The notes under the pieces: model-generated | Seen by the model: the letters and a program-made list of their open reading frames with translations, nothing else | The model's database searches: none | What the model was told of the DNA's origin: nothing | From: Amphiscolops sp. MND2022 | Taxonomy: Eukaryota | NCBI GenBank assembly: GCA_964187785.1 | Contig: OZ076409.1 | Span: 75,518,001 to 75,582,000 of the forward strand | Length of the DNA stretch: 64,000 nt | Direction: 5' to 3' | Shown: piece after piece, positions 1 through 64,000 of the stretch | Numbering within the stretch: the first letter of the stretch is position 1 | Layout of the letters: every line of letters starts with the position of its first letter | Translations under genes and position numbers: made by a program

Positions 1-242
1 CGACATTTTCATAGAGTTAAATCTTGGTAATCTGTCTGGATATGCAGAAAAACCAGTACGTGCTTTTTTATACCAAGTTGCTTACAACGACAATTATTTT
101 ATATCAACGCCCCCATATTTATCAACGCCCCCCGTCCGTGGGCATGCCGAGGCATGCCCTTCGACGACGTATACCAAAATATGTTCGAGCGCGTTAGCCT
201 AGGTGCCGGGACTTCTATTCGATAAAGTATGTGGCGCGCCTT

Positions 243-254
243 GGGTAGGGTCCC
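243..254 (+). other. Conserved head motif GGG(T/G)AGGG(C/T)CC (representative copy)
   Basis: Found about 40-50 bp after the junction in all four families (243, 6654, 42752, 44147) although the surrounding sequence differs. Confidence 0.85.
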
Positions 255-310
255 TTGCGCGCTCTTGGGTATGGTGTTCACCAGCTAGGAAACAGGGGTC
301 GATTTTTCGG

Positions 311-591
311 GATCTCCTAAACTAGCCACACGATTTGGCTGAAATTTGGCACACGTACCCCCCTCGGCACGGTGAAGATGATTTCCTACTGACGTTTTTC
401 CCGCAAAATTTTTTTTGTTGTCCAAAATAACGGTTTTTGGGGTAAAATTTCGAATTTTTTTTAAATTTTATCTTATATCTCGCCACGGGTTTACGCTAGC
501 GCTTCAAAACCCTGCTAAAGAAAGCTCGCAAACTGTCTCAGGAATGCGGTGTGAAATTTTCAGCTCAATCGGACTCAAACTCAGGGAGATA
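311..591. repeat. Imperfect inverted repeat pair in the 5' part of family A units (representative copy)
   Basis: 311-354 GATCTCC...CGATTTGGCTGAAATTTGGCACAC versus 549-591 GTGTGAAATTTTCAGCTCAATCG...GGAGATA. Confidence 0.75.
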
Positions 592-1176
592 TAGCGTTTT
601 TCCGGAGCGGGGGGGTTTCATTTTTCTAACGGTCCAGCTTATCTTAGCCATTTTTTCGAAAATGTACTCGCCTAAAGACCTCCCCTGGCCGGTTTTATTC
701 CCAGCAAAACCATTTGGCCCTAAATACGGAGTTTCAGCGTTCCAGCATTCCCGGGCGAAAAGTTGTGGGACTTAGAAAATTTCAAAAATTTTCAAAATTT
801 TTTTTTTCCGTTTTCCGCCCTCCCCCCCTAGGGGAAAAGACCCCCCAACCAGTAATTTGAGTGATTTCATGTGGAAAGGCCATGTTTAGAGGAGAAAAAA
901 GCCGTTTAGAACGTCTTTTTATCTTGGCTCAACGTTGACTTATGACGTTTTGAAGGTGATGTTTGGAGGTGTAAAGCACGTGAATAGTAAACGTTATGAG
1001 TATTTATCTGATCTGAAAGCCATTGAGATGCAACCTGTTTTGCTCAAAACGTAATTCATTGCAGTTTGGCAGTCAATCATCACCCTTTGTTGTCGTTTGA
1101 CATACTTTTTTGTTGTTATAATAAAAAATTTTGTGTATTAATTCATTTTTTTCTCATCAAATAACTTGAAACAGTT

Positions 1177-1221
1177 GAGTACATTCCATCCCCCCTTCAC
1201 GGGGGAGATGAGAATGTACTC
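1177..1221. other. Conserved long hairpin of family A (representative copy)
   Basis: Consensus GAGTACATTC-CATCTCCC-loop-GGGAGATG-A-GAATGTACTC, roughly 250-290 bp before the junction in every complete A unit. The loop is variable. Confidence 0.9.
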
Positions 1222-1391
1222 GCAAAAAGCCCCGAACTACGGCCCTTACCTTCCTGAGCTACGCAGTATAAAGATTGCATATTGGTTCCGACATTTTGAT
1301 AGAGTTATATCTTGGTAATCTGTCTGGGTATGCAGAAAAACCAGCACGTGCTTTTTTATACCAAGTTGCTCACAACGACATTTATTTTATA

Positions 1392-1493
1392 TCAACGCCC
1401 CCATATTTATCAACGCCCCCCGTCCGTGGGCATGCCGAGGCATGCCCTTCGACGACGTATACCAAAATATGTTCGAGCGCGTTAGCCTAGGTG
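1392..1493 (+). other. Conserved terminal module (representative copy): TCAACGCC x2, GGGCATGCC-GA-GGCATGCCC palindrome, TTCGACGACGT, variable tail, CTAG|GTG
   Basis: The palindrome lies at 1428-1447 here and is present before 44 of 48 junctions, in families A, B and C. Confidence 0.92.
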
Positions 1494-4400
1494 CCGGGAT
1501 TTCCATTCGATAAGGAATTCTGCGCGTGTGGGTAGGGCCCCTGGCGCGCTCCTGTGTTTTCGGTTTTCCTACTCCTAAATAGGCCCCCTGAATTCCGGGA
1601 TCTCGTAAACTAGCCATACGATTTGGCTGAAATTTGGCACACGTACCCCCCTCGGCACGGTGAAGATGATTCCCTACTGACGTTTTGCCCGCTAAACATT
1701 TTTTGTTGACCAAAATAACGGTTTTTGGTGGAAAATTTTTGATTTTTTTTAAATTTCATCTTATATCTCGCCACGGGTTTACGCTAGCGCTTCAAAACCT
1801 TGCTGACGAAAGTTTGCAAACTGTCTCAGGAATGCGGTGTGAAATTTTCAGCTCAATCGGACATAAACTCGAGGAGATATCGCGTTTTTCCGGAGCGGGG
1901 GGGTTTCATTTTTCTAACGGTCCAGCTTATCTTTGCCATTTTTTCGAAAATGCACTCGCCTAAAGGCCTCCCCTGGCCGGTTTTACTCCCAAAAAAACCA
2001 TTTGGCCCTAAATACGGAGTTTCAGCGTTCTAGCATTCTCGGGCGAAAAGTTGTGGGACTTAGAAAATTTCAAAAATTTTCAAAAAAATTTTTTTTTGTT
2101 ATTTGGGCCCCCAAAGTGGGGGAAAGGACCCCCCAACCATTAATTTGAGTGAAAGCATGTGCAAAGCCCTTGTATAGAGGAGAAAAATGCCGTTTAGAAC
2201 ATCTTTTTATCTTTACTCAACGTTGACTTATGACGTTTTGAAGGTGACCGTTAGATATGGAAAATTGATGTTTTGAGTATTTATCTCATCTGAAAGCCAT
2301 TGAGATACAACATGTTTTGCTCAAAACGGGTTTCATTGCAGTTTCGCTGTCTATTAACACCCTTTGGTGACTTTTGACATGTTTTTGCTTTTATATAAAA
2401 CCAATTTTTTGTGCATTTTTTCTTTTTTTTCATCTAATATCTTGAAACAGTTGAGTACATTCCATCTCCCTTCCCGGGGGAGATGAGAATGTACTCGCTA
2501 AAAGCCAAGAACTACGGCCAATACCTTCCCGAGCTACGCACTACAATTATTGCATATGCATGCAGACCTTTTGATACATTTTTATCTTTGTAGATTGACT
2601 GGAAAAACCGAAAACTCTGTCCTGATTATACAAAGTTTCCTCACAACGACACATGTTTACGTCAACGCCCCATAGTTCTTATCAACGCCCCCCGTCCGTG
2701 GGCATGCCGTGGCATGCCCTTCGACGACGTGCACCAAAATATATTCGAGCGCGGTAGCCGCTAGGTGCCGGGATTTCTATTCGATAAAGTATGTGGCGCG
2801 CCTTGGGTAGGGTCCCTTGCGCGCTCTTGGGTATGGTGTTCACCAGCTAGGAAATAGGGGTCGATTTTTCGGGATCTCCTAAACTAGCCACACGATTTGG
2901 CTGAAATTTGGCACACGTACCCCCCTCGGCACGGTGAAGATGATTTCCTACTGACGTTTTGCTCGCAAAATTTTTTTTGTTGTCCAAAATAACGGTTTTT
3001 GGGGTAAAATTTTGAATTTTTTTTAAATTTTATCTTATATCTCGCCACCGGTTTACGCTAGCGCTTCAAAACCCTGCTAAAGAAAGCTTGCAAACTGTCT
3101 CAGGAATGCGGTGTGAAATTTTCAGCTCAATCGGACTTAAACTCAGGGAGATATAGCGTTTTTCCGGAGCGGGGGGGTTTCATTTTTCTAACGGTCCAGC
3201 TTATCTTAGCCATTTTTTCGAAAATGTACTCGCCTAAAGACCTCCCCTGGCCGGTTTTATTCCCAGCAAAACCATTTGGCCCTAAATACGGAGTTTCAGC
3301 GTTCCAGCATTCCCGGGCGAAAAGTTGTGGGACTTAGAAAATTTCAAAAATTTTCAAAATTTTTTTTTCGGTTTTCCGCCCTCCCCCCCCGAGGGGAAAA
3401 GACCCCCCAACCAGTAATTTGAATGAATTCATGTGGAAAGGCCATGTTTAGAGGAGAAAAATCCCGTTTAAATCGTCTTTTTATCTTTATTCAACGTTGA
3501 CTTATGACGTTTTGAAGGTGATGTTTGGAGGTGTAAAGCACGTGAAAAGTAAACGTTATGAGTATTTATCTGATCTGAAAGCCATTGAGATGCAACCTGT
3601 TTTGCTCAAAACGTAATTCATATCAGTTTGGTAGTCAATCAACACCCTTTGTTGTCATTTGACATCTTTTTTTGTTGATATAAGAAAAAATTTCGTGTAT
3701 TTATTCATTTTTTTCTCATCAAATAACTTGAAACAGTTGAGTACATTCCATCCCCCCTTCACGGGGGAGATGAGAATGTACTCGCAAAAAGCCCCGAACT
3801 ACGGCCCTTACCTTCCTGAGCTACGCAGTATAAAGATTGCATATTGGTTCCGACATTTTGATAGAGTTATATCTTGGTAATCTGTCTGGGTATGCAGAAA
3901 AACCAGCACGTGCTTTTTTATACCAAGTTGCTCACAACAACATTTATTTTATATCAACGCCCCCATATTTATCAACGCCCCCCGTCCGTGGGCATGCCGA
4001 GGCATGCCCTTCGACGACGTATACCAAGATATGTTCGAGCGCGTTAGCCTAGGTGCCGGTGTTTTTTTACACAAAGGGGGATGTTGCGCGTGTGGGGAGG
4101 GTCCCTGACGCGCTCCCGGGATTTCGGATTTTTTAACCTTTACGTACCCATCAAAAATTTTGGGATCTCGAAAACTAGCCGTACGATTTGGCTGAAATTT
4201 GGCACACGTACCCCCCTCGGCACGGTGAAGATGATTCCCTACTGACGTTTTGCTCGCTAAACATTTTTTGTTGACCAAAATAACGGTTTTTGGGGTAAAA
4301 TTTTCAACTTTTTTTAAATTTCATCTTATATCTCGCCACGGGTACACGCTAGCGCTTTCAAACCTTGCCGACGAAAGTTTGCAAACTGTCTCAGGAATGC

Positions 4401-6614
4401 TGTGTGAAATTTTCAGCTCAATCGGACTAAAACACGAGGAGATATAGCGTTTTTCCGGAGCGGGGGGGTTTCATTTTTCTAACGGTCCAGCTTATCTTTG
4501 CCATTTTTCCGAAAATGTAATCGCCTAAAGGCCTCCCCTGGCCGGTTTTATTCCCAGCAAAACCATTTGGCCCTAAATACGGAGTTTCAGCGTTCCAGCA
4601 TTCCCGGGCGAAAAGTTGTGGGACTTAGAAAATTTCAAAAATTTTCAAAATTTTTTTTTTCCGTTATTTGGGCCCCCAAAGTGGGGGAAAAGACCCCCCA
4701 ACCAGTAAAGCAAGTGAATGCATGTGCAAAGCCCTTGTTTGGACGAGAAAAATGCCGTTTAGAACGTCTTTTTATCTTGGCTCAACGTTGACTTATGACG
4801 TTTTGAAGGTGATGTTTGGAGGTGTAAAGCACGTGAATAGTAAACGTTATGAGTATTTATCTGATCTGAAAGCCATTGAGATGCAATATGGTTTGCTCAA
4901 AACGTAATTCATGGCAGTTTGGCAATCAATCAACACCCTTTGTTGTCGTTTGACATACTTTTTTGTTGTTATAAAAAAAAATTTTGTGTATTTATTCATT
5001 TTTTTCTCATCAAATAATTTGAAACAGTTGAGTACATTCCATCCCCCCCTTCCGGGGGAGATGAGAATGTACTCGCAAAAAGCACCGAACTACGGCCCTT
5101 ACCTTCCCGAGCTACGCAGTATAAGGATTACATATTGGTTCCGACATTTTCATAGAGTTATTTCTTGGTAATCTGTCTGGATATGCCGAAAAATCAGCAC
5201 GTGCCTTTTAATACCAAGTTGCTCACAACGACAATTATTTTATATCAACGCCCCCATATTTATCAACGCCCCCCGTCCGTGGGCATGCCGAGGCATGCCC
5301 TTCGACGACGTATACCAAGATATGCGTTAGCGCGGTAGCTGCTAGGTGGCCGGGAATTTTTTTTTCAGCAAAATCTTTGCCGCTGGGGGAGGGGCCCCGG
5401 GCGGCTGTTAACCGGAATTCATACTATGCAAAACCTATCACAATTCTCAGATCTCAGGATCCAGCCTGTAGGATTCGCTCAAATTTGGCACAGAGCCTCC
5501 TTGAAAGATTATAAGAACTTTTTCCTAGTGGCGTTTTTCGATTGAAATATTTTATGTTGACCAAAATTGCGTTTAAAATGCCCATTGTTGCGTTTTTATT
5601 GTCTTTTTCGAATTTGACGGTCCATAACTTTTTTTGAGGTGCTCGGAGCGGGTCGCACGTGGAGAACAATAGTACTCAGCACTAAAAGGGGAGTGCGTGA
5701 ACAAAATTTCGTCCAAATCGGATGAAAATTGGATGAGTAATAGCCGGAAATTTGGCGCATTTTGTCGACTTTTTTCGAAAACCCAGTCTATCTCTGCCGT
5801 TTTTTGCCCAGATTTTTTTCCAGGTCCTCGCCTAAAGGCCTCCCCTGGCCGGTTTACATCCCAAAAAAGCCGTTTGGCCCTTTTGCCGCAGTTTCAGCGT
5901 TCCAGCGTTTCCCGAATAAAAGATAAATGACTTAGAATTTTTTCAAAAAATGTTCAAAATTTTTTTTTTCAATTTCAGGCCTCCCAAAGTCAAGAAACTT
6001 CTACACAACTAGTATTGCAAGTGAATGCATGTGGAAAGTGCATGAATAGACGAGGAAAATGAGCTATTATAAAACTCTGTAGCTTAACCTGACGTTGACT
6101 TATGACATTTTTAGTGTGAGCTTCCTATGTGCTAAAAAATCAAAAAAACGTAAGTCTCTTTGAAAACAAATCGGAATACGTCCAGTCAACCCCAGAGCTG
6201 GTACATTGCCGTTGTCTAGTGCAGCAACGCCATTTAGAGTCTTTTGACCCACTTTGATACCGTTTTGATACCGTCTTATTCATCCGATAGCACAAAACTG
6301 TTGCGTACATTCCATCTCCCCCTTTATGGGGGAGATGAGAATGTACCCGCTAAATGACACGCACAATGGCGCAATTTTATTTTTTTACAATGTTTTCTAG
6401 GCTTTCGCGCAAGCCCACTAATATTTAGACTGGTTTTTTCCTCTTTCACTCCAAACTTTCCCTACTAACCACCTTACACACCATCAGCTCAACGTTACTT
6501 CTGTAACGTCAACGCCACATACTCGCATCAACGCCCACCGTCCGTGGGCATGCCGAGGCATGCCCTTCGACGACGTATGCCCATTAGCGCCACAGGGCGC
6601 CCAATTTTTTCTAG

Positions 6615-8580
6615 GTGCGGGGGGGAAACCCCTTCCTTTATCTTGGAGGATTCGGGTAGGGTCCTGAATCCGATTTTAGTTCGCCCAGCTCTCAGTAGAA
6701 ATCTGGGAAATTTTTTGCGATCTCGTGATCTAACCATAGGATTTTAAAGTTGGAGCGGCCCCCACCAGATTTTCCAAAGTTATTCGCCCCCCACCGGGTT
6801 CCAGCGTGATTGAAATATTTTGACGGGGTACACGGGCGACCGTTAGGGGTCATTTTGGGGGTAAAATTTATATCCGGTCGCATAACTTTTTTCCTGTTGG
6901 ATTAAAACTTTGGGACCCTGCTAAAAGTTTCTTGACCGTGTTGCGGGGGCTCCGGAGGTCCAAACCAAATTTTTCTATCTTGAAGCTATCTCCAAGTACC
7001 CCCCCGCCCAAAACGTTATTTTTCCGGAAACGCAGGTTTTTGACCCGGAAGGAGTCGTCGGAGCGCGGGGTCGTTAGGTGATGTATTGGGGACGGCCTTG
7101 AGACGAAGTGGGGGACATGCAGTTTGCCAACCCCAGTTTACCCCCCGGACGGGAAATGACCGTTATATGAGCGGGAAAAATGCCCCCCTCCACGTTTTAC
7201 CGCTATTTCCGGTGTGAAGGAGTGGGAGTAGCGCGTCGGGTGCCATATATCAAAAGTAGGTTTGAACAAGGAACTATCGGAAACATGTGGTTTGGGACCC
7301 CCTGGACCAACCCGTTAGCGGGAAATGGGGCTTCCGCCTCCTTTTTTTACTGCTAAAACAGTAAAATGGGCATTGAGGGGTAAATATCTCGTGAACGCGT
7401 GGAGCTACGGTGTCCATCACTACTACAAGGTTTCATACCCATGATATGGTGCCTTCAGGGGGGCAAACAGATTTCCGCTATCTATCACCGTTACCGACTT
7501 GGCCCCCCAGCCTAACCGCTATGTGACCGGAAATGTCACTTTTTGAGCCCAAAGGGTCGGTCCCAGCCGGGGAACGTTAGGTAAATTACTGTAGTACTCA
7601 ATGAGACGAGTTGGGGGATATAGTTTCAGTCACCCCCCGTTACCCCTTGGGACCGGAAATGACCGTTATGTGGGTAAAATTGCAATTTTTATACTTTTTC
7701 AAGTGTATTTAGGTGCGGAAGGAGTGGTAATAGGTGCTTGGACACTATATGAGGTAAGGGAGGACGTGAGGCGAGCATTCGGAAATAACCGTTATGTTGA
7801 CCCTAAAGTCCCCCTGGTACCGTAAACGACCGGAAATGGTCAAATTTTGTGTCTATTGGGTACAAATGTTTAGTATTTTGTAGATAAAAGTATCTATTAG
7901 GTGTTTCGACGGTCTGCAGTAGTGAACATAGTCATGAAACCTTGTGGGGGGTAACGGTATATAGCACCGGAAGTCCAAACCGTTGGTGACAGGATAGGTT
8001 TTTTGGTTTTAAAATGTCTTTCGGCGTACCTTTGTCGACTATTAAGGACTATTTTTAAAAATTAAAGATTTTCCATATAGTTTCAGAGACCTCGAAACCT
8101 CAACCAACATAACCGTTACCTCATGATAGCCTTTCAAGTTGGCCTGGTGTCAACTTGGAAGGGCTATCCTTCAAAAATCGTCAATCAAGTGTGTTTTTGG
8201 GTATGTTTGTATCATTTTAGAATCAATTAGAGCTTCAAGAAAAGTTTCCCAACAACAAAAACTATGTCGTGAAGATTCCGTTACTAGAATTATAGTAAGC
8301 AAATTGTTGAGAAAATTTTTTTTTCCAAATTAAATGTGTCCTAAATGCCAGGAAACCTATTTTACTAACAAATAGTATTGATTGGAATGTATGTAACAGA
8401 TTTATAAAAGTTCAAATTATTAAGTTTCATTATGGAAGCTGAAACGTAATATTTTAGTTTAATTAACGTCAACGCCACATACTTTACATCAACGCCCACC
8501 GTCTGTGGGCATGCCGAGGCATGCCCTTCGACGACGTATACCAAATACATACCTAACGACGCCCGTACATCCCGGGCTAG
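6615..8580. mobile_element. Family B unit (1966 bp), putative non-autonomous mobile cassette
   Basis: Body is not alignable by eye to family A. It starts GTGCGGGGGG, has GGGTAGGGTCC at +40 and ends in the shared palindrome module plus CTAG. It is homologous to 16274-18246, 24670-26640 and 29223-31195. The repeat is certain; mobility is inferred. Confidence 0.7.
8125..8168. other. Long imperfect hairpin of family B (representative copy)
   Basis: GATAGCCTTTCAAGTTG-gcctggtgt-CAACTTGGAAGGGCTATC, present with minor changes in all four B units. Confidence 0.8.
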
Positions 8581-11500
8581 GTGCCGGGATTTCTATTCGA
8601 TAAAGTATGTGGCGCGCCTTGGGTAGGGTCCCTTGCGCGCTCTTGGGTATGGTGTTCACCAGCTAGGAAACAGGGGTCGATTTTTCGGGATCTCCTAAAC
8701 TAGCCACACGATTTGGCTGAAATTTGGCACACGTACTCCCCTCGGCACGGTGAAGATGATTTCCTACTGACGTTTTTCCCGCAAAATTTTTTTTGTTGTC
8801 CAAAATAACGGTTTTTGGGGTAAAATTTTGAATTTTTTTTAAATTTTATCTTATATCTCGCCACGGGTTTACGCTAGCGCTTCAGAACCCTGCTAAAGAA
8901 AGCTTGCAAACTGTCTCTGGAATGCTGTGTGAAAATTTCAGCTCAATCGGACTCAAACTCGGGGAGATATAGCGTTTTTCCGGAGCGGGGGGGTTTCATT
9001 TTTCTAACGGTCCAGCTTATCTTTGCCATTTTTTCGAAAATGCACTCGCCTAAAGGCCTCCCCTGGCCGGTTTTATTCCCAGCAAAACCATTTGGCCCTA
9101 AATACGGAGTTTCAGCGTTCCAGCATTTCCGGGCGAAAAGTTGTGGGACTTAGAAATTTTCAAAAATTTTCAAAATTTTTTTTTTCGTTATTTGGGCCCC
9201 CAAAGTGGGGGAAAAGACCCCCCATCCAGTAAAGCAAGTGAATGCATGTGCAAAGCCCTTGTTTGGACGAGAAAAATGCCGTTTAGAACGTCTTTTTATC
9301 TTGGCTCAACGTTGACTTATGACGTTTTGAAGGTGATGTTTGGAGGTGTAAAGCACGTGAATAGTAAACGTTATGAGTATTTATCTGATCTGAAAGCCAT
9401 TGAGATGCAATATGGTTTGCTCAAAACGTAATTCATTGCAGTTTGGCAATCAATCAACACCCTTTTTTGTCGTTTGACATACTTTTTTGTTGTTATAATA
9501 AAAAATTTTGTGTATTTTTTCATTTTTTTCTCATCAAATAACTTGAAACAGTTGAGTACATTCCATCCCCCCCTTCCGGGGGAGATGAGAATGTACTCGC
9601 AAAAAGCACCGAACTACGGCCCTTACCTTCCCGAGCTACGCAGTATAAGGATTACATATTGGTTCCGACATTTTCATAGAGTTATATCTTGGTAATCTGT
9701 CTGGATATGCCGAAAAATCAGCACGTGCCTTTTAATACCAAGTTGCTCACGACAACAATTCTTTTATATCAACGCCCCCATATTTATCAACGCCCACCGT
9801 CCGTGGGCATGCCGAGGCATGCCCTTCGACGACGTGCACCAAGATATGCTATAACGCGTTAGCCTAGGTGCCGGTGTTTTTTTACACAATGGGGGAAGTT
9901 GCGCGGTTGGGGAGGGTCCCTGACGCGCTTCCGTGGTATCGGGTCTTTCAACCGATGAAAACGACATAAAAAATTGGGATCTCGTAAACTAGCCATACGA
10001 TTTGGCTGAAATTTGGCACACGTACCCCCCTTGGCACGGTGAAGATGATTCCCTACTGACGTTTTGCCCGCTAAACATTTTTTGTTGACCAAAATAACGG
10101 ATTTTGGGGTAAAATTTTCAACTTTTTTTAAATTTCATCTCATATCTCGCCACGGGTACACGCTAGCGCTTCCAAACCTTGCTGACGAAAGTTTGCAAAC
10201 TGTCTCAGGAATGCTGTGTGAAATTTTCAGCTCAATCGGACTTAAACTCGAGGAGATATAGCGTTTTTCCGGAGCGGGGGGGTTTCATTTTTCTAACGGT
10301 CCAGCTTATCTTTGCCATTTTTTCGAAAATGCACTCGCCTAAAGGCCTCCCCTGGCCGGTTTTATTCCCAGCAAAACCATTTGGCCCTAAATACGGAGTT
10401 TCAGCGTTCCAGCATTCCCGGGCGAAAAGTTGTGGGACTTAGAAAATTTCAAAAATTTTCAAAATTTTTTTTTCCGTTATTTGGGCCCCCAAAGTGGGGG
10501 AAAAGACCCCCCAACCAGTAAAGCAAGTGAATGCATGTGCAAAGCCCTTGTTTAGAGGAGAAAAATGCCGTTTAGAACGTCTTTTTATCTTGGCTCAACG
10601 TTGACTTATGACGTTTTGAAGGTGATGTCTGGAGGTGTAAATCACGTGAATAGTAAACGTTATGAGTATTTATCTGATCTGAAAGCCATTGAGATGCAAT
10701 ATGGTTTGCTCAAAACGTAATTCATGGCAGTTTGGCAATCAATCAACACCCTTTGTTGTCGTTTGACATACTTTTTTGTTGTTATAATAAAAAATTTTGT
10801 GTATTTGTTCATTTTTTTCTCATCAAATAACTTGAAACAGTTAAGTACATTCCATCCCCCCCTTCCGGGGGAGATGAGAATGTACTCGCAAAAAGCAGCG
10901 AATTACGGCCCTTACCTTCCCGAGCTACGCAGTATAAGGATTACATATTGGTTCCGACATTTTCATAGAGTTAAATCTTGGTAATCTGTCTGGATATGCA
11001 GAAAAATCAGCACGTGCCTTTTAACACCAAGTTGCTCACAACGACAATTATTTTATATCAACGCCCCCATATTTATCAACGCCCCCCGTCCGTGGGCATG
11101 CCGAGGCATGCCCTTCGACGACGTATACCAAGATATGCGTTAACGCGTTAGCCTAGGTGGCCGTGTCTTTTCGACGTGCTTTTGCATTGAGGAGTGGGTA
11201 GGGCCCCGCGACGACCTAGAAGAATTGGATGCTCACCGAAACGTGCAGAATTCTACGAGATCTCATAGTTTGAGCCATACGATTTTGCTGAAATTTGGCA
11301 TGTGGCCTGGAATTGGTGAGTAGGTAAAACGTGGAGGTGATTTTTCCCAAATTCCACTGTGAGACGAGATATGGGCAAATAACGGTCCCAAAAATGGCAA
11401 AAATGCACTTTTTTCAACTTTGTCAGCCCATATCTCGTTCCCAGGTGCCCGGAGCGGGACGCGTTAAGCTGATTATAAACTCTAGGGTGTTGAGGCTGTA

Positions 11501-13715
11501 CGGGGAAGTCAGGCCCGTTCCGATCGGACCTGTAGTCTTGGAGAAATAACGGTATTTTTGGGGAACCTTTTCTAACGGTCCAGCTTATCTTTGCCATTTT
11601 TTCGAAAATGTACTCGCCTAAAGGCCTCCCCCTGGCCGAATTTACTCCCAGCAAAACCATTTGGCCCTAAATACGGAGTTTCAGCGTTCCAGCATTCCCG
11701 GGCGAAAAGTTGTGGGACTTGGAAAATTTTCAAAAATTTTCAAAAATTTTTTTTTTTCGTTTTCCGGGCCCCCAATGAAGGGGAAACGACCCCCCAACCA
11801 GTATTTTGAGTGAATTCATGTGGAAAGCCCTTGTTTTGACGAGAAAAATACCGTTTAGAACATCTTTTTATCTTGACTCAACGTTGACTTATGACGTTTT
11901 GAATGTGATGTAAGGATGTAGGAGGCATGTGATAAGTTGATGTTTTGAGCCTTATCTCATATGAAAGCGGTTGAGATGCAAGCTGTCCTGCTCAAAACGT
12001 CTTTCGTTGTAATTTTGCAGTGCAACAATACCCTTTGGTGTCATATAAACATACTTTTTGTCGATATATTAACAATTTTAATGTATTTATTCCAATTTTT
12101 ATTATCTTATAACTCAAAACAGTTGAGTACATTTCATCTCCCTTTCGGGGGAGATGAGAATGTACTCGCTAAAGACCTAGCGCCATGACCAAAAGTTTGA
12201 AACCCACGTTTTTTATCTTCTTACAGACTTGTTTTTGTATTTTTTCGGAATTTTTTAAAAATTAATATACTTGAAATACATTACTTGACTTTACTACTAC
12301 AACCCACCTCCAACGACAACGCCCCCCTGCTTGCATCAACGCCCACCGTCCGTGGGCATGCCGAGGCATGCCCTTCGACGACGTATGCCAAATGCCCAGT
12401 GCCACGCAGTCATTATCGCTAGGTGCCGGTGTTTTTTTACACAAAGGGGGATGTTGCGCGTGTGGGGAGGGTCCCTGACGCGCTCCCGGGATTTCGGATT
12501 TTTTAACCTTTACGTACCCATCAAATATTTTGGGATCTCGAAAACTAGCCGTACGATTTGGCTGAAATTTGGCACACGTACCCCCCTCGGCACGGTGAAG
12601 ATGATTCCCTACTGACGTTTTGCTCGCTAAACATTTTTTGTTGACCAAAATAACGGTTTTTGGGGTAAAATTTTCAATTTTTTTTAAATTTCATCTTATA
12701 TCTCGCCACGGGTACACGCTAGCGCTTCCAAACCTTGCTGACGAAACCTTGCAAACTGTCTCAGGAATGCTGTGTGAAATTTTCAGCTCAATCGGACTTA
12801 AACTCGGGGAGATATAGCGTTTTTCCGGAGCGGGGGGGTTTCATTTTTCTAACGGTCCAGCTTATCTTTGCCATTTTTTCGAAAATGCACTCGCCTAAAG
12901 GCCTCCCCTGGCCGGTTTTATTCCCAGCGAAACCATTTGGCCCTGAATACGGAGTTTCAGCGTTCTAGCATTTTCGGGCGAAAAGTTGTGGGACTTAGAA
13001 AATTTCAAAAATTTTCAAAAAAAAATTTTTCCGTTATTTGGGCCCCCAATGTGGGGGAAAGGACCCCCCAACCAGTATTTTGAGTGAATGCATGTGCAAA
13101 GCGCTTGTTTAGAGGAGAAAAATGTCGTTTAGAACGTCTTTTTATCTTTACTCAACGTTGACTTATGACGTTTTGAAAGTGATGTAAAGAGGTGTGAAGC
13201 ACGTGAAAAGTAAACGTTATGAGTATTTATTTGATCTGAAAGCCATTCAGATGCAATCTGATTTGCCCAAAACGTAATTCATTTCAGTTTGGCAGTCAAT
13301 CAACACCCTTTGTTGTCGTTTGACATATTTTTTTGTTGATATAATAAAAAATTTTGTGTATTTATTTATTTTTTTCTCATCAAATAACTTGAAACAGTTG
13401 AGTACATTCCATCTCCCTTCCCGGGGGAGATGAGAATGTACTCGCAAAAAGCCCCGAACTATGGCCCTTACCTTCCCGAGCTACGCAGTATAAAGATTGC
13501 ATATTGGTTTCGACATTTTGATAGAGTTATATCTTGGTAATCTGTCTGGATATGCAGAAAAATCAGCACGTGCCTTTTTATACCAAGTTGCTCACAACGA
13601 CAATTATTTTATATCAACGCCCCCATATTTATCAACGCCCCCCGTCCGTGGGCATGCCGAGGCATGCCCTTCGACGACGTGCACCAAGATATACCCCGAA
13701 CGCGGTAGCGGCTAG
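8581..13715. repeat. Family A units 7-10
   Basis: Units 8581-9867, 9868-11156, 11157-12422 and 12423-13715 carry the family A blocks. Confidence 0.95.
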
Positions 13716-16273
13716 GTGCCCAAATCCATCGATTTACCTTCATTTTGAGGGCGGGGTAGGGCCCACGCCCGGTTCAACAGGCTTTAGACTGACAACGTTA
13801 AGCCATTTCGCAAAATGGAAGCGATTTTCTAAACGAGCCGTCAGATTTTGCTGAAATTTTGCATGCGGCTTCCTCTAGCAATTCTAAGAACTAATCCCTA
13901 CTGGCGTTTTGCCCGGAAAATTTTTTTTGTTGACTTATAGACAATTTTAGGTCCAAAAAATGGCGTTTTTTTGGAAAAATTTTTTTTAAGAGCCTATATC
14001 TCGCTCCCAGGTGCCCGTAGCGACCAGACCTCGGACGGTACTATTGCTGGGCACTTCGTAAGGAGCCCGTAGACAAATTTTCGTACAGATCGGATAAAAA
14101 TTGATAGAGTAATAGCCGCCGATTTGGCGAATTTTTTCGACATTTTTCGAAATCCCAGTCTATCTCTGCCGTTTTTTGCCCAGATTTTTTTCCAGGACCT
14201 CTCCTAAAGACCTCCCCTGGCCGGTTTACCTCCCAAAAAAACCATTTGGCCCTTTTGCCGCAGTTTCAGCGTTCCAGGATTCCCCGGGTAAAAGTAAAAT
14301 GTCTTAGAATTTTTTCGAAAAATTTTCAAAAATTTTTTTTTCAACTTCAGGCCTCCCAAAGTCAAGAAACGTCCACACAACTAGTATTGCAAGTGGATGC
14401 ATGTGGAAAGTGCTCGAATAGACGAGAAAAATGAGCTATTATAAACCTCTGTAGCTCAACCTGACGTTGACTTATGACAATTTTAATGTGAGCTTGCTAT
14501 GTGAGAAAAAATTTCAAAAATTGAAAATTGAAGCTAAGTCTCATCCAAAACTCATCCGAATACGTTCAATCCATCCCAAAGCGGTTTATTTCCAGCTATA
14601 GAGTGCAGCAACACCGTTCAAGGTCATTTGACCCATTTTAATAGGTTTTGACTCTGTCTTATCCATCCGAAAGTTCGAAACAGTTAAGTACATTCCATCT
14701 CCCCTCCGTGGGAGATGGTAATGTACTCGCAAAAAGCCAAGTATTACCACCCTATTCTATCCGTAGTGGTGCTAGAAATGCAGTAGCGGGAGCGCCAGGC
14801 TGTTTACAGTAGCTTTTATGGGTGTTGTGACTATGTATTACAAATCTAACTATGTTACTGAACGTGAAAAAGTTGTTTCAATCCAGTTTTTTCCCACATT
14901 TTTTTATGTCATCAATAAAGATATATCCATGCATTTACTACTACCTACCCCATCACCCGCCCCCTCCACTATCTGTTCAACCGTGCACGTCTAGGTGCCA
15001 AGCTTTGACCAGCAACCCAACTCTTTGAGGGCGGGGTAGGGCCCCCAGCCCGAACATAAGGCTTTAGACTTTCAACGTAAGGCCGATGGTACTACCTAAT
15101 AGCGATTTCGAAAACGGCCCGTCAGATTTTGCTCAAATTTTGCATACGGCTTCCTATACCAATCCTAAGAACTATTTCCTACTGGCGTTTTGCCCAAAAA
15201 AATTTTTTTGTGGGTCAAAATCTTAGTTTTTTGGTCAAAAAATGGCATTTTTTTGGAAAAAAATTTTTTAAGAGTCAATATCTCGTCCCACAGGCCCCGG
15301 ATCAAAAAGTGTACAATTGTTCGTTTGTTAGGCACTTCATGAACTGTCCGTAGACAAATTTTCGTCCAGATCGGAATAAAATTGACTGAGTAATAAAAAA
15401 CTTTGAAAGTGATTTTGACGTCATTTTTCGAAAACCTAGTCTATCTCTGCCGTTTTTTGCCCAGATTTTTTTCCAGGACCTCTCCTAAAGGCCTCCCCTG
15501 GCCGGTTTACCTCCCAGAAAAACCATTTGGCCCTTTTGCCGCAGTTTCAGCGTTCCAGGATTCCTTGAGTAAAGTAAAATGACTTAGAATTTTTTCGAAA
15601 AATTTTCAATAAAAAATTTTTTTTTCTTCAGGCCTCCCAAAGTCAAGAATTGTCCACACAACTAGTATTGCAAGTGGATGCATGTGGAAAGTGCTCGAAT
15701 AGACGAGAAAAATGAGCTATTATAAACCTCTGTAGCTTAATCTGACGTTGACTTATGACAATTTTAGTGTGAGCTTGCTATGTGAGAAAAAATTTCAAAA
15801 ATTGAAAATGGGAACTAAGTCTCATCCAAAACTCATCCGAATACGTTCAATCCATCCCAAATCGGTTTATTTTCAGCTGTTCAGTGCAGCAACACCATTA
15901 AAGGTCATTTAACCCACATTTATAAGTTTTGACACCGTCTTATCCATCCGAAAGTTCGAAACAGTTAAGTACATTCCATCTCCCCTCCGTGGGAGATGGT
16001 AATGTACTCGCAAAAAGCCAAGTACTATCGCCCCATTCTACCCGTAGTGGTGCTAGAAATGCAGTAGCGGGAGCGCCAGGCTGTTTAAAGTAGCCTTTAC
16101 GGGTGTTGTGACTGTATAACAAATCTAACTATGTTACTGAACGTGAAAAAGTTGTTTCAATCCAGTTTTTTCCCACATTTTTTTATGTCATCAATAAAGA
16201 TATATCCATGCATTTACTACTACCTACCCCATCACCCGCCCCCTCCACTATCTGTTCAACCGTACACGTCTAG
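13716..16273. repeat. Two family A variant units (1279 bp each) with an alternative terminus lacking the GGGCATGCC palindrome
   Basis: Units 13716-14994 and 14995-16273 keep the internal A blocks but end CCTACCCCATCACCCGCCCCCTCCACTATCTGTTCAACCGT(G/A)CACGTCTAG. Confidence 0.93.
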
Positions 16274-18246
16274 GTGCGGGGGGGTAACCCCTACAAAGAT
16301 ATTGGAGGATTCGGGTAGGGTCCTGAATCCGAGTTCAGTGCTGCCAGCTATCGTTAGGGATTTTAGAAAATTTTGCCGATCTCGTGATCTAACCGTAGGA
16401 TTTTAAAGTTGGAGCGGCCCCCACCTGATTTTCCAAAGTTATTCGCCCCCCACCGGGTTCCAGCGTGATTGAAATATTTTGACGGGGTACACGGGCGACC
16501 GTTAGGGGTCATTTTGGGGGTAAAATTTATATCCGGTCGCATAACTTTTTTCCTGTTGGTTTAAAACTTTGAGACCCTGCTAAAAGTTTCTTGACCGTGT
16601 TGCAGTGGCTCCGGAGGTCCAAACCAAATTTTTCTATCTTGAAGCTATCTCCAAGTACCCCCCCGCCCAAACCGTTATTTTTCCGGAAACGCAGGTTTTT
16701 GACCCGGAAGGAGTCGTCTGAGCGCGGGGTCGTTAGGTGATGTATTGGGGACGGCCTTGAGACGAAGCGGGGGACATGTAGTTTGCCGACCCCTGTTTAC
16801 CCCCCGGACGGGAAATGACCGTTATTTGAGCGGGAAAAATGCCCCCCTCCACGTTTTACCGCTATTTCCGGTGTGAAGGAGTGGGAGTAGCGCGTCGGGT
16901 GTTATATAACAAAAGTAGGTTTAGACAAGGACCTATCGGAAACATGTAGTTTGAGACCCCCTGGACCAACCCGTTAGCGGGAAATGGGGCTTCCGCCTCC
17001 TTTTTTTACTGCTAAAACCGTAAAATGGGCATTGAGGGGTAAATATCTCGTGAACGCGTGGAGCTACAGTGTCCATCACTACTACAAGGTTTCACACCCA
17101 TGATATGGTGCCTTCAGGGGGGCAAACAGATTTCCGCTATCTATCACCGTTACCGACTTGCCCCCCCAGCCTAACCGCTATGTGACCGGAAATGTCACTT
17201 TTTGAGCCCAAAGGGTCGGTCCCAGCCGGGGAACGTTAGGTAACTTATTGTAGTGCTAATTGAGACGAGTTGGGGGATATAGTTTCAGTCACCCCCCGTT
17301 ACCCCTTAGGACCGGAAATGACCGTTATGTGGGTAAAATTGCAATTTTTATACTTTTTCAAGTGTATTTAGGTGCGGAAGGAGTGGTAATAGGTGCTTGG
17401 ACACTATATGAAGGAAGGGAGGACGTGAGGCGAGCATTCGAAAATAACCGTTATGTTGACCCCGAAGTCCCCCTGGTACCGGAAGTGACCCGTAATGGTC
17501 AAATTTCGTGTTTTTAGGGTACAAATATTTGGTGTTTTATGGATAACAGTGCCTATTAGGTGTTTCGACGGTCTGCAGTCGTGAACATAGTTATGAAACC
17601 TTGTGGGGGGTAACGGTATATAGCACCGGAAGTCCAAACCGTTGGAGACAGGATAAGTTTTTTGGTTTTAAATGTCTTTCGGCCTACTTTTGTCGACTAT
17701 TATGGACTATTTTTGGAAAATAAAGTTTTTCCATATAGTTTCAGAGACTCCGAAACCTCAACCAACATAACCGTTACCTTATGATAGCCTTTCAAGTTGG
17801 CCTGGTGTCAACTTGGAAGGGCTATCCTTCAAAAATCATTAATCCAGTGTGTTTTTGAGTATGCTTGTTTTACTTTAGAATCAATTAGAGCTTCAAGAAA
17901 AGATTGCCAACGACAAAAACTATGTCGTGATGATTCCGTTATTAGAATAATAGTTACCAAAATGTTGATAAAGTTGATTTTTTACATTTCAAATATGTCC
18001 TAAATGCCAAAAAACCTATTTACCAAACAAATGGAATTGATTGAATTGTATATAGAAGCTAATAAAAGTTCAAATTGAATATTACATTTCATTATGCAAG
18101 CTGAAACGTCAAATTATAGTTTAATTAACGTCAACGCCACGTACTTTACATCAACGCCCACCGTCCGTAGGCATGCCGAGGCATGCCTTTCGACGACGTA
18201 TACCAAATTCCACCCACACAACACCCTCGAGCGCGGTAGCCGCTAG
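16274..18246. mobile_element. Family B unit (1973 bp)
   Basis: Homologous to 6615-8580. Its last bases (CGAGCGCGGTAGCCGCTAG) are of the family A type. Confidence 0.7.
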
Positions 18247-20832
18247 GTGCCGGGATTTCTATTCGATAAAGTATGTGGCGCGTGTGGGTAGGGTCCCTGG
18301 CGCGCTCTTGGGTATGGTGTTCACCAGCTAGGAAATAGGGGTCGATTTTTCGGGATCTCGTAAACTAGCCGTACGATTTGGCTGAAATTTGGCACACGTA
18401 CCCCCCTCGGCACGGTGAAGATGATTCCCTACTGACGTTTTGCTCGCTAAACATTTTTTGTTGACCAAAATAACGGTTTTTGGGGTAAAATTTTCAACTT
18501 TTTTTAAATTTCATCTTATATCTCGCCACGGGTACACGCTAGCGCTTTCAAACCTTGCCGACGAAAGTTTGCAAACTGTCTCAGGAATGCTGTGTGAAAT
18601 TTTCAGCTCAATCGGACTAAAACACGAGGAGATATAGCGTTTTTCCGGAGCGGGGGGGGGGGTTTAATTTTTCTAACGGTCCAGCTTATCTTTGCCATTT
18701 TTCCGAAAATGTAATCGCCTAAAGGCCTCCCCTGGCCGGTTTTATTCCCAGCAAAACCATTTGGCCCTAAATACGGAGTTTCAGCGTTCCAGCATTCCCG
18801 GGCGAAAAGTTGTGGGACTTAGAAAATTTCAAAAATTTTCAAAATTTTTTTTTTCCGTTATTTGGGCCCCCAAAGTGGGGGAAAAGACCCCCCAACCAGT
18901 AAAGCAAGTGAATGCATGTGCAAAGCCCTTGTTTGGACGAGAAAAATGCCGTTTAGAACGTCTTTTTATCTTGGCTCAACGTTGACTTATGACGTTTTGA
19001 AGGTGATGTTTGGAGGTGTAAAGCACGTGAATAGTAAACGTTATGAGTATTTATCTGATCTGAAAGCCATTGAGATGCAATATGGTTTGCTCAAAACGTA
19101 ATTCATGGCAGTTTGGCAATCAATCAACACCCTTTGTTGTCGTTTGACATACTTTTTTGTTGTTATAAAAAAAAATTTTGTGTATTTATTCATTTTTTTC
19201 TCATCAAATAATTTGAAACAGTTGAGTACATTCCATCCCCCCCTTCCGGGGGAGATGAGAATGTACTCGCAAAAAGCACCGAACTACGGCCCTTACCTTC
19301 CCGAGCTACGCAGTATAAGGATTACATATTGGTTCCGACATTTTCATAGAGTTATTTCTTGGTAATCTGTCTGGATATGCCGAAAAATCAGCACGTGCCT
19401 TTTAATACCAAGTTGCTCACAACGACAATTATTTTATATCAACGCCCCCATATTTATCAACGCCCCCCGTCCGTGGGCATGCCGAGGCATGCCCTTCGAC
19501 GACGTATACCAAGATATGCGTTAGCGCGGTAGCTGCTAGGTGCCGGTGTTTTTTTACACAAAGGGGGATGTTGCGCGTGTGGGGAGGGTCCCTGACGCGC
19601 TCCCGGGATTTCGGATTTTTTAACCTTTACGTACCCATCAAAAATTTTGGGATCTCGAAAACTAGCCGTACGATTTGGCTGAAATTTGGCACACGTACCC
19701 CCCTCGGCACGGTGAAGATGATTCCCTACTGACGTTTTGCTCGCTAAACATTTTTTGTTGACCAAAATAACGGTTTTTGGGGTAAAATTTTCAATTTTTT
19801 TTAAATTTCATCTTATATCTCGCCACGGGTACACGCTAGCGCTTCCAAACCTTGCTGACGAAACCTTGCAAACTGTCTCAGGAATGCTGTGTGAAATTTT
19901 CAGCTCAATCGGACTTAAACTCGGGGAGATATAGCGTTTTTCCGGAGCGGGGGGGTTTCATTTTTCTAACGGTCCAGCTTATCTTTGCCATTTTTTCGAA
20001 AATGCACTCGCCTAAAGGCCTCCCCTGGCCGGTTTTATTCCCAGCGAAACCATTTGGCCCTAAATACGGAGTTTCAGCGTTCTAGCATTTTCGGGCGAAA
20101 AGTTGTGGGACTTAGAAAATTTCAAAAATTTTCAAAAAAAATTTTTTCCGTTATTTGGGCCCCCAATGTGGGGGAAAGGACCCCCCAACCAGTATTTTGA
20201 GTGAATGCATGTGCAAAGCGCTTGTTTAGAGGAGAAAAATGTCGTTTAGAACGTCTTTTTATCTTTACTCAACGTTGACTTATGACGTTTTGAAAGTGAT
20301 GTAAAGAGGTGTGAAGCACGTGAAAAGTAAACGTTATGAGTATTTATTTGATCTGAAAGCCATTCAGATGCAATCTGATTTGCCCAAAACGTAATTCATT
20401 TCAGTTTGGCAGTCAATCAACACCCTTTGTTGTCGTTTGACATATTTTTTTGTTGATATAATAAAAAATTTTGTGTATTTATTTATTTTTTTCTCATCAA
20501 ATAACTTGAAACAGTTGAGTACATTCCATCTCCCTTCCCGGGGGAGATGAGAATGTACTCGCAAAAAGCCCCGAACTATGGCCCTTACCTTCTCGAGCTA
20601 CGCAGTATAAAGATTGCATATTGGTTTCGACATTTTGATAGAGTTATATCTTGGTAATCTGTCTGGATATGCAGAAAAATCAGCACGTGCCTTTTTATAC
20701 CAAGTTGCTCACAACGACAATTATTTTATATCAACGCCCCCATATTTATCAACGCCCCCCGTCCGTGGGCATGCCGAGGCATGCCCTTCGACGACGTGCA
20801 CCAAGATATACCCCGAACGCGGTAGCGGCTAG
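18247..20832. repeat. Family A units 14-15
   Basis: The body of 18247-19539 matches 4053-5345 but has a different head. Unit 19540-20832 is near-identical to 12423-13715. Confidence 0.95.
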
Positions 20833-22111
20833 GTGCCAAGCTTTGACCAGCAACCCAACTCTTTGAGGGCGGGGTAGGGCCCCCAGCCCGAACATAAGGC
20901 TTTAGACTTTCAACGTAAGGCCGATGGTACTACCTAATAGCGATTTCGAAAACGGCCCGTCAGATTTTGCTCAAATTTTGCATACGGCTTCCTATACCAA
21001 TCCTAAGAACTATTTCCTACTGGCGTTTTGCCCAAAAAAATTTTTTTGTGGGTCAAAATCTTAGTTTTTTGGTCAAAAAATGGCATTTTTTTGGAAAAAA
21101 ATTTTTTAAGAGTCAATATCTCGTCCCACAGGCCCCGGATCAAAAAGTGTACAATTGTTCGTTTGTTAGGCACTTCATGAACTGTCCGTAGACAAATTTT
21201 CGTCCAGATCGGAATAAAATTGACTGAGTAATAAAAAACTTTGAAAGTGATTTTGACGACATTTTTCGAAAACCTAGTCTATCTCTGCCGTTTTTTGCCC
21301 AGATTTTTTTCCAGGACCTCTCCTAAAGGCCTCCCCTGGCCGGTTTACCTCCCAGAAAAACCATTTGGCCCTTTTGCCGCAGTTTCAGCGTTCCAGGATT
21401 CCTTGAGTAAAGTAAAATGACTTAGAATTTTTTCGAAAAATTTTCAATAAAAAATTTTTTTTTCTTCAGGCCTCCCAAAGTCAAGAATTGTCCACACAAC
21501 TAGTATTGCAAGTGGATGCATGTGGAAAGTGCTCGAATAGACGAGAAAAATGAGCTATTATAAACCTCTGTAGCTTAATCTGACGTTGACTTATGACAAT
21601 TTTAGTGTGAGCTTGCTATGTGAGAAAAAATTTCAAAAATTGAAAATGGGAACTAAGTCTCATCCAAAACTCATCCGAATACGTTCAATCCATCCCAAAT
21701 CGGTTTATTTCCAGCTGCTCAGTGCAGCAACACCATTAAAGGTCATTTAACCCACATTTATAAGTTTTGACACCGTCTTATCCATCCGAAAGTTCGAAAC
21801 AGTTAAGTACATTCCATCTCCCCTCCGTGGGAGATGGTAATGTACTCGCAAAAAGCCAAGTACTATCGCCCCATTCTACCCGTAGTGGTGCTAGAAATGC
21901 AGTAGCGGGAGCGCCAGGCTGTTTAAAGTAGCCTTTACGGGTGTTGTGACTGTATAACAAATCTAACTATGTTACTGAACGTGAAAAAGTTGTTTCAATC
22001 CAGTTTTTTCCCACATTTTTTTATGTCATCAATAAAGATATATCCATGCATTTACTACTACCTACCCCATCACCCGCCCCCTCCACTATCTGTTCAACCG
22101 TACACGTCTAG
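20833..22111. repeat. Family A variant unit with alternative terminus
   Basis: Near-identical to 14995-16273 and the same length (1279 bp). Confidence 0.93.
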
Positions 22112-24669
22112 GTGGCCGTGTCTTTTCGACGTGCTTTTGCATCGAGGAGTGGGTAGGGCCCCGCGACGACCTAGAAGAATTGGATGCTCACCGAAACGTG
22201 CAGAATTCTACGAGATCTCATAGTTTGAGCCATACGATTTTTCTGAAATTTGGCATGTGGCCTGGAATTGGTGAGTAGGTAAAACGTGTAGGAGGTAATT
22301 TTTCCCAAATTCCATTGTGAGAGGAGATATGGGCAAATAACGGACCCAAAAATGGGGAAAATGCACTTTTTTCAAGTTTGTCAGCCAAAATCTCATTTCC
22401 AGGTGCCCGTAGCGTCCCGCACGTGGACGTCAATATTGCTCAGCGCTGTTAGAGGAGTGCGTGGACAAATTTTGGTTGAAATCGGACGAAAACGTGAGGA
22501 GAAATTAACGGTTTTCCGGGTGTTTCCGGGTTAAAATTTTTAACGGTCCAGCTTATCTTTGCCATTTTTTCGAAAATGTACTTGCCTAAAGGCCTCCCCC
22601 TGGCCGAATTTCCTCCCAGCAAACCCATTTGGCCCTAAATACGGAGTTTCAGCGTTCCAGCATTTCCGGGCGAAAAGTTGTGGGACTTAGAAAAATTTCA
22701 AAATTTTTCAAAAAATTTTTTTTCGTTTTCCGGGCCCCCAATGAAGGGGAACGACCCCCCAACCAGTATTTTGAGTGATTGCATATCGAAAGCCCTTGTT
22801 TTGACGAGAAAAATACCGTTTCGAACATCTTTTTATTTTAACTTGGCGTTGACTTATGACGTTTTGAATGTGATGTTAGGATGTGTGAGGCATGTGAAAA
22901 GTTGATGTTTTGAGTATTTATCTCATGTGAAAGCGATTGAGATACAAGCTGTTTCGCTCAAAACGGGTTTCATCGTAATTTCGCAGTGCATCATTGACCT
23001 TTGTTGTCTTTTGAAGAATTTTTTCTTCATATAACAACAATTTTGGTGTGTTTCTTCCAATTTTTCTCATCTTCTAATTTGAAACAGTTGAGTACATTTC
23101 ATCTCCCTTTCGGGGGAGATGAGAATGTACTCGCTAAAAACCTAGTGCTTTTGCGCCGCAATGTTTGCAAAAGTTGTTATTATTGCTGTTCCATCAGCAT
23201 TTTCTAACTGACTTTTTTAAAACTATCAATTAACTTGAAGTACATTACTTGAACTTACTACTAATACCATACATCTCTAACGACAACGCACCCTGCTTGC
23301 ATCAACGCCCACCGTCCGTGGGCATGCCGAGGCATGCCCTTCGACGACGTATGCCAAATACCAAATGCCACGCTGTCATTATCGCTAGGTGGCCGTGTCT
23401 TTTCGACGTGCTTTTGCATCGAGGAGTGGGTAGGGCCCCGCGACGACCTAGAAGAATTGGATGCTCACCGAAACGTGCAGAATTCTACGAGATCTCATAG
23501 TTTGAGCCATACGATTTTTCTGAAATTTGGCATGTGGCCTGGAATTGGTGAGTAGGTAAAACGTGTAGAAGGTAATTTTTCCCAAATTCCACTGTGAGAG
23601 GAGATATGGGCAAATAACGGACCCAAAAATGGCAAAAGTGCACATTTTTCAACTTTGTCAGCCAATATCTCATTTCCAGGTGCCCGTAGCGTTCCGCACG
23701 TGGACATCAATATTGCTCAGCGCTGTTGGAGGAGTGGGTGGACAAATTTTGGTTGAAATCGGACTTAAACTTGACGAGAAATTAACGGTTTTTTGGGCGT
23801 TTCCGGGGTAAATTTTTTAACGGTCCAGCTTATCTTTGCCATTTTTTCGAAAATGTACATGCCTAAAGGCCTCCCCCTGGCCGAATTTACTCCCAGCAAA
23901 CCCATTTGGCCCTAAATACGGAGTTTCAGCGTTCCAGCATTCCGGGGCGGAAAGTTGTGGGACTTGGAAAAATTTCAAATTTTTTTCAAAATTTTTTTTC
24001 CCGTTTTCCGGGCCCCCAATGAAGGGGAACGACCCCCCAACCAGTATTTTGAGTGAATTCATGTGGAACGCCCATGTTTGGAGGAGAAAAATGCCGTTTA
24101 GAACATCTTTTTATCTTAACTTGACATTGACTTATGACGTTTTGAATGTGATGTTAGGATATATGAAGCATGTTAAAAGTTGAAGTTTTGAGTCTTTATC
24201 TCATCGGAAAACCATTGAGATACAAGCAGTTTTGCTAAAAACGATTTTCATTGTAGGTTAGCAGAGTATTAGTACACTTTGATGTCATTTGAGTATTTTT
24301 TTCTTCTATATAATAACTGTTTTTATGTATTTATTCCAATTTATCTCATCTTTTAACATCAAGCAGTTGAGTACATTTCATCTCCCTTTCGGGGGAGATG
24401 AGAATGTACTCGCTAAAAAACTAATGCTTTGGCGCCAATGTTTGGATGGGAAGTTTTCTATGTTTTGAAAAAAGTTATTTTTAATTACTTGATTTTTTAA
24501 AACAATAATTAACATGAAGTACATTACTTGCTCCTACTACTACCACCATACATCTCTAACGTCAACGCCCCCTGCTTGCATCAACGCCCCATCGTCCGTG
24601 GGCATGCCGAGGCATGCCCTTCGACGACGTATGCCAAATGCCCAGTGCCACACAGTCTTTCCCCGCTAG
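22112..24669. repeat. Family A units 17-18 (GTGGCCGTGTC-head subtype)
   Basis: Units 22112-23388 and 23389-24669 share a head but have diverged 3' halves. Confidence 0.94.
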
Positions 24670-26640
24670 GTGCGGGGGGGTAACCCCAACAAAAATTTTG
24701 GAGGATTCGGGTAGGGTCCTGAATCCGATTTTGACTCTAATAGCTATCGATAGGAAATCTTGCAAAAATTTCGGGATCTCGTGATCTAACCATAGGATTT
24801 TAAAGTTGGAGCGGCCCCCACCAGATTTTCCGAAAATTAGCGCCCCCCACCGGGTTCCATACCCCGGAAAATTTTTTTCTGGCCACACGGGCGACCGTTA
24901 GGGGGTCATTTTAGGGGTAAAATTCATATTGGGCCACATAACTTTTTTTCTGTTGATTTAAAACTTTGGAACCCTGCTAAAAGTTTCTTGACCGTATTGC
25001 AAGGGCTCCGGAGGTCCAAACCAAATTTTTCTATCTTGAAGCTATCTCCAAGTACCCCCCCGCTCAAACCGTTATTTTTCCGGAAACGCAGGTTTTTAAC
25101 CCGGAAGGAGTCTTCAGAGCGCGGGGTCGTTAGGTGATGTTTTGGGGACGGCCTTGAGACGAAGTGGGGGACATGTAGTTTGCCAACCTCAGTTTACCCC
25201 CCGGACGGGAAATGACCGTTATATGAGCGGGAAAAATGCCCCCCTCCACGTTTTACCGCTATTTCCGGTGTGAAGGAGTGGGAGTAGCGCGTCGGGTGCC
25301 ATATATCAAAAGTAGGTTTAGACAAGGATCTATCGGAAACATGTGGTTTGAGACCCCCTGGACCAACCCGTAAGCAGGAAATGGGGCTTCCGGCCCGTTT
25401 TTTTACGGTTAAAAACGGAAAATGGGCATTGAGGGGTAAATATCTCGTGAACGCGTGGAGCAATCGTGTCCTTCACTACTACAAGGTTTCATACCCGTGA
25501 TATGGTGCCTTCAGGGGGGCAAACATATTTCCGCTATCTATCACCGTTACCGACTTGGCCCCCCAGCCTAACCGCTAAGTGACCGGAAATGTCATATTTT
25601 GAGCCCTAAGGGTCGGTCAGAGCGTGGCATCGTTAGGTAACTTATTGTAGTAGTCAATGGGACGAGTTGGGGGATATAGTTTCAGTCACCCCCCGTTACT
25701 CCTTGGGACCGGAAATGACCGTTATGTGAGTAAAATTGCGATTTTTGTACTTTTTGAAGGGCAATTAGGTGCGGAAGGAGTGGTAATAGGTGCTTGGACA
25801 CTATATGATGGAAGGGAGGACGTGAGGCGAGCGTTCGGAAATAACCGTTATGTTGACCCCAAAGTCCCCCTGGTACCGTAAACGACCGGAAATGGTCAAA
25901 TTTTGTGTTTATAGGGTACAAATGTTTGATATTTTGTAGATAAAAGTATCTATTAGGTGTTTCGACGGCCTGCGGTAGTGAACATAGTCATGGAACCTTG
26001 TGGGGGGTAACGGTATATAGCACCGGAAGTCCAAACCGTTGGAGACAGGATAGGTTTTTTGGTTTTAAAATGTCTTTCGGCGTACTTTTGTTGACTATTA
26101 TGGACTATTTTTAAAAATTAAAGTTTTTCCATATAGTTTCAGAGACTCCGAAACCTCAACCAACATAACCGTTACCTTATGATAGCCTTTCAAGTTGGCC
26201 TGGTGTCAACTTGGAGGGGCTATCCTTCAAAAATCGTTAACCAAGTGTGTTTTTGGGTATGTTTGTATCGTTTTAGAATCAATTAGAGCTTCAAGAAAAG
26301 TTTGCCAACGACAAAAACTATGTCGTGATGATTCCGTTATTGGAATGATGGTTAACAAAATGTTGATAAAGTTGATTTTTTACATTTCAAATGCGTCCTA
26401 AAAGCCAGAAAACTTCTTTACCAAACAAATGGTATTGATTGAATTGTATATAACAGGTAATAAAAGTTCAAATTGATTATTACGTTTCATTATTCAAGCT
26501 AAAAATTCATAACATAGTTTTATTAACGTCAACGCCACATACTTTACATCAACGCCCACCGTCTGTGGGCATGCCGGGGCATGCCCTTCGACGACGTATA
26601 CCAAATACATACCTAACGACGCCCGTACATCCCGGGCTAG
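24670..26640. mobile_element. Family B unit (1971 bp)
   Basis: Homologous to 6615-8580. The palindrome loop is GG instead of GA. Confidence 0.7.
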
Positions 26641-29222
26641 GTGCCGGGATTTCTATTCGATAAAGTATGTGGCGCGTGTGGGTAGGGTCCCTGGCGCGCT
26701 CTTGGGTATGGTGTTCACCAGCTAGGAAATAGGGGTCGATTTTTCGGGATCTCGTAAACTAGCCACACGATTTGGCTGAAATTTGGCACACGTACTCCCC
26801 TCGGCACGGTGAAGATGATTTCCTACTGACGTTTTTCCCGCAAAATTTTTTTTGTTGTCCAAAATAACGGTTTTTGGGGTAAAATTTTGAATTTTTTTTA
26901 AATTTTATCTTATATCTCGCCACCGGTTTAGGCTAGCGCTTCAAAACCTTGCTAAAGAAAGCTTGCAAACTGTCTCAGGAATGCGGTGTGAAATTTTCAG
27001 CTCAATCGGACTTAAACTCGGGGAGATATAGCGTTTTTCCGGAGCGGGGGGGTTTCATTTTTCTAACGGTCCAGCTTATCTTAGCCATTTTTTCGAAAAT
27101 GTACTCGCCTAAAGACCTCCCCTGGCCGGTTTTATTCCCAGCAAAACCATTTGGCCCTAAATACGGAGTTTCAGCGTTCCAGCATTCCCGGGCGAAAAGT
27201 TGTGGGACTTAGAAAAATTCAAAAATTTTCAAAAAAAAATTTTTCCGTTTTCCGCCCTCCCCCCCTAGGGGAAAAGACCCCCCAACCAGTAATTTGAGTG
27301 AATTCATGTGGAAAGGCCATGTTTAGACGAAAAAATTGCCGTTTAGAACGTCTTTATATCTCAACCTGACATTGACTTATGAAGCTTTAAAGGTGATGTT
27401 TGGACGTGTGAAGCATGTAAAAAAAGGAATTTTTTTGATTTTATTTCATCAGAAAGTCATTGAATTACACGCTGTGAAGCCCAGAGCGTGGTTTCTAATA
27501 GTTTGGTATCGTTTAAACGCATTTTGGTGTCTTTTTACTCTGTTTAAAAAACTTTTCTCCTGAAAATTAATAAATTTTGATTACTTTTCTTACTTTCCAT
27601 TAATTTTTTTTTCTTATATTTTTACTTGAAACAGTTGAGTACATTCCATCTCCCTTCCCGGGGGAGATGAGAATGTACTCGCAAAAAGCCGCGAACTACG
27701 GCCCATACCTTCCCGAGATACGCAGTATAAAGATAACATAATGGTCCAGACATTTTAATGGAGTTGTATCTTGGTAATATGTCTGGATTTGCAGAAAAAT
27801 CAGCACGTGCCATTTTATACCAAGTTGCTCGCAACGACAATTAATTTAAATCAACGCCCCCCACAAAAATCAACGCCCCCCGTCCGTGGGCATGCCGAGG
27901 CATGCCCTTCGACGACGTGCACCAAAATATGCCCCGAGCGCGTTAGCAGCTAGGTGCCGGGATTACTATTCGATAAGGAATTTTGCGCGTTTGGGTAGGG
28001 CCCCGTGAGCGCGCCAGGGGATAGTGTTAGAACAACAAGGATTTGGGCATCAGTTGGGAGCGATTTTCTAAACTATCCGTACGATTTTGCTGAAATTTGG
28101 CACGAAGCTTCCTTGGAACATTCTAAGAACAAATCCCTACTGGCGTTTTGCTGGGAAAAATCAAAAAGTTGGTCAAAAATGCGATTTTCCGACAAAATTT
28201 TGGGGTAAAATTTTTTTGAAACGTTATATCTCGCCACAGGGTCACGCTAGCGCCTCGCAACCTATGATCGTGTTTTGTTGGGCGTTGTCTGTAGAACACG
28301 TATGCCAAATTTGGTGGCGATCGGACTTAAACTCAGGGAGATATAGCGATTTTTTAGGTGCATTTTTCGACATTTTTTGCGTTTGCCGATTTATCTCTGC
28401 CGTTTTTGCCCAAATTTTTTTTGAGACACTCTCCTAAAGACCTCCCCTGGCCGGTTTACCTCCCAGAAAAACCATTTGGCCCTAAATACGAAGTTTCAGC
28501 GTTCTAGCATTCCCGGGCAAAAAGTTGTGGGACTTAGAATAGTTTTTATGGTAACGCAAAATGTGTAAAGTCAACTTCAGGCCTCCCAAAGTCAAAGAAC
28601 TTCCACACAACTAGGATTGCAAGTGGGTGCATGTGGAAAGTACTCGGATAGACGAGAAAAATGAGCTATAGAACGACTCTGTAGCTTAACCTGACGTTGA
28701 CTTATGACAATTTTAGTGTGAGCTTGCTATTTGGTGTAAAAATTCAAATGATGAAAATCGAAGCTAAGTCTCATCCAAAACTCATCGGAATACGTTCAAT
28801 GCATCCCAAAGCGGATTAATTCGAGATGTTTAGTGCAGCAACACCATTCAAGACCATTTGACCCATTTTTATAAGTTTTGACAACGTATTATTCATACGA
28901 GAGCACGAAACAGTTGAGTACATTCCATCTCCCTTTCGGGGGAGATGAGAATGTACTCGCTAAAGTCCAGGTACTACAGCCCATATTTGCTTTTATGCGA
29001 CGCTCTTATGCTAGTGCGCATACTTTTTAATCGTTTAACTGAATTTTCTTCTGTCTGCACTTTGACTTTGACTTGACATATAGTGAACGTTTTGTCTTAC
29101 AACTTACAAATGAGTAACGTCAACGCCCCATCCTTGCATCAACGCCCACCGTCCGTGGGCATGCCGAGGCATGCCCTTCGACGACGTATGCCAAGATATA
29201 TCCCAAGCGCGGTAGCCGCTAG
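26641..29222. repeat. Family A units 20-21
   Basis: Units 26641-27953 (1313 bp) and 27954-29222 (1269 bp) carry the family A blocks. Confidence 0.94.
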
Positions 29223-31195
29223 GTGCGGGGGGGTAACCCCAACAAATATATTGGAGGATTCGGGTAGGGTCCTGAATCCGATTTTAACTCTAATAGCTAT
29301 CGATAGGAAATCTTGCAAAAATTTCGGGATCTCGTGATCTAACCATAGGATTTTAAAGTTGGAGCGGCCCCCACCAGATTTTCCAAAATTATTCGCCCCC
29401 CACCGGGTTCCAGCGTGATTGAAATATTTTGTCGGGGTACACGGGCGACCGTTAGGGGTCATTTTGGGGGTAAAATTTATATAATGTCGCATAACTTTTT
29501 TCCTGTTGGATTAAAACTTTGGGACCCTGCTAAAAGTTTCTTGACCGTGTTGCGGGGGCTCCGGAGGTCCAAACCAAATTTTTCTATCTTGAAGCTATCT
29601 CCAAGTACCCCCCCGCCCAAACCGTTATTTTTCCGGAAACGCAGGTTTTTGACCCGGAAGGAGTCGTCTGAGCGCGGGGTCGTTAGGTGATGTATTGGGG
29701 ACGGCTTCGAGACGAAGCGGGGGACGTGTAGTTTGCCGACCCCAGTTTACCCCCCGGACGGGAAATGACCGTTATTTGAGCGGGAAAAATGTCCCCCTCC
29801 ACGTTTTACCGCTATTTCCGGTGTGAAGGAGTGGGAGTAGCGCGTCGGGTGTTATATAACAAAAGTAGGTTTAGACAAGGACCTATCGGAAACATGTAGT
29901 TTGGGACCCTCTGGACCAACCCGTTAGCGGGAAATGGCGCTTCCGCTTCCTTTTTTTACTGCTAAAACCGTAAAATGGGCATTGAGGGGTAAATATCTCG
30001 TGAACGCGTGGAGCAATCGTGTCCATCACTACTACAAGGTTTCATACCCATGATATGGTGCCTTCAGGGGGGCAAACAGATTTCCGCTATCTATCACCGT
30101 TACCGACTTGGCCCCCCAGCCTAACCGCTATGTGACCGGAAATGTCACTTTTTGAGCCCAAAGGGTCGGTCCCAGCCGGGGAACGTTAGGTAACTTATTG
30201 TAGTACTCAATGAGACGAGTTGGGGGATATAGTTTCAGTCACCCCCCGTTACCCCTTGGGACCGGAAATGACCGTTATGTGGGTAAAATTGCAATTTTTA
30301 TACTTTTTCAAGTGTATTTAGGTGCGGAAGGAGTGGTAATAGGTGCTTGGACACTATATGAGGTAAGGGAGGACGTGAGGCGAGCATTCGGAAATAACCG
30401 CTATGTTGACCCTAAAGTCCCCCTGGTACCGTAAACGACCGGAAATGGTCAAATTTTGTGTCTATTGGGTACAAATGTTTAGTATTTTGTAGATAAAAGT
30501 ATCTATTAGGTGTTTCGACGGCCTGCAATAGTGAACATAGTCATGAAACCTTGTGGGGGGTAACGGGGTATATAGCACCGGAAGTCCAAACCGTTGGACA
30601 CAGGATAGGTTTTTGGTTTGAAAATGTCTTTCGGCGTACTTTTGTCGACTATTATGGACTATTATTAAAAATTAAAGTTTTTCCATATAGTTTCAGAGAC
30701 TCCGAAATCTCAACCAACATAACCGTTACACTTTGATAGCCTTTCAAGTTGGCCTGGTGTCAACTTGGAAGCGCTATCCTTCTGAAATCGTTAATCAATA
30801 GTGTTTTTGGGTAGGTATATATTGCATTAGTACCAATTAGAGCTTCATCAACAGTGTATCAACGACAAAAACTATGCCGTCATGATTCCGTTATTAGAAT
30901 CATAGTGAGCAAATAGTTGAAAAAAATGGTTTTTTCCATACAAAATGTGTCCTAAATGCCAGGAAACCTATTTACCTAACAAATGGTATTAATTGGAATG
31001 TATGTAACAGATTTATAAAAGTTCAAATTGAATATTACATTTCATTATGGAAGCTGAAACGTTATATTTTAGTTTGATTAACGTCCACGCCACATACTTT
31101 ACATCAACGCCCACCGTCTGTGGGCATGCCGAGGCATGCCCTTCGACGACATATACCAAATACATACCTAACGACGCCCGTACATCCCGGGCTAG
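29223..31195. mobile_element. Family B unit (1973 bp)
   Basis: Homologous to 6615-8580. Confidence 0.7.
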
Positions 31196-34100
31196 GTGCC
31201 GGGATTTCCATTCGATAAGGAATTCTGCGCGTGTGGGTAGGGCCCCTGGCGCGCTCCTGTGTTTTCGGTTTTCCTACTCCTAAATAGACCCCCTGAATTC
31301 CGGGATCTCCCAAACTATCCATACGATTTGGCTGAAATTTGGCACACGTACCCCCCTCGGCACGGTGAAGATGATTTCCTACTGACGTTTTTCCCGCTAA
31401 ACATTTTTTGTTGACCAAAATAACGGTTTTTGGGGTAAAATTTTGAACTTTTTTTAAATTTCATCTTATATCTCGCCACGGGTACACGCTAGTGCTTCCA
31501 AACCTTGCTGACGAAAGTTTGCAAACTGTCTCAGGAATGCTGTGTGAAATTTTCAGCTCAATCGGACTTAAACTCGAGGAGATATAGCGTTTTCCCGGAG
31601 CGGGGGGGTTTCAATTTTCTAACGGTCCAGCTTATCTTTGCCATTTTTTCGAAAATGCACTCGCCTAAAGGCCTCCCCTGGCCGGTTTTATTCTCAACAA
31701 AACCATTTGGCCCTAAATACGGAGTTTCAGCGTTCCAGCATTCCCGGGCGAAAAGTTGTGGGACTTAGAAAAGTTCAAAAATTTTCAAAAAAAATTTTTT
31801 CCGTTATTTGGGCCCTCAAAGTGGGGGAAAAGACCCCCCAACCAGTAAAGCAAGTGAATGCATGTGGAAAGCCCTTGTTTAGACGAGAAAAATGCCGTCT
31901 AGAACGTCTTTTTATCTTAACTTGACATTGACTTTTGTCGTTTTGAAGGTGACCGTTAGATACGGAAAATTGATGTTTTGAGTATTTATCCCATCTGAAA
32001 GCCATTGAGATACAACATGTTTTGCTCAAAACGTGTTTCATTGCAGTTTCGCTGTCCATTATCACCCTTTGGTGTCTTTTCACGTAATTTTCGTTTCTAT
32101 AATAACAATTTTTTTGTGTATTTATTCATTTTTTTCTCATCAAATAACTTGAAACAGTTGAGTACATTCCATCTCCCTTCCCGGGGGAGATGAGAATGTA
32201 CTCGCTAAAGGTCAGGAACTACGGTCTATATCTTCCACAACACAAAAGGGATTGCAAATGGTTTCAGTTTGTCGCAGAAAACTTCTTTTGGCCCTCTGTG
32301 ACTCGACAAAATGAACGTTTCTTACTTACTTTGAAACTCAGCATACCACAACTCATCTCTAACGTCAGCGCCCCCCTACTTGCATCAACGCCCACCGTCC
32401 GTGGGCATGCCGAGGCATGCCCTTCGACGACGTATACCAAGATATACCTGGAGCGCGGTAGCCGCTAGGTGCCGGGATTTCCATTCGATAAGGAATTCTG
32501 CGCGTGTGGGTAGGGCCCCTGGCGCGCTCCTGTGTTTTTGGTTTTCCTACTCCTAAATAGGCCCCCTGAATTCCGGGATCTCCTAAACTATCCATACGAT
32601 TTGGCTGAAATTTGGCACACAGCCCCCTTGGAACATTGTAAGAACAAATCCCTACTGACGTTTTGCCCGCTAAACATTTTTTGTTGGTCAAAATTGCGAT
32701 TTTCCGACAAAATTTTTGACTTTTTTTCACGTTATAGTCTATATCTCTTCCCAGGATTACGCTAGCGGCCCAAAACCTCAGTCAAAAAAGTTTGCAAACT
32801 GTCTCAGGAATGCGGTGTCAAATTTTCAGGTCAATCGGACTTAAACTCAGCGACTTAGAGCGTTTTTTAGGTGCATTTTTTGACATTTTTTGCGTTTTTC
32901 GATTTATCTCTGCCGTTTTCTGCCCAGATTTTTTTCGAGACACTCTCCTAAAGACCTCCCCTGGCCGGTTTACCTCCCAGCAAAACCATTTGGCCCTAAA
33001 TACGAAGTTTCAGCGTTCTAGCATTCCTGGGCGAAAAGTTGTGGGACTTAGAAAATTTTTTTGGGTACGCAAAATGTGTAAAGTCAACTTCAGGCCTCCC
33101 AAAGTCAAGGAACTTCCACACAACTAGTATTGCAAGTGAATGCATGTGGAAAGTACTCGGATAGACGAGAAAAATGAGCTATAGAACGACTCTGTAGCTC
33201 AACCTGACGTTGACTTATGATGTTTTGAATGTGTGCTTGCTAAGGGGTCCGAAACTGAAAATTTTTCAAGAAAATTAATATAGTCAAAAATTCATCGGAA
33301 TGCCTGCAATATACAGTAGAGCGTGTTCAATTGTAGCTGACTAATGCATCAACGCCGTTCAAGGTCTTTTAACTCAGTTTCAAAATTTTTTACACTGTAT
33401 TATTCATCCGAGAGCACAAAACAGTTGAGTACATTCCATCTCCCCTCCGTGGGAGATGAGAATGTACTCGCTAAAGTCCAGGTGCTACAGCCCATGTTTG
33501 TTTTTTTGCGGCGCTATTTATGCTAGTGCGCACACGTATTAACTTTTTACCTGATTTTACTTTTGTCAGTACTTTTACTTTGACTTGACATATACTGAAC
33601 ATTATGTCCTTCTATCATACACATGACTAACGTCAACGCCCCATCCTTGCTTCAACGCCCACCGTCCGTGGGCATGCCGAGGCATGCCCTTCGACGACGT
33701 ATGCCAAAGATATTCCCGAGCGCGTTAGCCTAGGTGGCCGGAAATTTTTTTTTTCAGCAAAATCTTTGCCATTGGGGGAGGGGCCCCGGATGGCCAGTAG
33801 TTCGGCTTGGCTACCTGCAAAATCAGGTACAAAAAAACACGATCTCAAAATTGGCCCGTCAGAAATCGCTCATTTTTTGCATGCGGCCCTAAAATCAATA
33901 TATAAGAACAAAGTCCTGCTGACGTTTTGCCGAAAAAACATTTTTTGTTGACCAAAAATAACATTTTTCATGCCAAAATGACCGTTTTTTCACATTTTTC
34001 AAATTTGAGAGCTCATATCTCGTTCCCAGGTGCCCGGAGCGGTTCGCACGTGAACTGCAATATTGCTCAACGTTGTTAACGGAGTGCGTGGACAAATTTT

Positions 34101-37100
34101 GGTCCAAATCGGACTTAAACTCGGGGAGATATAAACGGATTTTTGGGGGTTTCCGGGGTAAATTTTTTAACGGTCCAGCTTATCTTTGCCATTTTTTCGA
34201 AAATGTACTCGCCTAAAGGCCTCCCCCTGGCCGAATTTCCTCCCAGCAAAACCATTTGGCCCTAAATACGGAGTTTCAGCGTTCTAGCATTTCCGGGCGA
34301 AAAGTTGTAGGACTTAGAATAAATTCAAAATTTTTCAAAAAATTTTTTTTTCGTTTTCCGGCCCCCCAATGAAGGGGAACGACCCCCAACTTGGATTTTT
34401 GGTGAATCCATGTGAAAGGGTCTTGTTTAGTGAAGAAAAATGCCGTTTAGAGCGACTTTTTATCTTAACTTGACGTTGACTTATGTCGTTTTGAATTTGA
34501 TATTAGTATGTGTTGAGCATGTGAAAAGTTGAATATTTCAGTTGTTCTTTCGTGTTAGCCCTTGAGATACAAGCTGTAGTGATCAAAATGTGATTTTTCG
34601 CCGTTTCGTGGTGCTTTTGGTGTAATTTGATTCTTTTGGGTAAAAAGTTGTTCTTTATATATTGACAATTATGGTGTATTGATTCAAATGAACATGAAAC
34701 AGTTGAGTACATTTCATCTCCCACTTGGGGGAGATGAGAATGTACTCGCTAAAGTCCTAGTACTATGGCCCGTTTTTGTTTTTATCAGACGTAGATACTG
34801 CCAACGGATACTTTTTGTTGGTGCAACTTTCCTGTGCACAATGTCTTTAGAAGCTAGAAAACTCTATGCCTCTAGCTTACTTCTCCTACAAATTCGTCAC
34901 CGACGTCAACGCCACACACTCTCACTAACGCCCACCGTCTGTGGGCATGCCGAGGCATGCCCTTCGACGACGTATGCCAAATAGCGCCACAGGGCGCCCA
35001 ATTTTGTCTAGGTGCCGGGATTTCCATTCGATAAGGAATTCTGCGCGTGTGGGTAGGGCCCCTGGCGCGCTCCTGTGTTTTCGGTTTTCCTACTCCAAAT
35101 TCACACCCCAGTTATCTCCGATCTCGTAAACTATCCATACGATTTGGCTGAAATTTGGCACACGTACCCCCCTCGGCACGGTGAAGATGATTTCCTACTG
35201 ACGTTTTTCCCGCTAAACATTTTTTGTTGACCAAAATAACGGTTTTTGGGGTAAAATTTTCAACTTTTTTTAAATTTTATCTTATATCTCGCCACGGGTA
35301 CACGCTAGCGCTTCCAAACCTTGCTGACGAAAGTTTGCAAACTGTTTCAGGAATGCTGTGTGAAATTTTCAGCTCAATCGGACTTAAACTCGAGGAGATA
35401 TAGCGTTTTTCCGGAGCGGGGGGGTTTCATTTTTCTAACGGTCCAGCTTATCTTTGCCATTTTTTCGAAAATGCACTCGCCTAAAGGCCTCCCCTGGCCG
35501 GTTTTATTCCCAGCAAAACCATTTGGCCCTAAATACGGAGTTTCAGCGTTCCAGCATTCCCGGGCGAAAAGTTGTGGGACTTAGAAAATTTCAAAAATTT
35601 TCAAAAATTTTTTTTCCGTTATTTGGGCCCCCAAAGTGGGGGAAAAGACCCCCCAACCAGTAAAGCAAGTGAATGCATGTGCAAAGCCCTTGTTTAGAGG
35701 AGAAAAATGCCGTTTAGAACGTCTTTTTATCTTGGCTCAACGTTGACTTATGACGTTTTGAAGGTGATGTTTGGAGGTGTAAATCACGTGAATAGTAAAC
35801 GTTATGAGTATTTATCTGATCTGAAAGCCATTGAGATGCAATATGGTTTGCTCAAAACGTAATTCATGGCAGTTTGGCAATCAATCAACACCCTTTGTTG
35901 TCGTTTGACATACTTTTTTGTTGTTATAATAAAAATTTTGTGTATTTGTTCATTTTTTTCTCATCAAATAACTTGAAACAGTTGAGTACATTCCATCCCC
36001 CCTTCCGGGGGAGATGAGAATGTACTCGCAAAAAGCAGCGAATTACGGCCCTTACCTTCCCGAGCTACGCAGTATAAGGATTACATATTGGTTCCGACAT
36101 TTTCATAGAGTTAAATCTTGGTAATCTGTCTGGATATGCAGAAAAATCAGCACGTGCCTTTTAATACCAAGTTGCTCACAACGACAATTATTTTATATCA
36201 ACGCCCCCATATTTATCAACGCCCCCCGTCCGTGGGCATGCCGAGGCATGCCCTTCGACGACGTATACCAAGATATACATCGAGCGCGTTAGCCTAGGTG
36301 CCGGGATTTCCATTCGATAAGGAATTCTGCGCGTGTGGGTAGGGCCCCTGGCGCGCTCCTGTGTTTTCGGTTTTCCTACTCCTAAATAGACCCCCTAAAT
36401 TCCGGGATCTCCTAAACTATCCATACGATTTGGCTGAAATTTGGCACACGTACCCCCCTCGGCACGGTGAAGATGATTTCCTACTGACGTTTTTCCCGCT
36501 AAACATTTTTTGTTGACCAAAATAACGGTTTTTGGGGTAAAATTTTCAACTTTTTTTAAATTTCATCTTATATCTCGCCACGGGTGCTCGCTAGCGCTTC
36601 CAAACCTTGCTGACGAAAGTTTGCAAACTGTCTCAGGAAGGCTGTGTGAAAATTTCAGCTCAATCGGACTCAAACTCGAGGAGATATAGCGTTTTTCCGG
36701 AGCGGGGGGGTTTCATTTTTCTAACGGTCCAGCTTATCTTTGCCATTTTTTCGAAAATGCACTCGCCTAAAGGCCTCCCCTGGCCGGTTTTATTCCCAGC
36801 AAAACCATTTGGCCCTAAATACGGAGTTTCAGCGTTCCAGCATTCTCGGGCGAAAAGTTGTGGGACTTAGAAAATTTCAAAAATTTTCAAAAAATTTTTT
36901 TTTCGTTATTTGGGCCCCCAAAGTGGGGGAAAAGATCCCCCAACCAGTAATTCAAGTGAATGCATGTGGAAAGGCCATGTTTAGAGGAGAAAAATGCCGT
37001 TTAGAACGTCTTTTTATCTTGGCTCAACGTTGACTTATGACGTTTTGAAGGTGATGTTTGGAGGTGTAAAGCAAGTGAATAGTAAACGTTATGAGTATTT

Positions 37101-40100
37101 ATCTGATCTGAAAGCCATTGAGATGCAATATGATTGCTCAAAACGTAATTCATTGCAGTTTGGCAATCAATCAACACCCTTTGTTGTCGTTTGACATACT
37201 TTTTTGTTGTTAAAATAAAAAATTTTGTGTATTTATTCATTTTTTCTCATCAAATAACTTGGAACAGTTGAGTACATTCCATCCCCCCCTTCCGGGGGAG
37301 ATGAGAATGTACTCGCAAAAAGCACCGAACTACGGCCCTTACCTTCCCGAGCTACGCAGTATAAGGATTACATATTGGTTCCGACATTTTCATAGAGTTA
37401 TATCTTGGTAATCTGTCTGGATATGCCGAAAAATCAGCACGTGCCTTTTAATACCAAGTTGCTCACAACGACAATTATTTTATATCAACGCCCCCATATT
37501 TATCAACGCCCCCCGTCCGTGGGCATGCCGAGGCATGCCCTTCGACGACGTATACCAAGATATACATAAGCGCGGTAGCCGCTAGGTGCCGGTGTTTTTT
37601 TACACAATGGGGGAAGTTGCGCGGTTGGGGAGGGTCCCTGACGCGCTTCCGTGGTATCGGGTCTTTCAACCGATGAAAACGACATAAAAAATTGGGATCT
37701 CGTAAACTAGCCATACGATTTGGCTGAAATTTGGCACACGTACCCCCCTCGGCACGCTGAAGATGATTCCCTACTGACGTTTTTCCCGCTAAACATTTTT
37801 TGTTGACCAAAATAACGGTTTTTGGGGTAAAATTTTCAACTTTTTTTAAATTTCATCTTATATCTCGCCACGGGTACACGCTAGCGCTTCCACACCTTGC
37901 TGACGAAAGTTTGCAAACTGTCTCAGGAATGCTGTGTGAAATTTTCAGCTCAATCGGACTCAAACTCGGGGAGATATAGCGTTTTTCCGGAGCGGGGGGG
38001 TTTCATTTTTCTAACGGTCCAGCTTATCTTTGCCATTTTTTCGAAAATGCACTCGCCTAAAGGCCTCCCCTGGCCGGTTTTATTCCCAGCAAAACCATTT
38101 GGCCCTAAATACGGAGTTTCAGCGTTCCAGCATTTCCGGGCGAAAAGTTGTGGGACTTAGAAAAATTCAAAAATTTTCAAAAATTTTTTTTTCGGTTTTC
38201 CGCCCTCCCCCCCGAGGGGAAAAGACCCCCCAACCAGTAATTTGAGTGAATTCACATGGAAAGGCCATGTTTAGAGGAGAAAAATGCCGTTTAGAACGTC
38301 TTTTTATCTTTATTCAACGTTGACTTATGACGTTTTGAAGGTGATGTTTGGAGGTGTAAAGCACGTGAATAGTAAACGTTATGAGTATTTATTTGATCTG
38401 AAAGCCATTGAGACGCAATATGGTTTGCTCAAAACGTAATTCATTGCCGTTTGGCAATCAATCAACACCCTTTGTTGTCGTTTGACATACTTTTTTGTTG
38501 TTATAATAAAAAATTTTGTGTATTTATTCATTTTTTTCTCATCAAATAACTTGAAACAGTTGAGTACATTCCATCCCCCCCTTCCGGGGGAGATGAGAAT
38601 GTACTCCCAAAAAGCACCGTACTACGGCCCTTACCTTCCCGAGCTACGCAGTATAAGGATTGCATATTGGTTCCGACATTTTCATAGAGTTAAATCTTGG
38701 TAATCTGTCTGGATATGCAGAAAAATCAGCACGTGCCTTTTAATACCAAGTTGCTTACAACGACAATTATTTTATATCAACGCCCCCATATTTATCAACG
38801 CCCCCCGTCCGTGGGCATGCCGAGGCATGCCCTTCGACGACGTATACCAAGATATACATAAGCGCGGTAGCCTAGGTGCCGGGATTTCTATTCGATAAAG
38901 TATGTGGCGCGTGTGGGTAGGGTCCCTGGCGCGCTCTTGGGTATGGTGTTCACCAGCTAGGAAATAGGGGTCGATTTTTCGGGATCTCCTAAACTAGCCA
39001 CACGATTTGGCTGAAATTTGGCACACGTACTCCCCTCGGCACGGTGAAGATGATTTCCTACTGACGTTTTTCCCGCAAAATTTTTTTTGTTGTCCAAAAT
39101 AACGGTTTTTGGGGTAAAATTTTGAATTTTTTTTAAATTTTATCTTATATCTCGCCACGGGTTTACGCTAGCGCTTCAAAACCCTGCTAAAGAAAGCTTG
39201 CAAACTGTCTCAGGAATGCTGTGTGAAATTTCCAGCTCAATCGGACTCAAACTCAGGGAGATATAGCGTTTTTCCGGAGCGGGGGGGTTTCATTTTTCTA
39301 ACGGTCCAGATTATCTTTGCCATTTTTTCAAAAATGCACTCGCCTAAAGGCCTCCCCTGGCCGGTTTTATTCCCAGCAAAACCATTTGGCCCTAAATATG
39401 GAGTTTCAGCGTTCCAGCATTCCCGGGCGAAAAGTTGTGGGACTTAGAAAAGTTCAAAAATTTTCAAAAATTTTTTTTTCCGTTTTTTGGGCCCCCAAAG
39501 TGGGGGAAAAGACCCCCCAACCAGTAAGGCAAGTGAATGCATGTGCAAAGCCCTTGTTTAGAGGAGAAAAATGCCGTTTAGAACGTCTTTTTATCTTGGC
39601 TCAACGTTGACTTATGACGTTTTGAAGGTGATGTTTGGAGGTGTAAAGCACGTGAATAGTAAACGTTATGAGTATTTATCTGATCTGAAAGCCATTGAGA
39701 TGCAATATGGTTTGCTCAAAACGTAATCCATGGCAGTTTGGCAATCAATCAACACCCTTTGTTGTCGTTTGACATACTTTTTTGTTGTTATAATAAAAAA
39801 TTTTGTGTATTTATTCATTTTTTACTCATCAAATAACTTGAAACAGTTGAGTACATTCCATCCCCCCCTTCCGGGGGAGATGAGAATGTACTCGCAAAAA
39901 GCCCCAAACTACGGCCCTTGCCTTCCTGAGCTACGCAGTATAAAGATTGCATATTGGTTCCGACATTTTCATAGAGTTAAATCTTGGTAATCTGTCTGGA
40001 TATGCAGAAAAACCAGCACGTGCTTTTTTATACCAAGTTGCTTTCAACGACAATTATTTTATATCAACGCCCCCATATTTATCAACGCCCCCCGTCCGTG

Positions 40101-42703
40101 GGCATGCCGAGGCATGCCCTTCGACGACGTATACCAAGATATGTTCGAGCGCGTTAGCCTAGGTGCCGGGATTTTCTATTCGTTTGGGGAAGATGCGCGC
40201 TGTTGGGGAGGGTCCCGGGCGCGCTCAGGTGTTTGTGGTTTTCCAACTTTGGAATCAGCACCCGCTGGGAACGATCTCGAGAACTATCCATACGATTTGG
40301 CTGAAATTTTGCATGTGGCTCCCAATGGACATTGTAAGAACAAATCCCTACTGGCGTTTTGCTGGGAAAAATCAAAATGTTGGTCAAAAATGCGATTTTC
40401 CGACAAAATTTTTGACTTTTTTTACTTTGACAGTCAAAATCTCGCCACAAGGTCACACTAGCTACCCTAAACCCTGCTAATTATAATTTGCAATCTGTCT
40501 CAGGAATGCGGTGTGAAATTTTCAGGTCAATCGGACTTAAACTCAGCGACTTAGAGCGATTTTTCAAGTGCATTTTTTGACATTTTTTGCATTTGCTGAT
40601 TTATCTCTGCCGTTTTTTGCCCAGATTTTTTTTGAGACCCTCTCCTAAAGACCTCCCCTGGCCGGTTTTCCTCCCAGCAAAACCATTTGGCCCTAAATAC
40701 GAAGTTTCAGCGTTCTAGCATTCCCGGGCGAAAAGTTGTGGGACTTAGAAAATTTTTTTGGAAACGCAAAATGTGTAAAGTCAACTTCTGGCCTCCCAAA
40801 GTCAAGGAACTTCCACACAACTAGTATTGCAAGTGAATGCATGTGGAGAGTACTCGAAGAGACGAGGAAAATGAGCTATAGAACGTCTCTGTAGCTTAAC
40901 CTGACGTTGACTTATGACCTTTTGAGTGTGAGCTTGCTATGCGAGAAAAAATGCAAAACATGAAAATGGAAGCAAAGTATCGTCGAAAACTCATCATAAG
41001 ATGTTCAACTCATCCTAGAGCGGTTTATTTACAGTTGTTTAGTAGAGCAACACCATTCATGATCATGTGTCCCATTTTTATGGGTTATGAGATTGTCTTA
41101 TTCATCCGATAGCCCAAAGCAGTTGAGTACATTCCATCTCACCTCCGTGTGAGATGAGAATGTACTCGCTAAAGTCCAAGTACTACAGCCCATATTGGTT
41201 TTATGCGACGCTCTGTATGCAAATGAGCATACTTGAAATTTTTTTAGCTGATATTTTTTTAACTGCACTTTGACTCTGACCTGACATACTGAATAATTAG
41301 TCCTTATAACATACACATAATTAACGTCAACGCCTCATCCTTGCATCAACGCCCACCGTCCGTGGGCATGCCGAGGCATGCCCTTCGACGACGCGCACCA
41401 AAATATTCCCCGAGCGCGGTAGCCGCTAGGTGCCGGGATTTCTATTCGTTCGAGTATGTGGCGCGTGTGGGTAGGGCCCCTGGCGCGCTCTTTTATTTCG
41501 GGTACACCTACTCCAAATTCACGATGTGATTTCGACGATCTCGTAAACTAGCCATACGATTTGGCTGAAATTTGGCACAAGTACCCCCCTCGGCACGGTG
41601 AAGATGATTCCCTACTGACGTTTTGCCCGCTAAACATTTTTTGTTGACCAAAATAACGGTTTTTGGTGGAAAATTTTTGATTTTTTTTAAATTTCATCTT
41701 ATATCTCGCCACGGGTTTACGCTAGCGCTTCAAAACCTTGCTGACGAAAGTTTGCAAACTGTCTCAGGAATGCGGTGTGAAATTTTCAGCTCAATCGGAC
41801 TTAAACTCGAGGAGATATAGCGTTTTTCCGGAGCGGGGGGGTTTCATTTTTCTAACGGTCCAGCTTATCTTTGACATTTTTTCGAAAATGCACTCGCCTA
41901 AAGGCCTCCCCTGGCCGGTTTTATTCCCAGCAAAACCATTTGGCCCTAAATACGGAGTTTCAGCGTTCTAGCATTCTCGGGCGAAAAGTTGTGGGACTTA
42001 GAAAATTTCAAAAATTTTCAAAAAAATTTTTTTTTGTTATTTGGGCCCCCAAAGTGGGGGAAAGGACCCCCCAACCATTAATTTGAGTGAATGCATGTGC
42101 AAAGCCCTTGTATAGAGGAGAAAAATGCCGTTTAGAACGTCTTTTTATCTTTACTCAACATTGACTTATGACGTTTTGAAGGTGACCGTTAGAAATGGAA
42201 AATTGATGTTTTGAGTATTTATCTCATCTGAAAGCCATTGAGATACAACATGTTTTGCTCAAAACGGGTTTCATTGCAGTTTCGCTGTCTATTAACACCC
42301 TTTGGTGACTTTTGACATATTTTTGCTTTTATATAAAACCAATTTTTTGTGCATTTTTTCTTTTTTTTTCATCTAATATCTTGAAACAGTTGAGTACATT
42401 CCATCTCCCTTCCCGGGGGAGATGAGAATGTACTCGCTAAAAGCCAAGAACTACGGCCAAAACCTTCCCGAGCTACGCACTACAAATATTGCATATGCAT
42501 GCAGACCTTTTGATACATTTTTATCTTTGTAGATTGACTGGAAAAACCGAAAACTATGTCCTGATTATACAAAGTTTCCTCACAACGACACATGTTTACG
42601 TCAACGCCCCATAGTTCTTATCAACGCCCCCCGTCCGTGGGCATGCCGTGGCATGCCCTTCGACGACGTGCACCAAAATATATTCGAGCGCGGTAGCCGC
42701 TAG
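31196..42703. repeat. Family A units 23-31
   Basis: Nine units of 1265-1290 bp in mixed subtypes, all with the internal hairpin and the terminal palindrome. Confidence 0.95.
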
Positions 42704-44105
42704 GTGGTCGGGTATTTTTTTTTACTCGTATATGACGTTTGCGAGGCTTTGGGGAGGGCCCCGTGCCGAGCCTGTTCCGAAAATCGCCACATGTAGAAAT
42801 CTGGCACTAAAATGCGAGATCTCAAAAAGTAGCCGTTAAAATTCTCTGAAATTTTGCATGTGGCTCAGAATTAGTGAGTAATGAAAAAGTGTAGGAGTGA
42901 AAGTCGCTGAAAAAATGGTCCTTGTTGCACTTTTTGCGCAATTTTTGTCTGATTGTTGCGTTTTTTATGTCATTTTCGACTTTTCAAGCAAAAAACTCAT
43001 GGATGCTTTGTTCCTAGCGCATCAAGTGTGGAGCACGAAAAGTTGCAGCATCTCCAAGTGCGTATGCTGAGAAAATTTGGTTGCCGTCGGGTTACCCCCC
43101 ACAGAGCTAGAGGGGTACTTCCGGTTATTTTTGACCCCCTAAATTAGGTAATTTGCTAATTTTTGTAATGAAGCCGTAGATTTAGCGTGTCCGCACCCTG
43201 CTGAAGTTTTGTTAAACATTTTGCGAGAGACCCAATGACATGTGTTCAGTTCACCCCCCATCACCCCCTTGACCGGAAATGAACGTTTTTGTGCACTTTC
43301 AGACCGGATGTCTCCATTTTCACCGGTAAGGAGGCCTTGTACGACCAACTAGCAGGATATCAAAATTTAAGTATAACCCAGGGTCAACTTAATGACCACG
43401 TGTTGTCCAGTCATGGGTTTCACTATGACCGGAAATGGGCTCAAAACCCCACTTTTAGTAGTTTTTTATCAATTTGAATAGTGTTTGGTCCACATTCAGG
43501 TGGCGTAAGTCACTTGCACCAGTGTGAGTATTAACTGCATGTTCCCTGCGTAGACGTAACTGACACTGTCAGATACCGGAAGTAACCCCATGTGACCGGA
43601 AGTGGTCAATTTTGACCGGAAATGGTTCAAAAAGTAGCGTAAAAGCAGTTTTTCACTATTTTTAGGGACAATTTTTTACTTTTTTTCAATCTGAATGCCT
43701 CCTTTATACTACCAAAGCTAACATCGTTGCCTGTTTTGCTAAAGATTTGGCAATTGATTACCTTTATCAACCCCGATAGCCTTCCAAGTTGACCTTGGGT
43801 CAATCTTGAAGGCTATCTATACTTAAAACGAAAAATCGAGATAAGTTGTTTTCTCCATTACGTTGATAATTTTTCCTTGATGTCAAATTGTTAAGCAAAG
43901 ACTTTTAAGCAAATTAATGATCGGAATCTTGTTCAGAGGTCTCACCCTGAGGAAGATTATTTGAGATTGATGTAAACTGAGAATGAGGTTAGTATTTGTC
44001 AACATCAGAGAATCTTATCAACGCCCACCGTCTGTGGGCATGCCGAGGCATGCCCTTCGACGTCGTATGCCAAATAGCGCCACAGGGCGCCCACACTTTT
44101 GCTAG
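42704..44105. mobile_element. Family C unit (1402 bp), single copy in window, distantly related to B
   Basis: Starts GTG after CTAG, has GGGAGGGCCCC at 42752, several ACCGGAA(A/G)T motifs and a GATAGCCTT...AAGGCTATC hairpin at 43775-43817 as in B. It ends with the shared palindrome plus CTAG. Confidence 0.65.
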
Positions 44106-45151
44106 GTGGTCCGGGGTAGTTCCCCACATTATTTAGTGCGAGGCCGGGGAGGGTCCCGATGCCGAGCTTAATTTTCGCGTGTCGTACTATATCCTTTAGC
44201 ACACCAGTCAAAAAACGGCGATTTTCGAATTGAACCGATAAAACTTCTTTAAACTTTGCATGTGTACTTATCTTGCCGATGTAAGAATGATGTTCTGCTG
44301 GTCAAACATGATCCTATTACTTGGCGGGAAGTTATGAGCAAATGATCGGGTTTTTCACCCAATTTCGGTACTTTTTCGCTGCGATATCTGCAGCATGTGG
44401 ATACAATTGGCTGATACTTTGCATGCGAGGCATTAATGATGTCAGGTGTTTGCATGCCAAAAATCATTAGGCTGGTGATACTAGGCTGAGAGATAGAAGT
44501 GAACGAAGTAACAGAAATTTGTGAATTTTCCTGTCATTGCGTCATAATTTCCGAACTTTTATACAAATGATGTTTCCTTTAGCGGTAGCAGTACAGTCGA
44601 TGTGTTTTCAACATCACGTGGCCAGGATAAAAAATTAAAAATAAAAAAGTTCTACAAAAGTTCTCCAAAAATTCTAAAAATTGCGAATTTTTTCAAAAAA
44701 AAAATTTTTCGGGTTCCATTGTATTTTTATACCAGGAATTCAAAAATCACATTATTTATCGTGTCAACGGCGCCAAAATGGGTTTATTTTTAATATTGAC
44801 CGCTTTCACCAGCTTGATATACCAGTTTCAGTAAGTATTTGAAAAATACTCAGGGTTGAGGCAAATGCATAAGTAGCACGATTTTAAAACGTAATTTTAT
44901 TTGTCACCGGTGTTCCGAGGGATGCACAGCAGCACGCAGGAACAACGGTGACCCGGAAGGAAGGCTGTAGATACTTGTTACGACCGAAGGCAGTCACTGT
45001 TTAGTTTTGTTCGACATGATTATGTACGTCGTTGCGATGTGCATCAGCAAAAATTCACATCAGTGACCCCAAAGTGGAACAAGTTATACATGAATTGAGA
45101 ACAGACAGTACCGTTCGGCCCCCTGGTAATTGGTAGCTTTGCCTCCACTGG
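44106..45151. mobile_element. Family D unit (1046 bp), single copy in window, ends CTGG|GTG
   Basis: Starts GTG after CTAG and has GGGAGGGTCCC at 44147. The body is unique and lacks the GGGCATGCC palindrome. It is followed precisely by an intact A head (GTGGCCGGAAATTTT). Confidence 0.6.
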
Positions 45152-48100
45152 GTGGCCGGAAATTTTTTTTTTCATCAAAATCTTTGCCATTGGGGGAGGG
45201 GCCCCGGATGGCCAGTAGTACGGGATAGCTTCCTACCAAATCCAGGCGGAAAAAACGTGATTTTGGAAACTAGCCGTCAGAATTTGCTCAAATTTTGCAT
45301 ACGGCTTCCTATGACAATCCTAAGAACTAATCCCTACTGGCATTTTGCCCAAAAAACGCAAAAAGTTGGTCAAAATCTTAGTTTTTTGGTCAAAAAATGG
45401 CGTTTTTTCGAAAAAAAATTTTTTCAGAGACAATTACTCGTAACTGGTTCACCCAGCGCAAAAACGCCTAGCTGATTTATTGTTGGGCACTTCATTAGGA
45501 GTACGTATACAAATTTTCGTCCAATTCGGATAAAAATTGATTGAGAAATAACTGAAAATTTGAGGCATTTTTTTGGAAATTTTTGAAATCCCAGTCTATC
45601 TCTGCTGTTTTTTGCCCAGATTTTTTTCCAGACACTTTCCTAAAGACCTCCCCTGGCCGGTTTACCTCCCAGCAAAACCATTTGGCCCTAAATACGGAGT
45701 TTCAGCATTCCAGCAAACCCCGGGTAAAAGATAAATGACTTAGAATTTTTTCGAAAAATTTTCAAATTTTTTTTTTTCAAATTCAGGCCTCCCAAAGTCA
45801 AGAAACTTCCACACAACTAGGATTGCAAGTGATAGCATGTGGAAAGTGCTTGAATAGACGAGAATAATTAGCTATTATACGACTCTGTAGCTTAACCTGA
45901 CGTTGACTTATGATAATTTTAGTGTGAGCTTCGTATGTGCTGAAAAAATCAAAAAAACCTAAAAGTCTTTTAAAAGTAATCAGAATACGTCCAATCAACC
46001 CCAGAGCTGTTAAATTGCCGTTGTGCAGTGGAGCAACACCATTTACAGTGTTTTGACCCATTTTGATAAGTTTTGATACCGTCTTGTTCATCCGATAGCA
46101 CAAAACAGTTGAGTACATTCCATCTCCCCCCTTGTGGGGGAGATGAGAATGTACTCGCTAAAAGTCAGGTACTATAGCGCCCATTTTGTTTTTTTTTTCG
46201 ACGCTAGTGATGCTATTGCACACGAATACAATAGTTTTGTCAAATCATGTTTGACATGATGAATCTTACTATACCTTTAGTTTACGTTTACCTACTACTA
46301 CAACATCGCATGGCTAACGTCAACGCCACATACTCGCATCAACGCCCACCGTCCGTGGGCATGCCGAGGCATGCCCTTCGACGACGTATGCCAAATAGCG
46401 CCACAGGGCGCAAACTTGTCCGCTAGGTGCCGGGATTTCTATTCGATAAAGTATGTGGCGCGTGTGGGTAGGGTCCCTGGCGCGCTCTTGGGTATGGTGT
46501 TCACCAGCTAGGATATAGGGGTCGATTTTTCGGGATCTCCTAAACTAGCCACACGATTTGGCTGAAATTTGGCACACGTACTCCCCTCGGCATGGTGAAG
46601 ATGATTCCCTACTAGCGTTTTGCTCGCAAAATTTTTTTTGTTGTCCAAAATAACGGTTTTTGGTGGAAAATTTTGAACTTTTTTTAAATTTCATCTTATA
46701 TCTCGCCACGGGTTTACGCTAGCGCTTCAAAACCCTGCTAAAGAAAGCTTGCAAACTGTCTCAGGAATGCGGTGTGAAATTTTCAGCACAATCGGACTTA
46801 AACTCAAGGAGATATAGCGTTTTTCCGGAGCGGGGGGGTTTCATTTTTCTAACGGTCCAGCTTATCTTTGCCATTTTTTCAAAAATGCACTCGCCTAAAG
46901 GCCTCCCCTGGCCGGTTTTATTCCCAGCAAAACCATTTGGCCCTAAATACGGAGTTTCAGCGTTCCAGCATTCCCGGGCGAAAAGTTGTGGGACTTAGAA
47001 AAGTTCAAAAATTTTCAAAAAAATTTTTTTCCGTTTTCCGCCCTCCCCCCCTAGGGGAAAAGACCCCCCAACCAGTAATTTGAGTGAATTCATGTGGAAA
47101 GGCCATGTTTAGAGGAGAAAAATCCCCTTTAAATCGTCTTTTTATCTTTATTCAACGTTGACTTATGACGTTTTGAAGGTGATGTTTGGAGGTGTGAAGC
47201 ACGTGAAAAGTAAACGTTATGAGTATTTATCTGATCTGAAAGCCATTGAGATGCAACCTGTTTTGCTCAAAACGTAATTCATGGCAGTTTGGCAATCAAT
47301 CAACACCCTTTGTTGTCGTTTGACATACTTTTTTGTTGTTATAATAAAAAATTTTGTGTATTTATTCATTTTTTTCCCATCAAATAACTTGAAACAGTTG
47401 AGTACATTCCTTCCCCCCCTTCCGGGGGAGATGAGAATGTACTCGCAAAAAGCACCGAACTACGGCCCTTACCTTCCCGAGCTACGCAGTATAAGGATTA
47501 CATATTGGTTCCGACATTTTCATAGAGTTAAATCTTGGTAATCTGTCTGGATATGCTGAAAAACCAGCACGTGCTTTTTTATACCAAGTTGCTTACAACG
47601 ACAATTATTTTATATCAACGCCCCCATATTTATCAACGCCCCCCGTCCGTGGGCATGCCGAGGCATGCCCTTCGACGACGTATACCAAGATATGTTCGAG
47701 CGCGTTAGCCTAGGTGGCCGTGTCTTTTCGACGTGCTTTTGCATTGAGGAGTGGGTAGGGCCCCGCGACGACCTAGAAGAATTGGATGCTCACCGAAACG
47801 TGCAGAATTCTACGAGATCTCATAGTTTGAGCCATACGATTTTTCTGAAATTTGGCATGTGGCCTGGAATTGGTGAGTAGGTAAAACGTGTAGGAGGTGA
47901 TTTTTCCCAAATTCCACTGTGAGACGAGATATGGGCAAATAACGGTCCCAAAAATGGCAAAAATGCACTTTTTTCAACTTTGTCAGCCCATATCTCGTTC
48001 CCAGGTGCCCGGAGCGGGACGCGTTAAGCTGATTATAAACTCTAGGGTGTTGAGGCTGTACGGGGAAGTCAGGCCCGTTCCGATCGGACTTGTAGTCTTG

Positions 48101-51100
48101 GAGAAATAACGGTATTTTTGGGGAACCTTTTCTAACGGTCCAGCTTATCTTTGCCATTTTTTCGAAAATGTACTCGCCTAAAGGCCTCCCCCTGGCCGAA
48201 TTTACTCCCAGCAAAACCATTTGGCCCTAAATACGGAGTTTCAGCGTTCCAGCATTCCCGGGCGAAAAGTTGTGGGACTTGGAAAATTTTCAAAAATTTT
48301 CAAAATTTTTTTTTTCGTTTTCCGGGACCCAATGAAGGGGAAACGACCCCCCAACCAGTATTTTGAGTGAATTCATGTGGAAAGCCCTTGTTTTGACGAG
48401 AAAAGTACCGTTTAGAACATCTTTTTATCTTGACTCAACGTTGACTTATGACGTTTTGAATGTGATGTAAGGATGTAGGAGGCATGTGATAAGTTGATGT
48501 TTTGAGTCTTTATCTCATATGAAAGCGGTTGAGATGCAAGCTGTCCTGCTCAAAACGTCTTTCGTTGTAATTTTCCAGTGCACCAATACCCTTTGGTGTC
48601 ATATAAACATACTTTTCGTCGATATATTAACAATTTTAATGTATTTATTCCAATTTTATTATCTTTTAACTCAAAACAGTTGAGTACATTTCATCTCCCT
48701 TTCGGGGGAGATGAGAATGTACTCGCTAAAGACCTAGCGCCATGACCAAAAGTTTGAAACCCACGTTTTTTATCTTCTTACAGACTTGTTTTTGTATTTT
48801 TTCGGAATTTTTTAAAAATTAATATACTTGAAATACATTACTTGACTTTACTACTACAATCCACCTCCAACGTCAACGCCCCCTTGCTTGCATCAACGCC
48901 CACCGTCCGTGGGCATGCCGAGGCATGCCCTTCGACGACGTATGCCAAATGCCCAGTGCCACGCAGTCATTATCGCTAGGTGCCGGTGTTTTTTTACACA
49001 ATGGGGGAAGTTGCGCGGTTGGGGAGGGTCCCTGACGCGCTTCCGTGGTATCGGGTCTTTCAACCGATGAAAACGACATAAAAAATTGGGATCTCGTAAA
49101 CTAGCCATACGATTTGGCTGAAATTTGGCACACGTACCCCCCTCGGCACGGTGAAGATGATTCCCTACTGACGTTTTGCTCGCTAAACATTTTTTGTTGA
49201 CCAAAATAACGGTTTTTGGGGTAAAATTTTCAACTTTTTTTAAATTTCATCTTATATCTCGCCACGGGTACGCGCTAGCGCTTCCAAACCTTGCTGACGA
49301 AAGTTTGCAAACTGTCTCAGAAATGCTGTGTGAAATTTTCAGCTCAATCGGACTTAAACTCGGGGAGATATAGCGTTTTTCCGGAGCGGGGGGGTTTCAT
49401 TTTTCTAACGGTCCAGCTTATCTTTGCCATTTTTTCGAAAATGCACTCGCCTAAAGGCCTCCCCTGGCCGGTTTTATTCCCAGCAAAACCATTTGGCCCT
49501 AAATACGGAGTTTCAGCGTTCTAGCATTCCCGGGCGAAAAGTTGTGGGACTTAGAAAATTTCAAAAATTTTCAAAATTTTTTTTTCCGTTATTTGTGCCC
49601 CCAAAGTGGGGGAAAGCACCCTCCAACCAGTAAAGCAAGTGAATGCATGTGCAAAGCCCTTGTTTAGAGGAGAAAAATGCCGTTTAGAACGTCTTTTTAT
49701 CTTGGCTCAACGTTGACTTTTGTCGTTTTGAAGGTGACCGTTAGATACGGAAAATTGATGTTTTGAGTATTTATCCCATCTGAAAGCCATTGAGATACAA
49801 CATGTTTTGCTCAAAACGTGTTTCATTGCAGTTTCGCTGTCCATTATTCCCCTTTGGTGTCTTTTCACGTAATTTTCGTTTCTATTATAACAATTTTTTT
49901 GTGTATTTATTCATTTTTTTCTCATCAAATAACTTGAAACAGTTGAGTACATTCCATCTCCCTTCCCGGGGGAGATGAGAATGTACTCGCTAAAGGTCAG
50001 GAACTACGGTCAATATCTTCCACAACACAAAAGGGATTGCAAATGGTTTCAGTTTGTTGCAGAAAACTTCTTTTTGCCCTCTGTGACTCGACAAAATGAA
50101 CGTTTCTTACTTACTTTGAAACTCAGCATACCACAACTCATCTCTAACGTCAGCGCCCCCCTACTTGCATCAACGCCCACCGTCCGTGGGCATGCCGAGG
50201 CATGCCCTTCGACGACGTATACCAAGATATACCTGGAGCGCGGTAGCAGCTAGGTGCCGGGATTTCTATTCGATAAAGTAAGTTGCGCGGTTGGGTAGGG
50301 CCCCGTGAGCGCGCCAGGGGATAGTGTTAGAACAACAAGGATTTGGGCATCAGTTGGGAGCGATTTTCTAAACTATCCGTACGATTTGGCTCAAATTTGG
50401 CATACGTGTTCCTGAGACAGATATAAGAACTAATTCCTACTGGCGTTTTGCCCGGAAAATTCAAAAAGTGGGTCAAAATTGAAATTTTCGGCAAAAAAAT
50501 GCGATTTTTTTTGAAAAATTTTTTTTGAGAGGCCATATCTTTTTTCAGGGTGCCCGGAGCGGGACGCGTTAAACTAATTATAAACTCTACGGTTCATGGG
50601 CTTTACGGAGAACCTAGGCTCGTTTCGCTCGGACAAATAGTCTTGGAGATATAACGGTATTTTTCGGGAATTTTTTGAAAATTTTTCTAACGGTCCAGCT
50701 TATCTTTGCCATTTTTTCAAAAATGCACTCGCCTAAAGGCCTCCCCTGGCCGGTTTTATTCCCAGCAAAACCATTTGGCCCTAAATACGGAGTTTCAGCG
50801 TTCCAGCATTCCCGGGCGAAAAGTTGTGGGACTTAGAAAAATTTCAAAATTTTTCAAAAAATTTTTTTCCGTTTTCCGCCCTCCCCCCCGAGGGGAAAAG
50901 ACCCCCCAACCAGTAATTTGAGTGAATTCATGTGGAAAGGCCATGTTTAGAGGAGAAAAATGCCGTTTAGATCGTCTTTTTATTTTAACCTGTCGTTGAC
51001 TTATGTTGTTTTGAAGGTGATGTTTGGATGTGTGAAGCATGTGAAAAGGTAATTTATTGTGTCTTTAGCTCTTCTAAAAGCCATTGAGATACAAGGTGTA

Positions 51101-54100
51101 GCACTCAGAACGTGTTTAATTCTAAATTAGCAATGCATAAACACTTTTTGTGTCTTTGGACTCTGTTAAAAAATTTTTTCCGACTAAAATCAAAAATTAT
51201 TTATAATTATTCACATTTTTTTCTGATCTCATGACTCGAAACAGTTGAGTACATTCCATCTCCCTTCCCGGGGGAGATGAGAATGTACTCTCTAAAGACC
51301 AGGTACTACAGTACTTACCTTCCCCGAGCAACGCCCCATAAAAATTGCGTTTTGATCATTCTATTTTGACATAATTCTATCTTTGTAATTTGACTGGAAA
51401 TGAAGAAAATCCGCACGTGCTCTTTTATTTCAAGTATCTTAACAACGCCATCTTTTAACGTCAACGCCCCATAGTTCACATCAACGCCCACCGTCCGTGG
51501 GCATGCCGAGGCATGCCCTTCGACGACGTATACCAAGATATACATCGAGCGCGTTAGCCTAGGTGCCGGGATTTCTATTCGATAAAGTATGTGGCGCGCC
51601 TTGGGTAGTATGTTGCGCGCTCTTGGGTATGGTGTTCACCAGCTAGGAAATAGGGGTCGATTTTTCGGGATCTCCTAAACTAGCCACACGATTTGGCTGA
51701 AATTTGGCACACGTACTCCCCTCGGCATGGTGAAGATGATTTCCTACTAGCGTTTTGCTCGCAAAATTTTTTTTGTTGTCCAAAATAACGGTTTTTGGTG
51801 GAAAATTTTGAATTTTTTTTAAATTTTATCTTATATCTCGCCACCGGTTTACGCTAGCGCTTCAAAACCCTGCTAAAGAAAGCTTGCAAACTGTCTCAGG
51901 AATGCGGTGTGAAATTTTCAGCTCAATCGGACTTAAACTCGGGGAGATATAGCGTTTTTCCGGAGCGGGGGGGTTTCATTTTTCTAACGGTCCAGCTTAT
52001 CTTTGCCATTTTTTCGAAAATGCACTCGCCTAAAGGCCTCCCCTGGCCGGTTTTATTCCCAGCAAAACCATTTGGCCCTAAATACGGAGTTTCAGCGTTC
52101 CAGCATTCCCGGGCGAAAAGTTGTGGGACTTAGAAAATTTCAAAAATTTTCAAAATTTTTTTTTCGGTTTTCCGCCCTCCCCCCGAGGGGAAAAGACCCC
52201 CCAACCAGTAATTTGAGTGAATTCATGTGGAAAGGCCATGTTTAGAGGAGAAAAATCCCGTTTAAATCGTCTTTTTATCTTTATTCAACGTTGACTTATG
52301 ACGTTTTGAAGGTGATGTTTGGAGGTGTGAAGCACGTGAAAAGTAAACGTTATGAGTATTTACCTGATCTGAAAGCCATTGAGATGCAACCTGTTTTGCT
52401 CAAAACGTAATTCATATCCGTTTGGTAGTCAATCAACACCCTTTGTTGTCATTTGACATCTTTTTTTGTTGATAGAAGAAAAAATTTTGTGTATTTATTC
52501 ATTTTTTTCTCATCAAATAACTTGAAACAGTTGAGTACATTCCATCCCCCCTTCACGGGGGAGATGAGAATGTACTCGCAAAAAGCCCCAAACTACGGCC
52601 CTTACCTTCCTGAGCTACGCAGTATAAAGATTGCATATTGGTTCCGACATTTTGATAGAGTTATATCTTGGTAATCTGTCTGGGTATGCAGAAAAACCAG
52701 CACGTGCTTTTTTATACCAAGTTGCTCACAACGACAATTATTATATATCAACGCCCCCATATTTATCAACGCCCCCCGTCCGTGGGCATGCCGAGGCATG
52801 CCCTTCGACGACGTATACCAAGATATGTTCGAGCGCGTTAGCCTAGGTGCCGGGATTTCTATTCGATAAGGAATTCTGCGCGTGTGGGTAGGGCCCCTGG
52901 CGCGCTCCTGTGTTTTGGGTTTTCCTACTCTAAATTCACACATCGGTTATCTCGGATCTCGAAAACTAGCCACACGATTTGGCTGAAATTTGGCACACGT
53001 ACCCCCCTCGGCACGGTGAAGATGATTCCCTACTGACGTTTTGCCCGCTAAACATTTTTTGTTGACCAAAATAACGGTTTTTGGTGGAAAATTTTTGATT
53101 TTTTTTAAATTTCATCTTATATCTCGCCAAGGGTTTACGCTAGCGCTTCAAAACCTTGCTGACGAAAGTTTGCAAACTGTCTCAGGAATGCGGTGTGAAA
53201 TTTTCAGCTCAATCGGACAAAAACTCGGGGAGATATTGCGTTTTTCCGGAGCGGGGGGGTTTCATTTTTCTAACGGTCCAGCTTATCTTTGCCATTTTTT
53301 CGAAAATGCACTCGCCTAAAGGCCTCCCCTGGCCGGTTTTACTCCCAAAAAAACCATTTGGCCCTAAATACGGAGTTTCAGCGTTCTAGCATTCTCGGGC
53401 GAAAAGTTGTGGGACTTAGAAAATTTCAAAAATTTTCAAAAATTTTTTTTTTGTTGTTTGGGCCCCCAAAGTGGGGGAAAGGACCCCCCAACCATTAATT
53501 TGAGTGAATGCATGTGCAAAGCCCTTGTATAGAGGAGAAAAATGCCGTTTAGAACGTCTTTTTATCTTTACTCAACGTTGACTTATGACGTTTTGAAATT
53601 GACCGTTAGATATGGAAAATTGATGTTTTGAGTATTTATCTCATCTGAAAGCCATTGAGATACAACATGTTTTGCTCAAAACGGGTTTCATTGCAGTTTC
53701 GCTGTCTATTAACACCCTTTGGTGACTTTTGACATATTTTTGCTTTTATATAAAACCAATTTTTTGTGCATTTTTTCTTTTTTTTTAATCTAATATCTTG
53801 AAACAGTTGAGTACATTCCATCTCCCTTCCCGGGGGAGATGAGAATGTACTCGCTAAAAGCCAAGAACTACGGCCAATACCTTCCCGAGCTACGCACTAC
53901 AAATATTGCATATGCATGCAGACCTTTTGATATATTTTTATCTTTGTAGATTGACTGGAAAAACCGAAAACTCTGTCCTGATTATACAAAGTTTCCTCAC
54001 AACGACACATGTTTACGTCAACGCCCCATAGTTCTTATCAACGCCCCCCGTCCGTGGGCATGCCGTGGCATGCCCTTCGACGACGTGCACCAAAATATAT

Positions 54101-57100
54101 TCGAGCGCGGTAGCCGCTAGGTGGCCGTGTCTTTTCGACGTGCTTTTGCATCGAGGAGTGGGTAGGGCCCCGCGACGACCTAGAAGAATTGGATGCTCAC
54201 CGAAACGTGCAGAATTCTACGAGATCTCATAGTTTGAGCCATACGATTTTTCTGAAATTTGGCATGTGGCCTGGAATTGGTGAGTAGGTAAAACGTGTAG
54301 GAGGTGATTTTTCCCAAATTCCACTGTGAGACGAGATATGGGCAAATAACGGACCCAAAAATGGCAAAAATGCACATTTTTCAACTTTGTCACCCAATAT
54401 CTCTTTTCCAGGTGCCCGTAGCGTTCCGCACGTGGACATCAATATTGCTCAGCGCTGTTGGAGGAGTGCGTGGACAAATTTTGGTTGAAATCGGACGAAA
54501 ACGTGAGGAGAAATTAACGGTTTTCCGGGTGTTTCCGGGTTAAAATTTTTAACGGTCCAGCTTATCTTTGCCATTTTTTCGAAAATGTACTTGCCTAAAG
54601 GCCTCCCCCTGGCCGAATTTCCTCCCAGCAAACCCATTTGGCCCTAAATACGGAGTTTCAGCGTTCCAGCATTTCCGGGCGAAAAGTTGTGGGACTTAGA
54701 AAAATTTCAAAATTTTTCAAAAATTTTTTTTTCGTTTTCCGGGCCCCCAATGAAGGGGAACGACCCCCCAACCAGTATTTTGAGTGATTGCATATCGAAA
54801 GCCCTTGTTTTGACGAGAAAAATACCGTTTCGAACATCTTTTTATTTTAACTTGGCGTTGACTTATGACGTTTTGAATGTGATGTTAGGATGTGTGAGGC
54901 ATGTGAAAAGTTGATGTTTTGAGTCTTTATCTCATGTGAAAGCGATTGAGATACAAGCTGTTTCGCTCAAAACGGGTTTCATCGTAATTTCGCAGTGCAT
55001 CATTGACCTTTGTTGTCTTTTGAAGAATTTTTTCTTCATATAACAACAATTTTGGTGTGTTTCTTCCAATTTTTCTCATCTTCTAATTTGAAACAGTTGA
55101 GTACATTTCATCTCCCTTTCGGGGGAGATGAGAATGTACTCGCTAAAAACCTAGTGCTTTTGCGCCGCAATGTTTGCAAAAGTTGTTATTATTGCTGTTC
55201 CATCAGCATTTTCTAACTGACTTTTTTAAAACTATCAATTAACTTGAAGTACATTACTTGAACTTACTACTAATACCATACATCTCTAACGACAACGCAC
55301 CCTGCTTGCATCAACGCCCACCGTCCGTGGGCATGCCGAGGCATGCCCTTCGACGACGTATGCCAAATACCAAATGCCACGCTGTCATTCTCGCTAGGTG
55401 CCGGGATTACTATTCGTTCAAGGATGTTGCGCGTGTGGGTAGGGCCCCTGGCGCGCTCTTTTATTTCGGGTACACCTACTCCAAATTCACGATGTGATTT
55501 CGACCATCTCGTAAACTAGCCACACGATTTGGCTGAAATTTGGCACACGTACCCCCCTCGGCACGGTGAAGATGATTCCCTACTGACGTTTTGCCCGCTA
55601 AACATTTTTTGTTGACCAAAATAACGGTTTTTGGGGTAAAATTTTCAACTTTTTTTAAATTTCATCTTACATCTCGCCACGGGTACACGCTAGCGCTTCA
55701 AAACCTTGCTGACGAAAGCTTGCAAACTGTCTCGGGAATGCGGTGTGAAATTTTCAGCTCAATCGGACTCAAACTCGGGGAGATATAGCGTTTTTCCGGA
55801 GCGGGGGGGTTTCATTTTTCTAACGGTCCAGCTTATCTTTGCCATTTTTTCGAAAATGCACTCGCCTAAAGGCCTCCCCTGGCCGGTTTTATCCCCAGCA
55901 AAACCATTTGGCCCTAAATACGGAGTTTCAGCGTTCCAGTTTTCCCGGGCGAAAAGTTGTGGGACTTAGAAAAATTCAAAAATTTTCAAAAATTTTTTTT
56001 CCGTTATTTGGGCCCCCAAAGTGGGGGAAAAGACCCCCCAACCAGTAAAGCAAGTGAATGCATGTGGAAAGCCCTTGTTTAGAGGAGAAAAATGCCGTTT
56101 AGAACGTCTTTTTATCTTGGCTCAACGTTGACTTATGACGTTTTGAAGGTGATGTTTGGAGGTGTAAAGCACGAGAATAGTAAACGTTATGAGTATTTAT
56201 CTGATCTGAAAGCCATTGAGATGCAATATGGTTTGCTCAAAACGTAATTCATGGCAGTTTGGCAATCAATCAACACCCTTTGTTGTCGTTTGACATACTT
56301 TTTTGTTGTTATAATAAAAAATTTTGTGTATTTATTCATTTTTTTCTCATCAAATAACTTGAAACAGTTGAGTACATTCCATCCCCCCTTCCGGGGGAGA
56401 TGAGAATGTACTCGCAAAAAGCACCGAACTACGGCCCTTACCTTCCCGAGCTACGCAGTATAAGGATTACATATTGGTTCCGACATTTTCATAGAGTTAA
56501 ATCTTGGTAATCTGTCTGGATATGCACAAAAATCAGCACGTGCTTTTTTATACCAAGTTGCTCATAACGACAATTATTTTATATCAACGCCCCCATATTT
56601 AATAACGCCCCCCGTCCGTGGGCATGCCGAGGCATGCCCTTCGACGACGTATACCAAGATATGTTCGAGCGCGGTAGCCGCTAGGTGGCCGGAAATTTTT
56701 TTTTTCAGCAAAATCTTTGCCATTGGGGGAGGGGCCCCGGATGGCCAGTAGTACGGGATAGCTTCCTACCAAATCCAGATGGAAAAAACGTGATTTTGGA
56801 AACTAGCCGTCAGAATTTGCTCAAATTTTGCATACGGCTTCCTATAACAATTCTAAGAACTAATCCCTACTGGCATTTTGCCCAAAAAACGCAAAAAGTT
56901 GGTCAAAATCTTAGTTTTTTGGTCAAAAAATGGCGTTTTTTCGAAAAAAAATTTTTTCAGAGACAATTACTCGTAACTGGTTCACCCAGCGCAAAAACGC
57001 CTAGCTGATTTATTGTTGGGCACTTCAAGAGGAGTGCGTATACAAATTTTCGTCTAAATCGGATAAAAGTTGATTGAGAAATAACTGAAAATTTCAGGCA

Positions 57101-60100
57101 TTTTTTTGGAAATTTTCGAAATCCCAGTCTATCTCTGCCGTTTTTTGCCCAAATTTTTTTCCAGACACTCTCCTAAAGACCTCCCCTGGCCGGTTTACCT
57201 CCCAGCAAAACCATTTGGCCCTAAATACGGAGTTTCAGCATTCCAGCAAACCCCGGGTAAAAGATAAATGACTTAGAATTTTTTCGAAAAATTTTCAAAA
57301 TTTTTTTTTTCAAATTCAGGCCTCCTAAAGTCAAGAAACTTCCACACAACTAGGATTGCAAGTGATAGCATGTGGAAAGTGCTTGAATAGACAAGAAAAA
57401 TGAGCTATTATACGAGTCTGTAGCTTAACCTGACGTTGACTTATGCCAATTTTAGTGTGAGCTTCGTATGTGCTGAAAAAAATAAAAAAAACCTAAAAGT
57501 CTTTTTAAGGTAATCAGGATACGTCCAATCAACCCCAGAGCTGTTATATTGCCGTTGTGTAGTAGAGCAACACCATTTAGAGTGTTTGACCCATTTTGAC
57601 AAGTTTTGATACAGTCTTGTTCATCCAATAGCTTAAAACAGTTGAGTACATTCCATCTCCCCCCTTGTGGGGGAGATGAGAATGTACTCGCTAAAAGTCA
57701 GGTACTGTAGCGCCCATTTTATTTTATTCGACGCTAGTGATGCTATTGCACACGAATACAATAGTTTTGTCAAATCATGTTTGACATGATGCATCTTACT
57801 TTACCTTTAGTTTACGTTTACCTACTACTACAACATCGCATCCCTGACGTCAACGCCACATACTCGCATCAACGCCCACCGTCCGTGGGCATGCCGAGGC
57901 ATGCCCTTCGACGACGTATGCCAAATAGCGCCACAGGGCGCAAACTTGTCCGCTAGGTGGCCGGAAATTTTTTTTTTCATCAAAATCTTTGCCATTGGGG
58001 GAGGGGCCCCGGATGGCCAGTAGTACGGCATAGCTCCCTACGGAATCCAGGCAGAAAAAACGTGATTTTGGAAACTAGCCGTCAGAATTTGCTCAAATTT
58101 TGCATACGGCTTCCTATAACAATCCTAAGAACTAATCCCTACTGGCATTTTGCCCAAAAAACGCAAAAAGTTGGTCAAAATCTTAGTTTTTTGGTCAAAA
58201 AATGGCGTTTTTTCGAAAAAATTTTTTTTCAGAGACAATTACTCGTAACTGGTTCACCCAGCGCAAAAACGCCTAGCTGATTTATTGTTGGGCACTTCAT
58301 GAGGAGTGCGTATACAAATTTTCGTCCAGATCGGAAAAAAAATGACTAAGTATTAGCCGGAATTCGGACGCATTTTTTCGCAAATTTTTGAAAACCTAGT
58401 CTATCTCTGCCGTTTTTTGCCCAGATTTTTTTCCAGGTCCTCTCCTAAAGGCCTCCCCTGGCCGGTTTACTTCCCAGAAAAACCAATTGGCCCTAAATAC
58501 GGAGTTTCAGCGTTCTAGCATTCCCGGGCGAAAAGATGTGGGACTTAGAAAAAATTCAAAATTTTTCAAAAAATTTTTTTTTCGTTTTCCGGCCCCCCAA
58601 TGAAGGGGAACGACCCCCCAACGAGGATTTTTGGTGAATTCACGTGGAAAGGCCTTGTTTTGTGGAGCAAATTGCCGTTTAGAGCAACTTTTTATCTTAA
58701 CTTGACGTTGACCTCTGTCGTTTTGAATTTGATATTAGTATGTGTTGAGCATGTGAAAAGTTGATGATTTCAGTTGTTCTCTCGTGTTCAAGCCATTGAG
58801 ATACAAGCGGTAGTGATCAAAATGTGATTTATCGCAATTTGGTGGTGCTTTTGGTGTATTTTGATTCTTTTAAATAAAAAGTTGTTCTTTATATATTTGG
58901 TGTATTGATTCAAATGAACAAGAAACAGTTGAGTACATTTCATCTCCCCCCTTGTGGGGGAGATGAGGATGTACCCGCTAAATGACACGCACAATGGCCT
59001 AATTTTATTTTTATGCGACATTTTCTAGGCTTTTGCGCAAGCCCACTAAAATTTAGACTGGTTTCCTTTTCTTTTACTCCAAAATTTTCCGTACTAACCA
59101 CCTTACGCACCACCAGCTCAACGTAACATCTGTAACGTCAACGCCACACACTCTCACTAACGCCCACCGTCCGTGGGCATGCCGAGGCATGCCCTTCGAC
59201 GACGTATGCCAAATAGCGCCACAGGGCGCCCCCATTCCCGCTAGGTGCCGGGATTTCTATTCGTTCGAGTATGTGGCGCGTGTGGGTAGGGCCCCTGGCG
59301 CGCTCTTGTGTTTGGGGGTTTCCTACTTCTAAATCACGTTCAGATTTCCGGGATCTCGTAAACTATCCATACGATTTGGCTGAAATTTGGCACACGTACC
59401 CCCCTCGGCACGGTGAAGATGATTTCCTACTGACGTTTTTCCCGCTAAACATTTTTTGTTGACCAAAATAACGGTTTTTGGTGGAAAATTTTTGATTTTT
59501 TTTAAATTTTATCTTATATCTCGCCACGGGTCCACGCTAGCGCTTCCAAACCTTGCTGACGAAACCTCGCAAACTGTCTCAGGAATGCTGTGTGAAATTT
59601 TCAGCTCAATCGGACTTAAACTCGGGGAGATATAGCGTTTTTCCGGAGCGGGGGGGTTTCATTTTTCTAACGGTCCAGCTTATCTTTGCCATTTTTTCGA
59701 AAATGCACTCGCCTAAAGGCCTCCCCTGGCCGGTTTTACTCCCAAAAAAACCATTTGGCCCTAAATACGGAGTTTCAGCGTTCTAGCATTCCGGGGCGAA
59801 AAGTTGTGGTACTTAGTAAATTTCAAAAATTTTCAAAAATTTTTTTTTCGTTATTTGGGCCCCCAAAGTGGGGGAAAAGACCCCCCAACCAGTAATTTGA
59901 GTGAATTCATGTGGAAAGGCCATGTTTAGCGGCGAAAAATGCTTTTTAGATCGTCTTTTTATTTTAACCTGTTGTTGACTTATGTTGTTTTGAAGGTGAT
60001 GTTTGGATGTGTGAAGCATGTGAAAAGGTAATTTTTTGTGTCTTTATCTCTTCTAAAAGCCATTGAGATGCAATCTGTTTTGCTCAAAACGTAATTCAAT

Positions 60101-63100
60101 GCAATTTGGCAGTCAATGAACACAATTTGGTGTCTTTTGTTATATTTTTCTGTTGATATAATAAAAAATTTGTGTCTTTATTAATTTTTTTTAAATAAAA
60201 TAACTTGAAACAGTTGAGTACATTCCATCCCCCCCTTCCGGGGGAGATGGAAATGTACTCGCTAAAAGCCGCGAACAAGAGCCCATACCTTCCTGCGCTA
60301 CGCAGTATAAAGATTGCATGTTGGTTCCGACTTTTTGGTAGTGTTATATCTTGGTAATTTGACTGAATATGGAGAAAAATCAGCAAGTGCTCTTTTATAG
60401 CAAATTGCTGACAACGACAATTTTTTTATATCAACGCCCCCATATTTATCAACGCCCCCCGTCCGTGGGCATGCCGAGGCATGCCCTTCGACGACGTATA
60501 CCAAGATATACTCCCGAGCGCGGTAGCCGCTAGGTGCCGGGATTACTATTCGTTCGAGTATGTGGCGCGTGTGGGTAGGGCCCCTGGCGCGCTCTTTTAT
60601 TTCGGGTACACCTACTCCAAATTCACGATGTGATTTCGACGATCTCGTAAACTAGCCACACGATTTGGCTGAAATTTGGCACACGTACCCCCCTCGGCAC
60701 GGTGAAGATGATTCCCTACTGACGTTTTGCCCGCTAAACATTTTTTGTTGACCAAAATAACGGTTTTTGGGGGAAAATTTTGAACTTTTTTTAAATTTCG
60801 TCTTATATCTCGCCACGGGTTTACGCTAGCGCTTCAAAACCTTGCTAACGAAAGTTTGCAAACTGTCTCAGGAATGCGGTGTGAAAATTTCAGCCCAATC
60901 GGACTTAAACTCGAGGAGATATAGCGTTTTTCCGGAGCGGGGGGGTTTCATTTTTCTAACGGTCCAGCTTATCTTTGCCATTTTTTCGAAAATGCACTCG
61001 CCTAAAGGCCTCCCCTGGCCGGTTTTATTCCCAGCAAAACCATTTGGCCCTAAATACGGAGTTTCAGCGTTCCAGCATTCCCGGGCGAAAAGTTGTGGGA
61101 CTTAGAAAAGTTCAAAAATTTTCAAAAAATTTTTTTTCCGTTTTCCGCCCTCCCCCCCTAAGGGAAAAGACCCCCCAACCAATAATTTGAGTGAATTCAT
61201 GTGGAAAGGCCATGTTTAAAGGAGAAAAATGCCGTTTAGAACGTCTTTTTATCTTGGCTCAACGTTGACTTATGACGTTTAGAAGGTGATGTTTGGAGGT
61301 GTAAAGCACGTGAATAGTAAACGTTATGAGTATTTATCTGAACTGAAAGCCATTGAGATGCAATATGGTTTGCTTAAAACGTAATTCATGGCCGTTTGGC
61401 AATCAATCAAACCCTTTGTTGTCGTTTGACATACTTTTTTGTTGTTATAATAAAAACTTTTGTGTATTTATTCATTTTTTTCTCATCAAATAACTTGAAA
61501 CAGTTGAGTACATTCCATCCCCCCCTTCCGGGGGAGATGAGAATGTACTCGCAAAAAGCACCGAACTACGGCCCTTACCTTCCCGAGCTACGCAGTATAA
61601 AGATTGCATATTGGTTCCGACATTTTCATAGAGTTATATCTTGGTAATCTGTCTGGATATGCAGAAAAACCAGCACGTGCTTTTTTATACCAAGTTGCTC
61701 ACAACGTCATTTATTTTATATCAACGCCCCCATATTTATCAACGCCCCCCGTCCGTGGGCATGCCGAGGCATGCCCTTCGACGACGTATACCAAGATATA
61801 CATCGGGCGTGTGCCTAGGTGGCCGGAAATTTTTTTTTCATCAAAATCTTTGCCATTGGGGGAGGGGCCCCGGATGGCCAGTAGTACGGGATAGCTTCCT
61901 ACCAAATCCAGGCGGAAAAAACGTGATTTTGGAAACTAGCCGTCAGAATTTGCTCAAATTTTGCATACGGCTTCCTATGACAATCCTAAGAACTAATCCC
62001 TACTGGCATTTTGCCCAAAAAACGCAAAAAGTTGGTCAAAATCTTAGTTTTTTGGTCAAAAAATGGCGTTTTTTCGAAAAAAAATTTTTTCAGAGACAAT
62101 TACTCGTAACTGGTTCACCCAGCGCAAAAACGCCTAGCTGATTTATTGTTGGGCGCTTCATGAGGAGTGCGTATACAAATTTTCGTCCAGATCGGAAGAA
62201 AAATGACTAAGTATTAGCCGGAATTCGGACGCATTTTTTCGCAAATTTTTGAAAACCTAGTCTATCTCTGCCGTTTTTTGCCCAGATTTTTTTCCAGGTC
62301 CTCTCCTAAAGGCCTCCCCTGGCCGGTTTACTTCCCAGAAAAACCAATTGGCCCTAAATACGGAGTTTCAGCGTTCTAGCATTCCCGGGCGAAAAGATGA
62401 GGGACTTAGAAAAAATTCAAAATTTTTCAAAAAAATTTTTTTTCGTTTTCCGGCCCCCCAATGAAGGGGAACGACCCCCCAACGAGGATTTTTGGTGAAT
62501 TCACGTGGAAAGGCCTTGTTTTGTGGAGCAAATTGCCGTTTAGAGCAACTTTTTATCTTAACTTGACGTTGACCTCTGTCGTTTTGAATTTGATATTAGT
62601 ATGTGTTGAGCATGTGAAAAGTTGATGATTTCAGTTGTTCTCTCGTGTTCAAGCCATTGAGATACAAGCGGTAGTGATCAAAATGTGCTTTATCGCACTT
62701 TGATGGTGCTTTTGGTGTATTTTGATTCTTTTAAATAATAAGTTGTTCTTTATATATTTGGTGTATTGATTCAAATGAACAAGAAACAGTTGAGTACATT
62801 TCATCTCCCCCCTTGTGGGGGAGATGAGGATGTACCCGCTAAATGACACGCACAATGGCCTAATTTTATTTTTATGCGACCTTTTCTAGGCTTTTGCGCA
62901 AGCTCACTAAAATTTAGACTGGTTTCCTTTTCTTTTACTCCAAAATTTTCCGTACTAACCACCTTACGCACCACCAGCTCAACGTAACATGTGTAACGTC
63001 AACGCCACACACTCTCACTAACGCCCACCGTCCGTGGGCATGCCGAGGCATGCCCTTCGACGACGTATGCAAATAGCGCCACAGGGCGCAAACATTCCCG

Positions 63101-64000
63101 CTAGGTGCCGGGATTTCCATTCGATAAGGAATTCTGCGCGTGTGGGTAGGGCCCCTGGCGCGCTCCTGTGTTTTCGGTTTTCCTACTCCAAATTCACACC
63201 CCAGTTATCTCCGATCTCGTAAACTATCCATACGATTTGGCTGAAATTTGGCACACGTACCCCCCTCGGCACGGTGAAGATGATTTCCTACTGACGTTTT
63301 TCCCGCTAAACATTTTTTGTTGACCAAAATAACGGTTTTTGGGGTAAAATTTTCAACTTTTTTTAAATTTTATCTTATATCTCGCCACGGGTACACGCTA
63401 GCGCTTCCAAACCTTGCTGACGAAAGTTTGCAAACTGTCTCAGGAATGCTGTGTGAAATTTTCAGCTCAATCGGACTTAAACTCGAGGAGATATAGCGTT
63501 TTTCCGGAGCGGGGGGGTTTCATTTTTCTAACGGTCCAGCTTATCTTTGCCATTTTTTCGAAAATGCACTCGCCTAAAGGCCTCCCCTGGCCGGTTTTAT
63601 TCCCAGCAAAACCATTTGGCCATAAATACGGAGTTTCAGCGTTCCAGCATTCCCGGGCGAAAAGTTGTGGGACTTAGAAAATTTCAAAAATTTTCAAAAA
63701 TTTTTTTTCCGTTATTTGGGCCCCCAAAGTGGGGGAAAAGACCCCCCAACCAGTAAAGCAAGTGAATGCATGTGCAAAGCCCTTGTTTAGAGGAGAAAAA
63801 TGCCGTTTAGAACGTCTTTTTATCTTGGCTCAACGTTGACTTATGACGTTTTGAAGGTGATGTTTGGAGGTGTAAATCACGTGAATAGTAAACGTTATGA
63901 GTATTTATCTGATCTGAAAGCCATTGAGATGCAATATGGTTTGCTCAAAACGTAATTCATGGCAGTTTGGCAATCAATCAACACCCTTTGTTGTCGTTTG
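45152..64000. repeat. Family A units 34-47 plus a partial unit
   Basis: Fourteen complete units of 1266-1309 bp. The partial unit 63105-64000 matches the start of 35012-36297. Confidence 0.95.

Follow-up and report, generated by a model that had tools for sequence, protein, structure and literature searches.

Results

A head-to-tail array of non-coding units

The window, that is, the whole 64,000-nucleotide stretch of DNA analysed here, is occupied from end to end (1..64000, plus strand) by a segment of an array of probable non-autonomous Helitron-like elements, with 47 complete and 2 partial co-oriented units lying head to tail across 48 CTRG^GTG junctions. These 48 plus-strand CTRGGTG sites (47 with CTAG, 1 with CTGG) fall at regular unit boundaries and compare with a chance expectation of mean 3.6 and maximum 12 in 100 dinucleotide shuffles; the four minus-strand matches all lie inside units. 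All 47 complete units start with GTG(C/G) and end with CTRG, and their lengths are 1,265–1,313 bp (41 units), 1,966–1,973 bp (4), 1,402 bp (1) and 1,046 bp (1). At an example junction, CTAG^GTG (1487..1493, +), the 3' end of one unit meets the 5' end of the next in a sequence that fits the target CTDG^DT described below. The array is unbroken across the 264 kb that were read (G000:C1:75448001-75712000), within a region of ~6 Mb. The initial annotation had described four families of unlike body joined at one 7-bp core at 48 of 48 boundaries, and both the junctions and the co-orientation of the 47 complete units are confirmed. The body and length classes stand as well, but the 41 units of ~1.28 kb belong to one homologous mosaic superfamily, and the different bodies carry common terminal motifs, 46 of the 47 units having a 5' hairpin and 42 matching a strict pattern for a 3' palindrome.

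No ORF in the window exceeds 169 aa, in agreement with the earlier statement that the responsible enzyme is not encoded there. ARAGORN found no tRNA in the window, and no Rfam family reached its gathering score in the 46.5 of 64 kb scanned; an array of RNA genes or ribozymes was rejected, the Rfam scan having returned only 3 chance matches at E 0.48. A short-period satellite was also rejected, as TRF gave only 9 trivial rows.

Family A, with 41 units of 1.27–1.31 kb in mosaic subfamilies, is exemplified by the unit at 203..1490 (+). Its left terminal sequence (203..265, +), recognized by motif and fold, consists of the GTG start and a hairpin around GG(G/T)AGGG(T/C)CC. This motif begins 38–48 nt into a unit and is present in 167 of 173 heads in the 264 kb and in 4,543 heads genome-wide (control, 0); the hairpin is a predicted transposase initiation site. 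Near the other end, a subterminal palindrome, GGGCATGCCG(A/T)GGCATGCCC (1428..1447, +), folds into a stem-loop 43 nt from the unit end, has 4,292 exact matches in the genome (control, 0) and is predicted to be the terminator hairpin. The palindrome is absent from units 13716, 14995, 20833 and 44106, and several 3' tail types lack it. A further, imperfect hairpin internal to family-A units (1177..1221, +) lies outside all matches to three autonomous elements.

The body of the family-B unit at 6615..8580 (+) is unrelated to family A, and the terminal motifs are in common; further plus-strand B units lie at 16274-18246, 24670-26640 and 29223-31195, and a 99.8% copy of a family-B unit is found at C1:70.68 Mb among other neighbours. 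A third family with the same termini is represented by the 1,402-bp unit (42704..44105, +) and has 16 distinct members among the fetched loci. The 1,046-bp unit (44106..45151, +) belongs to a fourth family, with a CTGG end and the 5' hairpin but no 3' palindrome. Among distinct fetched units, 348 of 354 end in CTRG, a count for which the junction pattern used itself required CTNG.

Autonomous elements with the same ends encode RepHel proteins

Units of 12–16 kb with the same ends as the window units encode a RepHel protein, composed of an HUH-Y2 Rep and a Pif1 helicase and often a C-terminal GIY-YIG domain, together with an OB-fold protein. The initial annotation had proposed a search for longer units with the same termini and named an HUH rolling-circle transposase as one candidate enzyme; such a RepHel unit is part of this array, 40 kb outside the window (G000:C1:75621742-75637322; 15,581 bp), with its RepHel split into 1,694- and 592-aa frames. 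Another, 107 kb past the window (C1:75689385-75701434; 12,050 bp), retains an open frame of 2,349 aa. The other candidate then named, a tyrosine recombinase of the kind that marks Cryptons and integrons, has no Pfam match in the scanned RepHel and accessory ORFs of autonomous units.

The RepHel domains score above cut-off (Helitron_like_N, 40.3 bits; PIF1, 42.8 bits), and the FxTxN, HxH, YxxxY and Walker A/B motifs are conserved in an alignment of 29 proteins, one of them a split member without the helicase part. The median dN/dS of the Rep core is 0.085 (23 pairs), and a structure model of the Rep region has a mean pLDDT of 74. The second, OB-fold gene has no Pfam family and no PDB sequence match. 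Each of the 13 RepHel loci examined is embedded among array units, the 34 Rep matches at C1:70.5-76.5 Mb all share the strand of the array, and identical Rep cores are found on different chromosomes.

Window units match the first ~770 bp of autonomous elements at up to 92% identity and, where the palindrome is present, have the 3' 55–136 bp in common with them. The unit at 14995 matches the 5' end of a 13,675-bp RepHel element (C1:23994516-24008191) with 92% identity over its first 770 bp (14995..15764, +). Another unit matches the 12,050-bp element of the array at both ends, with 87% identity over its 5' 776 bp (27954..28729, +) and 84% over its 3' 136 bp. For the B, 1,402-bp and 1,046-bp families, no autonomous element with a matching body was found.

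RepHel proteins with 75–100% Rep-core identity occur on long contigs of a public protein collection. The 24 metagenome loci with relatives are all too short to reveal arrays; one relative starts with the 5' hairpin motif, a single match in 145 kb. Among viral contigs, no relative was confirmed. Relatives in hagfish as well as in aquatic metagenomes suggest a widespread lineage, one that tools built around TC...CTRR or TT ends have overlooked.

Units are shuffled as wholes and also recombine internally

Unit order in the array is near-random. As the initial annotation had noted, the four B units are preceded by four different tails, and units 22112-23388 and 54121-55397 are alike (98.7% identity) with differing neighbours (61% identity on the left, 70% on the right). 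No regular higher-order period emerged either: among 172 units, no four-unit word recurs on clustering at 95%, 97% or 98.5%, and the recurring neighbour order of a satellite higher-order repeat is absent. The proposed comparison with random order nevertheless revealed a mild excess of same-type neighbours (10 versus 3.4 at 97%, p=0.0015; 39 versus 23 at 90%), suggestive of a degree of local duplication or of concatemers. Whole-unit shuffling at a fixed core, as first claimed, holds in that none of the 57 pairs of units at least 99% identical has a common neighbour; it is incomplete in that heads and bodies of family-A units are recombined into mosaics, which shows homologous exchange at work in the array. 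Copies of window units with 99.6–99.7% identity on C2 and C7 attest to recent spread between chromosomes.

We considered whether the arrays derive from rolling-circle concatemers with bypass of the 3' end, grown by satellite-like unequal crossover or gene conversion with no junction preference. Tandem Helitron arrays are ascribed to rolling-circle replication in parts of PMC5876387, PMC5148889 and PMC12001565, and the excess of same-type neighbours, the mosaic units and a composition that varies along the region all fit such an origin. However, concatemers predict identical neighbours, and only 3 of 171 adjacent pairs are at least 99% identical; block duplication would keep neighbours together, which none of the 57 near-identical pairs does; and non-homologous families, as well as 12–16-kb autonomous units, meet precisely at the core. 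We judge this origin unlikely.

Insertion follows a short target rule, and junctions are in excess

Solo and nested insertions define the element as GTG...CTRG, inserted without duplication at CT(A/G/T)G^(G/A/T)T. In the ten insertions with both flanks read, two of which have a common repeat flank and may not be independent, the upstream sequence is always CTDG (CTTG in 4, CTGG in 4, CTAG in 2) and the downstream sequence is GT or AT. Since the upstream tetramer differs from the CTAG end of the element in eight of the ten, there is no duplication; the CTTG and CTGG flanks likewise rule out reading CTAG as either a terminal direct repeat or a duplicated 4-bp target. For two nested insertions on C8, the empty site is present in the window's own units. 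Loci L145 and L225 have the same flanks, and one has a 3.07-kb unit more than the other; they may be independent insertions in a repeat. Of 32 unselected free ends, 28 carry T at target position +2 (background, 0.31). The rule at +1/+2 is loose, as the nick is followed by CA or CT in two of three mapped nested insertions. The fixed core of the initial annotation is present at all 48 junctions, but it is an element end plus a target (CTNG^DT) and not a symmetric recombination site.

Genome-wide, there are ~4,600 CTRG^GTG-type junctions. The 3' ends counted comprise 4,661 that continue directly into another head (~97%) and 52 + 83 others, and 58 heads follow CTYG, marking dispersed or nested insertions. 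An estimated ~4.4 million CTDG^DT sites exist in the genome. That ~97% of the counted 3' ends abut another element is far more than a 6-bp target would account for, and we infer that the junction itself is recognized.

Alternatively, insertion might obey the short CTNG^DT rule alone, aided by local hopping or chromatin, with dispersed copies selected away and the arrays acting as a safe harbour. Dispersed and nested insertions do occur, many free 3' ends belong to decayed copies, and purging of dispersed copies could explain part of the junction excess. Against this explanation, 306 internal same-strand CTDG^DT sites lie unused beside 172 intact, junction-bounded units in the 264 kb, where chromatin and selection are alike, although selection for intact units may contribute; we hold it to be quite unlikely. 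An assembly artefact, or shuffling by an unrelated enzyme such as a tyrosine recombinase, is highly improbable: assembly gaps do lie in or near some arrays, but units differ by 0.2–50% in structured families, arrays have unique flanks under one target rule, the RepHel proteins with 75–100% Rep-core identity are found on long contigs of the public protein collection, and the scanned ORFs of autonomous units contain no recombinase domain.

Relationship to known rolling-circle elements

The elements belong with the Helitron superfamily by their Y2 HUH Rep fused to a Pif1 helicase and by the absence of target-site duplication, seen in nested insertions with a known empty site and in solo copies. 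Both ends are common to autonomous copies for family A; the other three families are tied to them by terminal motifs. In a Rep+Hel tree, the array RepHels branch apart from HLE1- and HLE2-like Helitrons, the HLE1 references being two HLE1-like proteins of the same genome chosen by Pfam score rather than curated Repbase entries. Like the array elements, HLE1 elements such as Helraiser have a RepHel with Y2 HUH Rep and Pif1 helicase, a hairpin followed by a 3' CTRR end, insertion without target duplication, end-sharing non-autonomous derivatives and reported tandem arrays, and some carry an RPA-like accessory gene. Unlike HLE1, the array elements start with GTG rather than TC, target CTNG^DT rather than A^T, place the 3' hairpin ~45 nt from the end, lack the RG dipeptide in RepHel motif II, often bear a C-terminal GIY-YIG and mix many families in their arrays; identity to HLE1 in the Rep+Hel cores is 19%, on a separate branch.

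HLE2 elements (Helentron/Helitron2) resemble the array RepHels in their large size (2,200–2,600 aa) and occasional OTU domain, and one HLE2 family, HelenSM92 of Sphagnum, is reported to bear GIY-YIG (PMC11417382). The array elements nevertheless form a branch separate from HLE2, do not target T^T and lack DUF6570 (0 of 9 array RepHels and 0 of 20 database relatives, versus 6 of 6 HLE2-like proteins of the same genome), and the unit ends showed no evident short asymmetric terminal inverted repeats of the HLE2 kind. Paramecium Helitrons form a third clade, divergent from HLE1 and HLE2 (PMC13085455). They share with the array elements a sequence-specific, strictly oriented insertion, clustered non-autonomous copies and a comparable resemblance of the element end to the target, their last four bases, CCAA, resembling the target repeat; they target telomeric repeats, however, and not their own junctions (PMC13085455). 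GIY-YIG is not mentioned for them in the text and seven supplements of that paper, and one Paramecium Hel01 copy is RG-type in motif II (by eye, from the supplement), versus none of the 29 proteins here. The flanks of the array elements are other units, unique DNA and other repeats, not telomeric repeats.

More distant parallels lie outside the Helitrons. In integrons, unrelated whole cassettes are stacked in co-orientation at a regenerated site, probably via circles, and array units resemble them by analogy; the enzyme here is an HUH/helicase rather than a tyrosine integrase, the modules are non-coding transposons, any junction can apparently accept an insertion, and the enzyme gene is itself a module. 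In IS91, the target tetranucleotide is identical to the element terminus; unlike the array elements, IS91 is prokaryotic and without a fused helicase, and we know of no mixed megabase arrays of it. The relevant parts of PMC10288648 and PMC5876387 describe for this bacterial Y2 HUH element the same oriented, duplication-free insertion at a tetranucleotide. Replitrons (PMC10288648) are eukaryotic HUH elements that also insert in one orientation 3' of a short target, but they have a Y1 Rep, no helicase and true terminal direct repeats, whereas the apparent CTRG repeat of the arrays is target-derived. HELIANO left unclassified HLE clusters in 19 genomes, and the array lineage may be among them.

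Discussion

We put at roughly three in four the probability that the units are non-coding Helitron-like derivatives, likely copied by the RepHel of the 12–16-kb elements and likely inserted preferentially at existing junctions. The earlier suggestion of mobile modules that build a self-targeting array gains support from a RepHel with the same ends and from a junction that fits the target, the preference itself being deduced. By extension from Helraiser and IS91, RepHel would nick the plus strand at CTRG^GTG, peel off one unit and circularize it, with a joint indistinguishable from an array junction, before strand transfer of this circle into a CTNG^ target. Circular intermediates of array units are thus suggested by analogy with Helraiser. 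A tandem junction and a circle joint would read alike. With CTRG at its end and GT at its start, the element forms a junction that itself fits the target, and each insertion would leave two co-oriented matching sites. The enzyme would prefer such sites when its own terminal hairpins flank them, which would bring many families with these ends into shared arrays. New mosaic units arise by internal recombination.

Tandem Helitrons are already known (parts of PMC5876387, PMC5148889 and PMC12001565); in the open-access PMC and bioRxiv literature, we found neither these termini nor this target described, nor any mixed arrays targeted to junctions. The balance of evidence tilts slightly towards a broader view, in which a widespread Helitron lineage that has not been described before, with a RepHel that often carries GIY-YIG and with an OB-fold partner, would work as a site-specific single-strand recombinase that prefers its own junctions, so that at least a dozen unrelated families, both autonomous and non-autonomous, stack one unit at a time into integron-like arrays of several megabases.

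The array elements provide a eukaryotic rolling-circle transposase that follows a longer target rule than either A^T or T^T and that apparently targets its own junctions. With intact, recently copied enzymes and a defined junction, Helitron target choice becomes directly testable, and a duplication-free, junction-seeking integrase with 1–15-kb cargo could be an attractive serial landing-pad tool. The proposed mechanism would build multi-megabase ordered repeat arrays by transposition rather than unequal crossover. On the broader view above, the arrays would amount to a safe harbour built by transposons, they would add a third route to heterogeneous satellite-like DNA, and the order of their units would be a record of insertion history.

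Results

All 48 plus-strand occurrences of CTRGGTG in the window (C1:75518001-75582000) are unit boundaries, in agreement with the initial annotation, which had placed 48 of 48 junctions at one 7-bp core; sequence shuffles of the window yield 3.6 such sites versus the 48 observed. The 47 complete units comprise 41 of ~1.28 kb (family A), four of ~1.97 kb (family B) and one each of 1,402 bp and 1,046 bp, and the bodies of different families align only in short terminal blocks. A 5' hairpin around GG(G/T)AGGG(T/C)CC is present in 46 of the 47, and a palindrome ~45 nt ahead of the 3' unit end in 42. The window holds no long open reading frame, tRNA or Rfam family. The array observation is real, and the specific observations first made on the window proved correct when checked. 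A further hairpin, conserved inside family A (window 1177-1221 and its equivalents in 40 family-A units), recurs in several longer non-autonomous families, and comparison with three autonomous elements gave no match; it may act as a second terminator or represent a captured signal.

The array continues without a break across the 264 kb read, in which 172 units were counted junction to junction. In 10-kb samples from C1:70.45-76.2 Mb, plus-strand junctions were seen in 15/15 and reverse junctions in 0/15; samples outside this interval contained none (0/5). The ends of the region were placed at C1:70,454,838 and near C1:76,487,300. The region contains several arrays, and one or more free ends and a small number of inverted copies occur inside it. 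Across the 1.07-Gb eukaryotic genome we counted 4,661 junctions of a 3' end with a head and 4,543 heads (controls, 0 for both), with further arrays elsewhere on C1 (several positions) and on C2, C3, C4, C6, C7, C8 and C10. The 354 distinct fetched units form 13 similarity groups, the largest of which merges A and B through compound units. Array orientation switches at an assembly gap in one case (loci L014-L015, C1:23.978 Mb) and, in another, where two tails meet in a short inverted joint (L127, C1:72.444 Mb).

Element ends were read from insertions. On C8, two units are nested in a family-A unit whose intact form occurs in the window, at CTTG^GTAA and CTGG^GTAT, with zero bases duplicated. 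At the ten sites with both flanks read (these two and eight solo or short-array insertions), the upstream sequence is CTTG (4), CTGG (4) or CTAG (2), and the downstream sequence GT or AT. The 20 loci fetched for flanks comprised six with a clear 5' flank, one ambiguous, four long arrays and nine decayed or truncated. At unselected free 3' ends, the +2 position is T in 28/32, five of the 32 being junction variants inside arrays. From the nested and solo flanks, the element is therefore GTG...CTRG. Because CTCG is also found upstream of insertions, and CA or CT downstream at 2/3 nested sites in one mapped set, the target rule is CTNG^ with a preference for DT (D = A/G/T). Single loci add detail. 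Different units on two chromosomes inserted at the same internal CTTG^GT position (unit position ~1111-1114, ~175 bp ahead of the host unit's 3' end; L115:3449 and L297/L128), and one host unit has acquired a small internal array. An LTR-retrotransposon coding region contains, at CTTG^GT, a solo 1.26-kb unit whose end is CTTG (L013/L292, C1:37447611); the flanks of another solo insertion (L221, C2:16.31 Mb) appear by eye to be tRNA-derived. Locus L213 (C4:63.90 Mb) contains no more than the final ~177 bp of an element, and ~12 bp of the 3' flank recur upstream; it may represent an aborted or an excision product.

The initial annotation had named an HUH rolling-circle transposase as a candidate enzyme, and such an enzyme was found. 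In another array, a unit of 13,675 bp whose ends are those of the window units contains a frame of 2,377 aa that matches Helitron_like_N (40.3 bits) and PIF1 (42.8 bits), with a C-terminal GIY-YIG match just below cut-off (21.1 versus 22.6 bits). Two RepHel elements with these ends lie in the window's own array, 40 kb (C1:75621742-75637322) and 107 kb (C1:75689385-75701434) downstream of the window, one of the pair with a split gene and one open. The Rep core of the 13,675-bp element has 138 genome matches, many in open frames of >2,200 aa; at C1:70.5-76.5 Mb, 34/34 share the strand of the array. Where the surroundings of a RepHel locus were read (13 loci), it sits among array units in every case; exact ends were resolved for all but five. 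At the 5' end, family-A units and autonomous elements have ~770 bp in common (identity 92% in unit 14995 and 87% in unit 27954), and units that carry the palindrome also share the last 55-136 bp with them. Catalytic motifs are conserved in the RepHel alignment. Across 23 distinct sequences, the 23 pairs free of saturation give a median Rep-core dN/dS of 0.085; identical Rep cores are present on different chromosomes. We put the probability that the array units are mobilised by RepHel at about 0.93. Other large clusters of array-type RepHels (C2:102-103.9 Mb and C3:2.4-3.9 Mb) lie near contig (chromosome) ends, and the window's region is interstitial.

A second gene (330-460 aa) follows RepHel in 6/8 autonomous units examined, and likewise in three relatives from metagenomes. 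Because its protein model (pLDDT 88) matches, over residues 8-182, the MCM10 internal domain (best match; Z 9.4, rmsd 3.9, 117 aligned) and RPA70 (Z 7.8), the product is probably a single-strand-binding OB fold, a fold that does not by itself imply function. Two further frames in autonomous units, of 222 aa (L016:7362-8027) and 357 aa (L057:2510-3580), match no Pfam family.

Discussion

The element's own end-to-end junction matches its target rule, and each insertion would leave two target sites; because junction and target are asymmetric, array units are co-oriented. The 6-bp rule is nevertheless insufficient to explain the arrays, because an estimated ~4.4 million CTDG^DT sites exist genome-wide (114,000 CTRGGTG; both from a 150-kb sample), yet 4,661 3' ends meet a head versus 135 that do not (~97%), free ends in CTGG or before G(A/C/G) not being separately counted. 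Within 264 kb, 306 internal same-strand target sites are unused. As judged from this bias, RepHel would prefer junctions with its terminal hairpins on either side. In Helraiser, an HLE1 example, the available part of PMC5876387 describes precise plus-strand cutting at the end-to-end joint, with circles as intermediates; that joint is the same structure as the array junction here.

Unit order is close to random: neighbours are shared by 0/57 unit pairs at >=99% identity and 8/170 at >=98%, and no run of four units is repeated at >=95% identity in the 264-kb array, which supports the earlier proposal of whole-unit shuffling without a regular higher-order period. Copies of window units at 99.6-99.7% identity occur on C2 and C7. 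Against a pure targeting model stand an excess of same-type neighbours (10 versus 3.4 expected, p=0.0015) and recombination between family-A heads and bodies. Different family-A heads (the first ~100 nt) occur in shuffled combinations with different bodies, as four-gamete incompatibility between the head and five downstream segments indicates (counts 6-8), the GTG start and hairpin staying constant. With moderate confidence, junction targeting is the main builder of the arrays.

An unrooted tree of 25 Rep+Hel cores (497 columns; seven array proteins, 11 database relatives, and two HLE1-like and five HLE2-like proteins of this genome), with long branches and uncurated references, splits the array proteins and database relatives from the HLE1-like and HLE2-like proteins with UFBoot 100. 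Rep+Hel identity of the lineage to either group is 19%, versus 23.5% between the two groups. DUF6570 occurs in 6/6 HLE2-like controls of this genome but in none of the array lineage. GIY-YIG is present in 13/20 database relatives, some possibly from this or a close species. One relative comes from hagfish. Metagenome relatives number 24 loci; a distant one from another sample (L269 1-100) starts with the same 5' hairpin motif ~50 nt after CTGG or TTAG. Canonical Helitrons of HLE1-like and HLE2-like type, with long open frames, are also dispersed in the genome (L187-L196).

In the portions available, PMC11417382 defines HLE1 and HLE2 and reports unclassified clusters and one HLE2 with GIY-YIG, PMC13085455 describes a third, telomere-targeting Helitron clade, and PMC5148889, PMC12001565 and PMC5876387 present tandem Helitrons as usually short or attributed to rolling-circle copies; parts of PMC10288648, PMC6431247, 10.64898/2026.09.17.752431 and PMC11934779 were also consulted. 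No published account of this system was found in the open-access literature (PMC and bioRxiv). The array system functions like a Helitron and is a member of the Helitron superfamily, but in termini, target and phylogeny its lineage falls outside both HLE1 and HLE2. It is distinguished by the longer target and by mixed-family arrays that appear to be self-stacking.

What the first reader, a model, noticed from the sequence alone, without database searches (positions are those of the whole stretch)
104..205. Terminal palindrome module under apparent structural selection
Seen: GGGCATGCC-GA-GGCATGCCC is the most invariant sequence in the window. The variants noticed alter the loop (GT near 2709, 42648 and 54065; GG near 26576) or both arms together: 18169-18188 reads AGGCATGCC-GA-GGCATGCCT, a compensatory pair. 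It is usually preceded by TCAACGCC twice at 18-20 bp spacing (about two helical turns). In many copies an overlapping alternative stem GCCCAC-cgtcc-GTGGGC is possible. Inference: a hairpin/cruciform or dimeric protein site with iteron-like repeats that specifies cleavage about 40 nt away. That is farther than the roughly 10-15 nt typical of canonical Helitron 3' hairpins.
Basis: partly seen in the sequence, partly recalled or inferred. Interest (0 to 1): 0.72.

Follow-up and report, generated by a model that had tools for sequence, protein, structure and literature searches.

The report
Self-stacking array of mobile DNA cassettes
The palindrome is one end-signal of small, gene-less jumping DNA units that have stacked head to tail, in shuffled order, always at the same seven-letter joint; it also looks like a binding site for the p53 stress protein, but it is not needed for the cut itself.

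Summary
The palindrome is real. It occurs 44 times and lies in the most invariant 37-mer of the main unit family (2 changes against a median of 112). "Structural selection" is not shown: there is one two-sided change (67 of 500 shuffles reach it), and the flanks are just as invariant.

The window is a head-to-tail array of 47 complete non-coding units (1.05-1.97 kb, four body families), all joined at CTRG|GTG. Identity left and right of the joint is independent, and a recent two-unit duplicate differs by one precisely added unit. The units are therefore shuffled site-specifically at a 7-bp core.

Four of 48 joints have no palindrome upstream, so it cannot be what specifies the cut. More universal signals are a covarying left-end stem-loop about 40 nt after the joint (47 of 48) and a long internal hairpin (47 of 47).

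The palindrome matches the p53-family response element at 19 of 20 positions in 41 of 44 copies. Best reading: non-autonomous rolling-circle-like elements that insert at each other's junctions, with the module as an accessory protein-binding site. They fail the Helitron1 and Helitron2 end tests. Host and mobilising enzyme were not found.

The parts
104..129 (+). Two TCAACGCC repeats (104-111 and 122-129) at the head of the right-end module
   Evidence: two exact copies in 33 of 44 modules
133..166 (+). Invariant core of the module; can fold as an extended 14-pair bulged hairpin
140..159 (.). Palindrome: two self-complementary GGCATGCC octamers 2 nt apart; 19 of 20 match to the p53-family element RRRCWWGYYY x2 with spacer 0
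199..205 (+). Junction core CTAG|GTG, the crossover point between units (47 such joints plus one CTGG|GTG)
233..264 (+). Left-end stem-loop with the fixed motif GGKAGGGBCC (244-253) and family-specific covarying arms; 39-48 nt after the joint in 47 of 48 units
1177..1221 (.). Long internal hairpin, type A, in all 41 units of the 1.27-1.31 kb superfamily, about 260-275 nt before the right end
203..1490 (+). One complete unit (1288 bp) of the main superfamily; non-coding
6615..8580 (+). 1.97-kb unit family (also 16274, 24670, 29223): body not alignable to the main family, same left-end motif and module, different long hairpin (type B, 8125-8168), three ACCGGAARTG per unit
12423..16273 (+). Three units; the outer two match the pair at 19540-22111 with 4 and 3 differences; the middle unit (13716-14994) is gained or lost exactly at the inner joint
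13716..16273 (+). Two units without the module that still end in CTAG|GTG (a third is at 20833-22111)
18169..18188 (.). The one two-sided arm variant (A..T), also present in L001
42704..44105 (+). 1.40-kb unit: own body, type-B hairpin (43775-43817), module, four ACCGGAARTG
44106..45151 (+). 1.05-kb unit without the module, with a third long hairpin (44903-44952), ending in CTGG|GTG
1..64000 (+). Whole window: uninterrupted same-orientation array, 48 joints and 47 complete units

Best explanation
The units are non-autonomous mobile elements moved by an enzyme encoded elsewhere. The likeliest enzyme is an HUH (rolling-circle) transposase acting on single-stranded ends. SHOWN: units are gained, lost and shuffled whole at a 7-bp core CTRG|GTG; nearly every left end carries a sequence-plus-structure signal about 40 nt in; every unit has a long internal hairpin; the palindrome module is optional. 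INFERRED: the enzyme recognises the left-end stem-loop, nicks in the core, copies one strand to the next CTRG (sometimes reading through one unit), and inserts at an existing junction, because a junction looks like its own origin. Each insertion makes one more target, so mixed arrays grow from within. The palindrome module is an accessory protein-binding site, plausibly for a host p53/p63-family tetramer or for the transposase. It favours copying or targeting at the junction 40-55 nt downstream but does not set the cut.
For: Junction: positions -4 to +2 are invariant in 48 of 48 joints except one A-to-G, and the flanks vary. Identity left and right of a joint is uncorrelated over 1081 pairs (rho -0.04), and tracts of 600-900 nearly identical bases stop at the joint. 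The right-end spacer tracks its own unit (AMI 0.52, 0 of 2000 permutations) and not the next left end (AMI -0.001, p 0.48). Dimer with one added unit. L001, a 70-78% relative, is also tandem, with CGAG|GTG. One contig of run X1 joins, at the same core, a right end and a left end that are not neighbours in the window (single contig, depth 2, weak). [quoted passage not shown] Spacings of 38-54 and 39-48 nt are not helically fixed. Left-end arms fold better with their own partner than as chimeras (8 types, p 0.011). Long hairpins of three different sequences, z -5.3 to -8.3 in 8 of 8 representatives, are present in 47 of 47 units.
Against: No transposase gene was found: 21 of 21 ORFs have no Pfam match, no host genome is held, and collection scans were blank but for L001. 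Helitron1 end rules fail (no 5'-TC, no A|T target), and so do Helitron2 rules (no terminal inverted repeat of 11 bp or more). Plain rolling-circle amplification would give runs of identical units; here neighbours are not significantly alike (p 0.086). The left-end hairpin is weak in 3 of 8 types, and RNAalifold on the MAFFT alignment finds only 3 pairs and no two-sided change. Which strand folds is unresolved. The exact cut inside CTAGGTG cannot be placed. p53 binding is untested, the host is not known to be an animal, and the invariant G at position 10 departs from the p53 consensus.
Confidence: 0.45

Rival explanations
1. Crypton-like or integron-like cassettes: a tyrosine (or serine) recombinase excises units as circles and re-inserts them by conservative crossover in the 7-bp core. 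The left-end motif and the module are arm-type binding sites.
For: Each unit is formally flanked by a short direct repeat; Cryptons have 4-6 bp terminal direct repeats and a proposed circular intermediate (PMC3212892 passages). A 7-bp core fits the 6-8 bp crossover region described there. Unit-precise gain or loss at an inner joint is what such a recombinase does.
Against: No 11-13 bp inverted arms flank the core; the flanks are variable. The putative arm sites lie at variable, unphased distances. Core variants CTGG and CGAG are tolerated. No recombinase ORF.
Confidence: 0.25
2. Site-specific retroposons read on the minus strand: the module is an internal 5' promoter (p53-responsive), the left-end stem-loop is the 3' signal for a reverse transcriptase, and the unit ending in CTGG is a 5'-truncated copy joined by microhomology.
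For: Right ends are swapped between unrelated bodies (the 1.40-kb unit shares its spacer type with 1.27-kb units). Module-less families have unrelated right ends. p53 sites in LINE1, Alu and LTR elements are known (PMC3485254 abstract).
Against: 46 of 47 units end in CTAG at full family length; there is no poly(A) or repeat tail and no variable duplication. No Rfam family at gathering score in 64 kb, no tRNA, no hammerhead core on the + strand of 5 units and one A-rich chance match on the - strand.
Confidence: 0.12
3. One reading: the palindrome with its iterons is the obligatory recognition hairpin or cruciform that fixes the cut about 40 nt away.
For: Most invariant block; shared by bodies that cannot be aligned; all variants keep the hairpin. 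Fungal Helitron2 elements have 3' hairpins 38-51 bp from the end (PMC5148889 passages). Each module-less unit can be read as inserted behind a module-bearing end, so a target-side role is possible.
Against: 4 of 48 exact joints lack it; spacing is 38-54 nt; there is a single two-sided change.
Confidence: 0.1
4. Ordinary long-unit satellite shuffled by homologous exchange, or an assembly artefact.
For: The array is tandem and non-coding; bodies are mosaic internally; AA/TT periodicity of 10-11 bp.
Against: Homologous exchange or graph mis-walks would switch in the 37-bp identical module, not at 7 bp between variable flanks; the switch maps to the core. Four body families alternate. The same architecture is in L001.
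Confidence: 0.05

Closest known systems
Helitron1 / HLE1 non-autonomous elements (Helraiser as the tested model)
   Same: CTRR 3' end; subterminal palindrome; no target duplication; right-end signal dispensable and bypassed; head-to-tail joints and tandem arrays reported (PMC4778049, PMC5876387, PMC11417382 passages).
   Different: Left end is GTG, not TC; no A|T target; the conserved palindrome is 38-54 nt from the end instead of about 11; a conserved left-end stem-loop; the array mixes families instead of repeating one unit.
Helitron2 / Helentron (HLE2), e.g. FoHeli1-2
   Same: Hairpins at both termini, the 3' one 38-51 bp from the end; self-insertion is described (PMC5148889 passages).
   Different: No asymmetric terminal inverted repeat; no T|T target; ends in CTRG.
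Cryptons (tyrosine-recombinase DNA transposons)
   Same: No terminal inverted repeats; short direct repeat at both ends; proposed circle; non-autonomous derivatives exist (PMC3212892 passages).
   Different: No recombinase found; no inverted arms around the core; the passages seen say animal Cryptons lacked terminal repeats and describe no mixed arrays.
Replitrons
   Same: Orientation-specific HUH elements with short terminal direct repeats and a right-end hairpin; Replitron-1 inserts after RG, as in CTRG here (PMC10288648 passages).
   Different: No fuzzy ends or variable duplications here; no Rep gene; the passages seen describe no mixed arrays.
p53 response elements in transposons (EnSpm-N6_DR, LINE1, LTRs)
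   Same: A near-consensus zero-spacer p53-family element inside a non-autonomous element.
   Different: Here it is shared across unrelated bodies next to a recombination joint; binding is untested and the host unknown.

Membership tests
Helitron1 (HLE1) | 3' end CTRR | tested here: met
   CTAG in 47 and CTGG in 1 of 48 joints; L001 has CGAG
Helitron1 (HLE1) | 5' end TC | tested here: not met
   GTG in 48 of 48
Helitron1 (HLE1) | Insertion between A and T | tested here: not met
   All joints read G|G; array ends and solo copies were not available
Helitron1 (HLE1) | Short hairpin about 10-12 nt before the 3' end | tested here: inconclusive
   A 5-bp GCGCC/GGCGC hairpin lies 14-15 nt from the end in one spacer type only; other types differ or lack one. 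The conserved palindrome is 38-54 nt away
Helitron1 / Helitron2 | RepHel transposase in an autonomous partner | not testable with these tools
   No host genome held; no Pfam hit in 21 ORFs
Helitron2 / Helentron (HLE2) | Asymmetric terminal inverted repeats of 11-17 bp | tested here: not met
   44 distinct end pairs: no contiguous match of 11 bp; only 2 of 44 had p below 0.05 against shuffles
Helitron2 / Helentron (HLE2) | Hairpin at both termini | tested here: met
Helitron2 / Helentron (HLE2) | T|T insertion site | tested here: not met
Crypton | 4-6 bp terminal direct repeats, no terminal inverted repeats | tested here: met
   7-bp core at both ends of each unit, which follows from the tandem layout
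Crypton | Recombinase site with 11-13 bp inverted arms around a 6-8 bp core | tested here: not met
   Flanks variable and not inverted
Crypton | Tyrosine recombinase gene | not testable with these tools
Replitron | Y1 Rep (HUQ, GYxxK) gene | not testable with these tools
Replitron | Short terminal direct repeats and a right-end palindrome | tested here: met
p53-family response element | RRRCWWGYYY x2 with spacer 0-13 | tested here: met
   At most 1 mismatch in 41 of 44 copies; 0.15 expected in shuffles; about 2-3 in 10,000 random 9-2-9 palindromes match; consensus from PMC3794606
p53-family response element | Bound by a p53/p63/p73 protein of the host | not testable with these tools
   Host unknown; needs a binding assay
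Known structured RNA, ribozyme or SINE | Rfam match, tRNA head or hammerhead core | tested here: not met

The most novel reading that the evidence does not exclude
An undescribed class of eukaryotic self-targeting mobile cassettes. Unrelated non-coding elements share one junction code (left-end stem-loop plus CTRG|GTG) and build integron-like shuffled arrays by inserting into each other's joints. Most carry a p53-family site that switches on mobilisation of the downstream neighbour when DNA is damaged, and module-less units ride on their neighbours' signal.
Probability: 0.2. Interest if true: 0.85.

Novelty: new variant of a known kind. Interest (0 to 1): 0.56.

Why it matters
Helitron tandem arrays are usually explained as rolling-circle concatemers of one element. 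This array mixes four families and is shuffled at a 7-bp core, which needs an enzyme that targets its own junctions. If found, that enzyme would be a site-specific integrase for kilobase cargo that regenerates its target, and the system would be a new route from transposons to satellite-like DNA. A near-perfect p53-type site kept across unrelated elements would make a standing question testable: whether DNA transposons use p53 as an on-switch instead of only being repressed by it.

Tried and rejected
Host genome: none held; L001 lies in no held record.

Collection scans: blank in viral contigs for 4 of 4 patterns, in prokaryote genomes for 2 of 2, and in plasmids and phages. The metagenome scan gave one contig.

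Sequencing runs: no RNA holder listed. High-depth spots (43648-43684, 44668-44704, 45745-45781) are short matches with loose ends and were ignored.

Coding: 0 of 21 ORFs match Pfam; gap lengths are not enriched for multiples of three (23 of 124).

RNA families: one chance hit at E 0.71 in the first 9 kb; none at gathering score; no tRNA.

Structure tests that gave nothing: pairing between the right end and its own left end; terminal inverted repeats; guide-like or HDV-like pairing of the first 10 nt with the left-end hairpin (p 0.58 and 0.48); hammerhead core; strand bias of wobble pairs. The whole-unit RNA fold had z -2.2 and -2.7 on only 8 shuffles, so it says little.

Considered and dropped: restriction-ligation concatemer (128 of 175 CTAG sites are not joints, and all units face one way); kinetoplast minicircles (GGGGCGTTG recalls CSB-1, from memory, but I saw no conserved CSB-3 and did not test this formally); tandem GT-AG introns (no exons between units).

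Literature: no paper in the library holds GGCATGCCGAGGCATGCC or its reverse complement. Searches listed nothing that, in the listings or passages seen, describes mixed-family arrays with exact joints. Repbase and Dfam could not be searched, so the families may be catalogued there. Look-ups of earlier scan findings gave nothing relevant.

Full report
OBSERVATION. The palindrome GGGCATGCC-GA-GGCATGCCC is at 140-159 and recurs 44 times on the + strand. Over 37 module-bearing units of the main family (40 aligned, the 3 without module dropped), the 37-mer CGTCCGT-palindrome-TTCGACGACG needs 2 changes on a tree, the next best window 15 and the median 112. It is therefore the most invariant block. 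The flanks, however, are as invariant as the palindrome (1 and 0 changes against 1). On 8 distinct haplotypes, including L001, a 14-pair extended hairpin is kept in every cell, but only one pair changes on both sides, and 67 of 500 shuffles reach that. The same variant is in L001, whose module matches the copy at 18169 at 100% over 51 nt, so one origin cannot be excluded. Two exact TCAACGCC precede 33 of 44 copies, and the alternative stem is possible in 21 of 44. The palindrome-to-CTAG distance is 38-54 nt.

WHAT THE WINDOW IS. It is a non-coding array (longest ORF 166 aa; 0 of 21 ORFs in Pfam) with 48 joints, 47 CTAG|GTG and one CTGG|GTG at 45152. Of 47 complete units, 41 are 1265-1313 bp, four 1966-1973, one 1402 and one 1046. 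The first group ranges from about 65% to 99.8% identity; the bodies of the other groups do not align to it beyond short patches. At the joint only CTRGGTG is fixed, and CTAGGT occurs nowhere else on the + strand (47 of 47).

THE JOINT IS A CROSSOVER POINT. For all 1081 pairs of the 47 CTAG joints, identity to the left and to the right are uncorrelated (rho -0.04). The longest shared tracts (up to 882 nt on the left, 893 on the right) stop within a few bases of the core. The short spacer between module and CTAG follows the body of its own unit and not the next left end. The units at 12423-13715 and 14995-16273 differ from the adjacent pair at 19540-22111 by only 4 and 3 bases, but have a third unit between them, which differs from the unit at 20833 from its sixth base on. 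One unit was thus added or removed exactly at an inner joint, and the pair itself begins and ends at joints. Homologous exchange or assembly error would switch in the 37-bp identical module instead. L001, a 1172-bp metagenome contig at 70-78% identity, shows the same order with CGAG|GTG. Two public runs hold short contigs of several unit families, and one contig of X1 joins a right end of the type at 24669 to a left end of the type at 46427, a combination absent from the window (one contig, depth 2.1, laid at 80% likeness, so weak).

ANATOMY OF A UNIT. (1) Left end: GTG, then GGKAGGGBCC 39-48 nt in, in 47 of 48 units; the exception at 51563 is broken by a local 21-22 bp duplication. The arms around the motif differ between types, yet native arm pairs fold better than chimeras (8 types, -7.6 against -5.1 kcal/mol, p 0.011), with 3 of 8 types weak. 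RNAalifold could not register the arms. (2) A long hairpin 200-410 nt before the right end in 47 of 47 units, in three different sequences, z -5.3 to -8.3 in 8 of 8 representatives; type A has two pairs with two-sided changes among 20 rows. (3) The module, in 44 of 48 right ends. (4) CTRG. The ends at 14994, 16273, 22111 and 45151 have no module and no local similarity to it.

THE MODULE. GGCATGCC is self-complementary, so the palindrome is also a direct repeat with CATG cores 10 bp apart. This is the layout of the p53-family element RRRCWWGYYY x2 (PMC3794606 passages). 41 of 44 copies match with one mismatch, against 0.15 expected by chance; the 44 copies are related, so this is one observation, and a random 9-2-9 palindrome matches with probability 2-3 in 10,000, before allowing for the many motifs one could have compared. 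All variation falls on positions 1, 11 and 20 of the 20-mer, the edges of the decamers, which fits a protein site as well as a hairpin. The invariant G at position 10 and the invariant flanks fit neither simple reading and point to further sequence-specific contacts. ACCGGAARTG, which I recall as an ETS-type motif, occurs 16 times, only in the 1.97- and 1.40-kb families (0.3 expected); this hints at an animal host but does not show one. p53 elements in a non-autonomous DNA transposon have precedent (PMC3485254, abstract only).

MECHANISM. Shown: whole-unit, same-orientation gain, loss and shuffling at a 7-bp core. Inferred (0.45): an HUH rolling-circle enzyme from an unseen partner reads the left-end stem-loop, nicks in the core, ends at CTRG, and inserts into existing joints. 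Helraiser needs its left end, tolerates loss of the right end or its hairpin, bypasses 3' ends and makes exact CTAG-to-left-end circles (PMC4778049 and PMC5876387 passages); this matches the optional module, the CTGG end and the two-unit copy. For the module alone I put about even odds on a host p53-type site and on a transposase or target-side site; the two do not exclude each other.

COMPARISON. It works like a non-autonomous rolling-circle element but is not a member of Helitron1 (no TC, no A|T target) or Helitron2 (no terminal inverted repeat; no T|T target), by the definitions in PMC11417382 and PMC5148889 (passages). Crypton and Replitron features are met only in the short direct repeat (PMC3212892 and PMC10288648 passages). 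Passages of PMC13085455, PMC11934779, PMC12001565 and PMC13404089 describe Helitron-linked tandem DNA, but not mixed arrays with exact joints. The plant paper on centromeric Helitron arrays (Xiong 2016) was seen only as a citation. No supplements were read; terminal sequences listed there could bear on membership. Repbase and Dfam were not available.

VERDICT. The more surprising object is the array, not the palindrome. Host, enzyme and exact cut are unknown. Interest 0.56; new variant of a known kind.

Noticed in passing
window 7526-7838, 17185-17487, 25582-25894, 30135-30447, 43272-43624: 16 copies of ACCGGAARTG (ETS-like, label recalled), all on the + strand and only in the 1.97- and 1.40-kb families; 0.3 expected.
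   Followed up: partly
window 1177-1221, 8125-8168, 43775-43817, 44903-44952: Every unit has a long hairpin 200-410 nt before its right end, in three different sequences; possibly a priming or pausing signal.
   Followed up: yes
window 51586-51636: The only left end without the GGKAGGGBCC motif; a 21-22 bp local duplication replaces it.
   Followed up: partly
whole window: AA/TT autocorrelation peaks at 10-11, 20 and 31 bp over 8 representative units, suggesting bent or nucleosome-phasing DNA.
   Followed up: no
whole window: CpG observed/expected is 1.03 and there is no excess of CpG transitions in 8 close units: little sign of methylation-driven decay.
   Followed up: partly
window 671-742 and its counterparts: Mid-body blocks (CCTAAAGRCCTCCCCTGGCC; AAAACCATTTGGCCC...GAGTTTCAGCG) are the next most conserved after the module and are partly kept in L001; function unknown.
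   Followed up: no
window 4053-5345, 32469-33733, 42704-44105: Units are mosaics: left ends, bodies and right-end spacers are also exchanged inside units, including between families whose bodies do not align.
   Followed up: partly
41 units, e.g. window 203-1490: Length stays within 1265-1313 bp although identity falls to about 65% and 124 distinct gaps occur; a size constraint is possible.
   Followed up: no
all joints: Each unit begins GT, and 46 of 47 end in AG, like an intron, with nothing between units; probably coincidence.
   Followed up: no
L001 880-886: The relative's joint reads CGAG|GTG with the left-end motif 39 nt later and only one TCAACGCC upstream.
   Followed up: yes

What the first reader, a model, noticed from the sequence alone, without database searches (positions are those of the whole stretch)
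12423..22111. Precise presence/absence of one whole unit with the breakpoint confined to CTAGGTGCC
Seen: order X(12423-13715), Y(13716-14994), Z(14995-16273) versus X'(19540-20832), Z'(20833-22111), where X and X' and also Z and Z' are near-identical and equal in length. X' keeps the X tail up to CTAG, and Z' has the Z head (GTGCCAAGCTTTG) rather than the Y head (GTGCCCAAATCC). A homologous crossover inside X/Y or Y/Z would have produced a hybrid unit, so the only shared sequence at the breakpoint is the 9-bp core. Inference: site-specific insertion or excision of Y, or independent assembly of whole units. Either way the join is at the core.
Basis: partly seen in the sequence, partly recalled or inferred. 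Interest (0 to 1): 0.78.

Follow-up and report, generated by a model that had tools for sequence, protein, structure and literature searches.

The report
Junction-stacked array of mobile DNA units
The whole window is a chain of 47 non-coding 1-2 kb units from four internally unrelated families, joined head to tail in random order at one 7-letter word (CTAGGTG), which likely means an unidentified enzyme inserts whole units one at a time at existing joins, a cassette-like behaviour we did not find described at this scale.

Summary
Observation confirmed: X/X' differ at 4 of 1293 bases, Z/Z' at 3 of 1279, and the Y-present and Y-absent versions share only CTAG|GTGCC at the break. It is one case of a window-wide rule. 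There are 48 joins on one strand (47 CTAG|GTG, 1 CTGG|GTG); the invariant core is 7 bp, not 9. They bound 47 units of four families that share little but their ends. A unit's head predicts its own tail, but a tail does not predict the next head, and order is random, with no duplicated dimers beyond chance. That argues against ordinary satellite turnover. Units carry a covarying 5' stem-loop, usually a 3' hairpin, and a CTRR end; there is no ORF, poly(A), 5' truncation or terminal inverted repeat. One low-depth public run shows other tail-head pairings at the same core. Best reading: non-autonomous, Helitron-like rolling-circle elements inserted at existing joins (enzyme not seen). Rivals: Dada-like target-duplication stacking, or a tyrosine recombinase. 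Whether Y was gained or lost is unresolved; host and enzyme are unknown.

The parts
203..63104 (+). Array of 47 complete head-to-tail units (partial units at both window ends); the finding is one stretch of it
12419..12425 (+). Core CTAG|GTG at the left end of X; upstream neighbour differs from that of X'
12423..13715 (+). Unit X (1.28-kb family), 99.7% identical to X'
12456..12483 (+). 5' stem-loop of X: conserved GG(G/T)AGGG motif with lineage-specific, covarying outer arms
13400..13443 (+). Long bulged hairpin (19-bp stem) about 270-315 nt before the 3' end of X
   Evidence: z -7.0
13650..13669 (+). 3' hairpin of X ending 46 nt before the unit end; also fits two p53-type half sites (consensus recalled)
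13712..13720 (+). X|Y join, CTAG|GTGCC
13716..14994 (+). Unit Y, present here and absent between X' and Z'; 88% identical to Z; lacks the 3' hairpin
14991..14999 (+). Y|Z join, CTAG|GTGCC
14995..16273 (+). Unit Z, 99.8% identical to Z'; lacks the 3' hairpin
16274..18246 (+). 1.97-kb unit of a second family; interior unrelated to X, shares 5' stem-loop motif and 3' end region; own long bulged hairpin at 17783-17826
18247..19539 (+). 1.29-kb unit of the main family between the two blocks
19540..20832 (+). Unit X'
20829..20837 (+). X'|Z' join (the Y-less version), CTAG|GTGCC
20833..22111 (+). Unit Z'; followed at the core 22108-22114 by a different unit than Z is
42704..44105 (+). 1.40-kb unit of a third family
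44106..45151 (+). 1.05-kb unit of a fourth family, ending in CTGG (variant join CTGG|GTG at 45148-45154), no 3' hairpin of the common type

Best explanation
The units are likely non-autonomous mobile elements that an enzyme encoded elsewhere, most likely a Helitron-like HUH rolling-circle nuclease, copies out and inserts as whole units at an existing CTAG|GTG join, which would rebuild a join on both sides and grow a randomly ordered array. Shown: unit boundaries, one orientation, four families sharing ends, random order, independence across the join, conserved hairpins. Inferred: the enzyme nicks one strand at CTAG^GTG, peels the unit off, closes it at the next CTAG^ into a circle whose junction is again CTAG|GTG, and exchanges strands with an array join. 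On this reading X and Z most likely moved or were duplicated together as a core-to-core block (read-through), and Y was added at the X|Z join afterwards; loss of Y, or separate arrival of X' and Z', is not excluded. Homologous exchange between units reshuffles their interiors without changing neighbours.
For: Tail and next head are independent, own head and tail are linked. Of 31 junction pairs with near-identical 40-nt tails, 1 also shares the next head (background 61 of 1128); of 26 such pairs 11 share their own head. No dimer duplication beyond chance at 4 of 4 thresholds; adjacent identity 0.712 vs 0.709 permuted (46 units). Of 59 tracts of at least 500 bp and 97% identity, 13 starts and 14 ends lie within 15 bp of a join (2.3% of positions) and 3 cross one by more than 30 bp on each side (tracts overlap, so they are not independent). 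The 1.97-, 1.40- and 1.05-kb families share with the main family mainly terminal motifs. All 48 joins end in CTRR (47 CTAG, 1 CTGG), the Helitron 3' signature (PMC5148889, passages). The 5' stem-loop folds better with its own arms than with swapped arms: -8.0 vs -5.5 kcal/mol over 12 lineages, p 2.5e-4, which points to single-strand or cruciform recognition. The long bulged hairpin recurs with unrelated sequence in the main and 1.97-kb families. The Helitron enzyme makes circles with a precise tail-head junction, reads through its terminator (PMC4778049, passages) and cleaves such junctions (PMC5876387, passages). In coded run X1 one contig of the 1.97-kb family stops aligning exactly at the C of CTAG (16270) with 23 further letters unaligned, and one contig joins a different tail to a head at the core (12411 to 18240).
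Against: No enzyme gene: longest ORF 166 aa, 0 of 28 ORFs tested match Pfam, and no genome is held. The 5' end is GTG, not the Helitron TC; the 3' hairpin ends 42-58 nt from the end rather than about 11; Helitrons insert at AT with no reported junction preference in the passages read. Y, Z, Z' and the 1.05-kb unit lack the 3' hairpin yet sit at exact joins. The true cut could lie anywhere in the 7-bp core, because no solo insertion was seen. The circular linkage pattern over all short units (first vs last block rho 0.78, first vs middle 0.18-0.52) was not reproduced inside the main family of 23 units, where linkage decays with linear distance, so circles are not shown. A Mantel test across the join gave a weak positive (rho 0.16, p 0.036). 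Most near-identical tract ends are internal (46 of 59 starts, 45 of 59 ends). The X1 evidence is 2 contigs at depth 2-6 and X1 may be the same species or sample.
Confidence: 0.45

Rival explanations
1. Target-duplication stacking by a sequence-specific DDE transposon of the Dada type: CTAGGTG (or part of it) is a 6-7 bp target site duplication, and repeated insertion of several non-autonomous families at one site leaves one copy between neighbours.
For: Dada elements lack terminal inverted repeats, make 6-7 bp duplications and occur as tandems of two families separated by the duplication (PMC3706591, passages). Double insertion at one site is a documented source of tandems (PMC5932611, passages). 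It predicts random order and one orientation, as seen.
Against: No shared subterminal inverted repeat mirrored about the core: best 9-mer match 6-7 in 29 of 32 distinct head-tail pairs, null mean about 6.4. No tRNA or snRNA target remnant in the window; the array ends are outside it. Reported Dada tandems in the passages read are pairs. It does not explain the covarying hairpins.
Confidence: 0.2
2. A tyrosine recombinase (Crypton-, DIRS- or integron-like) excises units as circles and integrates them at a 7-bp overlap CTAGGTG, which allows precise gain and precise loss of Y.
For: Cryptons have 4-6 bp terminal direct repeats and a proposed circular intermediate (PMC3212892, passages). The core length fits the 6-8 bp spacer named there. 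Random cassette order is as in integrons (recalled). At the X|Y join a 5-bp pairing between the tail and the core is predicted.
Against: No 11-13 bp inverted arms: conservation collapses within about 5 nt of the core on the tail side. No unit-specific or neighbour-specific head-tail pairing (p 0.15-0.70). The tail-core pairing is absent in the predicted folds of the Y|Z and X'|Z' joins. No recombinase gene seen.
Confidence: 0.2
3. An ordinary long-monomer satellite reshuffled by unequal crossover and gene conversion; Y was lost by microhomology-mediated repair at the 9 shared bases.
For: Units are internal mosaics: segment clusterings disagree and linkage decays inside units. AA/TT periodicity near 10 bp suits satellite chromatin. 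One precise deletion can arise from 9-bp microhomology (established knowledge).
Against: It predicts preserved joins, neighbour similarity and higher-order repeats; none is seen. It does not explain four internally unrelated families sharing ends. Y and Z share hundreds of bases at 91-99%, a far better substrate than 9 bp.
Confidence: 0.08
4. Assembly or library artefact (mis-joined repeats or ligated fragments).
For: No long reads were available; the window's source is unknown.
Against: All 48 cores lie on one strand; 128 other CTAG sites on that strand are not joins; contigs of a public run show the same kind of join.
Confidence: 0.03
5. Target-primed retrotransposition at a fixed site (R1/R2 or HeT-A style), with the p53-like tail site as promoter for the next unit.
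For: R1 forms head-to-tail tandems at one site (PMC5932611, passages); head-to-tail mixed arrays are known for telomeric elements (recalled).
Against: No poly(A) or simple-repeat tail. No 5' truncation: the head motif lies 39-48 nt from the cut in 47 of 48 heads, and the other has a small deletion of the motif itself.
Confidence: 0.04

Closest known systems
Non-autonomous Helitrons (Helitron1; Helitron2/Helentron HINEs) and their tandem arrays
   Same: CTRR 3' end, subterminal hairpins (at both ends in Helitron2), no terminal inverted repeats, unrelated interiors between shared ends, head-to-tail joins, read-through (PMC4778049, PMC5876387, PMC5148889, passages).
   Different: 5' GTG instead of TC; hairpin 42-58 nt from the end; no AT or TT target at the join; the array mixes four families in random order, whereas rolling-circle arrays are described as repeats of one element, often truncated (PMC12628747, passages; Xiong et al. 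2016 seen only through that review).
Dada target-specific DNA transposons
   Same: 6-7 bp invariant word between neighbours, no terminal inverted repeats, tandems of different families at one site (PMC3706591, passages).
   Different: No mirrored subterminal inverted repeat, no small-RNA gene target seen, at least 47 units rather than pairs, conserved covarying hairpins.
Cryptons and other tyrosine-recombinase elements; bacterial integrons and CTX-type elements stacking at dif (the last two recalled)
   Same: Short direct repeat at both ends, whole-unit gain and loss at a core, site rebuilt after each insertion.
   Different: No inverted arms at the core, no genes in the units, no recombinase seen; animal Cryptons were reported without terminal repeats (PMC3212892, passages).
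Replitrons
   Same: HUH elements with short terminal direct repeats and a right-end hairpin (PMC10288648, passages).
   Different: Replitron-1 insertions have fuzzy right ends, variable duplications and an RG target; joins here are exact. No tandem arrays in the passages read.
Transposon-derived tandem repeats in centromeres
   Same: Same-strand tandem structures built from mobile elements (10.64898/2026.09.17.752431, section 9).
   Different: Those are explained by host recombination copying intact elements, sub-sequences or mosaics; here neighbours are uncoupled and joins are exact.

Membership tests
Helitron (Helitron1) | 3' end CTRR | tested here: met
   47 CTAG and 1 CTGG of 48 joins, if the cut is after the fourth base
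Helitron (Helitron1) | 5' end TC, insertion between A and T | tested here: not met
   48 of 48 heads begin GTG
Helitron (Helitron1) | Hairpin about 10-12 nt before the 3' end | tested here: inconclusive
   The conserved hairpin ends 42-58 nt upstream and is missing in 4 of 47 units; small variable hairpins nearer the end are predicted in some tails
Helitron (any) | Autonomous partner with RepHel sharing the ends | not testable with these tools
   No genome held; no such ORF in the window
Helitron2/Helentron | Hairpin at both termini | tested here: met
   5' stem-loop motif in 47 of 48 heads, 3' hairpin in 44 of 48 tails
Helitron2/Helentron | Asymmetric subterminal inverted repeats; insertion at TT or T(T/C) | tested here: not met
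   No shared head-tail inverted repeat above null; no TT at the join
Dada | 6-7 bp target duplication, no terminal inverted repeats | tested here: inconclusive
   A 7-bp word sits between all neighbours and no terminal inverted repeat is seen, but without an empty site it cannot be called a duplication
Dada | Short subterminal inverted repeats at equal distance from the duplication | tested here: not met
Dada | Target in a tRNA or snRNA gene; DDE transposase | not testable with these tools
   Array ends lie outside the window; 0 tRNA, 0 Rfam matches at gathering score
Crypton / tyrosine-recombinase cassette | Short direct repeat at both ends | tested here: met
   Every unit lies between two cores
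Crypton / tyrosine-recombinase cassette | 11-13 bp inverted arms around a 6-8 bp spacer | tested here: not met
   Junction columns
Crypton / tyrosine-recombinase cassette | Tyrosine recombinase gene; circular intermediate | not testable with these tools
   No gene in the window; no go-back joint in the one run laid, which held contigs only
Satellite DNA under concerted evolution | Neighbour similarity or higher-order repeats | tested here: not met
Site-specific non-LTR retrotransposon array | Poly(A) or simple-repeat tail and 5' truncations | tested here: not met
Kinetoplast minicircles | Universal minicircle 12-mer (recalled) | tested here: not met
   7 matches with 2 mismatches vs 5.3 expected; none closer

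The most novel reading that the evidence does not exclude
A eukaryotic cassette system: an undescribed HUH nuclease or recombinase that uses its own tail-head junction as its only target, so several families of non-coding hairpin-bearing units are captured, excised and reshuffled in one array like integron cassettes, building a satellite-sized domain without unequal crossover.
Probability: 0.25. Interest if true: 0.88.

Novelty: new variant of a known kind. Interest (0 to 1): 0.68.

Why it matters
If right, a long tandem array can be built by an enzyme that inserts whole 1-2 kb units at a 7-bp join in one orientation, not by host recombination. That is a separate route from mobile element to satellite, and it points to a site-specific, scar-free integrase that is probably eukaryotic. 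The ends are defined well enough to find the enzyme gene once the genome is in hand. The X-Y-Z and X'-Z' pair gives a natural filled and empty site for a direct test.

Tried and rejected
No genome is held for the window. Relatives: no match for the tail hairpin in metagenome or viral contigs or for an internal block in viral contigs. Looser patterns gave 12 metagenome, 4 prokaryote-genome and 4 viral loci; 0 of 20 resemble the window by blastn and none holds more than one core. No match in plasmids or phages. Rfam: 0 at gathering score over the window, 5 weak matches far below it in 11157-19539. No tRNA. Pfam: 0 of 28 ORFs, chosen from 51 stop-to-stop frames in two regions plus the longest ORF. 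Hammerhead core pattern: 14 plus 3 raw matches, not followed up. Kinetoplast minicircle idea rejected. Circular linkage as proof of circles rejected: not reproduced within the main family, and edge-limited gene conversion would mimic it. Unit-specific head-tail pairing and mirrored subterminal repeats not found. Sequencing runs: one listed, share 0.12, no RNA holder listed; Y and the X|Y, Y|Z and X|Z joins had no cover in it, which says nothing either way. Earlier scan notes: none for this genome or sequence; eight word matches from other genomes were not used. Literature: ten searches listed no paper whose title or opening described a multi-family, randomly ordered array joined at one core; the library lacks most subscription papers and Repbase reports, and no supplements were read. 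The Hydractinia subtelomeric repeat (PMC11934779, part 1 of 6) and Xenopus Helitron arrays (PMC12001565, passages) are different in unit size and make-up; the Paramecium 'Mosaic' satellite has random order but 44-nt units (PMC13085455, passages).
Full report
Observation. X and X' differ at 4 of 1293 positions, Z and Z' at 3 of 1279, Y and Z at 173. Comparing the Y-present and Y-absent versions, identity extends 4 bases left and 5 bases right of the cut, so the break is confined to CTAG|GTGCC. The outer ends of the X..Z block also stop at cores, with 5 and 3 shared bases. X/X' and Z/Z' are the two closest of the 1081 unit pairs (99.7 and 99.8%); that two twin pairs lie collinear within two steps has a chance of 0.07 under random order. 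A shared event is therefore likely but not certain.

The array. Cutting at CTAG|GTG gives 46 units, all on the + strand. A 48th join, CTGG|GTG at 45148-45154, splits the longest unit into a 1046-bp and a 1275-bp unit, giving 47. The invariant core is 7 bp; the 9-mer holds at 31 of 48 joins. CTAGGT occurs 47 times on the + strand, always at a join, while 128 other CTAG sites are not joins. There are four families: about 1.27-1.31 kb (41 units, in several subfamilies), 1.97 kb (4), 1.40 kb (1) and 1.05 kb (1). Their interiors are largely unrelated and they share mainly end motifs. There is no ORF above 166 aa, no Pfam match in 28 ORFs tested, no tRNA and no Rfam match at gathering score. CpG is not depleted (observed/expected 1.03) and AA/TT pairs recur about every 10 bp. 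A eukaryotic, probably animal, host is my inference from the repeat style and from the lack of prokaryotic or viral matches; it is not shown.

The join uncouples neighbours. Tail class is independent of the next head class (mutual information 0.372 vs 0.370 permuted) but tied to the unit's own head (1.20 vs 0.38, p 1e-4). Of 31 junction pairs with near-identical tails, 1 shares the next head, against a background of 61 in 1128; of 26 such pairs 11 share their own head. An internal anchor used as control kept linkage across it: 148 of 239 against 294 of 861, and 19 of 155 against 51 of 861. Order is random: adjacent identity 0.712 vs 0.709, and no excess of duplicated dimers at four thresholds. 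Against this, a Mantel test across the join was weakly positive (0.16, p 0.036). Of 59 near-identical tracts, 13 starts and 14 ends fall within 15 bp of a join and 3 cross one by more than 30 bp. Most tract ends are internal, and segment clusterings disagree, so units also exchange interiors by homology. Such exchange does not carry neighbours along, which unequal crossover inside the array would do.

End anatomy. Each head has GTG, then a stem-loop whose GG(G/T)AGGG motif begins 39-48 nt from the cut in 47 of 48 heads. Its outer arms differ between lineages but pair with their own partners: -8.0 vs -5.5 kcal/mol for swapped arms over 12 lineages, p 2.5e-4, on either strand. The alignment-based fold found only the inner 4 pairs because the outer stem shifts register. 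A second hairpin ends 42-58 nt before the 3' end in 44 of 48 tails, with one double change that keeps the stem. It also fits two p53-type half sites (consensus recalled, untested). Y, Z, Z' and the 1.05-kb unit lack it. A long bulged hairpin lies 270-460 nt before the 3' end in three families, with unrelated sequence in the main and 1.97-kb families (z -7.0, -5.4, -7.9). No terminal or mirrored subterminal inverted repeat was found.

Outside evidence. One public run held 0.12 of the sampled words. Laid on 11157-19539, 20 contigs aligned. One, 91% alike to the 1.97-kb unit, stops at 16270, the first base of the core, with 23 letters left unaligned. Another joins a tail to a head that it does not precede in the window. 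These are two low-depth contigs, and the run may be the same species or sample. They argue against an artefact and for other pairings at the same core, no more. Y and its joins had no cover. No relative was found in metagenome, viral, prokaryote, plasmid or phage collections.

Mechanism. Whole-unit insertion at the core by an enzyme supplied in trans is well supported (about 0.85 summed over the three enzyme types). I favour an HUH rolling-circle nuclease (0.45): the CTRR end, hairpins kept by structure rather than sequence, exact ends without inverted repeats, and a two-unit block bounded by cores all fit. The Helitron enzyme makes circles with a precise tail-head junction and reads through its terminator (PMC4778049, passages), and cleaves such junctions (PMC5876387, passages), so an array join is a plausible substrate. 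That it would also be the target is my inference and is not reported in those passages. Circles are not shown: the circular linkage seen over all short units vanished within the main family. A Dada-type DDE element leaving a 7-bp duplication (0.2; PMC3706591, passages) and a tyrosine recombinase with a 7-bp overlap (0.2; PMC3212892, passages) explain the order equally well, but each lacks its expected inverted motif here. For Y, copy-and-paste favours insertion into X|Z; Y sitting beside its closest relative (chance 0.085) leans slightly to loss from an older X-Y-Z. The direction is open.

Comparison and novelty. It works like stacked site-specific elements (integron cassettes and CTX-type elements, recalled; R1 and Dada tandems, PMC5932611 and PMC3706591, passages). 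It is not a member of Helitron1, Helitron2, Dada or Crypton by the features testable here: each fails at least one. Ten literature searches found no listing that describes a multi-family, randomly ordered array of this size joined at one core; the library omits most subscription papers and Repbase, and no supplements were read, so an existing annotation cannot be ruled out. I rate it a new variant of a known kind, interest 0.68. The bolder reading, a self-targeting eukaryotic cassette system, has probability about 0.25.

Noticed in passing
window 44106-45154: A 1046-bp unit of its own family ends in CTGG and is followed by a normal head; the only variant core among 48.
   Followed up: yes
window 13650-13669 and 43 other tails: The tail hairpin also reads as two adjacent p53-type half sites (consensus recalled), about 45 nt before the next unit's first base; it could be a promoter element instead of, or besides, a hairpin.
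   Followed up: partly
window 13400-13443, 17783-17826, 43775-43817: Long bulged hairpins of like geometry in three families, with unrelated sequence in two; one copy has a compensatory double change. Function unexplained (strand-conversion origin or small-RNA precursor are guesses).
   Followed up: partly
window 14945-14970 and 13747-13762: Y and Z lack the tail hairpin but carry a near inverted copy of their own head motif at about the mirrored distance from the core (8 of 9 match; 3-8% of random windows do as well).
   Followed up: partly
window 13445-13610 and equivalents: A 150-170 nt segment between the long hairpin and the tail is the most divergent part between subfamilies while its length is kept.
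   Followed up: no
window 35008-35907 and 63101-64000: Another twin pair, 99.8% alike over 900 bp, starting exactly at the core with different upstream neighbours.
   Followed up: partly
whole window: AA/TT autocorrelation peaks near 10, 20, 31 and 40 bp, suggesting bent DNA; CpG not depleted.
   Followed up: no
window 51563-51620: One head has lost the conserved loop motif by a small deletion but keeps the outer stem.
   Followed up: no
L001-L016: Single hairpin-plus-core pattern matches in GC-rich bacterial contigs (Acidobacteriota among the named ones); unrelated to the window.
   Followed up: yes
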